A stretch of 63,986 nucleotides of DNA, counting the filler, from Stramenopiles sp. TOSAG23-6 (lineage: Eukaryota), in the NCBI GenBank assembly GCA_900128565.1. It is 6 parts of 6 records of this genome, joined end to end, with 100 filler letters (N's around TTAATTAATTAA, not from the genome) between each part and the next. Parts side by side here need not be neighbours in the genome. Positions count along the whole stretch, not along the records: positions 42,843 to 53,433 come from LT636303.1; 5 more parts are not named here. One strand, given 5' to 3'. The notes under the pieces were generated by a model, which had not been told where the DNA came from, searched no databases, and was given only the letters and a program-made list of their open reading frames with translations. Position 1 is the first letter of the stretch, and each line of letters opens with the position of its first letter. Of the stretch, positions 1-63,986 are shown piece by piece. A program made the translations under genes and the position numbers.

Positions 1-61
1 TTTTGTTTAGGTACAAAATTTTCTATAAAAAAAAAATCTAAAAATCAGGATGAAAACGTAC

Positions 62-627
62 ATGTTCAACAGAACTTCGGAATACATCTTTTCAGGTGTA
101 CTGAGACCAAGTAACATCCCTTCAATGACTAGGAGACCACCTGTTTGTATAGGATAACATTCAGATGTCATAGCTAGAGTGAGAATAAACTCCGGTAGTA
201 AAGCCCATGCAGTGACAACTTTTCCAGCGGTGAAACGAAGTATGATGTTTAATACAAGCGAAAAAACAATTGTCAATTTGTACCACTCTGCACTTGTACC
301 CAGAAAGTTTCGCCAGAGGACTCGAGTAATACGGAGAAAACAATTTTTTTCATGTAACGAACCATCGGACTTCTCTTGTTTACGAATATTTGGTTCAACT
401 ATGCTATTGCTGAAATTACGCTCAATATTTTGAGATGTATAGGTTTTTATATTGCTTGTGGTGCGCTTCGCACATATTAATGAAGCTGGTGCATTTTGAC
501 TGATATAAAGGTTTCCTTTTAGCGTAGTTGAAACTGCTCCTCTCACACCGTTCGAAAACTGAATAGGCAAAGTATCCATATTCTTTAAAGGCCATGTTGG
601 GAGTTCTTCTGAATCAGGCGACTGCAT
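62..627 (-). CDS. nhaB: NhaB-like antiporter, first exon, duplicated copy
   Basis: Mirror of 9998-10563. Confidence 0.75.
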
Positions 628-1803
628 TACGCCTGATAGTAGTTTTTCTAAGGAATATGATTAGTGATGCCTAAACTCTAGCGATGCAGACTATTTGTAC
701 CCTAGTTTGAGCTATTGAAATTCCCTTCGACGTACAATAATAATGACCTATCACTGTCTCAAAAGTAATCGCTTCAAGGAATTCCAATGCATTTGACAGT
801 TCCTCCCAAGCGCACAGAAGGTTTTGTTTGTATTTGACATCGCGCGGAGATTTTCTTCATAATCGCCGCAGGTTTGTTCTTGATTGGAGGTCCCAAACCT
901 TATATCTTTTATTTTTGTATACGGTACCCCCGAATCGACAACATCAAGGATAGACCAGTTAAACAACTTAATTGCTATTATGTTTATAAAATGTTCCCAT
1001 AAAGAAACGAATAATATCAAGCTATAATGTATGCACCTACAAAAGAACCAGCTGATGCAGAATGTAAAACTCTGTCCTCTAATACCCACTTGAGTATAAG
1101 GGGGAGTCTTGATAGAGAAGTCAGGGATGGAGTCAGGGAAAATCCTGCTGTTGTGTCTCATGATCAAGCATATATTAATCCTCACCTTCATCATAGAGAG
1201 AGAGAGGGGAATATGGGGAAATCTGCAGTAGATGAGCAGGGCAAAGGTGGAAATGTAATACTCAACCGAAATTTCTTTCTCCGCAATAAACCGCTGTCAC
1301 TAGATTCGCAAGAAGCTTTCGGAGAATCAGATACTGTGCTCGAAGAAAAAAAAACAGGTATCATAAATAATCCACATTTTGAATACCGTTTACACTCACC
1401 TAAATCAAAGACAAACCCTGATGATTTTTAATTTTGTTTCATGTATATAAGCTCGAGAACGTTATGACTAATTTTCCACTTCAGCTAAAACTTCCAATTC
1501 CACAAAATGTATATTTCGTATGGGTACTTTATATAAAAAAAAATGACGGTCAAATCACTGCAACTTTGTCAGAAAGTATAAACATAAAAATAAAATTGTT
1601 GATTAAAAATGTTGCAAATTTGAAATTTCAATGTGTATTGTGTTATCGGATTCCTGAAACAACCAGAAACATCCATTGGAAAACCCATTACGCAAACCTG
1701 CTTGGCTTGGCTCAATTCCATTCCAACATTCAGCGCGTGTTTCGATTTTTCGATACTTCTTATTAAATTAGCCTTCTACGTGTTTGTCTACGTACATACA
1801 AAA

Positions 1804-2847
1804 ATGGCGACACTACCTACTCCAAAAGCACCTCCGACTATGGATAAAAACTTTCAATCTGATTATATGCCTAGTATAGCCTCTACTATGCCATCAAAGC
1901 CAGTGGGAACGTTTCTTAACTTATACTCTGAAGCCCGCGACATCCTAAATATTCCTTCTGTCGGAACTGATCTCAGTATGGAGTTAACCAACCACTTCCG
2001 ACAAGGGTGTGGTGTGCAGTCAAAGTTATCGATGCAAAAACGGGTATTCCAGCTACTCGGTTTCTATCATACAGGTTCTAGTATTGTATCTGGTTCAGCA
2101 GATAGTAGAGGTTTGGTTTGTGCAAATTGGGCAAAGGAATGGCCTTCTTTGGGCGTTCACAGTGTAGTTCGAACAAAGTTTGTTACTGGCATATCAAATG
2201 AAAAAACGAACACCAACGCTCGATGGAGTGATGCGGAATTGACAAAAGAGGGTGATGCATATGCAATAACAGCAAAAGTAATGCGTCAAGATAAGGAGAA
2301 AATTGTTGCTTCAGCGTCTTTTACCCAGAAGGTGACTGATCGATTTACACTTGGTGCCAAAGCTCAAGTTGACCGAGAAAAAGACACTAAAGCTGCTGCT
2401 TTTGCTGCTAGATACAAACATTCATGTGGAACAATGTTAGGAACATATACTACGACTGGCTTACTAAGTGCTCATTGCTCTAGAGAAGTTTCACACTACA
2501 ACAAACCGAATGAAAATAATGTCGGTTTGGCCGCGCAATTAACGTATGATGTGAACACTGGACAGTCGCAAACATATATTGGTTGGAAATTCTCCATGCC
2601 TAGTACAAAGTCGGTCGTACATGCTTCTATCAATGGTTCGGGGCGTGTGAAGGCAGTCTTAGAGGAGAGAATGAATGAAAGCACTATTTTGTCACTAACA
2701 TCTGAAATGAATCACGCGACTAGTGACTTTCGCTTCGGCTTAGGAGTTCAAGTGGGGGCAAAACCTTCCCAAAAAGCAGCAGCAGTACAGACAGCCCTTA
2801 AATACGATCCTCTAAAGGTTGATCGTTGGAGAAAATGGACCTTTTAG
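1804..2847 (+). CDS. Tom40/eukaryotic porin-like protein, duplicated copy
   Basis: Mirror of 7778-8821. Confidence 0.6.
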   Translation: MATLPTPKAPPTMDKNFQSDYMPSIASTMPSKPVGTFLNLYSEARDILNIPSVGTDLSMELTNHFRQGCGVQSKLSMQKRVFQLLGFYHTGSSIVSGSADSRGLVCANWAKEWPSLGVHSVVRTKFVTGISNEKTNTNARWSDAELTKEGDAYAITAKVMRQDKEKIVASASFTQKVTDRFTLGAKAQVDREKDTKAAAFAARYKHSCGTMLGTYTTTGLLSAHCSREVSHYNKPNENNVGLAAQLTYDVNTGQSQTYIGWKFSMPSTKSVVHASINGSGRVKAVLEERMNESTILSLTSEMNHATSDFRFGLGVQVGAKPSQKAAAVQTALKYDPLKVDRWRKWTF

Positions 2848-3209
2848 ATTAAGGGTTTTGTTTATAAGAGAAAGCGTTCATAAAAACAAAAGAAAATGTC
2901 ATTAAATTTGAAAAAAAATACAACAGAAACTTTTCACAATGAAATACTAGTATAATATATGCAGTCTCTTATTAAGTTGTAATTATATCTCTTATTAAGT
3001 TGTAATTATATCTCTTATTAAGTTGTAATTATAGATGTAAGAGATACATACATATGCGTATCTATGATTTCTCTTGTTTGTTTTTCTCACTTTCTTTAAT
3101 AAAATGTGTTAATGTTATATGTATTTCAGTGTACATTTTTAATTTTTGAATTCGTTTATTGTTGAAATTTAAAGTCATATCCCATACAACACACTTTTTA
3201 GGGTATTTG

Positions 3210-4109
3210 CTACTCATATTCAATATCTCGCATAGACGCTCGCCTTGCCAACATTTTTGCCTGCACATTCTTACCATCTGATGCTCCATGAGAGGGTCTA
3301 TCCACAGGCGTGCTGACAGGAACTACATCAGCAATTGTCTGCACATCCATTGCCACAACAGATACACTATTCACATTTTCAGATACACTACATGTTTGAC
3401 GAGAACCTACGAAACCCCTTCCACGTTTGTTTCGTCCAAAATATTTGGAATACCCTGGACGATCTTGATCTGGGGCAGCGGTTTGTTCTTGACCAATGCA
3501 TGTCTGAGAAGCTGTTAGATTTTTCAATTCTACTAGTCGTGTTCTTCTAGTATGTGTGGTACCCCCTGTCCTTGACTCATTTAGAGCAGTTAAAAATTGA
3601 ACTGGGTCTGTATCAAAGGCATCCTCTGTTTGTTGCCGTACTTCATCTGAAAAGCAACAACCGCAACATTCACAGCCAAGACCATTTCCTATCATACAAT
3701 TATACTTAAACTCACGATAGTTACGTGAAACATAACTACAACATATACCGCAAGCAATAGGTACCCACGCAAGTACAATAGTTAATATAATCAGAGCTTT
3801 TAACTCACCATCAATGACACTAGAATTTTCTATTTCTTGTTGTTCCTTTTCTTTACCTTGCTGTGCTCGCTTAATCCTCTCGTCATCAATATCAACATCA
3901 CCATCACCATCCTTATCGGCTGTTTCGCTATTTCCAAGAGCTCCCTTTGCAATATCAACTGATACGGACTTCCAATCTGGTTTTACCGCGGCTTTAGAAC
4001 TGCCTTTTGCAGTTGCACGATCTATAGCTGCAACCACTGCGTCTTTTGCACCAGCTGCCTGTCTTTTGCTTCCACCATTTACTAAAATTACGTCTTTGAC
4101 CATGTCCCC
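3210..4109 (-). pseudogene. 5'-truncated duplicate of the 6279-7415 gene, fused to the broken LysRS end
   Basis: Identical to 6516-7415 but lacks the N-terminal ~79 codons. Confidence 0.8.
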
Positions 4110-6046
4110 AACCAGCAGTAGGAGGAAGGCCATATTCGAGAGAGACACAGAAACCTTCATCATGTATTGTATGAAAATATTGTTTTTTCGAGTTTTTTTG
4201 TTAGGTACAAAATTTCGTATGAAAAAAAAATAAATTCGAAATTGGTAAAGCATTCAAATTTGAAAACGTACATGTGGCTGTGCTTCAACGTCACCACTTG
4301 CTTTAGATGCCATTTGGTCCATAAATCGTTCTCGCTGAGTACGAGGATCATTTAGTTCTGTATAAGCATTTGCTAACTCCATACCTAAAACAAACAATTC
4401 AAAACGCTCTGTCATTTGTGGCTTACTGCGATGGTATATGTATTATGAAAAGATATTTCAAAAATGTAAAATTTGTTAGGTACAGAATTTCGTACGAAAA
4501 AAAAATAAATTCGAAATTCAATTTGAAAACGTACTTGGCCAATGGAGACATCATAGCAGGATGATCACATAGAAATGTCGGGTTAACAAGTTGATCTTCA
4601 ATGAAATGACCTACTAGTTTATCCAATAATCGTGCAGTTGTACGAGGTGGAGCACAATCAAGTTCATGTTTTTCNCATTGAGCAGCTAAAAACTGATTAA
4701 TGTTAGGGTCATCAAGAGGCGGTAACTTAATATTAGCACGTTTTTCAAGCTCAGATGTCATTGATAGTCGTGTCCATGGAGGAGTAAAATCGATCTCAGC
4801 ACCTGGAGAATCTGGTCCATCCTTATGGTAAGTGATCTTATAACCACCAGTGACTTCTTTGACCATTCCAGATATAAGTTTTTCAGTCATGTCCATGAGA
4901 TCATTGTAATCAGCATAGGCCATGTAAAACTCACATGTAGTAAATTCAGGGTTGTGTGTCAAATCCATTCCTTCATTTCTGAATTGTCTACCGATTTCGT
5001 ACACTCGTTCAAGTCCACCTACAACCAGCATCTTCAAATAAAGTTCAGGGGCAACACGCATAAACATATCAACACCCATGTTTTGTGAACAAATATGTTT
5101 TTGTTTTTTTTTGTTAGTAAAAAAAAATCGTTTAGGTACAAATTTTTTTATGGAAAAATTATATATTTTTGAAAGTAATAAAGAACACGTACATATCATT
5201 GTGAAATGTTTTAAATGGTCGAGCGGTAGCGCCTCCAGGAATATCATTCATCATTGGAGTTTCAACTTCAAGAAAGTTTTGAGTATCTAAAAAACGACGG
5301 ACGTAATTGATAATTTTAGCACGGGTATAAAAAATTTCTCTGGATTTGTTGTTCATGATAAGATCGAGGTATCGTTGACGGAAACGAACCTCTTGGTTTT
5401 TAAGACCAGAATAGCCTGTTGGAAGCATATGAAGACAAGGGGTTAATACTTGCATTTCAGTTGGGAAAAGCGACAACTCTCCTGACTTGGACTTTCCAGG
5501 ATGACCAGTTACTCCAACAATGTCACCCCGTTTAACGTCGTGTTTGAGAGCTTCAAATGCTTCTTCACCAGCAGTATATGCACTCTTACTCAACATGATT
5601 TGAATTTTTTCCCCATCTGCACGCAAATCCATAAACATCAATTTTTTACCGGATGCACGAACACTGTGGAGACGTCCAGCAACAGACACTGTTGTTGCTG
5701 TGTCGTGTGATCCAGCCTCAACGTTTCCATATTTTTCACAGAATACTGGAAGTTTCATGGTAACATTAAACTTGTGAGGATACGCAGGTCTTCCAGCAGA
5801 CTCCCATTTTGCTAGCTGAGCTAGTCGATTTTCACGATATTTGGTAGGGTCAACTTCCTCTACAACCTTTTTGGCCTTTGCTTTATTGTTCCCATTTAAC
5901 TTCGCTTTCGCAGCTTTTGCAGCCTTCTTTTTGTCATTCTCCATCTTTTTCTTCAATTTCTTGATGGCATTTTTGGATAAACCTTTAAAGAGAGGATTGT
6001 TCTTATCAGCTTCCTCCATAGCCGCATTGCGCGCACGATGATCCAT
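4110..6046 (-). CDS. KARS1: Cytosolic class II lysyl-tRNA synthetase, 4 exons (6046-5193, 5077-4535, 4437-4272, 4161-4110), 3'-truncated at the inversion junction
   Basis: [108 protein letters not shown] after splicing. Confidence 0.97.
4162..4271 (-). other. GT-AT intron (LysRS intron 3, phase 0)
   Basis: CCA CAT|GTACGTTTTC...ACAATACAT|GAT GAA GGT restores EAQPHDEGFC. Confidence 0.9.
4438..4534 (-). other. GT-AT intron (LysRS intron 2, phase 2)
   Basis: GCC AA|GTACGTTTTC...ATAATACAT|A TAC CAT restores SPLAKYHR; a -2 shift would give Ile instead of conserved Lys. Confidence 0.9.
5078..5192 (-). other. GT-AT intron (LysRS intron 1, phase 2)
   Basis: GAT AT|GTACGTG...CAAAACAT|G GGT restores [12 protein letters not shown]. 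Confidence 0.9.
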
Positions 6047-6278
6047 TCTTGTTAGCGTGTCTTTTTACACTTTCCAATAGCAGAAGTCAACAACAATAGC
6101 TTTCAGTCGCAAGAAGAAGAAGAAGACTTGGTCAAGAAATGACTGAATGACTCGTGTTACCCTAAAAAACACAAACCTGCTTCTTTTCTGATTTTAGAGA
6201 GAGAGAGCGAGCGAGTTGTATCATTCAATATATCGGGAATATTCCTCCTCTCGACGACAAAATCAGCATGATATATAG

Positions 6279-7415
6279 ATGAGATTCTATATGAAGATGA
6301 CAAGATTTCTTTTTATAATGATCTTCTTGTTTCTTAAAACTAGCTGTATTCATTGTACTGGGTCGAATCATAAATTAGATGAGAATCATTCCACAAATAA
6401 CTCAAATACAAATTCCGATAAAGCAGAAGATTTTGAATTTACTGCACAGATGGTAATTGACGCAGACTTGGCTTTCATGAAGGGTGTTAATAATGGTTTC
6501 AGTGCTGAAGAAGTAGGGGACATGGTCAAAGACGTAATTTTAGTAAATGGTGGAAGCAAAAGACAGGCAGCTGGTGCAAAAGACGCAGTGGTTGCAGCTA
6601 TAGATCGTGCAACTGCAAAAGGCAGTTCTAAAGCCGCGGTAAAACCAGATTGGAAGTCCGTATCAGTTGATATTGCAAAGGGAGCTCTTGGAAATAGCGA
6701 AACAGCCGATAAGGATGGTGATGGTGATGTTGATATTGATGACGAGAGGATTAAGCGAGCACAGCAAGGTAAAGAAAAGGAACAACAAGAAATAGAAAAT
6801 TCTAGTGTCATTGATGGTGAGTTAAAAGCTCTGATTATATTAACTATTGTACTTGCGTGGGTACCTATTGCTTGCGGTATATGTTGTAGTTATGTTTCAC
6901 GTAACTATCGTGAGTTTAAGTATAATTGTATGATAGGAAATGGTCTTGGCTGTGAATGTTGCGGTTGTTGCTTTTCAGATGAAGTACGGCAACAAACAGA
7001 GGATGCCTTTGATACAGACCCAGTTCAATTTTTAACTGCTCTAAATGAGTCAAGGACAGGGGGTACCACACATACTAGAAGAACACGACTAGTAGAATTG
7101 AAAAATCTAACAGCTTCTCAGACATGCATTGGTCAAGAACAAACCGCTGCCCCAGATCAAGATCGTCCAGGGTATTCCAAATATTTTGGACGAAACAAAC
7201 GTGGAAGGGGTTTCGTAGGTTCTCGTCAAACATGTAGTGTATCTGAAAATGTGAATAGTGTATCTGTTGTGGCAATGGATGTGCAGACAATTGCTGATGT
7301 AGTTCCTGTCAGCACGCCTGTGGATAGACCCTCTCATGGAGCATCAGATGGTAAGAATGTGCAGGCAAAAATGTTGGCAAGGCGAGCGTCTATGCGAGAT
7401 ATTGAATATGAGTAG
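6279..7415 (+). CDS. Signal-peptide, single-pass membrane protein of unknown function
   Basis: Hydrophobic N-terminus, EF-hand-like DKDGDGDVDIDD, TM helix ALIILTIVLAWVPIAC followed by Cys-rich juxtamembrane region. Confidence 0.75.
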   Translation: MRFYMKMTRFLFIMIFLFLKTSCIHCTGSNHKLDENHSTNNSNTNSDKAEDFEFTAQMVIDADLAFMKGVNNGFSAEEVGDMVKDVILVNGGSKRQAAGAKDAVVAAIDRATAKGSSKAAVKPDWKSVSVDIAKGALGNSETADKDGDGDVDIDDERIKRAQQGKEKEQQEIENSSVIDGELKALIILTIVLAWVPIACGICCSYVSRNYREFKYNCMIGNGLGCECCGCCFSDEVRQQTEDAFDTDPVQFLTALNESRTGGTTHTRRTRLVELKNLTASQTCIGQEQTAAPDQDRPGYSKYFGRNKRGRGFVGSRQTCSVSENVNSVSVVAMDVQTIADVVPVSTPVDRPSHGASDGKNVQAKMLARRASMRDIEYE

Positions 7416-7592
7416 CAAATACCCTAAAAAGTGTGTTGTATGGGATATGACTTTAAATTTCAACAATAAACGAATTCAAAAATTAAAAATGTACACTGAA
7501 ATACATATAACATTAACACATTTTATTAAAGAAAGTGAGAAAAACAAACAAGAGAAATCATAGATACGCATATGTATGTATCTCTTACATCT

Positions 7593-7659
7593 ATAATTAC
7601 AACTTAATAAGAGATATAATTACAACTTAATAAGAGATATAATTACAACTTAATAAGAG
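7593..7659. repeat. 23-bp tandem repeat x~3 between convergent genes (mirror at 2966-3032)
   Basis: TATAATTACAACTTAATAAGAGA repeated. Confidence 0.85.
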
Positions 7660-7777
7660 ACTGCATATATTATACTAGTATTTCATTGTGAAAAGTTTCT
7701 GTTGTATTTTTTTTCAAATTTAATGACATTTTCTTTTGTTTTTATGAACGCTTTCTCTTATAAACAAAACCCTTAAT

Positions 7778-8821
7778 CTAAAAGGTCCATTTTCTCCAAC
7801 GATCAACCTTTAGAGGATCGTATTTAAGGGCTGTCTGTACTGCTGCTGCTTTTTGGGAAGGTTTTGCCCCCACTTGAACTCCTAAGCCGAAGCGAAAGTC
7901 ACTAGTCGCGTGATTCATTTCAGATGTTAGTGACAAAATAGTGCTTTCATTCATTCTCTCCTCTAAGACTGCCTTCACACGCCCCGAACCATTGATAGAA
8001 GCATGTACGACCGACTTTGTACTAGGCATGGAGAATTTCCAACCAATATATGTTTGCGACTGTCCAGTGTTCACATCATACGTTAATTGCGCGGCCAAAC
8101 CGACATTATTTTCATTCGGTTTGTTGTAGTGTGAAACTTCTCTAGAGCAATGAGCACTTAGTAAGCCAGTCGTAGTATATGTTCCTAACATTGTTCCACA
8201 TGAATGTTTGTATCTAGCAGCAAAAGCAGCAGCTTTAGTGTCTTTTTCTCGGTCAACTTGAGCTTTGGCACCAAGTGTAAATCGATCAGTCACCTTCTGG
8301 GTAAAAGACGCTGAAGCAACAATTTTCTCCTTATCTTGACGCATTACTTTTGCTGTTATTGCATATGCATCACCCTCTTTTGTCAATTCCGCATCACTCC
8401 ATCGAGCGTTGGTGTTCGTTTTTTCATTTGATATGCCAGTAACAAACTTTGTTCGAACTACACTGTGAACGCCCAAAGAAGGCCATTCCTTTGCCCAATT
8501 TGCACAAACCAAACCTCTACTATCTGCTGAACCAGATACAATACTAGAACCTGTATGATAGAAACCGAGTAGCTGGAATACCCGTTTTTGCATCGATAAC
8601 TTTGACTGCACACCACACCCTTGTCGGAAGTGGTTGGTTAACTCCATACTGAGATCAGTTCCGACAGAAGGAATATTTAGGATGTCGCGGGCTTCAGAGT
8701 ATAAGTTAAGAAACGTTCCCACTGGCTTTGATGGCATAGTAGAGGCTATACTAGGCATATAATCAGATTGAAAGTTTTTATCCATAGTCGGAGGTGCTTT
8801 TGGAGTAGGTAGTGTCGCCAT
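7778..8821 (-). CDS. Tom40/eukaryotic porin-family beta-barrel protein
   Basis: N-terminal PxPVGTFLNLYSEARD, alternating beta-strand pattern, C-terminal MNHATSDFRFGLGVQVG. Confidence 0.65.
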   Translation of the reverse strand: MATLPTPKAPPTMDKNFQSDYMPSIASTMPSKPVGTFLNLYSEARDILNIPSVGTDLSMELTNHFRQGCGVQSKLSMQKRVFQLLGFYHTGSSIVSGSADSRGLVCANWAKEWPSLGVHSVVRTKFVTGISNEKTNTNARWSDAELTKEGDAYAITAKVMRQDKEKIVASASFTQKVTDRFTLGAKAQVDREKDTKAAAFAARYKHSCGTMLGTYTTTGLLSAHCSREVSHYNKPNENNVGLAAQLTYDVNTGQSQTYIGWKFSMPSTKSVVHASINGSGRVKAVLEERMNESTILSLTSEMNHATSDFRFGLGVQVGAKPSQKAAAVQTALKYDPLKVDRWRKWTF

Positions 8822-9997
8822 TTTTGTATGTACGTAGACAAACACGTAGAAGGCTAATTTAATAAGAAGTATCGAAAAATCGAAACACGCGCTGAATGTT
8901 GGAATGGAATTGAGCCAAGCCAAGCAGGTTTGCGTAATGGGTTTTCCAATGGATGTTTCTGGTTGTTTCAGGAATCCGATAACACAATACACATTGAAAT
9001 TTCAAATTTGCAACATTTTTAATCAACAATTTTATTTTTATGTTTATACTTTCTGACAAAGTTGCAGTGATTTGACCGTCATTTTTTTTTATATAAAGTA
9101 CCCATACGAAATATACATTTTGTGGAATTGGAAGTTTTAGCTGAAGTGGAAAATTAGTCATAACGTTCTCGAGCTTATATACATGAAACAAAATTAAAAA
9201 TCATCAGGGTTTGTCTTTGATTTAGGTGAGTGTAAACGGTATTCAAAATGTGGATTATTTATGATACCTGTTTTTTTTTCTTCGAGCACAGTATCTGATT
9301 CTCCGAAAGCTTCTTGCGAATCTAGTGACAGCGGTTTATTGCGGAGAAAGAAATTTCGGTTGAGTATTACATTTCCACCTTTGCCCTGCTCATCTACTGC
9401 AGATTTCCCCATATTCCCCTCTCTCTCTCTATGATGAAGGTGAGGATTAATATATGCTTGATCATGAGACACAACAGCAGGATTTTCCCTGACTCCATCC
9501 CTGACTTCTCTATCAAGACTCCCCCTTATACTCAAGTGGGTATTAGAGGACAGAGTTTTACATTCTGCATCAGCTGGTTCTTTTGTAGGTGCATACATTA
9601 TAGCTTGATATTATTCGTTTCTTTATGGGAACATTTTATAAACATAATAGCAATTAAGTTGTTTAACTGGTCTATCCTTGATGTTGTCGATTCGGGGGTA
9701 CCGTATACAAAAATAAAAGATATAAGGTTTGGGACCTCCAATCAAGAACAAACCTGCGGCGATTATGAAGAAAATCTCCGCGCGATGTCAAATACAAACA
9801 AAACCTTCTGTGCGCTTGGGAGGAACTGTCAAATGCATTGGAATTCCTTGAAGCGATTACTTTTGAGACAGTGATAGGTCATTATTATTGTACGTCGAAG
9901 GGAATTTCAATAGCTCAAACTAGGGTACAAATAGTCTGCATCGCTAGAGTTTAGGCATCACTAATCATATTCCTTAGAAAAACTACTATCAGGCGTA

Positions 9998-10563
9998 ATG
10001 CAGTCGCCTGATTCAGAAGAACTCCCAACATGGCCTTTAAAGAATATGGATACTTTGCCTATTCAGTTTTCGAACGGTGTGAGAGGAGCAGTTTCAACTA
10101 CGCTAAAAGGAAACCTTTATATCAGTCAAAATGCACCAGCTTCATTAATATGTGCGAAGCGCACCACAAGCAATATAAAAACCTATACATCTCAAAATAT
10201 TGAGCGTAATTTCAGCAATAGCATAGTTGAACCAAATATTCGTAAACAAGAGAAGTCCGATGGTTCGTTACATGAAAAAAATTGTTTTCTCCGTATTACT
10301 CGAGTCCTCTGGCGAAACTTTCTGGGTACAAGTGCAGAGTGGTACAAATTGACAATTGTTTTTTCGCTTGTATTAAACATCATACTTCGTTTCACCGCTG
10401 GAAAAGTTGTCACTGCATGGGCTTTACTACCGGAGTTTATTCTCACTCTAGCTATGACATCTGAATGTTATCCTATACAAACAGGTGGTCTCCTAGTCAT
10501 TGAAGGGATGTTACTTGGTCTCAGTACACCTGAAAAGATGTATTCCGAAGTTCTGTTGAACAT
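9998..10563 (+). CDS. nhaB: NhaB-like Na+/H+ antiporter, first exon (gene truncated by contig end)
   Basis: LWRNFLGTSAEWYKL...EFILTLAM..CYP...GGLLVIEG matches the N-terminus of gammaproteobacterial NhaB (LWRNFLGQSPDWYKL...[24 protein letters not shown]); family intron starts at 10564. Confidence 0.85.
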
Positions 10564-10624
10564 GTACGTTTTCATCCTGATTTTTAGATTTTTTTTTTAT
10601 AGAAAATTTTGTACCTAAACAAAA

Positions 10625-10724
10625 NNNNNNNNNNNNNNNNNNNNNNNNNNNNNNNNNNNNNNNNNNNNTTAATTAATTAANNNNNNNNNNNNNNNNNNNN
10701 NNNNNNNNNNNNNNNNNNNNNNNN
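10625..10724. other. Artificial contig linker (N44-TTAATTAATTAA-N44)
   Basis: 100 nt, stop codons in all six frames. Confidence 0.97.
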
Positions 10725-10779
10725 AAATTTCGTACGAAAAAAAAATCGATTTTTTTGTAAAAAAAAAAATAAAACATAC

Positions 10780-11578
10780 AGGTAGTGTATACACTCTAAC
10801 AGAACGATCACTACTCTGAGTATATACCATTTGGTCATGAGGGTCCCAGGTAACACCTTGAACATAGTGAGAATGATCTGAAAGTTTTTCTAATTGCTTA
10901 CGTTTCCTAACATTCCATATAAGTATTTTGGAAAAATATTTCAAAAAAAAAATCGTTAGGTACAACATTTCGTACGAAAAAAAAATTCGAATTTGAAAAA
11001 AAAATAAAACATATAATAGCTGATCCATCGATTGAACCAGAAACAAGCATTAAACCATCCGGAGACCATTCTAGGGTATACACATCATTTGAATGACCAC
11101 CTAGAAGAATTCGCGAAACTGATTTGTTTACGGTTCCTTCAGTGAGATCGTCCCAAGTCCAATCAGAATCAGTAAAATCAGGATTTCGGCACCATATAAA
11201 CACTCTTCCATCATCAGATGCTGACGCGAGACATTCTCCATTCGGAGACCATCTTACACAATTCACTGTTTTTTGATGTCCCTGTAACACACCCATAAAC
11301 GAAACATCGGTTCTTTTTACTGCTTTTTCCGAGTCTTTATTGGTTGCTATACTAGATGAAGTCTGGCTAGTTTCTTTAGACTCTTGTGCTTCAGAAGTGG
11401 AATCAATACACCAAATGCGTATCGTGCTATCAGAGCCACCAGTCGCCATGATTTGTTTGGAAACACCTTTTGTGCCAAATGGAACGGGGCGAAAATCGCA
11501 AGTCAATATTGGAACATTCTTTCCAACGTCACTCTTTGATGACTGATGCCACGCAATTTGCGGGGTTTCGACACGCAT
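10780..11578 (-). CDS. CHAF1B: WD40 protein, chromatin assembly factor 1 p60 (Cac2)-like; exons 11578-11015 and 10920-10780; 3' end missing
   Basis: MRVETPQIAWH, ATGGSD.TIRIW, VNCVRWSPNGECLASASDDG, DHSHYVQGVTWDP, TQSSDRSVRVY. Confidence 0.85.
10921..11014 (-). other. Family intron with AT-TT ends (phase 0)
   Basis: GCT ATT|ATATGTTTT...AAAATACTT|ATA TGG restores SAIIWNV; full internal motif present; 7-nt junction repeat makes the exact register ambiguous. Confidence 0.75.
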
Positions 11579-11791
11579 TGCTAATACCTAAAGCACAAGA
11601 ATGTATATATATATAGCCAATTATTCACTGATTGCTGCTCAGGAGGATTGATGAAATTAATTATTACTTTGTAATTGTTGTTCGAGGTCTTGATCTCAAG
11701 ATCAGATCAATCTAAATAAAAATTGTCATCCGCAAATCATCGAGCAATCATCGACATTTTGGAGTGACTGATGCTCAGAATTCGAAGAAAA

Positions 11792-11800
11792 GCAGGTTTG
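11792..11800 (+). promoter_or_regulatory. GCAGGTTTG candidate promoter motif (representative copy)
   Basis: Recurs in upstream/divergent intergenic regions at 6172, 8924, 9749, 11792, 14841, 22380, 48268, 55888. Confidence 0.6.
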
Positions 11801-11915
11801 TTCATTTTTTTTTTTGCGAGTTTTTTTTGAAACAGAAAACTAATTTTCAAATTTTGTGTAAGAAACAACTAATCTCAAAAGAGACTCTTATTTAATATCA
11901 TTATAGCGATGCAAC

Positions 11916-12458
11916 ATGCCTAAATTACGTTCAGGAAGGATAATTAAGTTTAATTCCTCTACTCCAACATTGCCACCAAAACAACCTATGTCAGCTACAG
12001 TGAGAAAAACATATCATGGTCAAATTCGTCCAATAATTGGTTACAGACCTATACCTGGGAAGGGTTTTGAAACAATTTCGTGGTCAAAAGTGAATCTGTT
12101 TACATCAAAAGAAGAGTTTAAAAGGTTTACAAAGAGTTTTAATCGTTCGACGTATAGTAAAAATAGTAGAGACGAGAAAAAAGAAGTGAAGCATTCACTG
12201 GAAGAATGTAGTATCGATTTTGATCAATCTAAAGTACTTGCCATAGTCGACCGTCATCCTTTCGCAGAGTATAAGTTTACGTCAATTAAAATCGTTGTAA
12301 CCAAGTTAAGTGTTTCAGTTGAGCTTGAGCGTAAAAGGCAGCTCGCTGCGCCTAGCAAAATAGGATCTTACACAGCCTTTGTCATTGATGGAGTAAGTGA
12401 AATAAATCAGTGTTCAGTCTCCGGATTTGAGGATGATGTTATGGTAGATATTCACTGA
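11916..12458 (+). CDS. Hypothetical protein (C-terminal half weakly resembles PrcB C-terminal domain)
   Basis: Intronless 180-aa ATG ORF; IDFDQSKVLAIV...SYTAFVI pattern. Confidence 0.6.
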   Translation: MPKLRSGRIIKFNSSTPTLPPKQPMSATVRKTYHGQIRPIIGYRPIPGKGFETISWSKVNLFTSKEEFKRFTKSFNRSTYSKNSRDEKKEVKHSLEECSIDFDQSKVLAIVDRHPFAEYKFTSIKIVVTKLSVSVELERKRQLAAPSKIGSYTAFVIDGVSEINQCSVSGFEDDVMVDIH

Positions 12459-12871
12459 GAAGAATAAAACCTCCTCCTCTTAACATATACTTTTCTATTG
12501 TGTGATTGATAATATGACAATAAATCAATATCATTTTTTACTTTTTCACTTAGTTCTACAGTAGGGTCAATAATTTTTATTTATGATTAATTACATGTTA
12601 TTTTATTTATTTGACATTTTCAAACGAAGAATAATTTTCATTCCCTTTCCAAAATTATCATTCAAGATTTTTCCCATTCAGCGTAATAATACGTTTCATA
12701 TATTTTTCCAAATCCATCTTATCCTAACAATTCCCACATTTTTTTCACAAAGGACAGTGAGGCATTAGGGTTAGTTTCCAATTGAGTGGAACATCCACTT
12801 AGACAAAGAATATTATAGTACAGAATAATACATACTCAATACCATTTCCAGTTTGTCATCATTAATTTCAT

Positions 12872-14591
12872 TTATTGATCCTTTGTTACCATTTGCTGCG
12901 GCTTAGGAGGCACACGCACAAACGGTTGCTGGGAATAAACGTGAGGTGGTTGTCCGTACATCAAATGTTGTTGCTGCATGAGCTGTTGATTTCGCATTAC
13001 ACGAGAGTAATCTCCCATCATCATCGGATTCATATTATTTGTCATTGGGATTCCTGGCATTTGATGACCGTGGTAGCCCTGCTGTGTTCGCATATACATT
13101 TGTTGCTGCTGAATTTGCATTGGAGACATGCCATGTATTGTAAGAAAATATTTTTTTTAGAAAAAATCGTTAGGTACAAATTTTGATAAAAAAAAATTGA
13201 GGTAAAACTTAATGGTAAATACATACATGCATCATGCCCGGCATCATGGTTTGTGCTGCAACTCGGGTCATCGAAGCTTGTGCAGCAGCCGCTTTTGCAC
13301 CACCAGGGACAAACACGCTGGATTTCGCATTAAGCTTTGATGTAATTTTTAGTTTGGATTTGAGTTTTGACTTCTTTGGTGCTTCAGCTTTATCAGGTGT
13401 TGCAGCCTTCGCTTGATCATCTTTTGCATCATAAGTATTTTCAGTTTTAACTACTTCATTTATTTTATTTGAAGACTCTACTTTATTGGTAGGAGAATGT
13501 GTAGTATTTTCATGAGTCTTTGTCTGCTTTTGGTTACGTGCAGCTGTAAAGCCTTCCCAAGCATTCTCAGTCACTTTTTCATTTGACGGCGTTTTTTCGC
13601 TTTGTGTTTCGGCATTTCGATTTCCAAGAACACCGGAATAACGGTCTTCAGGGTCCAAGTTAGCATTTGAAACATCTTTTTGATTTCTTTCTTCCTGAAT
13701 GTGAAAGTTTGAACTTTCTGTTCCTTCAATTTCTGACGCGATGCGGGAAGCACGTTTTTTCATTTCATCCGTTTGCTCACCGGCTCCAGGCAAAGCAGTT
13801 GTGTACAGAGACTCATCAAAATTCGACTCGACATTAAACAACCTTTTATTTGCTTCAAATTGATCCCAACTGCCCGTAGCGTGTGTTTCCTCTTTGAAAT
13901 TGTCAGGCATATCACCACTGATCCATTCTGAACCAACGCCTTGCAACTTCCGACCGACTAGGTTTGATATATTTTTCCCTTTGTTTCGCCCAGAGCTGAT
14001 ATCAGAATCAGTAATAAAACCAGGCATACCAGTACGCCTTGTTGGATTTTCAAACAAAGATTCTACTTCCATAGCCCACAAAGAAACATATTCAGTTGAG
14101 TGGAAGAATGCATTTTGCTTATGTGCGGAACTTTTAGCGAACAATGATCCTTCAGTGGTGTTTTTGACTTGGGCACACTTCAGAAGAATTTTATGTTCCT
14201 GCTCGTTTTCTTCATCAATTTTCAATGAGGCAAATACCCCCTCAATAATAGTTCCGTCTTTTAATGAAATACCAACAACACTACCTACTAAGCTTACGGT
14301 TGAATAGAAGAACCGATCTTTTTGTTGGTTATTTACGCTGGTGTCATTTCCCTTCGTTTGTTGCTGCGAATTTTGACCATTTCTTCCGCGTTGAGATCGA
14401 GGATTGGAATTATTTGGTGATTTGCGAGCATCGTTACGGGATCGCGAAGAACGATCACCATTACGACTGCGACCACGCCCACGACCGCCGTTGGTTCCAC
14501 GGCCAGCTGGACGCTTGTTCCCACGAGAACGACCCCCAGATTCGTTAGAGGTGCTTTGGTTTCCTGCAGCATCTCTCCACGAGCGGTCCAT
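12872..14591 (-). CDS. ATXN2: Ataxin-2/Pbp1-like protein (LSm, LsmAD, PAM2, Q/M-rich tail); exons 14591-13227 and 13132-12872
   Basis: FITDSDIS, WDQFEANKRLFNVESNFDESLYTT, HIQEERNQ, EDRYSGV, SKLNAKSSVFVP. Confidence 0.9.
13133..13226 (-). other. GT-AT intron (phase 0)
   Basis: ATG CAT|GTATGT...ACAATACAT|GGC ATG joins in frame to ORF 12872-13129. Confidence 0.85.
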
Positions 14592-14989
14592 TTTACCCGG
14601 TGGTGACGCTTTTTCTGTACCTAGAACAATTTTTACGTAACAAATGCAGGAAAGGGTATAAGCGCCAACAAATATGACGTGGGGTTTTAGTTTAGTGAGT
14701 ACAAAAAATTCCAAAAATTATTATTGAAACAAGAATAGGAATGGGTTCAGCAGGTGCAGACTGTGTGCGTTCAGCATCTGATCATCCAGATCATCGCGCG
14801 TATTAGGGTTCAACTTCGAAGAAGAAAAAAAAACAAAAAACAGGTTTGTTCATGAAAACAAGAATTATTTTAAAGAGGAACTGATCTTGAGATCAAGAAA
14901 GAACTCGAGAACTCGTATATATATGAGAACTGAACATAAAAATGCAATAAAAATAGAAGTATATTTATTTCTTGCATGTAATAAACAAG

Positions 14990-16562
14990 ATGGAGTTGCC
15001 CTTGGTATCAACCAAAGAGTCAAAGGAAGATGTATTAGCCGCTCGAAGGAAGAACGCTCGTCCTCCAGCGGTTGGAAAAGCTTTCCGGAAACTTCAGCAA
15101 GAATTACTTGTGCTTGAGATCCCCAAAGAAGGTCAGTCCCGGTATGTACACCTTCGTCGTGGTGAGTTGCTTGAAAAAGCACGGTCTTCAATGCTGATTC
15201 CAAAAAAAAAAGAGCCCGTTTCAGTTGATCAAACACCATCTAAGACTCCTCGGAGTCCTCGTTGGCGAAAGAAAGGATTATTTGGACGTTATGCACCTGG
15301 AACTTTACAGTCTCGAGATTTGCGTCGTCTTGATACTAACTTCGCAAGTTCCTCCGACCCTGAAATTGTTGTACGCCGCGGTTCTTTTATCGCAAATCTC
15401 GGAGATATAAAGACCCTGACTCTTTTTGATCGTTGTTTTGTTGTTGTTCCTCCTGGAGCTGACTCCATTTTAAGCATTCTTCTCAAGACGTTTAACACTC
15501 CTGATGTAGATGATAGTGACAATGAAACAGATGGCCTAAATTTGGTTCCAAAGATATCTGCAGAAGTACCGTTTGAGTTCCACATTCTTGAAGCTATCTT
15601 GCGCACAGTATGTTCTCGAGTCGTAGAAGATGTATCACAAGTTCAACCGGCGGTGAAAAAGTTAATGGTAAACGAGTCAATTTCCGCTACTACTTTTCAA
15701 GATATTCGAAAGGAAACTCTGAGAGTATCAAAACTCACCCAAAGAATAAAGGGTCTTCAACATGCTATATCAGAACTATTAGCTTCTGATCGTGATATGG
15801 CATTACTAAGCCTGACACGTGTCAGAGAGCACCCTGAGTGGTATTTAGAAGAGAATGCCAAGGAGTGGGCTCAAGATCACGAAAATGCAGAACTCTTATT
15901 AGAACATTATGTATATCTTAATCATGAATTTTTTACCTAAATTTTTTTTTCATACGAAATTTTNTTACNTANCAANTTTNAGTTTTTTTTTNAANATTNC
16001 TTTCATAGTACATGTAGCAACACTTGATGGAACTTTACAAACTCTAAAGTCATTTGAAATGGAACTCGCTTCATTATCAAATAATATTCGACTACAATTG
16101 GATATGTCCCGTAATAGTCTGTTACGTTTTGAATTGATCATTTCTTCAATCAATTGCGTTGCTGCCTGTGGTGCTTTTGTCTTTGGAGCATTGGGAATGA
16201 ATGTTGATGTGGAAACGGCATTTGATGTATATATAGACGAAAATTCTAAAAATTCAAGCGATGGAACAAATGCATCATCATCGAGACGAACTGGTAATAC
16301 ATTTTGGTACATATTTGGATTCGTCACTTTGTTTTGTGTAATAACTTGGGCATTGTTTATGTGGTATATGTACGTTTTCATCACCATGAATTTCTAATTT
16401 TTTTCCCGTAAACAATTTGTACCAAATTCCGTACCTAACAAATTTTACATTTGACATATTTTTTAAAAATACATGTTTCGGAAAGGCCATATGCTCACAA
16501 TTACACCCAACGAATACTCACGACGTTTATCCTTCAGTCATAGCCGTACTAAACAATCGTGA
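14990..16562 (+). CDS. MRS2: MRS2/CorA Mg2+ transporter; exons 14990-15910, 16014-16369, 16475-16562
   Basis: RDLRRLD, PFEFHILEAIL, ELLLEHY, LDMSRNSL, GMN motif, two TM helices. Confidence 0.93.
15911..16013 (+). other. GT-AT intron (phase 0)
   Basis: CAT TAT|GTATATC...TAGTACAT|GTA GCA restores LLEHYVATLDGT. Confidence 0.85.
16370..16474 (+). other. GT-AT intron (phase 2)
   Basis: TAT AT|GTACGTTTTC...AAATACAT|G TTT CGG AAA GGC gives WYMFRKG after the last TM helix. Confidence 0.82.
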
Positions 16563-16676
16563 TATATATACAAGGTACCGTATCATTCACATTTTTATAA
16601 TATTAGTATGTGAAGTCATAATTTAGTAATGTTTTAGTTTATGTTATTAAAATTCGATTAATTTAAATTTTTTTCT

Positions 16677-17309
16677 TTAAATTTTTGTCGCTTGACGTAA
16701 AAATAATCGAAATCCTTTTTTTCTCTTTCCTATATCAGTTAAACCTTTACTATCGTTATTTTCTCGCATATATCTGTTCAAGTTATATTGAAAGTCTGAT
16801 TGCAATGATTTTTCTTTTTCTCGTTTTATTTTCCACTGACGGGGTGGACTCTCTTCAAAAAGTTGTTCAGATTTTTGTAAAATTGAGTACTTCTTAACTA
16901 ATTCTTTATCACGTGGTTCTTTTTTTTGATATATTGATACATTTGGAGCAATGAATTTCAAGAATTCAGCATAAGGTATTTTACCCTCATTATTTGGATC
17001 AAGATGCCGTATTACCTCTTCAATTCGCTCTTCACGGAAGAGACCTATTGACCTAAGTATTCTTGTAAAAGCAACGTCAGTCAAACGACCAGTTTGTAAT
17101 TTATCTGTTGACTCAAATTTTGCTTTAAACTGGTCGTGTTGGACAGTGAAACACGATCCCCATTTTTCTAGCTTTGCTTTTGTGATTGAAGCTTGAGCAT
17201 ATACATCAAACATACTCAACTTTTGATTTCCTTTTTCTTTTTTTACCTTTTCAGAACTGATAACCTTTTTTACTGCAAAGCGTAGCTTATTTGATAACTT
17301 ATTTGCCAT
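16677..17309 (-). CDS. EF-hand protein
   Basis: DKLQTGRL and DPNNEGKIPYAEFL loops. Confidence 0.75.
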   Translation of the reverse strand: MANKLSNKLRFAVKKVISSEKVKKEKGNQKLSMFDVYAQASITKAKLEKWGSCFTVQHDQFKAKFESTDKLQTGRLTDVAFTRILRSIGLFREERIEEVIRHLDPNNEGKIPYAEFLKFIAPNVSIYQKKEPRDKELVKKYSILQKSEQLFEESPPRQWKIKREKEKSLQSDFQYNLNRYMRENNDSKGLTDIGKRKKGFRLFLRQATKI

Positions 17310-17673
17310 ATTTGTGTCGTATGTTGCAGGCAGAAGCTACGATTTTATTTGTTGAGAACTTGTGTAAGCATATGAAATAAATAAAATCCGTCTTGAACTC
17401 GTTGTAATCGTCTAACTCTACTGAATTTTACTAGAAATGTGGCACACTATAAAGATAAATTAATTCAATAAGCTATAAACGCTAAATCCGCGCGAGGATC
17501 CTGTACTGGTTGGTGCAGTAAGTTTTAGTTAATTAATTATTATAGGTAGCAGGTCTGGTCAAAAAGATTCGATTTTTTGTAACCGTTTCGGTTTGCTTGA
17601 AGAAGATTTCTAAAAGTTAGCTTCATAGGTCGGTCATTCACGTAAAATTCTTTAACCTGAAAGACAATTTAGA

Positions 17674-20045
17674 ATGAAAAGCACACAAGGACAATCTATA
17701 TCAGATGGTGAAGAGATTCCTGAATTTTCAATCCCTCCACAGGAATATTCCGGTCAGTACGATCCTTATACAGCTCTGCAGGAGGTGACAGGATACATAA
17801 GTTATTACCCAGATGATGATTACGCAAGAGTTATGGCGAACCAAAAGAAAGCGTACAAAAGTTCACGTAGTCCCCGCAGTCCACGTAGTCCACGTAGTCC
17901 ACGATATAATGACCAACATTCAGGGGGAAATGAGCGTGTTCGGGTAGAAAAGAAAAGTTCAAAGTTGACTAATCCCTCTAATTTGGTCACAAATTTAAGT
18001 CACCTCGGTTCTCGGCCAGGGTTACCAAGAAAAACAAAGTCACTACAAGATCGACTTATAGCGGCATCTTCAGGAACTAATATGAACATGCGCCAAATGC
18101 AAGGCAAAGCAGCGCAACTTGTACACAGTTCAACTAAAAGTATGGCCCGGAAAAATAGGAAAAATTCACTACCCAAAGTTGGAATTATGGATAAAAATGT
18201 TTTATCTGCGTTACATGCAAAAATAAATGCTGGTGGTGGTGGTGGAAGGAATAGTCAAGATAGTAGAAGTAGTTCTTTGTTGCGCCAGAATTCAAAACTA
18301 TCAGGAGACATTCGAAGGAAGGAACAACAGTTGAATGCAGCCGCGAACAAAATCAAGGATATGAAACAAAAAATTATAGCACTACAAGCTCAAGTGAGTA
18401 ACCAACAGACTTTGATTGTATCTCAAAAACGTATCGTTAATTCTTTATCATATTCGTCAGTAACGAATAAGCGAAATAATCAACAACATAAGGGGAAAAA
18501 AAATGTTCAGAACTTGAGTAACGACCCTCAAGGTCTTCACCCAACCAGTAATAATACTAATATTAGTAAAACCGTTTTTCCAAATACTTCAAACATTTTA
18601 GAATTGAATAGCAAAAATAGTAATAGTATTGATAATAGTAATGAAGCCATTGCGAGGACAAAACTTGCTCATGAACTTTTGTTACTCTCAAGAATGAAAC
18701 AAGAAAAAACAAAAGACTCAAAAAGTAACAATGATATAGATGATGTGACTTATAATGTTGAAAGCTTGCTTCGGTTCAGAGAAAACAAAAAGTTCAGTGT
18801 TATTGGCCTCCCTCAGGACTTTCAAAAATTGACCCTTGCCCTTGCCGAAGCACAGGATTTAAATACTTTAAAAGCTATGTCAATATTATTATATCAAGGC
18901 CTTCAAGGTATAGAGAAGGAATCAAAATCCAATAATGTTTATAGTTTGGTTGATTCACTCCAGAAGAAAATGAAATTTATGTGGAATACTGATATTGTAC
19001 AAATTTGGATTGTTGATACGAAGAAACAAAATTTAATGTGGACACGAGGTGTAGCTAAAAATATTATCAATGCAAATATGAATGATGGTCTTATTGGTGC
19101 TAGTATTAAGAGAAAAGAACGAATCTTTGTGAGGCAAGCCTTTAGTGACCCACGTTTCGTAGCCGCTGTTGATGGTGCATCAGGGCACAAAGTAAGATCA
19201 TTTATGTGTCTACCTTTAATGAGTCCGTCGAATGGCAAATGTCTTGGATGTGTACAAGTTTCGCACTCTAAGAAATTGTTAGATTTCGATGCAGTAGATG
19301 CAATAATATTGAAGCTTGTAGGTTATAAATGTGCTGCTCTGATAGATTCATTACAAAAACAAACAATTGCAGCTGCCAATAATACGAGACAATCATTGTT
19401 ACTGGACGTATATAGCCGTGTATCACTCTCCTTAGGAGACCCATTCAGTTATAGCTCAATAAAGTTTGCAAACAGTATTGAAGAAGAGGCTCGAAAATTT
19501 CTACGATGTGAAGAAGCTAAAATATTTATCTGTGATTCTCCCCCAGTTGATAAAGATTGGGTATCTAGTATGGAGTCAGTTAATCCAAGGCGTCTTTGGA
19601 GTGTTAAGCAAAATACTTACAGTGACTCCATGAAACAACAGTGGCACAGAACTGGAGCTGGTGTTTGTTGGAGTGCTGTAACAAATAGGGAAAGTATCTC
19701 AGGAAGAGATATAAATACTATTCCTCATTTTAATTCTAATATTGATCTGAATACGCGTTTGAGTTTTCTCTGCGTCCCAGTGATAAGTTCAAATCTCCAA
19801 GCTATGTACGTTTTCATTCATAATGTTTTACCTACTTTTTTTTCATAGAAAATTTTGTACCTAACAAAACAAATGAACTTTTTGTGACATCTTTTTCACA
19901 ACACATGGGAGCGCTTGAAATTTCTATAGCGACTTCAAATGCAGAGGAAATCGAGAGAATGAAGAAACTAGCACTTTTATTTACTAAACAAATTGCAAAT
20001 ATAATTGATCAGTATTGGAGAGTGGAATATATCAAAAAAAAATAG
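17674..20045 (+). CDS. Coiled-coil plus tandem GAF-domain protein; exons 17674-19805 and 19907-20045
   Basis: AFSDPRF...VDGASGHKVRSFMCLPL and PHFNSNID..TRLSFLCVPV..MGALEI GAF motifs. Confidence 0.85.
19806..19906 (+). other. GT-AT intron (phase 2)
   Basis: GCT AT|GTACGTTTTC...CAACACAT|G GGA GCG CTT GAA completes the second GAF domain. Confidence 0.87.
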
Positions 20046-20143
20046 AAAAAAACACATGATTTAATTGACATGTTTAACCATAACAAATGAAATAAACACA
20101 TACTTTAATTTTATATTAGTTAAACATATCGATATTTTGTAGC

Positions 20144-21269
20144 TCAATGAAACTTTGAGAAGGAATTCCCACGACTATGTAATGTAGGAGTCGATTTTGA
20201 TTTTCTTAATCCTGGCAGCTTAGTAGATACATAATGTATCCTTTGTTTTATACTCGTGAATGAATGGGCCATGGCAGATTTTATAAGTTTTGATGTCCGC
20301 ATTACTTCCATGGATTCATCAGCAGATATAACATATATACGAACAAAAGATAGTCCGATTTCTAATTTATCAAATGGCCAATATTCTATTGTTGGATTCA
20401 ATTCTGGTCTTTCAGAATTTGCAAACCACCACGATCCAATGACCATTCCATGATAGGATGCCATCATTACAAATAAATGCCAAAATGCGTGTAACTGTGG
20501 GTAAGGAAAGTTCCAACTTGTCCAAAATTGACAGAAAAATTTGTCATTAATCCAGCATGTAACAGCCAAAATAAACCAAATAAGGCCATGTGTAGCAATT
20601 GCTCTCATTTTACGTTTATCATCTATTGTATTAAAATGCATTTGTCCGAGTTGATGCTTATTATTATTACTATTTGATAATTTATATTCATTATGCAGAA
20701 CAGCAAATATAGGAGCTCCAAAAGAAAACAAGAAAAAACAATTTAGTTTTGGTTCCACATGTATTGTGAATATATATATATATTTGTTTTTTGCTTCTAC
20801 AAAAATTCGTTAGGTAAGGAATTTTCTATGAAAAAAAAAATGTTGGTAAAAAAAAAAAATTGAAAACGTACGATACTCAAGAAAGTAAAGACAATACCGA
20901 CGAGAAGCATCAAAAGCTTAAACACACCTCGATTTCCATTTATACGTTCTGGGAAATATTTTTTAGGACACCATAGTGCAATACAACATATGAGCACCCA
21001 AAGAATCCCCCACTCATCAAATAGTTGACCAGAGAGAGATAAAGTTGCATGAAAATATCCAGAGCCAGCTCCAACTACCATTAACAAAATAAATGCAAAG
21101 TTTACACCAGCATCCACGTAAACACTATATGGTATATATTTCCATATCAACACTGGAGGTACCACTATAAATGGAATATTCGAAATTGTATTATAAAATT
21201 CGGCGATATATTGTGTAACTTCATAGTTACCTTCACACCAGTCGACTTCAGAGGTACCGGAAAACCAGG
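20144..21269 (-). CDS. ACER: Alkaline ceramidase; exons 21269-20872 and 20758-20144; 5' end missing
   Basis: SEVDWCEGNY, IAEFYNTISN, GSGYFHATL, GQLFDE, CWIND..FC, PQLHAFWH. Confidence 0.95.
20759..20871 (-). other. GT-AT intron (phase 0)
   Basis: AGT ATC|GTACGTTTTC...ACAATACAT|GTG GAA CCA gives FLSIVEPKLN. Confidence 0.88.
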
Positions 21270-21335
21270 CTGTATTCTGAAAAAATATTTCAAAAAAAAT
21301 CGTTAGGTACAAAATTTACTATAAAAAAAAAATTC

Positions 21336-21435
21336 NNNNNNNNNNNNNNNNNNNNNNNNNNNNNNNNNNNNNNNNNNNNTTAATTAATTAANNNNNNNNN
21401 NNNNNNNNNNNNNNNNNNNNNNNNNNNNNNNNNNN
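21336..21435. other. Artificial contig linker
   Basis: N-TTAATTAATTAA-N, 100 nt. Confidence 0.97.
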
Positions 21436-21496
21436 CATCATTGGTACAAACTTTCGTACCAAAAAAAAAAATTAAAATTTCATGATGAAAACGTAC

Positions 21497-22249
21497 AAGA
21501 TAACAGCGTCTCCAGATTGACATTCTGGTCGTATTCGAGGTCTAAGTTTCTTCCTTAGAAGGGCCAATAGCATTTGTTTCTTAATGTCACGAGTAAGTTT
21601 ATGTGTCATTGGACGAATTTCAGTCGGACCCATATCAATCTCAATATCATCCAGAGCAACAAAGCAATTAAGAACATGTGCAGGTAGATGGTTTCGTGCT
21701 CCAGGTCTATGGCTTCCGTCAGTGTGCCACTGTTGATCAACTGCACCTGGAAACGAAATCAGAAGGTCACAGTATATTAAGNNNNNNNNNNNNNNNNNNN
21801 NNNNNNNNNNNNNNNNNGGAGTGGTAGCCATCTCCTAAAACATTATTCGAGCTTAAAAATTGATGAAGGAATACACTTTCACGAAGACCTAATCCCAGTT
21901 GACTACTGTACATATCTTGCATGTTGTAGAGCAATTCAAAGCGACCAGTGGTACGTTTGACTACTTCTGCATAACCGTGTTTTGTACCATTTTTTAAACG
22001 AATGCCATCAGATTGAAGTTTACCCAGACATGAAATGAAGTTCTTTAATGCATGGGCATATAATATATTCATCATTTTTGAAGGGAAGAGATTCCGGATG
22101 TTGACGACTCCATTCTCATGGAATATATTTGCAGCTATACTTGCATTCGGGGAGCTATCACTAGCATATGCGTCGACCGTCACACGCGTCGCTTCATCAA
22201 TAGAAATGTTTCCCTTTGATAAGAATCCGCTAGAGCAAGATTGTCGCAT
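21497..22249 (-). CDS. PhyH-family 2OG/Fe(II) dioxygenase, partial (N gap inside, 3' end missing)
   Basis: SFPGAVDQQWHTDG, FVALDDI...MGPTE, GDAVIF; family donor TT|GTACGTTTTC at 21496. Confidence 0.85.
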
Positions 22250-22802
22250 TCAGAAGAAATCAAATTAGGAGTTTCCAACTTCCAAGATTTTACTTTTATT
22301 TCACACTAAGTCTTGTTTAATAATGAATAATGATGTGCTGATTGATGATCATTGATCATGATGATGTGTGTTTGTTGCAGCAGGTTTGTTTCACTTTCGC
22401 GGAATTCGTTCAACGCCTGTAAAATTGAAATTCCAAGAACTGGCTTCGTTGCCTTCGTTCAGTAAATTCGAAATTCGTCAGATTTTAACTTGTTAGGTAC
22501 GAAATTTCGTATAGATTCAATTTTTCAAATTTGATTTCATTCAGTGTTATCTTGTTTCAGTGAGAGACCATACAGTAGATCCCGTATCGTATCCCGTATG
22601 GTATGGTTTCGGCGTACCCTACAGCATAAGAGCAAACACCGATATTTGAAGAGCTCATCTTCATTGAATACTGTGCGCTAATTTTATAGACTTTAAAGGA
22701 GTTGTAAGTATTCTATATAACGTATACTCAGTACACGAAAATCTCATAAAACGTAACCCAAAAAGGTAAGAGTCAGATCAACGAAGGACTAGGCGCACAT
22801 TG

Positions 22803-25755
22803 ATGTCCGATATGTCACACTCTAAAGATCCAACGCAGTCGATAGTGGCCGCTGATATTCATCGAATTAATTCAGAAGAAATACAGACTAGTTTGCCTGA
22901 TATAACTGGTCCTGTGGTATTACCACGTTGTGTAGTATCGGAAAATGATTCTCTATGGAATGCTGCTGTAAAGTATGCGTACTCCTGCGAACGATATAGA
23001 GCTCGACATTGTCTACAGCGGATTCCAGCGTTGAGAAAAAACTGGATAATTAAAGAAGTCGGTGCTCCGGAGAAATTGTTAAATCATAATGATAGCATCC
23101 TCAGGCGAGTTCGGGATGCTGGGAAAAGACTTCCTCCCGGAAAGGATCTACTATATCTATTAAAAAACGAACCAAACTTCGGTGTTACGTCTGCAGACAT
23201 TATACCAGTAAACAACGCGAACAGCACCTCTGACCAATCGCTTAATAATGCTGTCACACTACCCGCATTGCAGCATGTAAAATGTGTAGAAAAACTATTT
23301 CAAGCAGCTCGATTTCATTCTTCTGGTAACGCAAAAACAGCTAATAATACTGTTCTGCGTACGCATTGTGACCAAAACGTTGATCCAAAAAGTCAAACTA
23401 GAGTTACTAATCTTCCTGCTAATACTTCTTTCCAAGATACAATTGGCCTAAATTCCGATAAATCCGATCAAACTATCAGTAACAATACTAAAAGAGATGG
23501 TCAAACGGAAAGAGTTGGTCATATAGATAATAACTCTCGACAAGTTCATTCTTATTTTCACCCTCATCAATCTGTTTATAATTCTCCACTTGATATATAC
23601 TCAGCAACTTGGCCTGGCAGTAATCAGTGGTTGTTTACACGACACAATATGGAGAGTGCGATAAATGATTTTCCTGCGAATGCTCACAGGGTGAATGAGT
23701 TACATATGCGGTATAAATTAGCTTCCATGATTCGCCAAACGCAAGCGAAAGTTAATACAACTGTTTCACAAAACAATTTTTATTCAGTTAACACATTGCC
23801 GTCTCACGGGCACATGGAGAATACTTTTATGAATGCTTCCAATAATACAAATCATCAAATCAAATCACCATCATACCTCAACAATTCAACTATAAGCAAA
23901 AAAAGTATGCAGAAAAATCATCGCGCTAAAATAAAAGAGAAAAATCGATATCGCACGAAGATGGAAGAAGTTGCCTTGAGAATAAATAAAGAAGGTTTCA
24001 ATACTGGTTTTTCACGTTCACCGGAAGAAGAAAAAATGGCCATCCTTAGAAAGCGCGAAGCTCGTAAGTGGAAAGCTCGTCAGAGCCGATCAGACAAGCG
24101 TGTGGCAAAACCAAAGCAACCACGAAGTAGTTTTAGCTTTTTCTCTACTCAAATCCGGAAGGACATGGCAGAAGAATTAACCAAAATTGAAAACTGGAAA
24201 GTTTTGCAAATTATTGCTGATATGTGGCGCAATGCACCTTATGAGAGTAAAGCTGCCGCTGAAAGATTAGCATTGAAAGATCAAATGCGTTACGCAAGAG
24301 AAAAAGAAATTTATCTGAAGAGAGACATTCCTCAACAATTTCCAGAGAATACAATTGATCTTGACAGTAGTAGTGATAGTGATGTAGATCACAGTGATGG
24401 TGAAGCACAATTTGAAGACTCAACCTTGAAGACGGTATCTTTGGATTCATCATTAAACCTCGAAACTTGTAATAAGCGAAATTTACGTAGGAGAAAAATC
24501 CGCCTGGAAGGACGAAATTCACCAAAACGTTGGGTACCTGCATATCGCATTTTTATGTCTAAAACTCTCGAGAAAATAACTGCCAGTCATCCTCATTCTA
24601 GCTACGCTGAAAAGCGACGTATAGCGCAGGATATTTGGGAGAAGGCTACTGTTGAAGAGAAGGCTTTCGCGGTGGAACTTTCTAATAAGGATAAACAACG
24701 TTATGCAAGAGAGATTGGTGTTTGGTTGGCTAATAATCCTCGTATTGACATTAGTGATTCTGAAGACGAAGGATGCCCAGTTGACGGACGCAAAAATCGG
24801 GTCTTTAAAAATCATATTCGTAATTGGGGAAATACAGAAAACGAGCGTTTGCGTACGCAGAAACAGACTCAGGATGCTCCGAAGAAATATTTACCTAATG
24901 CTTACATTACTGTGAAGACAAAAAAAGGACAAAAAATCCGTAAGAAACGTGTTCAACGTCAGAGAAAGATCCCTGGTGGTCCAAAAGGTATCAAAATGCC
25001 ATACAACAACTTCTTTGCGCAAAAGTTTCGTCCTATCTTAAAAGCTGAAAATCCAGGAGTAACTCCGACTCAAATTCATCAATTGTTGGGAGCTAAATGG
25101 AAGAATGTCACTCCTGAAGACAAAAAGTGGGCCACAAAATTGCATGAACAAGATAAAATACGCTATAGTCGTGAATTAGAAGAATGGAAAAGAAAGCATC
25201 CTGAGGAAACTGCAGAATATCTTGCAAGAGAATCAGCTAGATATGGACATGAACCTGACTTGTCGAGAGTTATTGGTGCTGTTTCGGATGAAATTCGTGA
25301 GTTGGCCAAAAAATCTGTCGCAAAAAATGTTAATGAATATTTTACAGAGTATCAGGGTAGTAACAATTCACAGAATATTATGAATAATTTTTCTAAACTT
25401 GTTGGAATGAGAGTAAAAGTCAGATATCACAACCAATTTATTTTTGGGTACATCAAGTCGTATCAAATCGTAAAGAAGTCTGATGCGGCAGTCACTTTGC
25501 TTTTATTACAAAATGCATTGCCTAACTTATCTCCATTTGCTTGCGTAACTGACGAAAACAATGCGCTGAATTATATCAAACGAAATCACCAACAACAACG
25601 ACATCGGAATAAACAAGCATTTTTATTTCTGATTAATTATGATAACAACACTGCTGATTGGTTTCAGCTTCCTCATGATAATGTTCAGATATTCCCTCGC
25701 CCGAGTGCATCTAAGCAACGAGGTGATTTAAAGCAACGTGGGCAACTTAATGTTC
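22803..25755 (+). CDS. Multi-HMG-box protein (three boxes), runs into an N gap
   Basis: KPKQPRSSFSFF..W..A.YAREK; SPKRWVPAYRIF..W; GPKGIKMPYNNFF..LGAKWK..DKIRYSRE. Confidence 0.88.
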
Positions 25756-25816
25756 NNNNNNNNNNNNNNNNNNNNNNNNNNNNNNNNNNNNNNTAGTATA
25801 ATTACTTCATTAAAAG

Positions 25817-26827
25817 GTTTCTTCGGCGAAAAATATTCAGAAAATACGTAAATCTCGCCAAATCTACGAGAATTCCGGTAAATATCAAAGAAATGATTTT
25901 TCAAATAGTTCTTCCGGAAGTGAAGAAGAAGAGTTTAGCGAAGGAAATCGTAGTTCTGATGAATCTTCACTTTATTCGTCAACTGATTCGGCGACTGATT
26001 CGGCTACTGATTCATCTGATATTGAAGATGAAAACTCCTCAAAGTCATGTAGTCTTCTAGATCTTGTCAAATCCGGGATTTTATCACCAGGTCCAAGAGC
26101 ACTGACAACAAAATATAAAGGTGTTGTCTTCAATGCTTCATTGACCAAACGAGGTATAATTGTTGATGAAAAGACTAAAGATAAGTTTGAAACGCCTTCT
26201 GGCTGGGCCGTATGTGCGAAGCGCAGGATTGTACCATCGAGGAAAACTGACGATGGTTGGTCAAGTGTGAAACAGGCTGGAGTTTCATTGCGATCACTTC
26301 GTGATCAATACCTATCTTCAATATCTGTTCCTCCTCCTGATACTTCAAACAAAACTTCTAAAAAACGTAAGAAAAGTTCTGGAAACAAAAGAAAGAGTCC
26401 AACTGAGGAAATGTTTAGTAATAAGTCACACAAACGTAAACGTCAAAGACAAAATGTTTTATCACAACAAAAGAATTCATCTTTCAATTCCAGCAGTATT
26501 TCTCACTCAAATCTTCGTTCTTGTATCTCTGCATGGGCTGGTGCTCTAAATTTGGATGATGTAGGTCTTATGGTAGAACATGAAGGTACTTGGTACAAAG
26601 CTTCGTTGAGTTCTGTCACTGAAGAAGGCATTGAAGTAATGTATACAAACTCGAAGACATTTGAAACCATTTTTTCGTGTGATAGATTGAAATGGAATTC
26701 TCATGGCGCATCATTTCGACGTGTCTCGTGTGATTGTTTAGGTAGCAAGCATGCGACTACAAAAGTACCAATATCATCCTCGAAATCCAAAGGATTATAT
26801 ACATCATATGTTAATTATAACAAATGA
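25817..26827 (+). CDS. RAMA-domain exon (MPND-type) plus Tudor-like segment; possibly the 3' part of the HMG gene
   Basis: LLDLVKSGILSPGP.AL..KYKG..F.ASL...G.I...FETPSGWA..KR...P.RK.DDGWSSVK matches the RAMA domain pattern; frame open from 25814. Confidence 0.78.
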   Translation, partial: VSSAKNIQKIRKSRQIYENSGKYQRNDFSNSSSGSEEEEFSEGNRSSDESSLYSSTDSATDSATDSSDIEDENSSKSCSLLDLVKSGILSPGPRALTTKYKGVVFNASLTKRGIIVDEKTKDKFETPSGWAVCAKRRIVPSRKTDDGWSSVKQAGVSLRSLRDQYLSSISVPPPDTSNKTSKKRKKSSGNKRKSPTEEMFSNKSHKRKRQRQNVLSQQKNSSFNSSSISHSNLRSCISAWAGALNLDDVGLMVEHEGTWYKASLSSVTEEGIEVMYTNSKTFETIFSCDRLKWNSHGASFRRVSCDCLGSKHATTKVPISSSKSKGLYTSYVNYNK

Positions 26828-27110
26828 TGCCATTTCATTATTGCTAACATTGGCACAAGCAGCTGAGAGTATTGTATAGTTGCATTTTTCTTCATGTTTC
26901 AACATTAAAATGCCATTAAAATTGATATCTTTTATGAAGAAGTAGTAGTACCTTTTTATTTTCTTTTTTTTTGACACGTGTGTCGAAAAAAGACCTTCAC
27001 CCAAATACTGTCATTTTTTCTGTACTACCTTTATCGCCAAACTAATTGAACTTTGTAACACTTTTGTGAAGAAATCATTATAGAATCAAATACTTTTAAT
27101 ATCAAAGAAT

Positions 27111-29710
27111 ATGTCGAATGTACACTGTGATAAAGGTGCATATATAGGTGGTGATTGGGTCGATATTGAAGACCTCGGAGACCGATATAAGCACACTAAT
27201 CCTTGTGATGGTAACTGTAAAGCTTGTCCTCGTTCGCGTACTCGACACTCTTCCCAGCGTCCAGATGGTGGTTATGACGTGGTAATTATTGGAGCTGGTT
27301 GTATTGGATCAGCAATTGCTCGTGAGTTGTCAAAGTCAACAGCGTCTGTTTTGGTGCTAGAGGCGGCTGATGATGTTACACAAGGCGCCACAAAGGGAAA
27401 CTCCGGCATTGTACACGCTGGTTACGACGACAAGCCAGGAACACTCAAGTCAAAGTATTGCTGGCCAGGTAAGTATTTTCGTTTTTATTGCAAACATTCA
27501 TGATATAAGCTTCAAAAAAGAAAAATGATAATTCATTTAAAATACTATTGACATATTGTACAAATTATTACCAAATGTTTCCTCAGTTAGATAGAGAGCT
27601 AAACTTTGGGTTTCAACGAAATGGATCACTTGTGATTGCAAAATCAGAAAAGGATATGGAGACGCTAGATGTTTTGATGCAACGTGGGAAGACAAACGGT
27701 GTAAAAAATTGCCGTATCATAGGCTACGACGAGTTACGAATTAAAGAACCCCATATTCACGAGGACGCTATTGGTGCTTTATATTCTCCAGATGCTGGTA
27801 CAATAACACCTTATGAATACACTATTGCTTTAGCTGAGAATGCAGTTGATAATGGCGTTGAAATCCGCATAAGGAGAAAAGTTGTAGAAATCATTCAAAA
27901 CAAACAAAGTAAAGATAAATTTTCTTTTCCAAACATATCTGAAACGACTAAAGAAACAGAGAAATGGCCTGCAAGGTTCAAAATCACAGTCGAACATTGG
28001 GAACCTCACCTGACTGCCATTCGACTAAATAAAGCGAAATCGTTATTTTACAATTGGAATCTTTCCGCTATAGTGACCATTTTATCAGTGGCAGTAGGTG
28101 TAGCAGCGGGTGGTTTTCTTATATATTTTACTAATTATTCTTGGTTATTTGTGCGGATTTTGTCGATTTGTATTCCAATTTTAATGTGTGTTTTCAACAT
28201 AAAGTTCGAAATATTTTTTAAGTAGCAAATTTTGTACCTAACAAAACAAATTAAATGTAAAATATTTTTCCACGATACATGCTTTTTATATCATTAGGAT
28301 ATAAGTACAATTTATTTTCACAGAAAAATGATGATTTTTTTACAAAAGAATCAAATGTTAATCCGTCCAATGGAACACATGTTTGTTTTATTTTTTTTGA
28401 ATTTCGAATTAATTTATTTTTTCGTACGAAATTTTGTACCTAACAAATTTAAAAGAAAATATCTTTTCACAGTATATCTTCGAGGTCTTTCAAAACGTGA
28501 AATTGTTTATGCTGATTTCGTCATAAATGCTGCTGGTTGTAAGTCAGATGAAATAGCACGTTTAGTCGGAGACACTTCATTTATTGTAAAACCACGTATT
28601 GGTGATTATATTTTACTCCACAAGAAAGAAGGCTTTAAAACAAATCATACACTTTTTCCATGTCCTCATCCAATCTATGGGAAAGGAGTGTTAGTTCAAA
28701 GTACTTTATGGGGCAATTTAATTCTTGGACCGACTGCGAGAGATGTACTAAAAACAAACAAGAAANCAGGAAAATATGAAGTAGATGATTCAGTTGTAAA
28801 TGAACCTCGTGATAATATAATGGGTTATATTTTGTCAAAATGTACTAATTTAATTCCATCATTAGACTCATCTCAAGTGATTCACACTTTTGCAGGTACA
28901 AGAGCAAAATCCAGTACAGGTGATTGGATTATTGGGCCATATAAGTCTTGTCCAGGATTTTATCATGCAGCTTGTATCGATTCACCTGGAATTGCTTCAA
29001 GTCCTGCTATAGCCGTTGACATTGTCAATATGTTACGAGATGGCGGACTTAATTATGTGGTAGATCCGACGTTTCAACCAAATAGGAAAGCTATAGTTGT
29101 GTCTAAAAATGGTTTCAGAGGTTTAAAAATGTCTAAAAAGGACTGGAATAAGATTAAAGATCCACGAATGAATGTTGTGTGTAAATGTGAAAAAGTGACA
29201 GAAGCTGAGATTATTGATGCGTGTAATCGCTCGCTTCCAATCGATTCAACACAAGCTATTCGAAAACGAACAAGGGCAGGTATGGTAAGTTATTCATTTG
29301 AATTCAATAATTTTTCAAATAATTTATTATTCATCATGTTCATGAATAATTTTATTAATTTTTTCAAAACGTTTTTATAAAAAAAAAAATTCTACAGGGA
29401 CATTGTCAAGGTGATAAAGATAATTATAATTGTGAATGTCGTGTCGCCAGTATTATTTCTCGAGAGTGCAACATCCCATTAAATGAAGTTGGTCGACGTC
29501 CATGGCCTGCATGTACGTTTTCATCATTAATTTCAATTGTTTTTCGTACCAAATTCTGTTGTTCACAAATTTCAAAATTTATATTTTTTGCGCAATACAT
29601 CTTCATTATTATCTTCTCGACATGCATATTTAGATGATAAAGAGAGACAACATCTACTTGATTTAAGTCAATCTACAACGAATTACAAATTAAATGGATC
29701 AGCCAATTAA
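27111..29710 (+). CDS. FAD-dependent oxidoreductase, GlpA/glycerol-3-phosphate dehydrogenase-like, with C-terminal BFD-like [2Fe-2S] domain; 6 exons
   Basis: [63 protein letters not shown]. Confidence 0.9.
27473..27570 (+). other. Class-2 intron (GTATTTT donor), apparent GT-TA
   Basis: GGT AA|GTATTTTCG...ACATATTGTACAAATTATTA|C CAA restores CWPGNQMFPQL; boundary not certain. Confidence 0.55.
28186..28280 (+). other. GT-AT intron (phase 2)
   Basis: TTA AT|GTGTGTTTTC...CGATACAT|G CTT; the 100-nt exon that follows is open. Confidence 0.82.
28381..28477 (+). other. GT-AT intron (phase 0)
   Basis: ACA CAT|GTTTGTTTT...CAGTATAT|CTT CGA; the CAG 5 nt upstream is out of phase. Confidence 0.82.
29285..29397 (+). 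other. Canonical GT-AG intron
   Basis: ATG|GTAAGT...CTACAG|GGA CAT TGT restores AGMGHCQG; lacks the family motif. Confidence 0.93.
29513..29600 (+). other. GT-AT intron (phase 1)
   Basis: GCA T|GTACGTTTTC...GCAATACAT|CT TCA gives GRRPWPASSLL. Confidence 0.85.
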
Positions 29711-29921
29711 ATTTTATCTTTACGTTTCATTGGGAAGGGGAGTAAGAGGGGGATGTTTATATATTTTTTATAGACAATTGATAAATATTACTAATTTGTG
29801 TTTATACATTTTAAAGATGTTTATATTTTTTTATAGACAATCGATAAATATTACTAATTTGTGTTTATACATGTGTACATCTATTATTATTCCTATGCTT
29901 TTTTTTTTTTTTTTTTTTTTT

Positions 29922-31337
29922 TTAGATTCTTAGTGGTTGTTGGTCTAATCTCATTGTACTACTTCGACTTAATGACTCCTGGAAAGGAGCTTCACCTGGA
30001 TAGTATACACCCAAACTACCTGGTTTTGGCATATTGACGTTTCTACTACTTGCTACACTTAGTCCAGGGGGTATGTTTACACCTGCATCATATTGTGTTA
30101 CGTATGATCTCGCCTCATGTGGAGATGTAGGTGGTATTGGCTGTGGTAGAACATCAGGAGTATTAAATACTCGACTTATTGGTGGTGGTGCTGGACCCAT
30201 TCCTGGTCTTGGAGGTACAGCCGCTGGTATAGGTTGACGACGAATAGTACTGGCCACGCCGTAACGTAGTTCAGTTGGTTGTGGACTTTTGTTTTGAACG
30301 AAACGATAAGGCAATACTCCTTCTTTTTGTATTTCATTTCCTGCAGTTGGATAATAATTTGGATACTGAGAAGTTGTTAGCATTGTACCCCGTATTGGAC
30401 GATCTGTTGATATTGCTTGAGGTGTTGCCGCACCATTGCCAGGTCCGTATAATGGGTTAAATCTTGAATTCATTGGATGATACCCTAGACCTGTTGCTGC
30501 CATATTAGCCTGACCTAGTGCTTGTAAATAAGGACTATCCGGATTTTTTGTAGGCTCCCAAACATTTTGTTCATTGAGTGAACTTCCTGAACGTAGAAAA
30601 CGCATTTTATTTGTCATTATTGGCTGAATATTATCTGGTGAATTGTTGACTGGATTACTATTAAATCGTATCTCTTTAAATTGCATGGGTTGTTCCTGTC
30701 CAAACTGTTGTTTTTCTATTTCTTTCTGTAAGTTATTAATTTCTTGCTGCATTCCCAATATACGTTGCTGCGCAGTGTCATTATTTATCGTTGGACTAGA
30801 TGTTGAAGGGTTAGGACGAAAAATTTCTATTGGCATAACTCCACCGGTGTCTAAAGTTGCTTTTGGATTATAGGTAGAAGAATTTCCCACATCCATTTGG
30901 GTGGGAAAAGAATCCTTTATTCTTGAAAATCGCATATTCGAAAATTCAGCTATTTTTCGTTTTAAATCTGCATTTTCAACTTGTAATTTAAGCTCCCTAT
31001 TTTCTGCTTTTACTTTTTCGATTTCAGAAGTAGTTTTTGTTGTGGTGAAACTGGAGTTGTTGATGTGAGACTTTTTTATATTCATGTGTGAGTCTTCTGC
31101 TACTTGGAGTAACTCTGTTTCAGGTAGCGAAGAATACCTATCACCAATATACCCTTTTCGTAAAAATGAATGGGTTGGATCTTTGCCAAACATAATATTT
31201 TGAATCTTATTATTGTCTACGTTTCTCAAAGAAGTCCTCAAAGAAGATCCAAGCCTTAAAAAAGTCAATACTAAAATAATGACTAGTCTGCGAGTTGGAC
31301 CTGGGATATCTCTTTTATGAATAGAATTTAATTGCAT
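29922..31337 (-). CDS. Putative secreted Pro/Asn-rich protein of unknown function
   Basis: 471-aa intronless ORF, signal-like LVIILVLTFL, short coiled coils. Confidence 0.75.
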   Translation of the reverse strand: MQLNSIHKRDIPGPTRRLVIILVLTFLRLGSSLRTSLRNVDNNKIQNIMFGKDPTHSFLRKGYIGDRYSSLPETELLQVAEDSHMNIKKSHINNSSFTTTKTTSEIEKVKAENRELKLQVENADLKRKIAEFSNMRFSRIKDSFPTQMDVGNSSTYNPKATLDTGGVMPIEIFRPNPSTSSPTINNDTAQQRILGMQQEINNLQKEIEKQQFGQEQPMQFKEIRFNSNPVNNSPDNIQPIMTNKMRFLRSGSSLNEQNVWEPTKNPDSPYLQALGQANMAATGLGYHPMNSRFNPLYGPGNGAATPQAISTDRPIRGTMLTTSQYPNYYPTAGNEIQKEGVLPYRFVQNKSPQPTELRYGVASTIRRQPIPAAVPPRPGMGPAPPPISRVFNTPDVLPQPIPPTSPHEARSYVTQYDAGVNIPPGLSVASSRNVNMPKPGSLGVYYPGEAPFQESLSRSSTMRLDQQPLRI

Positions 31338-32044
31338 TTTTACCCAAAGTATGGTTGATGGTGCATTATGCGGTATCGTACCATGTAATGCAGTATGCTA
31401 TGAGAGTGAAGCAACGAATCCTAGAGTCGTTTCATTCAATATTGTGGTGTGGTTAACAGTTTTTTGGACGACACTAGAACGACAATTTCAAAATTTCAAA
31501 ATTTGAAATCTTTAACGTTTGTCGTTACCCGGTACTCCCAGTTCTCAAACAGCCGTTATTTCGATTGGAAAATGAAGAAAAAAGAAACGTATCATTGCTT
31601 TTCATACAAATTTTCCTACTTAAGCTTCGAGAAAATCCGGGCAGATCGAAAACATATCCTTTTTCCCTTTTTCTGTTGGATCTACTCCGCCCAAAAATTC
31701 TCAAAAGAAGACTTCATTTTCAGGTATGTTAACCCTCCCTAGTATCATATTTTCCATACAAAACACCACAGTGTTGTGTAGCACAGATGAGTAATGTTGT
31801 GCTTTGAAAACTTTAAAAAAACTTTGAGAGTTTCTCTCCGTAAAAAAAGTATTTTTCTTTGGACTTCTTCAGAATTTCACTCTCGCTTGAGCATTTCCCA
31901 AAATCGTATCCTTCTCTTTAGCATTCATAGAAACCTTTTAATGAAGTAATTATACTAATATTATATCCTTTATATATATCATTTACTTCACAGCAACCAA
32001 TCATGATGCGCCGTTCTCCAAAAAGAAGTCAAAAGTCGTATGAA

Positions 32045-32144
32045 NNNNNNNNNNNNNNNNNNNNNNNNNNNNNNNNNNNNNNNNNNNNTTAATTAATTAA
32101 NNNNNNNNNNNNNNNNNNNNNNNNNNNNNNNNNNNNNNNNNNNN
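32045..32144. other. Artificial contig linker
   Basis: N-TTAATTAATTAA-N, 100 nt. Confidence 0.97.
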
Positions 32145-32817
32145 ATGGATGTATGTTTTCATAATGAATTGTTTTTTACTAATTTCAAATTTATTTATTT
32201 TTTCATGCGAAATTTTGTACCTAACAAAAAACAAATTGAATGTACAATATTTCTTTACAAATACATATGCGTCACAAGAATTAGTCAATCTTATTCTTGT
32301 CGGTGGTGCGTACTCCCATTTATTTGATGGTATCAAAAAAATAGACGGTGAACATCCCGGATCAAAAATTGAATTGTGTGGAATTCCAAATCAAAGTTCT
32401 ATTGGATTTCTCACTTTATTTGAGTATTACAATAATTTAAATGTTGGAATACATTTCAAGCAACCAAAAATTCCAATATGGGTTATACAAAGTGAAAGTC
32501 ATTATTCTGTTTTATTTAGTCCACCTATACAAGGTATGCCTAGTGAGATTGATGATTGTTTTGATCTATTTTATTATGATGAATTGGCAAAACAAACTGA
32601 AAATATACGACTTACAATAAAAAAGAGTATTGTTGGTGATGGACAGTTGAATAAAAATAATACTACTATAAAAGATGAAAATGATTTCGTGATGGGAAAT
32701 AAAAATAATACTACTATAAAAGATGAAAATAATGTAGTACCTCCACTCAATAAAGTATTGTCAACAAAATGGCCTAATTGTACAATCAATTGGAATGATT
32801 CAGAACCAATTCTGTAA
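32145..32817 (+). CDS. MINDY-3/4 (FAM188)-like deubiquitinase, C-terminal part
   Basis: GY-ASQELVNLIL, IGFLTLFE, PKIPIWVIQSESHYSVLF, FDLFYYDEL, TKWP..INWN.SEPIL. Confidence 0.9.
32151..32266 (+). other. GT-AT intron (phase 1)
   Basis: GGA T|GTATGTTTTC...AAATACAT|AT GCG TCA CAA restores GYASQELVNL. Confidence 0.87.
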
Positions 32818-32999
32818 GAAACAAATATACAAATATATACAAAAATATATACAAATATATACAAATATACAAAAAACACAAAAAACAATGTAGTTTAGAT
32901 TGCTGTTTTGATCAAATGGAAAATATTGAAAAAAATAGTTTCAGCAGAGTATTGTTTTAAAACATCTTTTTTTATAAAATAAATCAATGTAAATATACA

Positions 33000-33090
33000 T
33001 TATTTTTTGAGTGATTTCACATAGGCTTGTATTGGTTTTTGAATTATTTTTTGAGTGATTTCACATAGGCTTGTATTGGTTTTTGAATTA
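33000..33090. repeat. 44-bp tandem duplication spanning the ECI1 stop codon
   Basis: TTATTTTTTGAGTGATTTCACATAGGCTTGTATTGGTTTTTGAA twice. Confidence 0.85.
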
Positions 33091-33987
33091 TTGGATTTGT
33101 TATACGTTCAACAAACCAATCACACCCTTCATCTGTTCGTTTTCGCATTTCACTACCAAAATAATCACGTCTCTCTGCCTTGGTGGCTTGTCTCGCAGAA
33201 CACGGAACAGAAAGCATTTATTGTTGAAAAAATATTTTTTAAAAATTTGATTTTGTTTTGTTAGGTACAATATTTCGTATTAAAAATAAAATAAATTCGA
33301 AATTCATGATGAAAACGTACATTTCTTTCATGTGTTTCATTACAGCAGAATCTAATTCATCTTTATTATGTACAGCATCATCGACCAATCCAATTGAAAA
33401 AGCGGCTTCTCCATCAAGTAACGTACCCCGTGTCACTAGTTGCTCTCCCCGTGCGTCACCTACAACACGTGACATTAAGTCACAAATCCACCACGGAGGA
33501 TTTAAACCTAACGCAGTCTCATTTAATCCAATACGAGGACCACCTGCAGAAATTACACGAGCATCACACGCTAGTGCTAGAACAGTACCACCCGCCGGAG
33601 CATGTCCCTCCATTCTAGCAACAGTAGCCAAAGGAGTTAAAAACAAATCTTGAGCAAGAAGCTGCATCTGTTTCCAGAATTCATGCAGACGTTTGGGATC
33701 TGGGTCTACAAGCTCTTGCAAATCTAATCCTGCACAAAATATCTTTGGGTTTGCTGATGATAAAATCAAACCACGTACTGCAGAATCACTTTCAAGCTCT
33801 TTTAATGTATCTCTCATTTCAATAATGAATTCAAGAGATAGTGTATTCGCAGCTGGTCTATTCATGTTCATTGTTACTACAGNNNNNNNNNNNNNNNNNN
33901 NNAACCAGACGCAGATGAAGCGTTTCGAATATGAAGACAACTTGAACGTACATTCCGAAGAAAGAAACTTCGCGGCACTTGAAACAT
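33044..33987 (-). CDS. ECI1: Mitochondrial enoyl-CoA delta isomerase; exons 33987-33321 (N gap) and 33215-33044
   Basis: Presequence MFQVPRSFFLRNVRSS, MNRPAANTLSLE, FCAGLDL, GHAPAGG, IGLNETALG; spliced tail VPCSARQATK...IQKPIQAYVKSLKK. Confidence 0.92.
33216..33320 (-). other. GT-AT intron (phase 2)
   Basis: GAA AT|GTACGTTTTC...CAATAAAT|G CTT TCT GTT CCG. Confidence 0.87.
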
Positions 33988-34238
33988 GAGCCAATATTGT
34001 ATTTTCGAAGAGTATACTTAGTAGTAGTATGGTCCTACCTAAAGTACGTTCGCGATTTGTTTGGCGATTGTTTGAAAAAAAAATTTTGACGAATTTTTTT
34101 TTGACCGAAACCGGTACCCGGTAACAAAAAACAAAATTTTTTGGAAAAAAATTATTTTGGAAAAAAAAATTTCTGAAAGGCCTTGAGCCTATGACTCTTT
34201 ATGTATGTTGAATTTTCACCTTCTCACATCAGGAGATA

Positions 34239-34322
34239 GCCGGGATGGCAGAGTGGTCTAATGCGGAGCACTTAAGATGCTCTCTCCAGAAGGAGGCGTG
34301 GGTTCGAACCCCACTTCCGGCA
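34239..34322 (+). tRNA. tRNA-Leu(TAA)
   Basis: GCCGGGA/TTCCGGC acceptor stem, GAGCA-CTTAAGA-TGCTC anticodon arm, long variable arm, GGTTCGAACC, downstream T-run. Confidence 0.95.
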
Positions 34323-34673
34323 CTTCTTTTTAACTTTTTTCATTATGAAAAAAAAAAAATGTAAATATATTTTTTTTTTGCTTTTGCATTTTGCATTTGT
34401 AAATTCATTGATTCAATGTCCATGTCTTTGAATAAATATAATATATACATAGATATTTTGACACAATACAATGCACCTAGAATATCGGAGTGATCTTGCG
34501 AGCCATCTAGGAGAGCTCATGGCAAGCGCAAGGATAAATATGGGTACCGGGTACTGTATAATTTTTTAGATCGACTAACCCTAACCCTAATCGAGACCCA
34601 GACTCGACGATCAAATCTTCCATGGATTTAGATTGAAAATATCCAAGATAAAAATAATAAGAGATTTTCTAGC

Positions 34674-36462
34674 ATGAGGGCTGTTGCATCCATTGAAAGG
34701 GGCAGTCCAAGAAAGTATGAAGCATATGGTAATTTAGGATCTCATACTGTTAATTTCTCACAGCAGCATAATTATAGTAGTGGAATAGGTCAACCATATA
34801 ATCCTTCAGAAAGTCAAGTTGGTCATTTCCCACAACAGCAGCTTTATTATGGTCATAGTCTTCCACAGGTACATAATTATAATAGTGGGATGGCTCAAGT
34901 ATACAATCCTGTTGGAACGAATGCTGGACATTTTCAACAGCCATGTGTAAATAGTGGATTTGGTCAAATATATAATACTTTGGAATCTCATACATTCGAG
35001 GTCCAACCATCGAAACAGCAGCAGCCATATTTTACAAATACCTTGCAACCAACGTATCCTAGTACTTCAGGAATGAATGCTATGGGTTCTTCACAGCAAC
35101 CACTACAAATTCATACTGGTTTCAATCCAAGTGGTTCTGTACAGCATCAGCAACATTTTAATAGAAGAGTAGGCGACGTATATAGTTCTTTAGATGCTCC
35201 ATCTTCTGTTGGTCAATTCCCACAAGATCGGCAAGTGTCTGGAGAGCCAAATAGAATTCCAGTGGGTACTGGTTTACAGTATATTCGTCATCAAAGACGA
35301 TCTGCTCGATTGAGAGTTAGTGTAGAAGATTTTGGCGGAGGATTGGGTGAGTGTATGAAACCTCCTCGTCAGGATAAGCTTCAGATAGAAAAGCAAAATG
35401 GGANNNNNNNNNNNNNNNNNNNNNNNNNNNNNNNNNNNNNNNNNNNNNNNNNNNNNNNNNNNNNNNNNNNNNNNNNNNNNNNNNNNNNNNNNNNNNNNNN
35501 NNNNNNNNNNNNNNNNNNNNNNNNNNNNNNNNNNNNNNNNNNNNNNNNNNNNNNNNNNNNNNNNNNNNNNNNNNNNNNNNNNNNNNCAGTTAATTGATAA
35601 TGTTGAAAATAATACACAAATACATCCACCATTGCAAATACAACAGAATAAATCACAAATACAACAAAATAAATCACAAATACATCCACCATTACAAATA
35701 CATCAAAATAAATCACAAATACATCCACCATTACAAATACAACAAAATAAATCACAAATACAACAAATAAATAGTTTTCATATAAATTCAAAATTTCAAA
35801 AAGATCAAAATGTATTTTGTAAATGGGGAGATGAATGGTTTGAAGCAGATATAGTACATGTATCTACAGTAAAAAAAGGTCAAAATACACATAAAAATAA
35901 TAAAAATAATGATAAATTTGTCTATACTGTTGCTTGGAAAGAGGGAGGTGAAAATTCAACAATTACAGAATCAAATATAAGTATTGATTGTCCAAAACAG
36001 CCTTCTTCTCCTAAAGCTCCATCTCCGACAGTACTTCGTGCAATTGTTGCATCATCACTTCGAAAAGGAACAAATGAGACACGAAAAAGAAAAGATGAGT
36101 CACGAAAAAGAAAAGATGAGACAGATGAAACTGAAGTGGAGAAACTTCGTCGAAGAATTCATCATTTAGAAGCAAATGAAAAGGCACGATTAAAACTAAA
36201 AGTACAAAAAAATCATCATGTAGAAGCAAATGAATTAAAACTAAAACTACAAAATAAACAATATGTAAAAAGTAGCCCAAATGAGAATGATACAATTCAA
36301 ACAAAATCAAAGAAAAAAACAAAGAAAATTCGAACAAAATCAAAGAAAAATCGTACTCAAGACTGTAGAGCCAAACGTATTGCAGAATTACGTAAACAAG
36401 CTGCAGGAGATGCAAATGATATTGATGTGAAAATGTTAGACAAACGACGAGCTAGACGATAA
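34674..36462 (+). CDS. Q/P-rich protein with Tudor-like domain (N gap inside; 3' end abuts a half intron)
   Basis: ORFs on both sides of the gap; QIHPPLQIQQNKS repeats; VFCKWGDEWFEADIV...YTVAW. Confidence 0.6.
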
Positions 36463-36505
36463 CAAATTTTAGTTTTTTTTTTTGAAATATTTTTCCAAAA
36501 TACAT

Positions 36506-38078
36506 TTTCATTTGTAGATGTTTTCGTGAGAGTTCGACCACTTTTACCACATGAAGAAGATAAAAAGGAATGGAATGCAGTAAGTACTGGACGTGCAGGA
36601 ATTGTGCTTCATGATGCTCGAATGCATGCTGATATGAAACGTAAATTTATGCAACATCGTCATTTTCTCAGTTTTCAGAGAGTGTTTGGTCCTCAGGATG
36701 ATAATAATACAGTGTATTCAGCTACAGCTAAACCATTAGTGAATACTGTTGCATTTGCTGATGGTCGATGTGCAACAGCTTTTATGTTTGTTTTCATCAT
36801 TCATTTTTTTTTTTTTTTTTTTTGTAAAACTCTTTTATTGTAACCCTAACCAAAAAGTACTATAAAAATAAAAAATAATACTATTAATACTAACTATTGT
36901 CATATTTAATAATGAAACAAAAAACAATATTTCTTTACAATACATGTTTGGTCAAACGGGTAGTGGTAAAACATTTACAATGAATGCAATATATGGTCGT
37001 GCAGCAAGAGATTTATTTGCAACTCTTGATGAAAACTTTTCAAATAGTTCCACTAGTCATCCTATAGTGACGGTTTCTTTAGTTGAAATACTTGCGTATT
37101 TTTTTATATTTTACATTCAGTATATGTATGATATTCGTTATAACAAATACTAATGATGCTAATAATATACTCTCTTTATCAATCACATATTGTACCACAA
37201 TATAGAGGACAAGTATTTGATCTTTTATCAGAGGAAGGAAATTATGCTCCTCCATTGCGTGTATTGGAAGATGGTTCAGGTAAAACACAATTAGTAGGTG
37301 CAATGGAAGTTGTTGTGGAATCTGCTGAAGATTTAATAAGAAATTTAGAAAGTGCAATGGCATCACGTGCTACAGCTGCAACAGGTGTACACGAACACAG
37401 TAGTCGTTCTCATGCTATCTTTCGAATAACTTTAAAAGATTCAGTAACTGAAGAATTTCGTGGAATGCTAATGTTTGTAGATTTAGCAGGTTCTGAAAGA
37501 AATGCTGATTCATGGGCACATAATGCAGCAAGACGTAAAGAATGTATACAAATTAATGTTAGTTTAAGTGCATTGAAAGAGTGTATTCGAAAACGTGCAT
37601 TAGGAGCATCACATGCTCCATTTAGAAATAGTGTTCTTACACGTATTTTAAAAACGTCTCTTTTAGATTCATCAAGTTCTACTGTAGTGATTGCAACCAT
37701 ATCACCCACAGCGACAGATACAGAACATTCACATAATACACTTCGACATGCTTGCTTAATGGCAGGTCAAAAAGCAGAATTTGGTAAAGATGCAGCCATG
37801 TATCTTTTTATTTTTTTTTTAAACAAAAAAATCGAATTTATTTTTTTTTCATACGAAATTTTGTACCTAACAATTTTTTTTAGATTTTTTTACGGTTTAC
37901 AATCTGAAATTACAGGTGGAGCTGGAGGAGAAATTTGTATACAAGTTGATGTTAAAGATGTTGCTGTTGCTAAATTACAAGCTCGTATGAAAGCTTGTAC
38001 GTTTTTCATTGTGAATTTTGTTCTTCATATTTTCTCAAAAAAAAAAAAAAAAAAAAAAATTAAAATTTTTTTTTTATT

Positions 38079-38116
<38 letters not shown>

Positions 38117-38501
38117 CATTATATTTTTTGCAGTATATTTTTCACAAAATATTTTTATACCTAACAAATTTTGAATTTTTTTTTTCATATTTTTCCAAAA
38201 TACATGTACACTTCCAAGAACGTGGAGCAAAAAAGATGCCAAAATGTGGTGGAGAAAAACAGCTAATTATGTAACAACACGATTAAGACTCATTCCATCA
38301 ACTATAGAAGCTCCTCCTGCATCACTTGATGGTCGTGCATTGACAAGAATGGGTCGTCCTAGATTTGTTGCTCTTTGTAATAATAATGAATCTGCTGCGA
38401 CTGAAATGATGAGAAAACTAATGCATGCTACTGATGAAGCTACAGCATTAAGAAGAAAAAAGTCTGTAGATATTAGAGCAAGAAAGAAAAATATGTTTTA
38501 A
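36506..38501 (+). CDS. Kinesin motor protein (kinesin-13-like), multi-exon, 5' part missing
   Basis: VFVRVRPL, AFM-FGQTGSGKT, SSRSHAI, VDLAGSER, INVSLSALKECIR, PFRNSVLTRILK, HSHNTLRHA. Confidence 0.92.
36786..36945 (+). other. GT-AT intron (phase 2)
   Basis: TTT AT|GTTTGTTTTC...ACAATACAT|G TTT GGT CAA restores the P-loop ATAFMFGQTGSGKT. Confidence 0.88.
37096..37205 (+). other. Class-2 intron (GTATTTT donor), GT-AG
   Basis: CTT GC|GTATTTT...ACATATTGTACCACAATATAG|A GGA restores VEILAGQVFDLL. Confidence 0.8.
37997..38205 (+). other. GT-AT intron (phase 1)
   Basis: GCT T|GTACGTTTT...AAAATACAT|GT ACA joins in frame to ORF 38244-38501. Confidence 0.8.
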
Positions 38502-38879
38502 AAATTAGAAAGAAAAATGAAAAAAAAATATGTTTTAGAAAGAGAAAAAAATTTTAAAAAAAATATGTTTTAAAAATGAAAAAAAAATATGTTTTAAAAA
38601 GAGAGAAAAATATGTTACACAAGAAGAAAAAAGTCTGTAGATAGTAAGAAAAACATATTTTAAAATTTGAATGATTCAATATAAAGTAAACAATTGTAAA
38701 ACAAAAAACAATATTTTTTCTATTTGATAAACTTTTTATTAAGACATCATATTAACGATACTGGAAAATATCCAATCTTTATAAAAATGTAGAACTCAAA
38801 TAGTATGATTTTTTTAGATCAGTTTTCTCGATCTTAATACTGCCATTGAAATTCAAAAGGCTTATAAAAGTTTTAACGT

Positions 38880-40043
38880 TTAAAAGTCACAATCTAAAGA
38901 AAATAAGTTCTCTTCCGCAGCAACTCCAACTCCAGCTTTAGAATACTCACCAACACGTTTTTCAAAAAAGTTTGTTTTTCCTTGTAAAGAAATAAGATTC
39001 ATCCATTCAAATGGATTTTTCGTATTATAAACTTTATCACACCCAAGCTGGTAGATAAGACGATCAGCACAGAATTCAATGTATTGGCACATTAATGTAG
39101 AATTCATTCCAATAAGTTCTACTGGTAAAGCATCACTGACAAATCTCTTTTCTTGATCAACAGCTGATACAATGATCTCGGTAACACGAGATTTTGGAAG
39201 TTTATTTACAAGCTGGTTATACACGAGACATGCAAAGTCGCAGTGTAAACCTTCATCGCGTGAAATTAATTCATTCGAGAAAGTGAGTCCTGGCATCAAA
39301 CCTCGTTTTTTTAACCAAAAAATACTGCAAAATGAACCAGAGAAGAAAATTCCTTCTACAGCAGCGAACGCTACAAGTCGTTCAGCAAAAGACGCGTATT
39401 GTTTGTCAGTCCATTGAAGAGCCCATGCAGCCTTCTCTTTAACGCAAGGGACAGTTTCGATTGCGTTTAACAAGTGATTTTTCTCGGCTTTCTCAGTAAT
39501 TAACGTGTCAATAAGAAGAGAATACACTTCCGAATGAATGTTTTCAATAGCAATTTGAAAACCATAAAAGCATCGCGCTTCAGCACATTGCATGTCTTCC
39601 ATGAAATTGGTTGCCAAGTTTTCGTTTACAATTCCATCACTTGCAGCAAAGAACGCGAGAATGTGAGAAATGAAGTGACGTTCGTCCGATGAGAGTTTTT
39701 CGTAGTCCCTTGTGTCACTCGCAAGGTCGAGCTCTTCAGCCGTCCAAAAGGAGGCCTCAGCTTTCTTATACATTTCCCAAATGTCAGAATGAACGATTGG
39801 AAAGAGAACAAATCGGTTCTTACTCTCAATGCACAATGGCTCTGGAAGCAACTCACCTGCGAGTTCGCGCTTTCGGAAATCAGTCACCTCAGGTGCTGGT
39901 GGATCGGGTACTCTTTCCCACTGCGCAGCATCAGTCCACTTTTTAACAGTTACCTTCTTTACTGGTGCGGCATCCACATTTTTGGGTACTGCGTTTTCCT
40001 TGTTCAAGGTTACGCGATTAATTTGATGGGTAATATCGTTCAT
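38880..40043 (-). CDS. RRM2: Ribonucleotide reductase small subunit, intronless
   Basis: [65 protein letters not shown]. Confidence 0.98.
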
Positions 40044-40273
40044 TGTAGAGATAATAAAATGATGATGATGTTTTTCTGTTCTGTTGCGAGGAGGAAGAGA
40101 GTAAAGAGAACACAACTTGAAGAAGAACACATCAAAAATATTTTTTTTTGAGCGAACAAAAAAAACGAATTTTAAATTTATATTTTTCTTATTTCGTGTT
40201 TTATTGAAATTGACAAATTTAATTTATTGAAAGTGCATATATAAATTATAATATTCAAAGTGAAAAGCACATA

Positions 40274-42742
40274 CTAAGTAGCAGTAAAAATTCTCCCACG
40301 CGGTAAAGTATTTGCCTTTTCATTCAATGCAGCTTTCTCTTCATTTTCGATTTTTTTGAATATTTCTCTTGTTTTTGCAAGCGCTTTAGATGCGGATAAA
40401 AATGCAGCTGCAGCAACAGTTGCTGCTTCTAATATTCTGGATTTAATGAATTGATCCTGCTCTTTCATATACTTTATCTGGCACATTCTCATCTTCTTGC
40501 GCTTTTGGTTTTGTATTTTAGCTGCTTGGAACATTTTTTGTTTACCCCATCCTGAGAATGATCTGGGGAGATTATTATGACTTGCCTCTTCAAGTATGTA
40601 TTGTGAAAAATATTTTCTTTTTTTGATGTAACAAAAAAAAAGTTAGGTATGGAATTTGGTACAAAAACAAAAATTAATGGATGAAAACAAAAACAAAAAT
40701 CAATAGATGAAAACAAAAACAAAAATCAATGGATGAAAATGTACATTTTTTCTTGTCGTTGAATTGCAACAAGTGCTGATTTTGAATCAAATAAAGCAGC
40801 TGTACAGAAAGCTCGGCGATGAATTAGTGAATGTTTTGATTCCCATCGAACAGTATCTATTTTATTTGTATTACTATTGCTATTGCTATTGATTAGTCTC
40901 TTTTTTCTTTTATTTCTCCACCACTGAAGACAGTTAAATGATTCTGTTCTGCTTATTGCATTGATACCATCGTGACCTCCAATAACAATTGAATGACCAT
41001 CTCTACAAACAGATGTACAACCATATCGACGTTTTGTCATATTTGGTAAAGGCCACCATTTATATTCCCAATCCCAGAAGACATTTCCTTCTTCATTTCT
41101 ATAACAATTACCTTTACACTCAAGCGCCTCTGCAGTCGCTAAACAATGACCTTGACAATCATATCCCCCTGAAACTATTATAACGACTGTACGACTCTTT
41201 TCATTTGGAGAGGGTGGGTCGTGTGGTAAGCAGTTGGTATAACTTTTAAATTTTAGATCTTGCTGTTTTCTATTGTGTGATTTATTATTTACCTCGTCAA
41301 TATTTTCATCATCATCCCCTTCATCGTCATCATCATCATCATCAGCAGCATCATCATCATCAGCATCATCATCATCATCATCACTACTTATATAATCAAT
41401 ACTATCATTGTATGTACAATCATCGCCATCAAACCAACGGTGAACGACAGTACATGATGCACCAATACCTGTACGTGGTGTTGGTAATGCAGGTAGAGAT
41501 TTCCAAGAACATCCATCAAACATTTCAACTTCTTTAAGTGCTCGGTCATCGTTTGACCCACCAATCACAATAATTGTTGAACCAATACTCACACATGCTG
41601 CACCACGTCTAGGAGTTGGCATTGGAGGTAAAGACCGCCAATTTGATTGTCCTACACAGAAACATTCAACAGTATTTGTTACCTGGATCCCATCAAACCC
41701 TCCGGCAACTATAATAACAGGACGCTTCTTTTCAGATGACTCTACTTCTTTCTTTTTTGATTTATTTCCAAGTAAAGATGACTCATCCGACATTTCAGAA
41801 ATATCACTTTGTGTATTTTTGTACAAACTATTTTCTGTATTTTCTTCTGGCCACTCCACATACGGGGGTAATACTCCAATGACAGCATGCTCTCGAGAGT
41901 GAATCATTCTTGGCATTTCTAACCAACCACCACCATTGAATGTCTCAACAAAGGGAACAGGTCTACTTTTTCCAGGCGTATTTTTTTGTCTTTCAGATGT
42001 GTTGTTTTGAATTTCAGACATAGTTTGGTGTTCCGAGTGAATCGAATCAGAGTCGGAAGATTCGCTATCTGGTCCCTCTCCATCACCAGTTGATCCTCCA
42101 GCAACAATCAAAATTCCATCGGTAACAATGGCGACACAACCAGTGTGAGGGTGTGCTGTGGGTGTTGCTCGTTGCCATTGCTTCCCATCAAATGATTCTG
42201 TAGAGAAACTATCACTATCACCACCTCCAGCAACAATAATACATCCTTCTCCAGAAGATTTCATCGGCGATACACCAGGGGTTGCTGATGACCTTGAGCC
42301 TTGGAATCCCTCAATAGTTGATGCCACTACCGTAAAACTGTACTCTACTCCCTCAAATAAACCAGGAACGGTCGCATTACATACAGGTGGCGATGGCTTC
42401 TTCACTGTAATTGTGACACATCCAGCTCGAATTTGTGAAATTGGAACATTCGAACGACATTTACCACTGACAAAAACAACACAATAACTATTATTTTCGA
42501 TATTGTATTCATCGATTCTTGCCTTGACCCAAACATCTCTTGTATATAAGGCCTCGATATTCCTCCCACGCGGAATAATGAAAGTTGCAGGTAATGCACC
42601 TCCATGAAGTGGTTGTGCAGTGACAGCAAAACTATCTACATAAGATCCATCTTGCGCCCGAATACCTCCTTTACAAGTCCAAGAAACACGTGCCGCGCGC
42701 CATCCACCTGAAGCCTTTACATTCTCAATAGATGGCACTTCT
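40274..42742 (-). CDS. FN3 plus kelch-repeat protein with acidic insert; exons 42742-40745 and 40595-40274; 5' end missing
   Basis: VPGLFEGVEYSFTV FN3 motif; repeated IIVAGG..VE..W..LPPMPTPR kelch blades. Confidence 0.85.
40596..40744 (-). other. GT-AT intron (phase 2) with internal ~25-bp tandem repeat
   Basis: AAA AT|GTACATTTTC...ACAATACAT|A CTT joins in frame to ORF 40274-40534. Confidence 0.83.
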
Positions 42743-42842
42743 NNNNNNNNNNNNNNNNNNNNNNNNNNNNNNNNNNNNNNNNNNNNTTAATTAATTAANN
42801 NNNNNNNNNNNNNNNNNNNNNNNNNNNNNNNNNNNNNNNNNN
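42743..42842. other. Artificial contig linker
   Basis: N-TTAATTAATTAA-N, 100 nt. Confidence 0.97.
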
Positions 42843-43061
42843 AAACTTTTTTCCAGCATGAAAATTTACCGTAGTTTTTTTTTTTCAATCATTTTTTTTT
42901 TTTTTTTTTTGTACAACATTTTTTTTTTTGTAAAACATTTTTTTTTTGTAAAACAATTTTATACCAGACGATTATTTTCGATTATTTTCGATTATTTTCG
43001 ATTGTTTTCGATTGTTGTATTGTACTAAATACAAAATGTTTTTCATTTGTTCACAATACAG

Positions 43062-44643
43062 ATTATGTTCAACTTGTTGTAAACATCGAACCACGCCAAC
43101 TTGTGCTTGGTCTACTTGTAACTTGCGCTTATTTGATGGTTTCTATAGTCATAAAAATGAAAAATATTGTAAACAACATTATATAGAATTGACGTGTCCA
43201 AAATGTTCTCAATGTAAATTACCAATAAGTGATACGGTAATAAAAGCACTAAATAAAACGTGGCATAAAGAATGCTTCAAGTGCGTTGTTTGTCAGTGTA
43301 TATTATCAAATAGTAAATTTGGTGGAAAATATAGAGAACATAATTCTCAACCATATTGTGAAAAAGATTGGTTACATCTTCATGCACCTCGATGTGATGT
43401 ATGTCAAAGTGGGATGAAACACTGGACAGTTCATTGTGCATTGACGTCAAAAATAAAAGGAAATGATGTAAAGGCATTGAATTCAAATTCTAGTACGTTT
43501 TGATGATGATTTTTTTTACTATATTTTTTTACTATGGTTTATTATGATGTACTATGGTTTATTATGGTTTATTATGATGTACTATGGTTTATTATAGTTT
43601 ACTATGATTTATTATGATGAACAATTATATATAATATATACCCAATATACCTACTGTAATAACGTAATATACATAATGTTTACAAAGAAAAAACAATTTT
43701 TTTTCACATATTTCTTTACAATACATCAAAGAGTTTAGACAATCATCAGCGTGTATGTGATTCATGTATCTTGAAGTATCCTCCATGTTTCTCTTGTCAT
43801 TCATATGATAAAAGTTCAGTTGATTATAATGATGGACGTGTTATATGTTTATATTGTCATAGTTCTGCAGTGTTTCAACAAAATGACTGTGAAATTNTGA
43901 TGAAAAGAGTAAGAAAATGCTTTCGTGACTTGGGACTAGTTGCATTCACTCAAGATCCACAATTTATAAATTTAACAGCAAAATTATATGATCGATCTAG
44001 TATGATGGAACTTGCAACTCATTCAAGTTGTATTAAACATGGATGTGGAATGAAAGCTCCACTTGGCGTTACGGTGTCTCAAGTAGAAATTTGTACATCA
44101 TATACAACATATACTAATCCTAGCTCAAATGTACATGTACGTTTTCAAAATTGAATTTCAAATTTATTTATTTTTCGTACGAAATTTCGTACCTAACAAT
44201 TTTTCAACAAAAAAAAATATTTTTTCACAATGTATGGACATTTACGTAGAAAACAAATTGATTCAATTGATGAAAAACGATCAGTACAATGTATTGCACT
44301 TCTTCGAGGTCTACCAAAAATTCATTTATCAACTGTTTTGGCGCATGAATTAGGACATGCTTACCTCACTTTAAAAGGATTTCCAAAAATGAACAAAATT
44401 ATAGAAGAAGGTTTTTGTGAACTTTTTGCATTTTTGTGGTTATCAAATGGTAATGCATCAACAACAAATGAAGCATTATTTAGAATACATTTAATGATTG
44501 AAAATAAAGATGTAACATATGGAAAAGGCTTTCGGATTGCACTAGAAACATTTCAGAAATATACAAGACAAAAAGGCAGTACATTTGAAGCATTACAGTA
44601 TATTCTAAAATATTTGTATAGATTTTCAAATTGGCCAAACTGA
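43062..44643 (+). CDS. DA1-like LIM-domain zinc peptidase; exons 43062-43492, 43727-44136, 44236-44643
   Basis: LIM (C..C..WHKECFKC..C..YC), DGRVICLYC, LRGLP...VLAHELGHAYL, EEGFCEL, YGKGFR. Confidence 0.88.
43493..43726 (+). other. GT-AT intron (phase 1) expanded by simple repeats
   Basis: TCT A|GTACGTTTT...ACAATACAT|CA AAG in frame; an in-phase TAG at 43738 is an alternative. Confidence 0.72.
44137..44235 (+). other. GT-AT intron (phase 0)
   Basis: GTA CAT|GTACGTTTTC...CAATGTAT|GGA CAT; contains the perfect palindrome GTACGAAATTTCGTAC. Confidence 0.83.
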
Positions 44644-44875
44644 AAATGATAAAAAGATGATAAAAAACATGATAATATACGTGTTTAGACTTATAAATTG
44701 ACTATACAGTATGGAAAATAATAAATTAATGAAATGATGGACTTAAAAAAACATTCAATTTGTATAAAAAAAAATACTTTTTTTTTTCAAAATTAAGAAN
44801 GATCGGTATTTTTAAACCATTATCAAATACTATTTATATACATAACATTTCACACTGGCTACAACAATAAGAAAA

Positions 44876-44949
44876 GCCCGACTAGCTCAGTTGGCTAGAG
44901 CGAAGCCCTTATGAGGCTTAGGTCGTCGGTTCAAGTCCGTCGTTGGGCA
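44876..44949 (+). tRNA. tRNA-Ile(TAT), intronless
   Basis: GCCCGAC/GTTGGGC acceptor stem, AAGCC-CTTATGA-GGCTT anticodon arm, GGTTCAAGTC, downstream T-run. Confidence 0.92.
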
Positions 44950-44985
44950 ATGATTTCTTTTTTTTTTCCCTCAATTCATCTATAG

Positions 44986-44994
44986 TACCGGGTA
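44986..44994 (+). promoter_or_regulatory. TACCGGGTA candidate promoter motif (representative copy)
   Basis: Also at 31526, 34115 (minus) and 34545, each about 95-190 nt upstream of an ATG. Confidence 0.5.
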
Positions 44995-45088
44995 TCAAAA
45001 ATTATCTCGAGTCGAACGAACGAAAACACGCGTTCTTTCTTTCACCACCACACACGAACAACAACTCATCTCTTTTATATTTCGCACA

Positions 45089-45796
45089 ATGGCTGATGAG
45101 CGCCCGCGGAAGCGTTCAAAACATCGTGCTTCTCGTGATTCTGACTATGGTCTAGTTGGATATTCACGTCCGACTGGAGACGTGGTTGCCGAGTCCCAGG
45201 GTAAAGCAAATGGAAACTATGACTATACAAGTAATCATACGCAGAATAAACATGTATTTAGTTCAAATTCACGAGGAAAGACAACGACACCTAAAGTGGT
45301 AAAAGGTCCTACGTTGTTTAGCATCAACGATGATGCGTCAAAAACAGCAAAAACAACTAGTACAGTTCCTATCTCTCGAGACAATTCTGCGACAACGATA
45401 CAAGATTTTATCGATGACCCCAACAGAATGTCTTGGGACGAATTCAAAAACCTCCATAAAGATAAGTTAGATTTTAGTGGCTCCCAGCAGATGGAGGAAT
45501 ATAGAAGATTATTGGATGCAGATCGTGAATCAAGAATGAAAAACATGAACAAAGCTAAAAAGAAACAGAAAAAGTCTAAAAAACATAAAAAGGACAAAAA
45601 AGACAAGAAGGAAAGAAAACGAGAGAAAAAGGATAAAAAAGAGAGGAAAAAACACAAAAAGAAACGAAAGAAGAAACGTAAACAAAGAAAAGAGACATCA
45701 TCTAGTAGTGATAGTAGTGATACAGACTCAAGTGGACCGGTGAAATTAAGTGAGTTTTTTGGCGGTGTTGCACCCACAGGTAATTCATTCATTTAG
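45089..45796 (+). CDS. FAM133-like Lys-rich protein
   Basis: TIQDFIDDPNRMSWDEFK, MEEYRRLLDADRE, K-rich tract, PVKLSEFF. Confidence 0.75.
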   Translation: MADERPRKRSKHRASRDSDYGLVGYSRPTGDVVAESQGKANGNYDYTSNHTQNKHVFSSNSRGKTTTPKVVKGPTLFSINDDASKTAKTTSTVPISRDNSATTIQDFIDDPNRMSWDEFKNLHKDKLDFSGSQQMEEYRRLLDADRESRMKNMNKAKKKQKKSKKHKKDKKDKKERKREKKDKKERKKHKKKRKKKRKQRKETSSSSDSSDTDSSGPVKLSEFFGGVAPTGNSFI

Positions 45797-46115
45797 AAAA
45801 CATTTAGAAAACATTTAGAAAAAAAAAATTAATTCAAATTTATTATAAGTAGTAGCACCACCCACTAGTAATTTATTCATTTAAGTTTATATATATTAAT
45901 GTATGTAAATAAATATCAAATAATTCTAATTTATCAACCTATATAATTTCACTAATGTTATCTCTTGGCTTGGTCATATCCTACTTGGTGAGAAATTTTA
46001 TTTTTTTCGTGTCAATTTTGAGATTAATTTGCAGCATTTGCTATTGATTGCTATAAATATGCGACACTAACTCTAACTACTTCTACGTAGGATTAATACT
46101 CGGCCAACCGACACG

Positions 46116-47315
46116 ATGTCTCGAATGGTTTCCCGGAAAAGAACGAAATATGAAGAGGAGGTTTTCAACAAGGTATTTAGTGGACTTGGTCCCGCTCTTG
46201 TGATTACCAGCTGTTTATCGCTGAAAGATAGACTCTCNGGGAGAGTTGTATCAAATGATGATAACCGACCTTGGATGGTTGGTGTTGATTGGGGTAANGT
46301 GACTTGTGCTAAAACAGCTGGGCATGGTGACTTGGTTTTTATCAAATGGTTAAGAAGTCGAAGACCACCTTGTCCGTGGGATGAAGGTTCGTGTTGTGCA
46401 GCAGCTCACGGTGGCCACTTGGAAGTATTGAAATGGGTAAGGAGTCAAAATCCACCTTGTCCATGGGATAATTGGACATGTGAATATGCAGCTGAAGAAG
46501 GTCACTTAGAAATATTAAAATGGGTAAGAAGTCAAAATCCACCTTGTCCATGGTCTGTAGATACGTGTGCTGTTGCAGCTAAAAATGGTCACTTGGAAGT
46601 ATTACAATGGGTAAGAAGTCAAAATCCACCTTGTCCATGGACTAAATATACATGTGCTGTTGCAGCTGAAAATGGTCAATTAGAAGTATTGAAATGGGTA
46701 CGAAGTCAAAATCCACCTTGTCCATGGGATAGATATATGTGTTATAAGGCAGCTGAAAATGGTTATTTAGAAGTATTGAAATGGGTAAGAAGTCAAAATC
46801 CACCTTGTTCATGGTCTGTAGGTACGTGTGCTGTTGCAGCTCAAAATGGTCATTTAGAAGTATTGAAATGGGTAAGATGTCAAAATCCACCTTGTCCATG
46901 GAATTACTATACGTGTAGTGTTACAGCTCGTGAAGGTCACTTAGAAATATTAAAGTGGGTAAGAAGTCAAAATCCACCTTGTCCGTGGAGAGAAGGTACG
47001 TGTGAAAATGCAGCTCGTGAAGGTCATTTAGAAGTATTAAAATGGGTAAGATGTCAAAATCCACCTTGTCCATGGGATAAATATACGTGTGAATATGCAG
47101 CTAAAAATGGTCACTTGGAAGTATTGAAATGGGTAAGAAGTCAAAATCCACCTTGTCCGTGGGATTTTGTTACGTGTCTTTGTGATGCAATAAAAAATCG
47201 TCACTCAGAAGTAGTACAGTGGTTGATAAAGATGGGTGCTTCAGTAAAAGGTTTCGAACAAATCAAACAAGCAATAATCAAACAAAGCATGGTTATTCAT
47301 ACCATTAATAATTAA
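46116..47315 (+). CDS. Ankyrin-like repeat protein with ~11 26-aa CPW repeats
   Basis: (TC..AA..GHLEVLKWVRSQNPPCPW)n, 78-bp DNA unit. Confidence 0.92.
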   Translation: MSRMVSRKRTKYEEEVFNKVFSGLGPALVITSCLSLKDRLXGRVVSNDDNRPWMVGVDWGXVTCAKTAGHGDLVFIKWLRSRRPPCPWDEGSCCAAAHGGHLEVLKWVRSQNPPCPWDNWTCEYAAEEGHLEILKWVRSQNPPCPWSVDTCAVAAKNGHLEVLQWVRSQNPPCPWTKYTCAVAAENGQLEVLKWVRSQNPPCPWDRYMCYKAAENGYLEVLKWVRSQNPPCSWSVGTCAVAAQNGHLEVLKWVRCQNPPCPWNYYTCSVTAREGHLEILKWVRSQNPPCPWREGTCENAAREGHLEVLKWVRCQNPPCPWDKYTCEYAAKNGHLEVLKWVRSQNPPCPWDFVTCLCDAIKNRHSEVVQWLIKMGASVKGFEQIKQAIIKQSMVIHTINN

Positions 47316-47537
47316 ACAAAAGATAGATTTTGTTTATAAAAGTGTAAGTCAAAATAAATCATACTGATAAGTAGTATATATTTTTCAAAATAATAAAACA
47401 ACATTGACAATGTTTTGCCTTCTATTTTATAATTATTTTATGTTCGAACTTGTCCCATTTTATCTACTCATAAAACATGAAGTGGTAAATAAACGACTTA
47501 TTTTTCTCTTCCATTTCAAGTATGTGAAGAAATAATA

Positions 47538-48143
47538 TTATTCCTGGTTGCTACTGAAGAAGCCGACAAGCTCAGAATCTTCCATGGATTCTGTATATCC
47601 ACTCAAAACTCCATCTAATCCAAAAGTCAAATGTGTTGTGTCTAACCCAATCAAATCAGCATTTTCAGCTGGGAATTTTCCATAGCCACTGAGTTTCATT
47701 GTCCATATGCCATGTTGATATATCTTTATGTAACCGCGTACTAGTTCAAAAGCACTTCTGCCATATTGTGAATTATCATAGCGAACATAACTGCTATTGG
47801 TTGAATTTGTAAAAGAAGGACTTTGGCGAAGTGTCCACTTCAAAGCACCTTGTTGTATTGGAATGGTGTGCGTACCTCTAAAAGAATCATATTCACTACC
47901 TGATATTCCCCAAGCCCAAACTAATTGAGGAGATTCTATTGGTGGTTCCTCATTTTGTCGCGTTGCTACTTCTCTCATGTCAACTTCTAGGTCGTACACA
48001 TATCCGCCACCTGTCCAAACTGCAGATGCAATTCCATTAGGTAGAATCACAGCAGTGGGTAATGATGCTGTTGCTGGTAACGCCACTGGTGTAGTTGCTG
48101 TGTTATCTGACTGAATAGCTCGGCCTCTATTAAATTGAACCAT
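47538..48143 (-). CDS. Hypothetical protein
   Basis: 201-aa ATG ORF divergent from Obg; no recognised domain. Confidence 0.65.
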   Translation of the reverse strand: MVQFNRGRAIQSDNTATTPVALPATASLPTAVILPNGIASAVWTGGGYVYDLEVDMREVATRQNEEPPIESPQLVWAWGISGSEYDSFRGTHTIPIQQGALKWTLRQSPSFTNSTNSSYVRYDNSQYGRSAFELVRGYIKIYQHGIWTMKLSGYGKFPAENADLIGLDTTHLTFGLDGVLSGYTESMEDSELVGFFSSNQE

Positions 48144-48366
48144 TCGGCATAACTAGTTAATACTAGAAAATAATTTTAATTTCAATAGATTTTTTTGAGT
48201 TGTAGCACAAAAAGAGACAAAAAAGAGCGTTGCTTTCTGTCATCGGGTAAAAATTTTCAACGGATGAGCAGGTTTGTGTTTTTTATTCAGCTCGTTTCTG
48301 TCAACACGACAACAAGAACAAAGACTACCTCGTTCTTACAAGTAGTCTGAAAAAGAGCTTTTCATT

Positions 48367-50478
48367 ATGGTGAATATACGCATAATGTATGGAATATCGT
48401 CTTTTTCCAGACGTGGTTTATCTACAAATCACAATCGTTCTTCTTTATCATCTCTAGTTGATGTATTTTCTCAACTTAAACAGAAACTTTCAGCTCCTAA
48501 AGGTTCAGCAAACAATACAACAAAACACATTCGATCTGAACCAAATGTCACATCAACAGTACTAGAAAACAAAATGAATACAACAAAAGATACATCAAAT
48601 ACTAAAAATTCTATAATTTCTTCATTATATGAAACACGTATGTTTAAATATGTCTCTGAATATGTCGATAAACGTGCGAATTTAGTATTTGATCGCGCGG
48701 AAAAAGCGACCTCTCAAGCAGTTGCTAGTGGATTATCTGCCCGAGAAACTGCCGGTCATGCTGCGTCAGCGGCTGCGGATTTTTCGCTTGATAAAGATCC
48801 TAAAAATGTAGCGTTTGCTGCTGCATGTGCTCGTGCTGCTGCTGTAAGTGCAATGACTTCTCTTGGTCATGATAAGGATAGTATTGATACGCAAACTGTT
48901 GTAGATGCTGCTGGTGAATGGGTTGAACAAGGGAATCGTGGAGTTTCACCCATTCTTTGTCCAAATAATACACTTTCTTCAGATCAAATGATAATGTCAG
49001 TTCCAGAAATAGCTTATTTAGATGCACAGGAGGAACGATTACAAAGTAGAAGTCATAATTTTGAAACAGAACAATCAATATTAAATAGTAATGAATCATC
49101 ACAAATATCAAAATTAAATAGTAATGATTGGACGGCACCAGAACTTACTAAAGACGAAATATTAAATGCAAAATTAAGTAATAGCGAATGGACAGCTGTC
49201 GTATCAAAAGATGGTGCTCGGTCATATAAAGTACATGGAGGAATTGAGAATAAGGAAACTCAACGTTTTGTAGATCGAATACGAATTCAAGTAAGTGGTG
49301 GCTTTGGTGGTAGTGGATGTAATGCTTTTTTGAAATTTCATCAACCTGGAAAAAAAAGACCTGATGGTGGTAATGGTGGTAAAGGAGGGAATGTGATCAT
49401 TAAAGCCACAGAATCTTTGAAAATGTTGTCCCTTCCAAAGAGACATTTTAAAGGAAAACCTGGAGCGCATGGTAAAGGTGCAAAACGTCATGGTAAAGCA
49501 GGAAAAGATATTATTGTACATGTTCCTGTAGGTACTGTTATAAGTGAAGTTGATATTGAATATGAAGATATTTCGTGGGATGAAAACACAGAAGAATGGC
49601 TTGGTGGAGATGAAAAGGAAATTCTTCGAGTTGTCGCTGATCTTAGTGAACCTGGTGCTGAATATTTAGCTGCAAAAGGAGGACATGGAGGGATGGGTAA
49701 TGGTCGTTTCGCTGGAAGACAACATTTATTATCGGCCCAACAAAAACGTCAATTATATGGTTCAAATTCAAGCACTGATGTTCATCATGTCCAAGGTGAA
49801 GCTCCTGAACATTCTTTCCTCTCACTGGAAATGAAATCAATTGCAGATGTTGGTTTAGTTGGCTTTCCTAACGCAGGCAAGTCAACATTAATTCGTGCTA
49901 TATCGCGCGCAATGCCAAAAGTAGCAGCGTATAAATTTACTACTTTAACACCTCATATTGGTATCATTAATTTTGCTGATGGATTTACAATCTCAGTCGC
50001 TGATCTACCAGGTTTAATTGAAGGTGCTCATGATAATAAAGGTCTTGGGCATGAATTTCTAAGACATATTGAACGAACTAAAGTTTTACTATATGTTGTT
50101 GATGCTGCAGGTTCAGAGATGAGAAGTCCATCTGATGATCTTTCAGCTTTACAGTTAGAATTAGAAAAATATTCACCCTCATTAGCTAAAAAAAAAGCAA
50201 TGGTCGTCGCAAATAAATTAGATATCGATCCGTCTGTGTTTAGTACTGACAGTGATGAAAACACAATGAATAATGAGAACTGGGAAAATATTTGGAAAGA
50301 TCATCTTGATACGGATAAACGAGCACGTGTGTTACGTGATTGTACTTCTCTCCCAGTCATTCCAATTAGTGCATCTGAAAAAACAGGAGTTAGAAAACTT
50401 AGTCTAATGCTTAGAGCACTTGTTACTGCATCGTCGACATCGAATAATAATTACACAAATAATGTGGTGAAGCAGTAA
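48367..50478 (+). CDS. MTG2: Obg/CgtA-family GTPase (mitochondrial MTG2-like) with long N-terminal extension
   Basis: FVDRIRI..GGFGGSG, PDGGNGGKGG, IADVGLVGFPNAGKST, YKFTTL, ADLPGLIEGAH..GLGHEFLRHIERT, NKLD. Confidence 0.95.
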   Translation: MVNIRIMYGISSFSRRGLSTNHNRSSLSSLVDVFSQLKQKLSAPKGSANNTTKHIRSEPNVTSTVLENKMNTTKDTSNTKNSIISSLYETRMFKYVSEYVDKRANLVFDRAEKATSQAVASGLSARETAGHAASAAADFSLDKDPKNVAFAAACARAAAVSAMTSLGHDKDSIDTQTVVDAAGEWVEQGNRGVSPILCPNNTLSSDQMIMSVPEIAYLDAQEERLQSRSHNFETEQSILNSNESSQISKLNSNDWTAPELTKDEILNAKLSNSEWTAVVSKDGARSYKVHGGIENKETQRFVDRIRIQVSGGFGGSGCNAFLKFHQPGKKRPDGGNGGKGGNVIIKATESLKMLSLPKRHFKGKPGAHGKGAKRHGKAGKDIIVHVPVGTVISEVDIEYEDISWDENTEEWLGGDEKEILRVVADLSEPGAEYLAAKGGHGGMGNGRFAGRQHLLSAQQKRQLYGSNSSTDVHHVQGEAPEHSFLSLEMKSIADVGLVGFPNAGKSTLIRAISRAMPKVAAYKFTTLTPHIGIINFADGFTISVADLPGLIEGAHDNKGLGHEFLRHIERTKVLLYVVDAAGSEMRSPSDDLSALQLELEKYSPSLAKKKAMVVANKLDIDPSVFSTDSDENTMNNENWENIWKDHLDTDKRARVLRDCTSLPVIPISASEKTGVRKLSLMLRALVTASSTSNNNYTNNVVKQ

Positions 50479-50611
50479 ATATAATATAATATAATATAAT
50501 AAAAATGTAAAACACAAATAATGTGGTGAATGAAGCAGTAAAACACAAATTATAATATAATAAAAACAAAAACAAAAAAGAAGAATTTGATTTTTTTTTA
50601 ATTGGAAAAAT

Positions 50612-53378
50612 TTACTCCTTCTTTACATTGTCAGAAGGAGGGGGTGACTGAAGCGTCGGTGGAGGTGAATATCTATGTTGTATTGCATTTTTGTTTCCTT
50701 TGCTTTGGTGTTCAGTAGCCACATGACTAGTACTATTACTTTCATCTCTGGCCACCTTTGCATATTCTCCTACAGTATTTACATTTGTAACAATTTTCTT
50801 CTTTATAATATTTGGTTGATTTTTATCCCCCTTAGTTTCTTGAATGTTGACATCATTATCAACGTCTTCTTCTTCGGCTTCTTCTTCCATTTTGGTTGAC
50901 ATTCCCATTTCTTTATACGCTGCTTTTCTTTGCTTTCGAGATGGAGATGCCATTGGACCTGCAAAGAACATTCGATGACCGTGTCCTCCATCTTTCATTC
51001 CGGTATAACGACCCATAGGAGTTGCACCAATAGTTGTAGGTGTATCTAACATGAATCCACCTATCGCTCTGGGTGTTTCTCCACTAAAGTCGCGATAATA
51101 CATAGATCTTACAGAACCAAATGAATCACGCTTTTGAATACCACTATAAGGTGTATTTGGAAAAGAAATACCTCCATAACCAAAACTATTACTTCGTTGA
51201 GGAAAGGGAGCTGTATTTCTCCTTTGTCTCGGTCGTCGAAGTTTTCTTTCAGCTCTTCGAGCTACTGCTCCACTTTCCGCTGTCACACCTTCGTCTTTAC
51301 CTTCAAAATTGGAAGCACTCGGCATACTAAAACTTCGAGGTAACTTTCTTTGGTTTCCCGCAACAAAAGGTGACTGGTCAAATGGCTGAAACCCATATCC
51401 AGTAGTTTTGAGTACCCGAGGCGATGCAGATATTTTTAATTTATTGATAAGATGATCCGGGTTAATTCCAGACAAGTCAAAGTCAGATCCATAACCAGAT
51501 CCATATGCAACAGACGGTGGAGTGTGACTCAGTACACTCTCTCTAGGACTATTGCGCTGAATATTGCTAAATGTAGAAGATAAAACATTGTGGTAACTAT
51601 TTCCATATACCGTGCGCCGAAGTGTACTTGACATACTCTCAGCAATTGGTTGCTGTAAACCTGAGAAATTAAGTAAATCAGCTGCTTTCTTTGCATGGCG
51701 GCGAGATACTGATTTTCTAATTTGTTCATTTATCTTAAAGCTATCGTCATATGTATCATCATTTTCTTCTTCCTTTCCACCGAGATGTATATCATTCAAT
51801 TTATTACTAAAGAGTGATCGATTTTCAGCTAAATTCTTCCACATATTTTTACTTTTTTGTTGTTTATGACGTCGAAATCGCCGATAGCTTAGTTCTGTCA
51901 TGAATGTTTCCCGACCACGTTTGACTTTAAATGCAAGATAGAACATGTACAAAATGTACAGTGAACAAATACAAAAGCAAGCAGATATGTCAAAAGACGA
52001 AACATCTCCAAATGATTGTTTAAACCTCCATGCTATTATACTCTCCATATACAATGCTCCAATGTTGAGAAATCCCGCCATTATCATTTCATCAAATATC
52101 GTCAAAAAGGGAAGCTTTGGTAAACTATCATTGACAACGTAGAGAAATGCAAGTGATGAAAGTAAAAATGCACCAAGACAATCAAATCGATTCGTTGATT
52201 CTAAATCAAATACTGCAGTCGTCCAAGACATTGCAAGTATCAGGTTAAATATTACCATACATTTTTTTACATACCACTCACTACGCCTTCGAACCGGCAG
52301 AGATACTTCAAAACCTTGAACTCGAATGGCTAATCCATTCGCTACCTCAGATGCTCTTGATGGCTGAGGCTTTATACTTGATTGTCTTTTCATTTGTGGA
52401 ACTATTTGATTTAGTTTCCACTTTTGTTTTTTCTTCTTTATCGTTTTATCGTTATTTGCCAGACTATATACTTCATACTTTGTTTCCCCACTATCTTCAA
52501 ACATTCTCCAATCATCAAATGATGATGTATTCAAGTCGTCATTTGTTTCTATAGCACCATCAATAAAAATATTGTCCGTTTCGTTGGTAACTACATCACC
52601 CGAGCGTATACCACAAGCAAACTCAAATGTACTCGTTTGTTCAACATCAAAATTCCACTCCAACATTTGTCGAGATACTCTTGACTCTAGTGCATCACTT
52701 AAACTATCCTCCATAAATTGTGAGGGTCGTAAATGTGTAATAATTTTATTTATATCTAATGCTTCAGATATCCTAGCTCCATCAGCCGCTAGCGAAGGTG
52801 TTCCAAGACCGCTACCACATACAATAGTAAGAAAATGGCAATCAAAAGGGAAAATTTTAAGATTGAATTCATTTGCTATTGTACCTGAGTATGTGATTCG
52901 TTGTTGTAAATGACCAGTTGAATAATCAAAAGTGACTGTGTTATCTTCTACAAATAATTTGTCTCGGTTAATTATGTCAAAATCAGGTCTCCATGCAAAG
53001 CGACGGGCTTGAATCCTATCTATTTGAAGTGCTAATGCATCATTTCTACTCCTCGCGGTATCATCTCTCCTATTATCTATTTGATTTGTAATGTCTTCAG
53101 GTCTACTTGTATCTGGAGGTGTTGTTGATTGCGCAGATAACACAGAGAGACGAGACGGAGGACGACCTAAAGAATCATTATTCATTTCCGGGGGGGTTAC
53201 TGAGACTGATGAAGTTACAGATGAACGTGATGCTGAACGAGTTACATCCGTACCAGTGATAGGAGGTTTTGATAGATTAGATGGAAGACTCTCTGGAGGT
53301 GTAACTGAAACTGAGGAAATCACAGATGAGCGTGAAGCTGAACGTGTCGTTGTTGTTGCTGTTGCATCTACTCCAGTT
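50612..53378 (-). CDS. Pentameric ligand-gated ion channel-like (Pro-loop) protein, 5' end missing
   Basis: AWRPDF.IIN, FNLKIFPFDCH, VRRRSEWY, four TM helices with LPKLPFLTIFD; preceded by family acceptor AAATACAT ending 53379. Confidence 0.8.
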
Positions 53379-53433
53379 ATGTATTTTGAAAAAATATTTC
53401 AAAAAAAATCTAAAAAAAATCGTTAGGTACAAA

Positions 53434-53533
53434 NNNNNNNNNNNNNNNNNNNNNNNNNNNNNNNNNNNNNNNNNNNNTTAATTAATTAANNNNNNNNNNN
53501 NNNNNNNNNNNNNNNNNNNNNNNNNNNNNNNNN
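53434..53533. other. Artificial contig linker
   Basis: N-TTAATTAATTAA-N, 100 nt. Confidence 0.97.
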
Positions 53534-53591
53534 GGTACAAAATTTCGTACGAAAAAAATAAATTCGAAATTGAAAAAAAAATAAAACATAC

Positions 53592-54551
53592 ATTTTTCAT
53601 AATAATTGATTTTTGGATTTGTCCTTCTTCAACATTGTTTTCTAGCTCCCCAAGATTTTTGTTTTTGTTAGGGTTATCATCCACATTATGACTTTCAATT
53701 GTTTTACTATGAGATAGACTTTGATTTATAATTTCATTAGGGTTAGGGCTCTCACTCATTTTACGTTTTTTTTCTAATTCAGTTCCCAAAGTTTGACAAA
53801 CAGAATCTCTGACAAGTTCACTTTTGGTATGAGGAATGTATTATGGGAAATATTTTTTTTTTTACATTCGTTAGATACAAAATTTACTAGAAAAAAATTT
53901 AGGTGAAATATTCATATTCAATCCCACCCCCCCCCAAAAAAAAAAGAATTTTTTGTTGGGTAAAAAAAGTTTTTTGGAAAAAAAAAAATAATTTGAAAAA
54001 ATGATGAAAACATACCTAACATTTCGATCTGTAGTACACAAAAGCGGAAGCGATATCATTTGAACTTCATCTTCCTTATGAATAACTTGAAATTTACCTA
54101 TATTTCTTCTTTTCATCTTGTTATTTTGAGTAGTATAGTTTTTAACAGAAATAGAAGATTCTCCCCAACCAGCTTTATGAAGATATTCTAAAGAGACGCG
54201 AGATTTTTCATCTGCTATAGCAACAGCAGACTCAATATCTACTATTTTGGTATGTAGTAAATCTTTAGTTTGAGAAGTTGAATTATCCAAAATTTGTTCA
54301 TCTGAAATTTCCTCTGTCGAACTCACTTTTTTTCTACGATTTTTTATATATAAAGAATCTTCTTTCTGGTGTGTTGTTTTATGTGATGACAAAGACTTGA
54401 CATCAGATATAAGAGCAGCAAGCTGTTGTGCATTTGATTGAACAAAGATAGGCGCTGGTGTGATACACATAAGTAGAGCATCAACAGTTGTCGGACAAGA
54501 GATTGCTAATTTTGAAATAATATAATTAGGACAAACAAATCCTTTACCTTC
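53592..54551 (-). CDS. Internal exons of an HRDC-domain (Rrp6/EXOSC10-like) protein; exons 54551-54016 and 53835-53592
   Basis: EGKGFVCPNYIISKLAISCPTTVDALL...P.FV resembles the Rrp6 HRDC domain. Confidence 0.65.
53836..54015 (-). other. GT-AT intron (phase 2)
   Basis: GTT AG|GTATGTTTTC...ATAATACAT|T CCT in frame with ORF 53478-53789. Confidence 0.8.
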
Positions 54552-54641
54552 ATGGATTTTAGGAAAATATTTCAAAAAAAAATCGTTAGGTACAAAATTT
54601 CGTATGAAAAATAAATCGAAATTGAAAAAAATAAAACATAC
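54552..54641 (-). other. Family intron whose two flanks belong to different genes
   Basis: Phase-1 donor from PSI gene, phase-0 acceptor (AATCCAT|GAA) into HRDC exon. Confidence 0.7.
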
Positions 54642-55652
54642 ATTCTTTGACGTTTGTGATGAATTCATCACGAGTCGTAGTTCTTACAGTTGTAGGTAAA
54701 GGCTTCCCAGTATATGTATTGTGAAAAAAATATTTTTTTTTAAGTTGATAATAAAAACTTCGTTAGGTACAAAATTTCTATGAAAAATTATGGGAATTCC
54801 TGATGAAAACATACATGGACGATGTACTCCAATTGGTTTTTTACTCCTTGGTGGTGGCATTGGTGTTTTTTTTGTGAAACCAACTCTTTGATTCATGACA
54901 ATAAAAGGATCAAATGAGGAGGTTTTTACCTGAATAGCTTTTTCCCGGGCTCGTTTGAACAGAGATACATCAAAAAAAGTCATAAAAGCTGATTTGTTTT
55001 CATCTTGATTTTCATCTTGATTTTCATCTTGATTTTCATCTTGATTTTCATCTTGTTGAGTAGATTTGTATACTTCCATTGTCAAAGATCTCTCTGCCAT
55101 TTTGAATAGTCTAGTAAATAGGGCATACAAAGTCTTTGCAATCGTATATACATTGGCTTTATAAGGAGATTCATAAATTTCAATGTTATACTCTATGGAA
55201 CCTCGTGGGTTAAGTTTTTCCATGTTATTTTCTTCATATTTCAGTACTCTTTCCTCTAAATAAGTCAAACTCTTTTCAATGTCACGAAATATTTGCGGGT
55301 CTGGTGTAAACACATTTTTATTTTGATTCATGTATGAAAAATTATTGCATTTTTTGTGTTTAGAATTAAAACATTGGTATTGATTAGAATCCGAGGATTG
55401 TACCGGCAAAGCACACCAGCCACATGCAGTATGAGCTGCACAACTATCACATGTTTTGTATTGTTTGCAGTCAAATGATTTCTTTATATCATGAAAAGTC
55501 TGTTTAATTTTCCCTGCACAGTCTAGGGTAGAGCAATCCTTTTGAGACTGTGCTAATTTGAGGTACTTTGTCGACTTTGGTAAAGAAATATTTACACGAG
55601 CGCCATTAGAGATATGTACTACTAAAATTAAGAAGCATAGACAATAAAACAT
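54642..55652 (-). CDS. Secreted protein with PSI-like Cys-rich domain; exons 55652-54815 and 54713-54642
   Basis: Signal peptide, C..Y.TC.SC....ACGWC PSI motif, QDEN repeat. Confidence 0.75.
54714..54814 (-). other. GT-AT intron (phase 1)
   Basis: CCA T|GTATGTTTTC...ACAATACAT|AT ACT; the following 72-nt exon is open in this phase and has a stop in phase 0. Confidence 0.8.
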
Positions 55653-56351
55653 GGTAATAGTTTAAAGAATAAAACAACACTGATATGATGGATGTCTTGA
55701 TGTTATCACTTCAACAACTTTTAAAATGTTTAATGCTTTAAAGATTCGGTGCGTAATATTACGTAATATTATTATAATTGTGTTTTACACTTTTAGTCTT
55801 TTTAGAGCCATCAATCTCATTTCCAAAATCGAAACATCAAAAACAATAATAAAATCTCCGATCTAGCAGTTAGATTGAGAAAATGAACAGGTTTGTGACT
55901 AGATCCATTTTGGTTCTCTACTATTTATAATTGGAGGCTTCATCCATCTTTCAAAGGCAATAATTATGGAATTCATATCTCAAAGCTAACGGGTAATTCT
56001 AATGCACCAAGTGACCACAAAACAAAGTTGCTGAGATAACATGAATTAATACATTTTTTTATTACGTTTTATTAGTACAATTCAAAACCTTATTATCAGT
56101 AAGTATATATACTACAAGTAACTAAGTTTAACTTTAACCAGAGTTTCTGAGTAGACACAATGATATAAATAAAACTGATACATTTGACACACTACAAAGT
56201 TCGACATAGTTATTAATTTTGTTTTGTTTTTTTTTAGTACGAAAATGTGTACCTAACGAATTTTTCAATATTATTTTTGAAATTAATGATAAGATATGAT
56301 ACAAACAAAATAAAATTGCTATCTTTGACACAGACAGTTACATCAGAGTTT

Positions 56352-57221
56352 TCAATCTTCTGAGTGAATTGTTGAATCATTATCAATAATCATATTATCA
56401 GAATCATCTGGAAAATAGTGATTAAATGCGCATGTAATTTGCTCATCCAATATTTTGAGGTTCTTTTTCAATTTTGAAAGTTTCTCAGCATTGATTTGAT
56501 TTTCTGTACTCATTTTTGTACTTATTCGCGTTATCGTGAGCTCCAGTTGAGTCTGGACATTTGACAGCAAAGGAGACATTGTTTCACATGCATTATAAAG
56601 TATCTCACGGTCCTTTTCAGCATTTAATAGTAAGCCTTTATATTCAACGTATTTAGCTTTATTTGAAAAAATAACTGACTTCAACTTTGATATTTCTTGT
56701 GTTTTATTATCTTCATTAGTACAATCAGCTGGAGTATTAACTGGTAGTAAAAATGAAGAACGGATAAAATCTAGATTACGCTGAATTTTCGCAATATTGG
56801 AAGCGTTTATCTTCGAACTTGAAGTCCTGTGTTTGGCTAAATCATTTTCTCTTTCACCTGTGTTGGTTTCACTTTTTGATAGAAGTTGGGCTATCTCAGA
56901 AGCTAAATCTTTGACACGTGTATCAGTAGATTCCAACTGGGCTTGGAGATGCTTTGATTTGCGAAGTGCGCCGGATTTTTCTGCTTGACATTCCATGCGT
57001 ATTCGCTGCAGATCAAAAGACTTCTTTTGAGCCTTCTCGATATCGAGTCTTAATTCAGTAGACCTCGTGTGATTTCTCTGTTGTGCCGCATCGTCAGCTT
57101 TATGCTTAATTAATAACTGATGCGCGACCCTACGATGATCTGGTACGTAATTACTCGACAACATTTCGCTGATCAAATAGGTTGTTGTTTTACAGCAATA
57201 ATTATTTGCAGCAGCAACCAA
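56352..57221 (-). CDS. Coiled-coil hypothetical protein
   Basis: 289-aa ORF with heptad pattern; exact start uncertain. Confidence 0.65.
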   Translation of the reverse strand: MVAAANNYCCKTTTYLISEMLSSNYVPDHRRVAHQLLIKHKADDAAQQRNHTRSTELRLDIEKAQKKSFDLQRIRMECQAEKSGALRKSKHLQAQLESTDTRVKDLASEIAQLLSKSETNTGERENDLAKHRTSSSKINASNIAKIQRNLDFIRSSFLLPVNTPADCTNEDNKTQEISKLKSVIFSNKAKYVEYKGLLLNAEKDREILYNACETMSPLLSNVQTQLELTITRISTKMSTENQINAEKLSKLKKNLKILDEQITCAFNHYFPDDSDNMIIDNDSTIHSED

Positions 57222-57410
57222 TCATGTCACTTAGTTATTTTTAGATTGATTTGTAATCAATCCAATTTTTTTCTTCGGAGGTCTCTTTCTTCGGAGATTA
57301 TTTGCGATTTAGATTGCGATTGATGATCGTCAGTTTTTCTCGATTCCGTCGGTTACTTTTTTATATCTCTTAGCTATCTTACACCAATATTAAAACGTTG
57401 AATAAATAAC

Positions 57411-60400
57411 ATGAAAAGTGTAAATGTTGCAAATAAGTATGAGGATTTCATGAATAGCGTAAGTATCCCCCCAAATGAGGATTTCCCGCGTCTGTACATC
57501 AATCAAGAAATTCTTATTTTCCATCATGGAAATAAATCGTGGGGCCCTGCTACTATTATACAAATTAAAAAAGACGAAGCGGAGTGTTCGTACGAAAAAC
57601 ATACAATACATCACCCGCATAAGTTGAAAAAGAGATGGATACGATTCAGAGATATAAATAAAACCTGGAAGCTTCATGACGACCAGCCTAGTGACGAGTA
57701 TCAAGATGATGAAATAAAAGGCAACAAAAAAACAGCTTCAATTAGTATTATAAGAAAGACTACCCGATTAACAACTACGATACCTTCAAATACAACAAGT
57801 GAAGACTTCGATCAGTATAAGAAAAGGTTAACACGCCATGTAAAAAGGAAGATATCGCCAAGTTTTACACCACTTGCGACGAAGAAAGTTGATAATGCTA
57901 AAGTCCAAAAGGTTCAAAAGCAAATGAACTTAAAATCAACATTTGTAAAGTCAGTAAATGTTTCAAAAAGGCATCACCATCACCATCATCAATCGCCCAA
58001 AAAAGATGTTTTACATGTAAATACATTGAATGTTTTGCCAAATGATACAATTGAGAAAACATCGAAACATATAGTATCTAAATATTGGAAAGAAGGGGTT
58101 TGTCCTGCAACTGGTAGACAGTATTGGTACAACACAGTCACAGATGAAAGTACATATGAAGATCCTACTTCGGGAGGTATGATAATTGAAAAACATACAA
58201 GTAATACATTTAATATTAACAAGTCGGTAAAGATTATTGATGAAAATACATCTGTACAGCAACATTCAGAAACGCAAAAGCAATTACAGCTTCAATTATT
58301 ACAGTTACAACAACAACATGAGCTGGAAAGAACGCAATTGAAACGATCACAAAACAAAAAAGTACAACTAGAAAAACCACAACAAGAGCAACTACTAGAA
58401 ATAAAAAGTACTGTCCATGAAAACAATCCTACTACTACTACTACTACTACTACAACTATTACTACAAATCCTGCAAATAATACTACTTCAATGACGATTC
58501 CTTCAACTACTACAAAAAATGACAATGAAAAACCGACATTTGCAGGAGGAATTCCAACAGATTATATTCAAAAAATATTTCTTTATTTAGATAAAGATAA
58601 TGATGGTTATTTACTGAAATCTGAAGTAGGTCAACTGATGAAGGCTTTAGGCGAACGATTTCCAATAAATACTATACTTAAAAGCGAACTTGACCACATG
58701 TATGTTTTACTTTTTTTCAAATTCGATTTTTTTTTCGTACGAAATGTTGTACCTAACAAATTTAAGGGTTTTTTTTTTCAAATATTTTTCCAAAATACAT
58801 TCTAGGTCATAGGATTGAAACCGCCTTTTCCTCATTATTCGAAGGAAAATCACTCTCGAGTGGTTTTAAAGAAATGGACAGATCCCATATTGGAAAAGTA
58901 TCATTTGAAGATATCATTTGGTGGCACCGAATTCATTCCCCAAAATCTGAATCTGATTATCTTTTAAAAATTCGATATTACTTTCAAAAAATTGATGTTG
59001 ACTGCAAAGGAAGTTTAAATAAAAAAGGTATCGGAAAGTTGGCAAAAAAAGTGGGTGTTGGTTTTGGCAATACTCGATTCGGATTCAAAAATAAAAAATT
59101 GGATGCTGCATTCACTACAATGAGTAGACATTCAACTACTAAATTTACTACTAAGATGGAAAACGGAAAATATCTACAAGAAGTGACATGCGAAGCATTC
59201 ATTGATTGGATGAAAACACTTCACAAAGATATCTTTGAAAAATTTGAGCAAAATAATTCTACAACTAAGAATATGGATACACTTGGCGATAGTAGTGAAA
59301 CCGGTAACTTTGAAAAGGTTATCGGTAATGAGAAACAAAATTTCAACGGTATGAAACCAGAAAAAACAGAAATGAAACCAGAAAAAACAGAAATGTCTCT
59401 ACAAGAAAACGAAATCAAGCACAGAAAAAAACACAGGGAAAAGATAGAAAAAAAACAGAGCCAAAACCACCACCAACAACATTTGATAGAAGAACAAGAA
59501 AAAATTAAAGCGATTGCAAAAGAAGTAATAAAAACACAAGAAATGCATGAGGCTAAATTACACAAAGAACACGCTGATGTAGTAAAACAAATACATAATG
59601 ATGCTTTACGCCAAAAATCCTTTTTTCACGGAGAAGAAGCAAAGATAGCACAAGCAATCCAGAAGGCACAAACAGATATGATGATTCAATCAAAGCACTC
59701 AGAATTAGCAAAACATGTTGAAAAGGCAGCTTTAAGACAAGAGTTGAGTGACTCAAAGCAAGAACTCCACAATGCTGTACTGAAGCAACAAATAGAAGAT
59801 GTGGGACTTAAGTTGAATGAATTGGTTGTTCAGAATAAGAAGCTAGTTCAACGGAATGATGATTTAAAAGAAGAGAAATACAAAGACGTACTTGAATACA
59901 AAAATGCTTTATCATACAATGTTATTACAGCTTGCGAACAAGACACAATCGGAGTAGATGATTTCGTATTGAGTATTACTAATCCTACAACAAACAAAAA
60001 TATAAATCTAAACACTAAAGAAACACATACAAATGCAGATATGAAAGATATTTGCGAAGTATTAATTGATAAAGAAGAACAAATTGAAAATCTTCGAAGG
60101 GAGACTGTTGAAAAAGTAATGAAAGAGCACAAAGAACGAGAGAAGGATGAAAAAAACAAAGAAGGTTCTTCTTTTGAAGAACTAGACCTTATTTTGTCCC
60201 AAATAGATGACGCAGTCCAAAACTCAAGGAATCTTCTCCGTGCTTCTACTAAACAAAAAATTGATCGCATGACGAAGAGCGTTACTGACAATGAGAGTAA
60301 AACAAACAATCTTTTTGTTAACACAAACTTTGATTCTCAATTTGATACTGTGCATACTAATATAAGTCCTGAAGCAAATGCGAGAATACAGGTATGGGCA

Positions 60401-61995
60401 TCCTCTTTGCCATTGTCGACAAGCACAAATACAACAACAAATAATTCATTCTACGGCTATTCTACTACAAATGATGCTATTTCTAGTACTATTACACAAA
60501 AACAACACAGAAAGGAAAGAGATTTACAAAACTGGGTATCAGGGCTTTCTTCATACCCAATACCCCCCGATGCATTACCGAGAGATAGGATATCATTTAA
60601 CCAATCATGTGTGCCACCTCGCCCATCTCAAACACCGCCATCTTGCACGGATAATTTGGAACGTGCACTTGGTGAGACGATTAGTTTAGAAAAACAAATT
60701 TTAGAGTCAAATAAAAGAATAGAAGCAGACATTAAAAAATGCCGTTCCCGAGGAAACAATCAAATGGAAGAAATACCGGGTTTCGATAGTAGATATATTG
60801 CTGCACAACATATGAGACTACAATCTCTGAGAGAGCAAGCTGCGAAAGAAAAATCTTCGAAGAGACAGTATATTTCATGTAAGATTGACTGTATGAAAGA
60901 AAGATCCAAATCTGCTTCCATTGACGCTGCTATTGTCAAAGAAAATAAACGAATAAACTCTCAATTACAGAAGAAAATCGATGATTTGGTCTTTATTCAA
61001 AGAGAATTGGGGACAACATCTAGCATTCAATTGGAAGAGAAAATTGAGAGTATGCGCTTAGAAGCTGAAAGAGCTGAAAAGGAAGCTAAAGAAATNAGAG
61101 AGAAAGAATTGGAACTACAAAAAGAGCGTGAGATGTCTGTAAGAAATACTTTGGAGATTCGCACACCACCAATGAATTCAGATAGAATGAAAGATATTTT
61201 ACAGGGATGGGCTGCAAATGTCAATAATCCTAGAATACTAACAAACTACTTTACAACGACACGTACTTTAGCACAGGAAAGGAGAAAAGAAAAAAAACAT
61301 TTTTTTGTATCGCCGAATAAACGTAAACAAAGAAATGTACACAAAAGTCACATAGAAACGACATCACAACATTATCAGCCACTCATAAATATGAATAATG
61401 TAAAACAAAAGATGAATAAAATTGAAGCAATAGACGCTGGTGTAGAACCATTAACACCAGATTGTATCACAACAGATTCTCCAAAGTTTAGAAATACAAT
61501 TTCTCATTATCATGACAAAAAAAATTCTTTGAGCTCTCCAAAGTTTAGAAATGCAATTTCTCATTATCGTGACAAAACAAATTCTTTGAGAGCTCTCGTC
61601 GATCTTCATATATACGTTACTATTATTTCAATTTCAATTTTTTTTTCATACAAAAGTTTGTACCTAACAAACAAAATCAAATTTTTGAAAATATTTTCTT
61701 ACAATATTTATGTCTCCATTCTATTCCAAAGAACGACTTGGATAATATTGAAGCTCAGGTTCTTAAAAATGCGTCTAATAATGACGGTACACTTGATCTA
61801 AAGACAGTTTTTACAATTTGTAAAGAAAACAATTTAAATTTGACTCGTTTTCAGAGAACGACAATTGAAAAGGTTTTTGCCGGTCAAGATAACCTGCTAA
61901 ATGCTATGAATTTATCTAACTTTATTAGAATTCCGAGTTCTGCTTTTCTTTCATGTGAAAGAGACGATGTTGCTGAGTTTAAAACAAATTTTTGA
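57411..61995 (+). CDS. Large WW + EF-hand + coiled-coil protein; exons 57411-58699, 58801-61611, 61710-61995
   Basis: WW motif YWKE...TGRQYWYNTVTDESTYEDP; EF loops DKDNDGYL, DRSHIGKVSFED, DVDCKGSL. Confidence 0.85.
58700..58800 (+). other. GT-AT intron (phase 2)
   Basis: CAC AT|GTATGTTTT...AAAATACAT|T CTA in frame with ORF 58874. Confidence 0.82.
61612..61709 (+). other. Family intron with AT-TT ends (phase 2)
   Basis: CAT AT|ATACGTT...ACAATATTT|A TGT joins in frame to ORF 61738-61995; internal GTACCTAAC motif present. Confidence 0.7.
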
Positions 61996-62148
61996 GTGAA
62001 TGCTGTATAGCATAATATAGAATTGTAGAATTAGTGGCACACTACTCCCTTTACATTGTTTTTAAAGGATTGAAATAGAAATAAAAGTAGAAGGCAAAAC
62101 ATTGTCAATTTAGTTTTATTACATGGCTGTATACACACGTAAAAAATC

Positions 62149-62586
62149 TTATATTTTTCTTTTTACCATATTTTTTAGCTCTATACCCTCGGAAGATTGA
62201 CTTTGTGTTTCGATCAATTGCTTCAAAGCTTTATGTTCTTCTTCAAGAGGTCTTTTTTGTGATTCGATAAATTGTTTCTCAGCTTTAAGTTCTTCTTCAA
62301 GTGCATGAAAAAGTCTTTTGTTTGCTTTGTGGTACGTTTTGTCCAATGAGGTTGAACTCACAATTGAAGGAGCATCCATATCAAATAAGTTAGAGATATA
62401 ATCATACTCTGCTATATCTGCTAGAGTTTTTCGCATATCGTCCTTTGCATTTGAAGCAGCAAATTTAGTTTCACGCAGCCTTTTCTCTATATAATCCGTC
62501 CCTCTCAGTGACGGATCTCCCGCAATGGCGACATATGAAATTATAACAAATATAACTATTTCATACTTTTTCTTTACGCATTTCAT
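62149..62586 (-). CDS. Small hypothetical protein with N-terminal hydrophobic segment and coiled coil
   Basis: 145-aa ATG ORF. Confidence 0.6.
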   Translation of the reverse strand: MKCVKKKYEIVIFVIISYVAIAGDPSLRGTDYIEKRLRETKFAASNAKDDMRKTLADIAEYDYISNLFDMDAPSIVSSTSLDKTYHKANKRLFHALEEELKAEKQFIESQKRPLEEEHKALKQLIETQSQSSEGIELKNMVKRKI

Positions 62587-62899
62587 TGCTATTTTGATAT
62601 GTCTCCTGATTTAGCTGCAGATAATATCTAAAATATAGAGCATCAACAGTACAATATTTGACTGAAATACCTCGCCGAGAAAAGATATTATATTGACAAT
62701 GTTGTTGTTGTTGTTGTCTTCTGGACATCAAACGATTGTGATTTGTGTCAACATCACCGATTTTGAGCAAGCTGTCAAAAAAAAAAAAGAAAAAACGAGA
62801 AAAAACTCGCGAATCAAAAATGGTCAAAACTCAAAAGCCACTATTACCTGCAGACTGCAGTAAATATATAAAAACTCTCTTTCACTCAGAAATACAAGA

Positions 62900-63413
62900 A
62901 TGAATGACTTAAGAAGTAAATTTAATCGTTTCACTGGCTTATTCGTGAAGAAGATTAATGGTTCAACAATACCATTGACTTCTCTAAACCAACCTAATGG
63001 TGCGGTTGTCGTTTTTTTCCGCCGGATGGGTTGACGTTTTTGTCGCGCTGGTATTTTGTAATCCAATACTACATAGTAATATTGTTTCAAATATTTGTTT
63101 AATTTATTCTTTTTATAATCGACATACTCTACACTTTTTTGAAGCGAGAAAACTATCAAATGACTTAAAACCTTTTCTTGACGAACGCGACGTAAGAATG
63201 ATTGGTCTTGCTGGTTCTATGTTGGACCATGAATCCTTCTTNGATGAATTTTGGAAAGGTGAATTATATATTGACGAAAAGAAAAAAAATATTTGGCCTC
63301 TTCTAGGCGCTGGAAAACAAAGTATACTCAGTGGAGCATTTTCGTGGCTTACTGGCGGTAGTGTTTCACGTGCGCTTGCTACACTAAATGAAACAGCGTC
63401 AGACATTACAGAT
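62900..63413 (+). CDS. SelU/PRXL2 (AhpC-TSA-like) selenoprotein with UxxC motif; exons 62900-63050 and 63142-63413; 3' end missing
   Basis: AVVVFFRRMG-TGA-RFCRA-EARKLS..LKPFLDERDVRMIGL..FWKGELYIDEKK; TGA at 63032-63034 occupies the first CxxC position. Confidence 0.82.
63051..63141 (+). other. Class-2 intron (GTATTTT donor), apparent GT-TG
   Basis: GCT G|GTATTTTG...ACATACTCTACACTTTTTTG|AA GCG restores CRAEARKLS spacing; AG at 63144 would delete one residue. Confidence 0.6.
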
Positions 63414-63512
63414 GTGAGTTTTATTTTTTTTCAAATTCGATTTTTTTTCGTACGAAATTTTGTACCTAACAAAACTTTTAGATTTTTTTTGAAATATTTT
63501 TCCAAAATACAT
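63414..63512 (+). other. Family intron whose flanks appear to belong to different genes
   Basis: Phase-0 donor GTGAGTTTT; acceptor AAATACAT opens a long frame only in phase 2. Confidence 0.7.
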
Positions 63513-63986
63513 GCTAATGTCTAAAGGCATGGATGTAAATGATGCAATTGCTTTAGTATCTCATTTACGCAGTATTGAAACGGATACAACAAAACCTGAT
63601 ATAAATACAACAAAACCTGGTATAAATACGATAGAAACTGATATAAATACAATAGAAACTGATATTGATGCAATAAAACTTAATACTGCAAAAAATGCAA
63701 CAGTTGAGAAACAAGAAAAAGATATTTTACTTGCTCATAAACGTCGTAAAAGTTTACTAAATCATGACTTGGCAAATATTGCAGTTTCGTTTCAAATGAA
63801 CTTTGAAGATCTGAGACAAAAGTATACTGTACATAATAAATCTAAACCAAATGGTTTTGACCATATTCCTATAGATAACAAGCCACCTCTTCATGGGGTT
63901 GAAAATAATCCATCTGAAAGTATTGGTCACTCAAATACATCTACGGGTATAACTAATTCAGTACAAATGTCTAGCAATACAAAAAG
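63513..63986 (+). CDS. Exon of an unidentified gene, open to window end
   Basis: LMSKGMDVNDAIALVSHLRSIE... no stop for 157 codons. Confidence 0.6.

Follow-up and report, generated by a model that had tools for sequence, protein, structure and literature searches.

Few signals in eukaryotic gene expression are as conserved as the AG that ends introns, and in yeast and mammals the second splicing step is strongly impaired when the last intron base is U. The minor (U12) spliceosome tolerates non-AG 3' ends, its introns being marked by the 5' site RTATCCTT and a branch site 10-26 nt from the 3' end. AT-AC ends occur in U12-type and rare U2-type introns, and group I and II introns are larger than ~100 nt. 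Closer to the introns considered here are introners, the AG-AC and AG-AT introns of Fritillaria and the non-canonical introns of Amoebophrya. In the accessible portions of two papers, introners are reported from Micromonas, Aureococcus, Florenciella, Chrysochromulina, Symbiodinium, Polarella and fungi (PMC11282704; PMC9860276). They are many near-identical short intron copies, in sense orientation in unrelated genes, which carry some or all of their own splice signals and have short direct repeats across their boundaries, often in marine protist hosts; the families described there run from GT, GC or GA to AG. Introner surveys recognise AG and AC at the 3' end and drop families whose splice sites are unfamiliar unless RNA supports them, as stated in the part available of PMC12130899. 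The introns of Fritillaria borealis are mostly non-canonical, recently gained and transposon-derived, with diverse ends (mostly AG-AC and AG-AT, the 5' end not being GT), TIRs and TSDs, and an adapted major spliceosome is thought responsible; in the marine protist Amoebophrya (Syndiniales) non-canonical repeated elements make up over 60% of introns, their boundaries are highly variable, TIRs and TSDs of 3-5 nt are present, and U1 snRNA is reported missing (both from the available sections of PMC11282704).

The introns predicted in our window, a stretch of 63,986 nt made of six contigs joined by linkers, share with introners the copy similarity, sense orientation, own signals, short repeats at many of the boundaries and marine protist host. 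In contrast to the families described in those portions, they end in AT in about nine of ten copies, no TIR was found among them and the AT/G boundary repeat is not universal. Whereas the Fritillaria introns do not begin with GT, the present copies strictly retain GT and the extended GTAYGT and differ from the canonical pair in the last base alone; in place of the variable boundaries of Amoebophrya they have a single constant pair, GT-AT, and a 5' consensus that is strong and of the U1/U6 type. A non-AG 3' end is shared with the GT-AT and AT-AC introns that the minor spliceosome removes, but those are a tiny minority elsewhere while GT-AT is the majority here, and neither the 5' site nor the branch motif is U12-like, a branch-to-3' distance of 34-52 nt being too long. 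Nonconventional introns of euglenids have variable borders, pairing between their ends (+4 to +6 with -8 to -6) and no pyrimidine tract, in contrast to the fixed GT and AT borders, T-rich tract and lack of a predicted shared fold in this family. The earlier note on this DNA knew of no described lineage with a GT-AT majority, and our literature searches agree: they turned up no publication that describes GT-AT introns, whether from MAST-3 or from another lineage, and such introns are not described in the accessible parts of PMC5778133, PMC9903769, PMC9860276, PMC12130899 and PMC12614181. Supplementary tables of introner surveys might list related families.

The same note listed 21 introns running from GT to AT. 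All 21 begin with GT and end with AT on the coding strand at the coordinates given, but the list is incomplete, and further copies were found at 10917-11010, 61616-61707, 37800-37910, 63414-63512 and 54548-54641 and as halves at contig ends. Copies and introns are given below; unless stated otherwise, each is a predicted family intron GT..AT.

4162-4271, minus strand: LysRS, phase 0; junction EAQPH/DEGFC as in P0123 and P0124
4438-4534, minus strand: LysRS, unique register; junction SPLAK/YHR, fits P0123 and P0124
5078-5192, minus strand: LysRS; junction product identical to P0124
10917-11010, minus strand: not in the earlier list; +1 G is A, next GT used, ends AT
13133-13226, minus strand: ataxin-2-like gene; open frames
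15911-16013, plus strand: MRS2-like gene; open frames
16370-16474, plus strand: MRS2-like gene; open frames
19806-19906, plus strand: GAF-domain gene; open frames
20759-20871, minus strand: alkaline ceramidase, phase 0; ungapped against 8 homologues
21270-21335, minus strand: 3' half only, the family copy being cut off by a contig end; ends ACAG (AG acceptor) before a ceramidase exon
28186-28280, plus strand: FAD oxidoreductase (DAO) gene; open frames
28381-28477, plus strand: the CAG lying 5 nt before the AT would not keep the frame
29513-29600, plus strand: open frames
32151-32266, plus strand: starts 6 nt after a contig start; downstream frame open
33216-33320, minus strand: enoyl-CoA hydratase gene; ends AATAAAT; open frames
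36786-36945, plus strand: kinesin-13; restores P-loop FMFGQTGSGKT, residue for residue against P0255 and P0256
37096-37205, plus strand: canonical GT..AG intron, not of the family; product VEILAGQVFDLL as in orthologues P0255 and P0256
37800-37910, plus strand: family copy through which the reading frame continues; either AT at 37910 or AG at 37883 could be the acceptor
37997-38205, plus strand: kinesin-13; RMKA/CTLPRTW ungapped against P0255 and P0256
40596-40744, minus strand: Kelch-repeat gene; open frames
43493-43726, plus strand: LIM-domain gene; unique register
44137-44235, plus strand: ends AATGTAT; open frames
53836-54015, minus strand: unique register
54548-54641, minus strand: family copy; AT at the family position (54552) would create a junction TGA
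54714-54814, minus strand: open frames
58700-58800, plus strand: joins frames of 432 and 999 codons
61616-61707, plus strand: not in the earlier list; +1 G is A, next GT used, ends AT
63414-63512, plus strand: family copy GT..AT; 3 codons then a stop after removal, possibly a last exon, uncertain

The 21 listed introns have GTAYGTTTTCAT as donor consensus and ATATTTTTTCACAATACAT as acceptor consensus, with G+1, T+2, A-2 and T-1 each present in 21/21, T at +6 in all and G at +5 in 19. The claim that every copy starts GT(A/T/G)YGTTTT does not hold, the exceptions being 15911 (GTATATCT), 13133 (GTATGTAT), 5078 (GTACGTGT) and 40596 (GTACATTT). Because several neighbouring positions are about as conserved as the terminal AT (A-4 and A-7, each 20/21), the invariance of the AT could reflect young age instead of selection. 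Removal of GT..AT restores the frame in all three phases (phase 0, n = 6; phase 1, n = 5; phase 2, n = 10), as had been claimed. One phase leaves both flanking frames open in 21/21, of which 20 are checkable; the 19 'open' upstream codons at 32151 consist of only 6 real bases plus linker N. The shortest open frame downstream of a junction is 28 codons (16370). GT..AT is the sole boundary rule that fits every listed copy, yet a single register is possible only at 4438, 43493 and 53836 (3/21). Accordingly, among four sites put forward as register-informative, 4438 and 53836 are unique and 20759 excludes an AT-AC register while allowing other shifts, as does 37997 elsewhere in the window, whereas 32151 is not informative.

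Further support is provided by homologous proteins, as the earlier note had anticipated for conserved motifs: LysRS SPLAK/YHR and the kinesin P-loop rebuilt by GT..AT removal match homologues, and six junctions (three in LysRS, one in ceramidase, two in kinesin-13) fit homologues without gaps, although such alignments fix the residues and not the nucleotides of a junction. PDB homologues of the DAO gene are too distant to resolve its three junctions. At 36945 the AT acceptor is required to encode the Walker A loop. At 37997 the upstream exon ends TT and the conserved C-terminal region is in frame after the junction. A 99%-identical gene model of this kinesin, P0253, reads through two family introns and skips 7 residues at 36945, losing the ATP-binding P-loop, consistent with use of an in-frame AG 21 nt downstream. 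P0253 is an example of how gene finders restricted to GT-AG mis-annotate this lineage, an error that may bias the numbers of genes counted and the functions inferred in these uncultured plankton. Removal of the additional copy at 10917-11010 joins SGSIDGSAII/WNVRKRK, a WD-repeat-like sequence, in frame.

The predicted introns are copies of one ~100-nt repeat, a putative introner-like element. Pairwise identity among 20 copies has a median of 69% and a maximum of 93% (in unrelated genes), against 40% for shuffles, and identity this high suggests that copies are young. The 64 kb hold about 25 complete copies and 6 halves at contig ends; every genic copy is in sense orientation and the sole intergenic copy is degenerate. 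Shared parts are GTAYGTTTT, a branch-like TACCTAAC, a T-rich tract (positions -16 to -11 in the listed introns) and CACAATACAT. The predicted branch motif CTRAY, mostly TACCTAAC, lies 34-52 nt before the 3' end in 18/21 introns, and in 13 of these 18 no AG stands between it and the 3' end. The upstream exon ends AT in 16/21; the AT/G boundary repeat is complete in 10, partial in 8 and absent in 3, among them 4438 with its conserved Lys codon. Paired position-matrix matches in the window number 32, against 0-3 in each of 20 shuffles, a test that is circular for the 21 introns on which the matrices were trained. Two matrix-scan 'introns' (21270-21496 and 53379-53591) were rejected, each crossing the artificial linker between two contigs, and a generic frame-joining search for further GT-AG or GT-AT introns returned mostly noise.

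These features make it probable that we are looking at major U2-type spliceosomal introns derived from a mobile introner family, spliced GT..AT, in a MAST-3-like stramenopile. The U2-type features present are the GT with extended consensus and CTRAY upstream of a T-rich tract, the 3' AG being absent in 21/21 listed introns. We infer RNA-level removal, the major spliceosome as agent and the exact cut sites from the sequence. In the proposed explanation, a mobile ~100-nt introner would create U2-type introns in a MAST-3-like heterotrophic stramenopile, each copy bringing its own signals: at the 5' end a site of the yeast type, GTAYGT(TTT), then a strong branch-like TACCTAAC, a stretch rich in T and poor in AG, and a conserved 3' end CAYAATA-CAT. 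The RNA would be cut exactly from the G of GT through the T of AT, and YAU would therefore take the role held by YAG elsewhere, with YAG still used by the same machinery. The exon preference AT/G, which mirrors the intron end AT/G, may stem from a short duplication of the target, or else from a preference for certain insertion or proto-splice sites. Since a single mobile repeat family is involved, the AT end would first be a property of the element. It is somewhat better than an even bet that the major spliceosome of this free-living marine lineage accepts, and mostly uses, U as the last intron nucleotide in its second step, and that an AT-ending introner exploits this tolerance and supplies most introns of the genome; the effect of a last-base U on the second step in yeast and mammals counts against the GT-AT reading.

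A different placement of the same copies is that most are AT-AC introns, cut 2 nt upstream at both ends, the rest being spliced differently or defective. AT-AC is an established terminal pair (PMC11282704, in the portion available), the frequent AT at the end of the upstream exon (see above) permits it, and the resulting mRNA is identical in 13/21 introns. It is impossible in the other 8/21, however, and at 4438 the conserved Lys of SPLAKYHR would become Ile (a +1 shift there gives a synonymous codon), while at 20759, where the upstream exon lacks a terminal AT, Asn would be placed in a hydrophobic column. Both copies with a true A at family +1 need the next GT for frame and still end AT; the U12 5' site is unlike the consensus here, and the U12 branch site TCCTTAAC, at about 10-26 nt and lacking a pyrimidine tract, is not matched by TACCTAAC, which lies farther from the 3' end and is accompanied by a T-rich tract. 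Two rules for one family are also less economical than one, and we regard the AT-AC reading as improbable.

We give even less credence to the copies being plain miniature transposons that disrupt genes, or products of a decaying or chimeric single-cell assembly, never removed and in frame only by recent insertion. The assembly does have chimeric features, and the near-identity of some copies marks them as young. On the other hand, LysRS, kinesin-13 and other essential genes that are otherwise intact carry between them more than 20 of the insertions, and flanking frames are open for up to 999 codons; random insertion would place about half of the genic copies antisense; GT, branch-like motif and AT are intact in each copy; and copies with a mutated +1 G possess in-frame replacement sites. 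Least credible of all is removal by ciliate-like programmed DNA elimination or by a non-spliceosomal RNA pathway (self-splicing or euglenid-type end-pairing). A non-AG end is odd for a spliceosome, and the intron ends are partly palindromic, (AT)GTA...TAC(AT), with no longer TIR among the listed copies; yet the conserved GTAYGT and CTAAC are spliceosomal signals, the TA-bounded ends of ciliate elements are missing and about 100 nt is too small for a group I or II intron. Predicted folds of 13 copies were neither stable nor shared (mean z -0.42), by-eye reading of variant copies gave no clear covariation between the two ends, and hairpin and end-pairing models were dropped.

Returning to major-spliceosome removal of GT..AT introns, its significance would depend on RNA. 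If RNA confirms it, the splicing machinery here accepts an intron ending rejected by other eukaryotes, and a genome in which about nine of ten sampled introns end in AT, their GT and branch motif being orthodox, would amount to a natural experiment in how the second step recognises the 3' splice site. Such a system could be used to probe the G+1/G-1 contact, Prp8, Slu7, Prp18 and possibly co-evolved U2 pairing with TACCTAAC. It would also add a case in which a mobile element shapes spliceosome tolerance or takes advantage of it, and introner surveys relying on annotated AG or AC ends would overlook this family.

Consistent with the claim that AT-ending introns are the majority, the window sample holds 23 firm and 2 ambiguous cases against 2-3 that end in AG. 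AG ends are confined to 37096-37205, 54548-54641 and the half copy at 21270-21335, and one or two family copies require AG. Canonical AG use at 37096-37205 in the kinesin gene is proven at the level of sequence by its orthologues; an alternative CT..AA intron at 37091-37200, which keeps the tyrosine of 'EIY', was rejected, the orthologues reading VE(I/L)LAG, the GT-AG product. The earlier note proposed a spliceosome retuned to AT acceptors or a dedicated second splicing pathway. Since genes with AT-ending introns also use canonical AG acceptors (37096-37205 in the kinesin; 54548-54641), the splicing machinery appears to take both YAG and YAT and not to have switched. Three or four copies fit GT-AT uncleanly: 54548-54641, where an AG 4 nt downstream of 54552 or a CC end restores a 226-codon frame, 63414-63512, 37800-37910 and a truncated copy at 36459-36505. 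The assembly shows chimeric signs (a palindromic first contig, a truncated LysRS), and single odd copies may therefore be artefacts.

An Rfam scan of the window returned two tRNAs only and no snRNA, and no autonomous partner element was found within it. Searching metagenomes with LysRS exon 2 gave 80 loci, none above 68% identity and thus no close relative, and the 27-nt family core pattern had no match in genome-contig or viral-contig collections. Twelve sequencing runs, 10 recorded as RNA (seawater metatranscriptomes) and 2 flagged as probably DNA, contain 5-16% of sampled words of 36001-46000, word sharing that says nothing on expression. Host proteins have their best matches in stramenopiles, the top match being labelled GSMAST32, and the contig breaks of the assembly often fall inside family copies.

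All 21 segments that the earlier note described as starting with GT and ending with AT do so on the gene strand. Column counts over these introns give a donor of GTAYGTTTTCAT and an acceptor of ATATTTTTTCACAATACAT, with G+1, T+2, A-2 and T-1 invariant. The further claim that removal of GT..AT restores the reading frame, in all three phases, was borne out: each of the 21 has one phase that gives open frames on both flanks (of up to 716 and 999 codons), the frame check being possible for 20 of them, since only six bases of upstream exon follow the contig start at 32151-32266. Donor/acceptor matrices derived from the same introns found 32 pairs in the window, compared with 0-3 in each of 20 shuffles, a comparison that is circular for those 21.

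Six junctions, in LysRS, ceramidase and kinesin-13, could be compared with relatives. The spliced reading of LysRS gives EAQPH|DEGFC and a 21-letter stretch, both of which match two relatives, P0124 and P0123, residue for residue, and the ceramidase junction TFLSI|VEPKLN is gap-free against the 8 homologues aligned, of 11 returned. The kinesin was assigned to the kinesin-13 family via Klp10A/KIF2C, and a representative search returned the orthologues P0255 (73% identical) and P0256 (69%). Against these, the junctions ATAFM|FGQTGSGKT and RMKA|CTLPRTW show no gap, and the reading frame continues into the conserved C-terminal region. Conserved motifs are rebuilt by GT..AT removal in the homologue alignments, as had been proposed, for LysRS and for kinesin FGQTGSGKT. 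The intron at 28381-28477 also contains a textbook TTTTCACAG, 5 nt upstream of the AT but not in frame.

A third hit of the kinesin search, the public protein P0253, shares 99% identity with the DNA at 36463-38274 read unspliced, and evidently represents a faulty gene model already made from the window's own kinesin sequence. P0253 runs straight through two copies of the intron repeat, and at 36786 it skips the seven residues needed to finish the Walker A loop (the kinesin P-loop), which would fit splicing to an AG that lies 21 nt farther along and in frame. It shows the outcome of canonical-only gene models here, and existing annotation of the organism is likely damaged at every site of GT..AT introns.

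The exact cut position, or register, is less certain than the earlier note implied. Upstream exons end in AT in 16/21 cases and downstream exons start with G in 12/21, so that several cut positions give the same mRNA; a single register is found only at 4438, 43493 and 53836, the first and last of which the note had already named as informative. The copies at 20759-20871 and 37997-38205 are informative on the register as well. Cutting 2 nt upstream at both ends, as AT-AC, is possible in 13 of the 21 and fails at 8, among them the site of the conserved SPLAKYHR Lys. Cuts that yield synonymous codons look alike in a protein alignment, and a +1 shift at 4438 also encodes Lys. Judged from the sequences, no rule with fixed termini other than GT..AT accounts for every copy, and we consider it likely that the segments are spliced there.

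AG acceptors are also found in the window. The fourth kinesin intron (37096-37205) does not belong to the repeat family and carries GT, TACTAAT and TATAG. A non-canonical reading of this region, which keeps the tyrosine of 'EIY', was rejected, as both orthologues have VE(I/L)LAG, exactly the GT-AG product. At 54548-54641 the AT at the family position would make a TGA at the junction, and an AG 4 nt downstream restores a 226-codon frame. The half copy that precedes the ceramidase exon has the ending AATACAG.

While the observation of the introns stood, the earlier note had missed that they align as copies of a single sequence of ~100 nt. The copies share the layout GTAYGTTTTCA, ..GAATTTCGAATTT.., TTTTTTCRTACGAAATTTTGTACCTAACAAA, a variable A/T stretch and the acceptor consensus. 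Among 20 copies of up to 120 nt, the median pairwise identity is 69% (maximum 93%), compared with 40% for shuffles aligned in the same manner, and the most similar copies are located in unrelated genes. A scan with a 31-nt core, allowing up to 7 substitutions, gave 24 matches, 16 within the 21 introns and 8 elsewhere. The latter added two introns:

10917-11010, frame-restoring GT..AT intron
61616-61707, frame-restoring GT..AT intron

In both, the first G of the family is now A and an open frame is obtained only from the following GT, 4 nt further in, with the end still AT; this variation argues that G+1 and the terminal AT would be the features read. The other extra matches are half copies at contig ends and one degenerate intergenic copy near 56230. 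Overall, the window holds 23 frame-restoring GT..AT introns (the 21 and the two added), two ambiguous family copies (37800-37910 and 63414-63512) and 2-3 introns using AG; the copy at 37800 is in frame and was first met through the P0253 read-through.

All genic copies are in sense orientation, which appears as the signature of an introner-like element. The degenerate copy at ~56200-56300 (+) lies between two minus-strand genes. Neither a GT donor nor an ACAT end can be recognised in it, and no other copy was found that is intergenic and not sense-oriented. At 36459-36505 a 5'-truncated copy (TAAC onward) directly follows the kinesin exon ending ...DKRRARR, and ~45 residues of P0255 are missing between there and FVDVFVRVRP, through either a deletion or a collapse of the assembly at an introner. 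Inside many copies, ~12-60 nt in from the 5' end and ahead of the branch-like motif, there is an inverted repeat, GAATTTCG...CGAAATTC, which could be a remnant of element ends or a small hairpin.

A CTAAC-type motif occurs in 18 of the 21 introns, 34-52 nt from the 3' end, and in 13 of these 18 no AG follows it; the branch adenosine would be expected within TACCTAAC. GTAYGT, the CTAAC-type motif, a T-rich tract and the scarcity of AG look like signals of the major spliceosome and not U12-like. No stable or shared fold was predicted over 13 copies (mean z -0.42), whole introns were not significantly stable, and the short palindrome (AT)GTA...TAC(AT) showed no clear covariation among copies. Because the signals resemble those of the major spliceosome and neither fold nor covariation was found, we infer U2-type introns whose second step would use YAU instead of YAG, in a host that tolerates either. 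The exons' preference for AT|G repeats the AT|G of the intron end, much as AG|G is repeated in ordinary introns. This preference may represent a target duplication of 2-3 nt, or a preference for insertion sites or proto-splice sites. The repeat is not obligatory: 4438 lacks it, and there the codon before insertion must have been Lys.

Introners described earlier from stramenopiles and other marine protists have GT/GC/GA...AG ends (PMC9860276, PMC11282704). The latest introner survey lists 3' sites as AG and AC, and it dropped families with unfamiliar sites unless these were supported by RNA (PMC12130899). Transposon-derived non-canonical introns are described as dominating genomes in two groups, Fritillaria and Amoebophrya (PMC11282704). 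Fritillaria introns are AG-AC and AG-AT, and Amoebophrya intron ends are variable, whereas the present family has an orthodox GT 5' site and a fixed AT end. Among papers on MAST genomes, the available portions of PMC5778133 and PMC9903769 mention exon-intron boundaries or introns only in methods, with no discussion of splice sites, and the word 'intron' was not found in PMC12614181. The earlier note knew of no such lineage, and searches of the full text of the literature likewise found no description of a GT-AT lineage. Introner-derived non-canonical introns are already known; the orthodox GT with a fixed AT end would be new.

The 63,986 bases are not a single molecule. Six pieces of ~10.6 kb each, with lengths falling slightly in turn, are joined by five identical linkers (44 N, TTAATTAATTAA, 44 N):

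10625-10724, linker
21336-21435, linker
32045-32144, linker
42743-42842, linker
53434-53533, linker

The window looks like size-sorted concatenated contigs, with no physical link between adjoining pieces. Of the ten contig ends that face a linker, six break off within a family copy and another begins 6 nt ahead of one, which suggests a copy number high enough to break assembly.

The DNA is gene-dense, with long exons and a G+C of ~31-39%, and encodes plainly eukaryotic nuclear proteins: LysRS, eukaryotic porin, ataxin-2-like and MRS2-like proteins, kinesin, ribonucleotide reductase small subunit, a Kelch-repeat protein, Obg GTPase, alkaline ceramidase and a LIM-domain protein. For the reductase subunit, the top match (94% identical) has the EukProt name 'GSMAST32...', which we take to denote MAST-3, as in the Tara single-cell genomes; the subunit's remaining matches are mostly stramenopile (diatoms, oomycetes, Parmales). 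The nearest LysRS proteins are 90% and 84% identical. We take these matches to point to a heterotrophic stramenopile of MAST-3-like affinity as the host.

The first contig (1-10624) is a near-perfect palindrome, with ORFs within 10-2847 mirrored at 7781-10615:

10-660, ORF mirrored at 9965-10615
754-1296, ORF mirrored at 9329-9871
1624-2844, ORF mirrored at 7781-9001

LysRS is cut off after ...TAGWG near ~4100 and is followed by an unrelated ORF beginning MVKDVILVNGG. Together these look like an amplification or assembly chimera; such palindromes and abrupt gene breaks are typical signs of the chimeras that arise when single-cell DNA is amplified and assembled.

Rfam gave no snRNA in the window, its sole matches being two tRNA genes:

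34239-34322 (+), tRNA gene
44876-44949 (+), tRNA gene

Directly after a 1008-aa ORF with HMG boxes, an ORF at 25814-26827 (+) encodes a RAMA domain (Restriction Enzyme Adenine Methylase Associated, Pfam E 2e-19), which is unusual for a eukaryotic nuclear gene.

What the first reader, a model, noticed from the sequence alone, without database searches (positions are those of the whole stretch)
44137..44235. The GT-AT introns are one sequence family with a conserved hairpin just before the branch-like CTAAC (introner-like)
Seen: unrelated genes carry near-identical ~90-115 nt introns with the layout GTAYGTTTTCA - TTCGAATT - T-run - TTCGTACGAAATTTTGTACCTAAC - A/T spacer - AATATTTTT(C)ACAATACAT. 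GTACGAAATTTTGTAC can fold as a 6-bp stem with a 4-nt loop and is a perfect 16-bp palindrome at 44167-44182; TTTCGTACGAAA is a second overlapping palindrome. The CTAAC lies roughly 35-50 nt from the acceptor. Spacers diverge while these blocks are kept. Established: introner elements (e.g. in Micromonas and Aureococcus) create many similar introns, but mostly with AG acceptors. Inference: either a recent introner burst or selection on an unusually extended splice signal (RNA hairpin or protein/snRNA binding site) that compensates for the missing AG.
Basis: partly seen in the sequence, partly recalled or inferred. Interest (0 to 1): 0.85.

Follow-up and report, generated by a model that had tools for sequence, protein, structure and literature searches.

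The report
Introner-like GT–AT intron family
About 34 short introns in unrelated genes of this marine protist are copies of one repeated sequence that ends in AT instead of the usual AG, which looks like a self-spreading "introner", while the proposed hairpin shows no sign of being selected.

Summary
The window is six ~10.6-kb contigs of a stramenopile whose closest named relative carries a MAST-3-type label. It holds about 34 loci of one sequence family: 26 complete introns, 6 copies cut by contig ends and 2 fragments outside any recognised intron.

Removing each copy from GT to AT restores long reading frames in 21 of 26 complete copies. It also restores exact protein colinearity in lysyl-tRNA synthetase (three introns). 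A GT-AG reading is possible for only 2 of 21 copies.

The hairpin is not supported. Only 5 of 26 copies can form all six pairs. Pairing equals the shuffled controls, there is no covariation, and whole-intron folding z-scores average about -0.4.

The "one family" reading is supported:
- Alignment columns are linked into subfamilies (0 of 2000 permutations reach the observed variance).
- Blocks that are not known splice signals are shared but decaying.
- 6 of 10 internal contig ends lie inside copies.
- Over 1000 contigs in each of two seawater RNA-library runs pile onto the copies.

Mobility itself is not shown, no spliced RNA junction was recovered, and intron positions could not be compared with relatives.

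Best reading: an introner-like family of U2-type introns with non-AG acceptors, a new variant of a known kind. I found no report of it in the papers searched.

The parts
44137..44235 (+). Focal family intron (99 nt, GT..AT) in the DA1-like gene
   Evidence: Sequence. 158 and 135 open codons on either side in phase 0. nhmmer E=6.8e-17. Exon 3 matches Pfam DA1-like.
44177..44192 (+). 16-nt perfect palindrome GTACGAAATTTCGTAC, the proposed hairpin. CTAAC follows at 44193-44197.
   Evidence: Stem statistics. Fold.
43493..43726 (+). Long divergent family intron (234 nt) in the DA1-like gene, with a 30-nt x3 internal tandem repeat. Family 5' and 3' blocks are kept; the middle is different.
   Evidence: (180/141 open codons). 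No nhmmer hit.
5078..5192 (-). LysRS intron 1 (115 nt)
   Evidence: the exon ends align to consecutive residues of solved LysRS chains with no length change; 290/217 open codons.
4438..4534 (-). LysRS intron 2 (97 nt). The 5' exon ends in AA, not AT, so an AT-AC reading is excluded.
   Evidence: exon 2 ends at residue 405 and exon 3 starts at residue 407 of chain 4dpg_A, so the junction codon supplies one residue (Lys under GT..AT).
4162..4271 (-). LysRS intron 3 (110 nt). The gene is cut at 4112 by an assembly chimera.
10917..11010 (-). Family intron in the WD-repeat (CAF1B/HIR1-type) gene. The boundaries can slide over a 4-nt ATAT direct repeat (11014..10921 gives the same mRNA).
   Evidence: 192/64 open codons.
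13133..13226 (-). Family intron in the ataxin-2-like gene
   Evidence: 497/86 open codons.
15911..16013 (+). Family intron in the MRS2-like gene, with scattered Ns inside the copy
   Evidence: 318/127 open codons.
16370..16474 (+). Family intron in the MRS2-like gene, subfamily with GTACCAAATTCC before the branch block
19806..19906 (+). Family intron in the GAF-domain gene
   Evidence: 716/45 open codons.
20759..20871 (-). Family intron in the ceramidase gene. The 5' exon ends in TC.
   Evidence: profile positions 3-124 and 155-252 on the two exons, with 31 residues covering the 30 profile positions between them; 148/204 open codons.
28186..28280 (+). Family intron in the FAD-oxidoreductase (DAO) gene
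28381..28477 (+). Family intron in the DAO gene
   Evidence: 40/300 open codons.
29513..29600 (+). Family intron whose branch block lacks CTAAC
   Evidence: (E=4.5e-11).
32151..32266 (+). Family intron 6 nt from the start of a contig
33216..33320 (-). Family intron ending in ATAAAT
   Evidence: 187/56 open codons.
36786..36945 (+). Family intron (160 nt) just before the kinesin P-loop
   Evidence: 107/68 open codons. nhmmer is weak (E=0.75).
37800..37910 (+). Family intron in kinesin with a degenerate 3' block. The 3' end is uncertain, because an AG at 37883 is also frame-compatible.
37997..38205 (+). Family intron (209 nt) in kinesin with a long A/T tract
   Evidence: 284/97 open codons.
40596..40744 (-). 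Family intron with a 26-nt x3 internal tandem repeat
   Evidence: 666/106 open codons. An internal AG is also frame-compatible.
53836..54015 (-). Family intron (180 nt). The 5' exon ends in AG.
   Evidence: 222/101 open codons.
54552..54641 (-). Family intron that is NOT frame-compatible as GT..AT. The flanking frames need 88 or 91 nt, not 90.
   Evidence: and manual frame check.
54714..54814 (-). Family intron
   Evidence: 282/41 open codons.
58700..58800 (+). Family intron of the most abundant subfamily
   Evidence: 432/999 open codons; depth pile-up, and a loose end exactly at 58800.
61616..61707 (+). Family intron whose family-aligned 5' site is ATACGT. GT..AT holds only if the GT four bases further in is used. 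61612-61709 (AT..TT) is equally frame-compatible.
63414..63512 (+). Family intron, probably in a 5' UTR, so there is no frame test
   Evidence: highest pile-up.
10564..10624 (+). Copy cut by a contig end, mirrored at 1-61 (-) by the chimeric arm
10725..10779 (-). Copy cut by a contig start
21270..21335 (-). Copy cut by a contig end. Its family-aligned 3' end reads ACAG.
21436..21496 (-). Copy cut by a contig start
53379..53433 (-). Copy cut by a contig end
53534..53591 (-). Copy cut by a contig start
22482..22514 (-). Branch-block fragment with no 5' or 3' family ends, in a stretch with no long ORF
   Evidence: (E=1.3e-4).
56221..56267 (+). Fragment lying between two minus-strand ORFs, on the strand opposite to them, without family ends
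   Evidence: (E=3.2e-7).

Best explanation
These are copies of one introner-like element family in the nuclear genome of an uncultured marine stramenopile (MAST-3-like).

Each copy is a short spliceosomal intron, mostly 88-116 nt, that carries its own signals:
- a 5' splice site GTAYGT, usually followed by TTTCA or TTTAT;
- a branch site CTAAC inside an almost invariant GTACCTAAC;
- 34-54 nt further on, an unusual acceptor in which the intron ends in AT, usually within (C/A)AATACAT, instead of AG.

The 5' exon also usually ends in AT. So both places where ordinary introns show AG carry AT here.

The other shared blocks are the TTCGAATT box, the T-run and the CGTACGAAATTTT stretch. I read them as inherited from master copies and decaying, not as signals. 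The hairpin is a by-product of the self-complementary GTAC word occurring three times in each copy.

Shown:
- family membership and abundance;
- the exact length removed in four conserved genes;
- absence of a usable AG;
- absence of stem conservation.

Inferred:
- removal by a U2-type spliceosome;
- spread by copying, either by a DNA insertion with a 2-bp AT duplication or by reverse splicing into AT|G sites;
- a spliceosome adapted to AT acceptors.
For: (1) Family. The alignment of 19-21 copies shows the same ordered blocks, and 31 nhmmer hits reach E<=0.01 against 0-2 in shuffles.

(2) Descent rather than per-site convergence. The variance of pairwise differences is 34.7 against 15.3 +/- 3.0 when columns are permuted (0 of 2000 as high). 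The smallest distance is 9 against 18.7 (0 of 2000 as low).

(3) Blocks that are not known signals vary freely. For example, the left arm of the stem is GTACG, ATACG, ATAGA or other.

(4) Repeat behaviour.
- 6 of 10 internal contig ends lie inside copies, which cover about 6% of the sequence.
- In four seawater RNA-library runs, 1114, 1203, 66 and 133 contigs were laid. In run X6, summed depth was 133-4601 in the six 349-nt bins that hold subfamily copies and at most 16 in the other 24.
- Other loci's contigs diverge at 58800, 63513 and 63515, and before 63418. That is at the intron termini (table 7).

(5) Real introns with non-AG ends.
- The three LysRS junctions give uninterrupted colinearity with solved LysRS chains.
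- The ceramidase and kinesin exons abut in their Pfam profiles.
- 21 of 26 complete copies leave at least 40 open codons on both sides when cut from GT to AT. For three of these I picked the boundary among frame-compatible options.
- Making the intron 1 or 2 nt longer does this in only 4 of 26.
- 14 of 21 copies have no AG between the branch site and the 3' end, and only 2 of 21 have a frame-compatible, stop-free AG.

(6) GT..AT rather than AT..AC. 6 of 25 copies have a 5' exon that does not end in AT. LysRS intron 2 needs the junction Lys.

(7) Exon context. AT precedes the intron in 19 of 25 copies (the AT dinucleotide background is 9%), and G follows it in 14 of 25.
Against: - No spliced RNA junction was seen. 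The one read-laying run found no contig that skips an intron, because exon cover was only 2-5x in short contigs. The ends therefore rest on homology and reading frames.
- Mobility is not shown. I could not compare insertion presence or absence, or intron positions with orthologues, because no genome or relative's DNA was available.
- Copies are only 68% alike on average, so this is not a very recent burst.
- Terminal inverted repeats are at most about 5 nt, and the putative duplication is only 2 nt. These are weak transposon hallmarks.
- A crude Mantel test on ungapped end windows found no link between the 5' and 3' ends (r=-0.03, p=0.58).
- One copy (54552-54641) is frame-incompatible as GT..AT. 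One truncated copy ends in ACAG at the aligned position.
- Nearly every intron seen in the window carries the family blocks. That is also what a lineage-wide splice-signal requirement would give.
- The pile-up in RNA-library contigs could be partly inflated by AT-rich low complexity.
Confidence: 0.6

Rival explanations
1. Lineage-wide extended splice signals without mobility. The organism's spliceosome requires long 5', branch and 3' motifs, as in some intron-poor protists and yeasts. All introns have converged on them or retained them, and the similarity is functional constraint only.
For: Almost all intervening sequences recognised in the window carry the blocks. The three most invariant blocks are exactly the places where splice signals sit: the 5' site, GTACCTAAC and the ...ATACAT end. 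Average identity is modest at 68%.
Against: - Columns are strongly linked into subfamilies.
- Blocks with no known signal role are shared yet decaying.
- Contigs break inside copies, which needs long near-exact identity.
- Subfamilies differ about 100-fold or more in environmental depth: 4601 against 16 or 3.4 in X6 bins.
- Two fragments lie outside recognisable introns.
- At least two intervening sequences lack the family layout: 37091-37200, and one of about 27469-27565.
Confidence: 0.2
2. The hairpin GTACGA-AATT-TYGTAC just before CTAAC is a selected RNA structure or a binding site that compensates for the missing AG.
For: The focal copy has a perfect 16-nt palindrome. The hairpin is in the minimum-energy fold of 2 of 12 introns.
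Against: - Only 5 of 26 copies form all six pairs, and 12 of 26 form four or fewer.
- Pairing is 72.2% against 71.6% in shuffles, and the covariation score is 0.092 against 0.091.
- Sliding the partner by -2 columns gives the same 72.2%.
- Changes in the left arm are never compensated, because the right arm is part of the invariant GTACCTAAC.
- Whole-intron z-scores average about -0.4, and only 1 of 12 is below -2.
Confidence: 0.04
3. The family is spliced by a minor-type (U12-like) or otherwise second spliceosome, which is known to tolerate GT-AT ends.
For: GT-AT is documented as a rare but competent U12-type pair, 7 of 66 non-canonical U12-type introns in one survey (PMC1557818, passages seen). 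The family has long, rigid 5' and branch motifs and no obvious polypyrimidine requirement. At least two intervening sequences in the window lack the family layout.
Against: The 5' site GTAYGT and the branch CTAAC are of the U2/yeast type. They are not the U12-type consensus as I recall it. The branch-to-acceptor distance is 34-54 nt, far beyond the 10-15 nt that I recall for U12-type introns. No snRNA gene is in the window, so nothing here supports a second machinery.
Confidence: 0.1
4. The elements are not spliceosomal. They are removed at the DNA level, or by another RNA pathway that uses the short complementarity between the 5' junction (ATGTAY) and the 3' end (RTACAT).
For: The six bases across the 5' junction are complementary to the last six bases of the intron in the GTAT-type copies. 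The ends are non-canonical.
Against: A strong U2-type 5' site and a CTAAC branch site are kept under the tightest conservation. The copies are present in the amplified genomic DNA. Variants at the ends are not compensated (manual check on the table).
Confidence: 0.04

Closest known systems
Introner elements of marine algae (Micromonas pusilla, the stramenopile Aureococcus anophagefferens) and the introners found in about 5% of surveyed eukaryotes
   Same: Many introns in unrelated genes share one sequence, are short, carry their own splice signals, and occur in a marine protist. Subfamily structure is present. Some known families also lack clear inverted repeats or duplications (PMC9860276, passages seen).
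   Different: Known families use canonical ends. The latest survey accepted only AG and AC as 3' sites and discarded families with unfamiliar sites unless RNA supported them (PMC12130899, passage seen). Here the acceptor is AT. The hallmarks described there are 3-9-bp flanking duplications and/or terminal inverted repeats. Here the duplication would be 2 bp and the inverted ends about 5 nt. Mobility is not shown here.
Introner elements with non-canonical splice sites in the parasitic dinoflagellate Amoebophrya (PMC7789003, passages seen)
   Same: Repeated introns with non-GT-AG ends and short direct repeats across the exon/intron boundaries, in a marine protist.
   Different: Amoebophrya elements have 8-20-nt inverted repeats that pair the two intron ends, highly variable end dinucleotides and no clear splice consensus. 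Here the ends are uniform (GT..AT), there is a strong U2-type 5' site and branch site, and no end-to-end hairpin.
Fungal introner-like elements
   Same: About 100-nt introns that multiply, carry all splice signals, and degenerate into ordinary-looking introns.
   Different: Fungal elements are GT-AG and were reported with stable predicted folds. Here the acceptor is AT and folds are no more stable than shuffles.
Rare GT-AT introns of animals (U12-type, and one conserved U2-type case; PMC1557818, passages seen)
   Same: The same terminal dinucleotides.
   Different: Those are isolated cases of a few per genome, mostly U12-type. Here GT-AT is the rule for a family of about one copy per 1.7 kb, with U2-type signals.
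Extended, rigid intron motifs of intron-poor protists such as Trichomonas and Giardia (recalled)
   Same: A long conserved 5' site and a conserved branch-to-acceptor block.
   Different: Those introns are very few, end in AG, and fuse the branch site and acceptor at a short fixed distance. Here introns are dense, end in AT, and the branch site lies 34-54 nt from the acceptor.

Membership tests
Introner / introner-like element | Many introns in unrelated genes share sequence similarity along their whole length, beyond the splice signals | tested here: met
   34 loci in about 59 kb. Alignments, nhmmer. Host genes from at least 9 unrelated families.
Introner / introner-like element | Similarity reflects common descent (subfamilies) rather than independent convergence on motifs | tested here: met
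   Column-permutation test: variance 34.7 against 15.3 +/- 3.0, 0 of 2000. A cruder Mantel test on end windows was negative for the 5' against 3' ends.
Introner / introner-like element | The repeated unit coincides with the intron, and each copy is removed precisely | tested here: met
   Contigs from other loci diverge at the intron termini (table 7). Exact colinearity in LysRS, ceramidase and kinesin. 21 of 26 pass the frame test. There is no direct RNA junction.
Introner / introner-like element | Recent gain: positions not shared with relatives, or presence/absence polymorphism | not testable with these tools
   No genome is held. The metagenome scan gave only 3 chance matches. One distant LysRS ORF from an environmental contig is uninterrupted where intron 2 sits (P0122), which is only a weak hint.
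Introner / introner-like element | Transposon hallmarks (terminal inverted repeats, target-site duplication). These are optional in the published definition. | tested here: inconclusive
   AT on both sides in 19 of 25 copies could be a 2-bp duplication or a splice-site preference. The inverted ends are about 5 nt only.
U2-type (major) spliceosomal intron | GT at the 5' end with a GTAAGT/GTATGT-like hexamer | tested here: met
   GTACGT in 11 of 25, GTATGT in 6, other GT hexamers in 8.
U2-type (major) spliceosomal intron | CTRAY-type branch site upstream of the acceptor | tested here: met
   CTAAC in 24 of 26 aligned copies and CTAAA in 2. The branch point itself is not mapped.
U2-type (major) spliceosomal intron | AG at the 3' end | tested here: not met
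   The ends are AT. 14 of 21 copies have no AG after the branch site, and only 2 of 21 have a usable AG.
U12-type (minor) intron | Extended U12-type 5' splice-site consensus (recalled) | tested here: not met
   The 5' ends are GTAYGTTTT, which does not fit the U12-type consensus as I recall it.
U12-type (minor) intron | Branch site 10-15 nt from the acceptor (recalled) | tested here: not met
   34-54 nt in 22 copies.
Structured intron with a conserved pre-branch hairpin | Stem maintained across copies, with compensatory changes | tested here: not met

The most novel reading that the evidence does not exclude
This lineage's major spliceosome may routinely use AT instead of AG as the acceptor. 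It may also prefer AT instead of AG at the end of the upstream exon. An introner that carries a complete matching signal set would then have filled the genome, at roughly one copy per 1.7 kb, with GT-AT introns. That predicts co-evolved changes in the parts of the machinery that read the exon end and the 3' splice site: the 5' end of U1, U5 loop 1, and Prp8/Slu7/Prp18. It would also explain why standard GT-AG gene finders could mispredict or miss genes in such genomes.
Probability: 0.35. Interest if true: 0.85.

Novelty: new variant of a known kind. Interest (0 to 1): 0.72.

Why it matters
Introners are the best current explanation for bursts of intron gain. All well-described families use ordinary AG (or AC) acceptors.

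A dense family with uniform GT-AT ends would show that a mobile intron and a host spliceosome can settle on a different acceptor rule. It would give a natural system for studying how the 3' splice site is chosen without AG.

There is also a practical consequence. Gene finders that assume GT-AG would misread most genes of this abundant, uncultured group of ocean grazers. Published gene catalogues and functional inferences for it may therefore be incomplete.

Tried and rejected
- Whole genome: none is held.
The listed 'joints' join one copy to another (for example 54643 to 54714, which skips the 70-nt exon between two copies), so they are repeat artefacts. Parts without cover say nothing.
- Metagenome scan with a 19-nt branch-block word: 3 hits, none with family context, so there are no extra copies and no relatives' loci.
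- Protein search with LysRS exon 2, hoping for near-identical transcript-derived proteins across the junctions: the best hit was 73% identical, so it was not informative.
- Earlier-findings look-ups: nothing found.
- Covariation between the first intron base and the acceptor: two copies looked like AT..TT, but each also has a frame-compatible GT..AT reading, so I dropped the idea.
- Pairing of the 5' site with the internal GTAC words: base +4 (C or T) does not track column 11 (G or A) in a manual tally.
- A brute-force search for other GT..AG or GT..AT introns by open frames was too noisy to use.
- Mantel tests on fixed end windows were weak and were replaced by the column-permutation test.
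- Boundaries of the two non-family intervening sequences (about 27469-27565, and 37091-37200) could not be resolved to any standard dinucleotide pair.
- Supplementary files of the papers are closed. Intron tables in the supplements of the MAST genome papers may bear on the novelty claim.
Full report
**What the window is.** The 63,986-base window is not one molecule. Five N44-TTAATTAATTAA-N44 linkers (10625, 21336, 32045, 42743, 53434) join six contigs of about 10.6 kb each. The first contig is an inverted chimera: arms 1-4112 and 6513-10624 are 100% complementary. I read this as an amplification artefact of the kind seen in single-cell genomes. G+C is 30-40%.

The ribonucleotide reductase small chain gene (38883-40223, minus strand, Pfam hit) is 93% identical to a protein labelled GSMAST32 in a eukaryote protein collection. 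It is 74-78% identical to the other named and unnamed relatives listed, the named ones mostly diatoms, parmaleans and oomycetes. I therefore place the organism among the stramenopiles, close to the MAST-3 group. This is an inference from one protein and one label. Public runs holding the DNA are coded. Seawater metagenomes and metatranscriptomes hold parts of it.

**The observation.** The 16-nt palindrome lies at 44177-44192, ten bases from the stated place.

The motifs are far commoner than chance:
- The branch block with up to 2 mismatches occurs 33 times against 8.8 expected.
- The 5' block with up to 1 mismatch occurs 21 times against 4.3 expected.
- A profile built from 21 copies finds 43 hits at E<=1 and 31 at E<=0.01, against 0-2 in five shuffled windows. 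21 of those hits match by construction. Nine further loci plus one mirror duplicate do not.

Putting profile hits and inspection together, I count 34 loci in about 59 kb of non-duplicated sequence:
- 26 complete introns;
- 6 copies cut by contig ends;
- 2 fragments without family ends (22482-22514 and 56221-56267).

Three of the 26 complete introns were recognised mainly by eye. 36786-36945 and 37997-38205 have only weak profile hits, and 43493-43726 has none.

20 of 25 tabulated copies are 88-116 nt long. The rest are 149-234 nt and carry internal tandem repeats or A/T tracts. 'Near-identical' overstates the similarity. Mean pairwise identity is 68% over 91 well-aligned columns, and the closest pairs differ at 9-13 columns.

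**They are introns, and they end in AT.** The lysyl-tRNA synthetase gene in the unique loop of contig 1 carries three copies. I translated each exon separately and compared it with solved LysRS structures.
- Exon 1 ends where residue 289 of a 597-residue chain aligns, and exon 2 resumes at 293 with its third residue. The junction codon plus two residues therefore fill 290-292 exactly.
- Exon 2 ends at residue 405 of a second chain, and exon 3 starts at 407. The junction codon supplies the one missing residue, a lysine under the GT..AT reading.
- Exon 3 runs to the next junction without a length change.

The two ceramidase exons leave 31 residues for 30 profile positions.

Over all 26 complete copies, cutting from GT to AT leaves at least 40 open codons on both sides, in one phase, in 21. 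For three of these (10917-11010, 37800-37910, 61616-61707) I chose the boundary among frame-compatible alternatives. Making the intron 1 or 2 nt longer gives long frames in only 4 of 26.

One copy, 54552-54641, is not compatible: its flanks require 88 or 91 nt, not 90. The remaining four cannot be tested with confidence. Two have shorter open frames, one sits at a contig edge, and one is probably in a 5' UTR.

An AG acceptor is not an option. 14 of 21 copies have no AG at all between the branch site and the 3' end, and only 2 of 21 have an AG that keeps the frame without a stop.

Because the upstream exon ends in AT in 19 of 25 copies, GT..AT and AT..AC give the same mRNA for most copies. The six copies whose exon ends otherwise, and the junction lysine of LysRS intron 2, favour GT..AT. 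One truncated copy reads ACAG at the aligned 3' end.

I could not obtain a spliced RNA junction, so these ends rest on homology and reading frames.

**The hairpin.** I aligned the 31 bases ending in CTAAC from 26 copies and scored the proposed six-pair stem.
- 72.2% of cells pair, against 71.6 +/- 1.1% when the 3' letters are shuffled (194 of 500 shuffles at least as high).
- The covariation score is 0.092 against 0.091.
- Sliding the partner by two columns gives the same 72.2%.
- The closing G-C pair exists in 9 of 24 distinct sequences.
- All six pairs form in 5 of 26 copies, and four or fewer in 12 of 26.

The right arm never changes because it is part of the invariant GTACCTAAC. The left arm drifts (GTACG, ATACG, ATAGA and others) without compensation.

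Twelve whole introns folded as RNA have z-scores from -2.03 to +1.42, with a mean of about -0.4. The hairpin appears in the minimum-energy structure of two. The stem is best explained by the self-complementary word GTAC occurring at the 5' site, in the left arm and in the branch block.

**One family by descent.** If the similarity came only from selection on each position, alignment columns would be independent. They are not.
- The variance of pairwise differences is 34.7 against 15.3 +/- 3.0 after permuting each column (0 of 2000 as high).
- The closest pair is far closer than in any permutation: 9 against a mean minimum of 18.7 (0 of 2000).

By eye there are at least three subfamilies, which differ together in the 5' tail, the middle box and the 3' block. 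A cruder Mantel test on ungapped end windows did not show the 5'-3' link. I give it less weight because indels shift those windows.

The sequence also behaves as a repeat.
- 6 of 10 internal contig ends lie inside a copy, although copies cover about 6% of the sequence.
- When contigs from four seawater RNA-library runs were laid on 53534-63986, 1114, 1203, 66 and 133 contigs matched. In run X6, summed depth was 133-4601 in the six bins holding copies of one subfamily and at most 16 in the other 24.
- Contigs from other loci stop matching at 58800, 63513 and 63515, and begin matching at 63418. That is at the intron termini (table 7). The repeated unit is therefore the intron itself.

These libraries may hold DNA or unspliced RNA, so they do not show expression or splicing.

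Two fragments lie outside any recognisable intron. One sits between two minus-strand ORFs on the strand opposite to them.

**What is not shown.** I could not test whether copies are recent insertions. No genome is held, and the metagenome scan returned three chance matches. The only relative's LysRS ORF that I could read is distant (68% identical). It is merely uninterrupted where intron 2 sits.

Transposon hallmarks are weak. The AT on both sides may be a 2-bp duplication or a splice preference, and the inverted ends are about 5 nt.

Not all intervening sequences belong to the family.
- Kinesin exons abut in the Pfam profile at positions 133 and 134, which defines a 110-nt intervening sequence at 37091-37200 with CT..AA or AC..CA ends.
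- The FAD-oxidoreductase gene has another at about 27469-27565 whose ends I could not fix.
- Both contain ACATATTGTAC near the 3' end, and these are the only two exact occurrences in the window.

**Mechanism.** I commit, at about 60%, to an introner-like family of U2-type introns. Each copy brings a strong 5' site, a CTAAC branch site and a conserved 3' block whose last bases, usually ACAT, mark an AT acceptor 34-54 nt past the branch site.

The AT before the intron and the AT at its end parallel the AG found at both places in ordinary introns. This suggests that the parts of the spliceosome that read these positions have changed in this lineage. That step is inference.

Spread by copying is inferred from the family structure. 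The route, whether DNA insertion or reverse splicing, is open.

Rivals:
- a lineage-wide signal requirement without mobility (about 20%);
- a minor-type spliceosome (about 10%), noting that GT-AT is a known rare U12-type pair (PMC1557818, passages seen);
- a functional hairpin (about 4%);
- a non-spliceosomal route (about 4%).

**Comparison with what is known.** Introners are established in marine algae and in about 5% of surveyed eukaryotes (PMC9860276, significance statement in the listing and passages). The latest survey treats only AG and AC as acceptable 3' sites (PMC12130899, passage seen).

Amoebophrya has introners with non-canonical ends, but with long end-pairing inverted repeats and no uniform ends (PMC7789003, passages seen).

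Term searches of four papers on MAST genomes found no remark on unusual introns or splice sites in their main texts:
- PMC5778133;
- PMC12614181;
- PMC8163842;
- bioRxiv 10.64898/2026.04.17.719054.

Library searches for introners with MAST or stramenopiles and for GT-AT introns in protists listed nothing on this either. Supplements could not be read.

I therefore rate it a new variant of a known kind. The work on Micromonas and Aureococcus transposon introners, fungal introner-like elements and Trichomonas/Giardia motifs is recalled, not read here.

Noticed in passing
window 1-4112 and 6513-10624: Contig 1 is an inverted chimera. The two 4112-nt arms are 100% complementary around a 2400-nt loop, which truncates the LysRS gene at 4112. 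This is probably an amplification artefact.
   Followed up: partly
window 10625-10724, 21336-21435, 32045-32144, 42743-42842, 53434-53533: N44-TTAATTAATTAA-N44 linkers. The window is six unrelated contigs of about 10.6 kb laid end to end in descending size, so neighbouring genes across linkers are not neighbours in the genome.
   Followed up: yes
window 37091-37200: A 110-nt intervening sequence in the kinesin motor domain that lacks the family layout. The Pfam profile is seamless (positions 133|134) only if the ends are CT..AA (or AC..CA). No GT-AG, GT-AT or AT-AC pair fits both the frame and the length.
   Followed up: partly
window ~27469-27565: An intervening sequence in the FAD-oxidoreductase gene that starts with GTAAGT but has no frame-compatible AG at the obvious CAG (length 118). 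It shares the word ACATATTGTAC near its 3' end with the kinesin one, and these are the only two exact matches in the window. This may be a second intron family or truncated family copies.
   Followed up: partly
window 54552-54641: A family copy whose flanking reading frames require an intron of 88 or 91 nt instead of the 90 nt given by GT..AT. This could be an exception to the rule, an alternative site, or a 1-nt error in the 72-nt exon before it.
   Followed up: partly
window 40661-40739 and 43528-43616: Tandem repeats inside two family introns (26 nt x3, and 30 nt x3). They account for the greater length of those copies.
   Followed up: yes
window 15964-15999: Eight single Ns scattered inside one intron copy. 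This looks like consensus ambiguity where reads from different copies were merged.
   Followed up: no
window 34239-34323 and 44876-44949: Two tRNA genes, Leu(TAA) and Ile(TAT). The second lies about 230 nt downstream of the DA1-like gene.
   Followed up: no
protein P0002: The closest named relative's RNR small-chain gene model lacks two conserved stretches (7 and 15 residues) that are present in the window's uninterrupted gene and in other homologues. This looks like a gene-model error in that annotation.
   Followed up: no
window 46344-47177: A long 87-nt (29-codon) tandem array of 9.4 copies, 80% alike, inside the ankyrin-repeat ORF 46077-47312.
   Followed up: no
window 21270: One truncated family copy has ACAG where the others have ACAT at the aligned 3' end. 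This hints that AG may be usable at the same position.
   Followed up: partly
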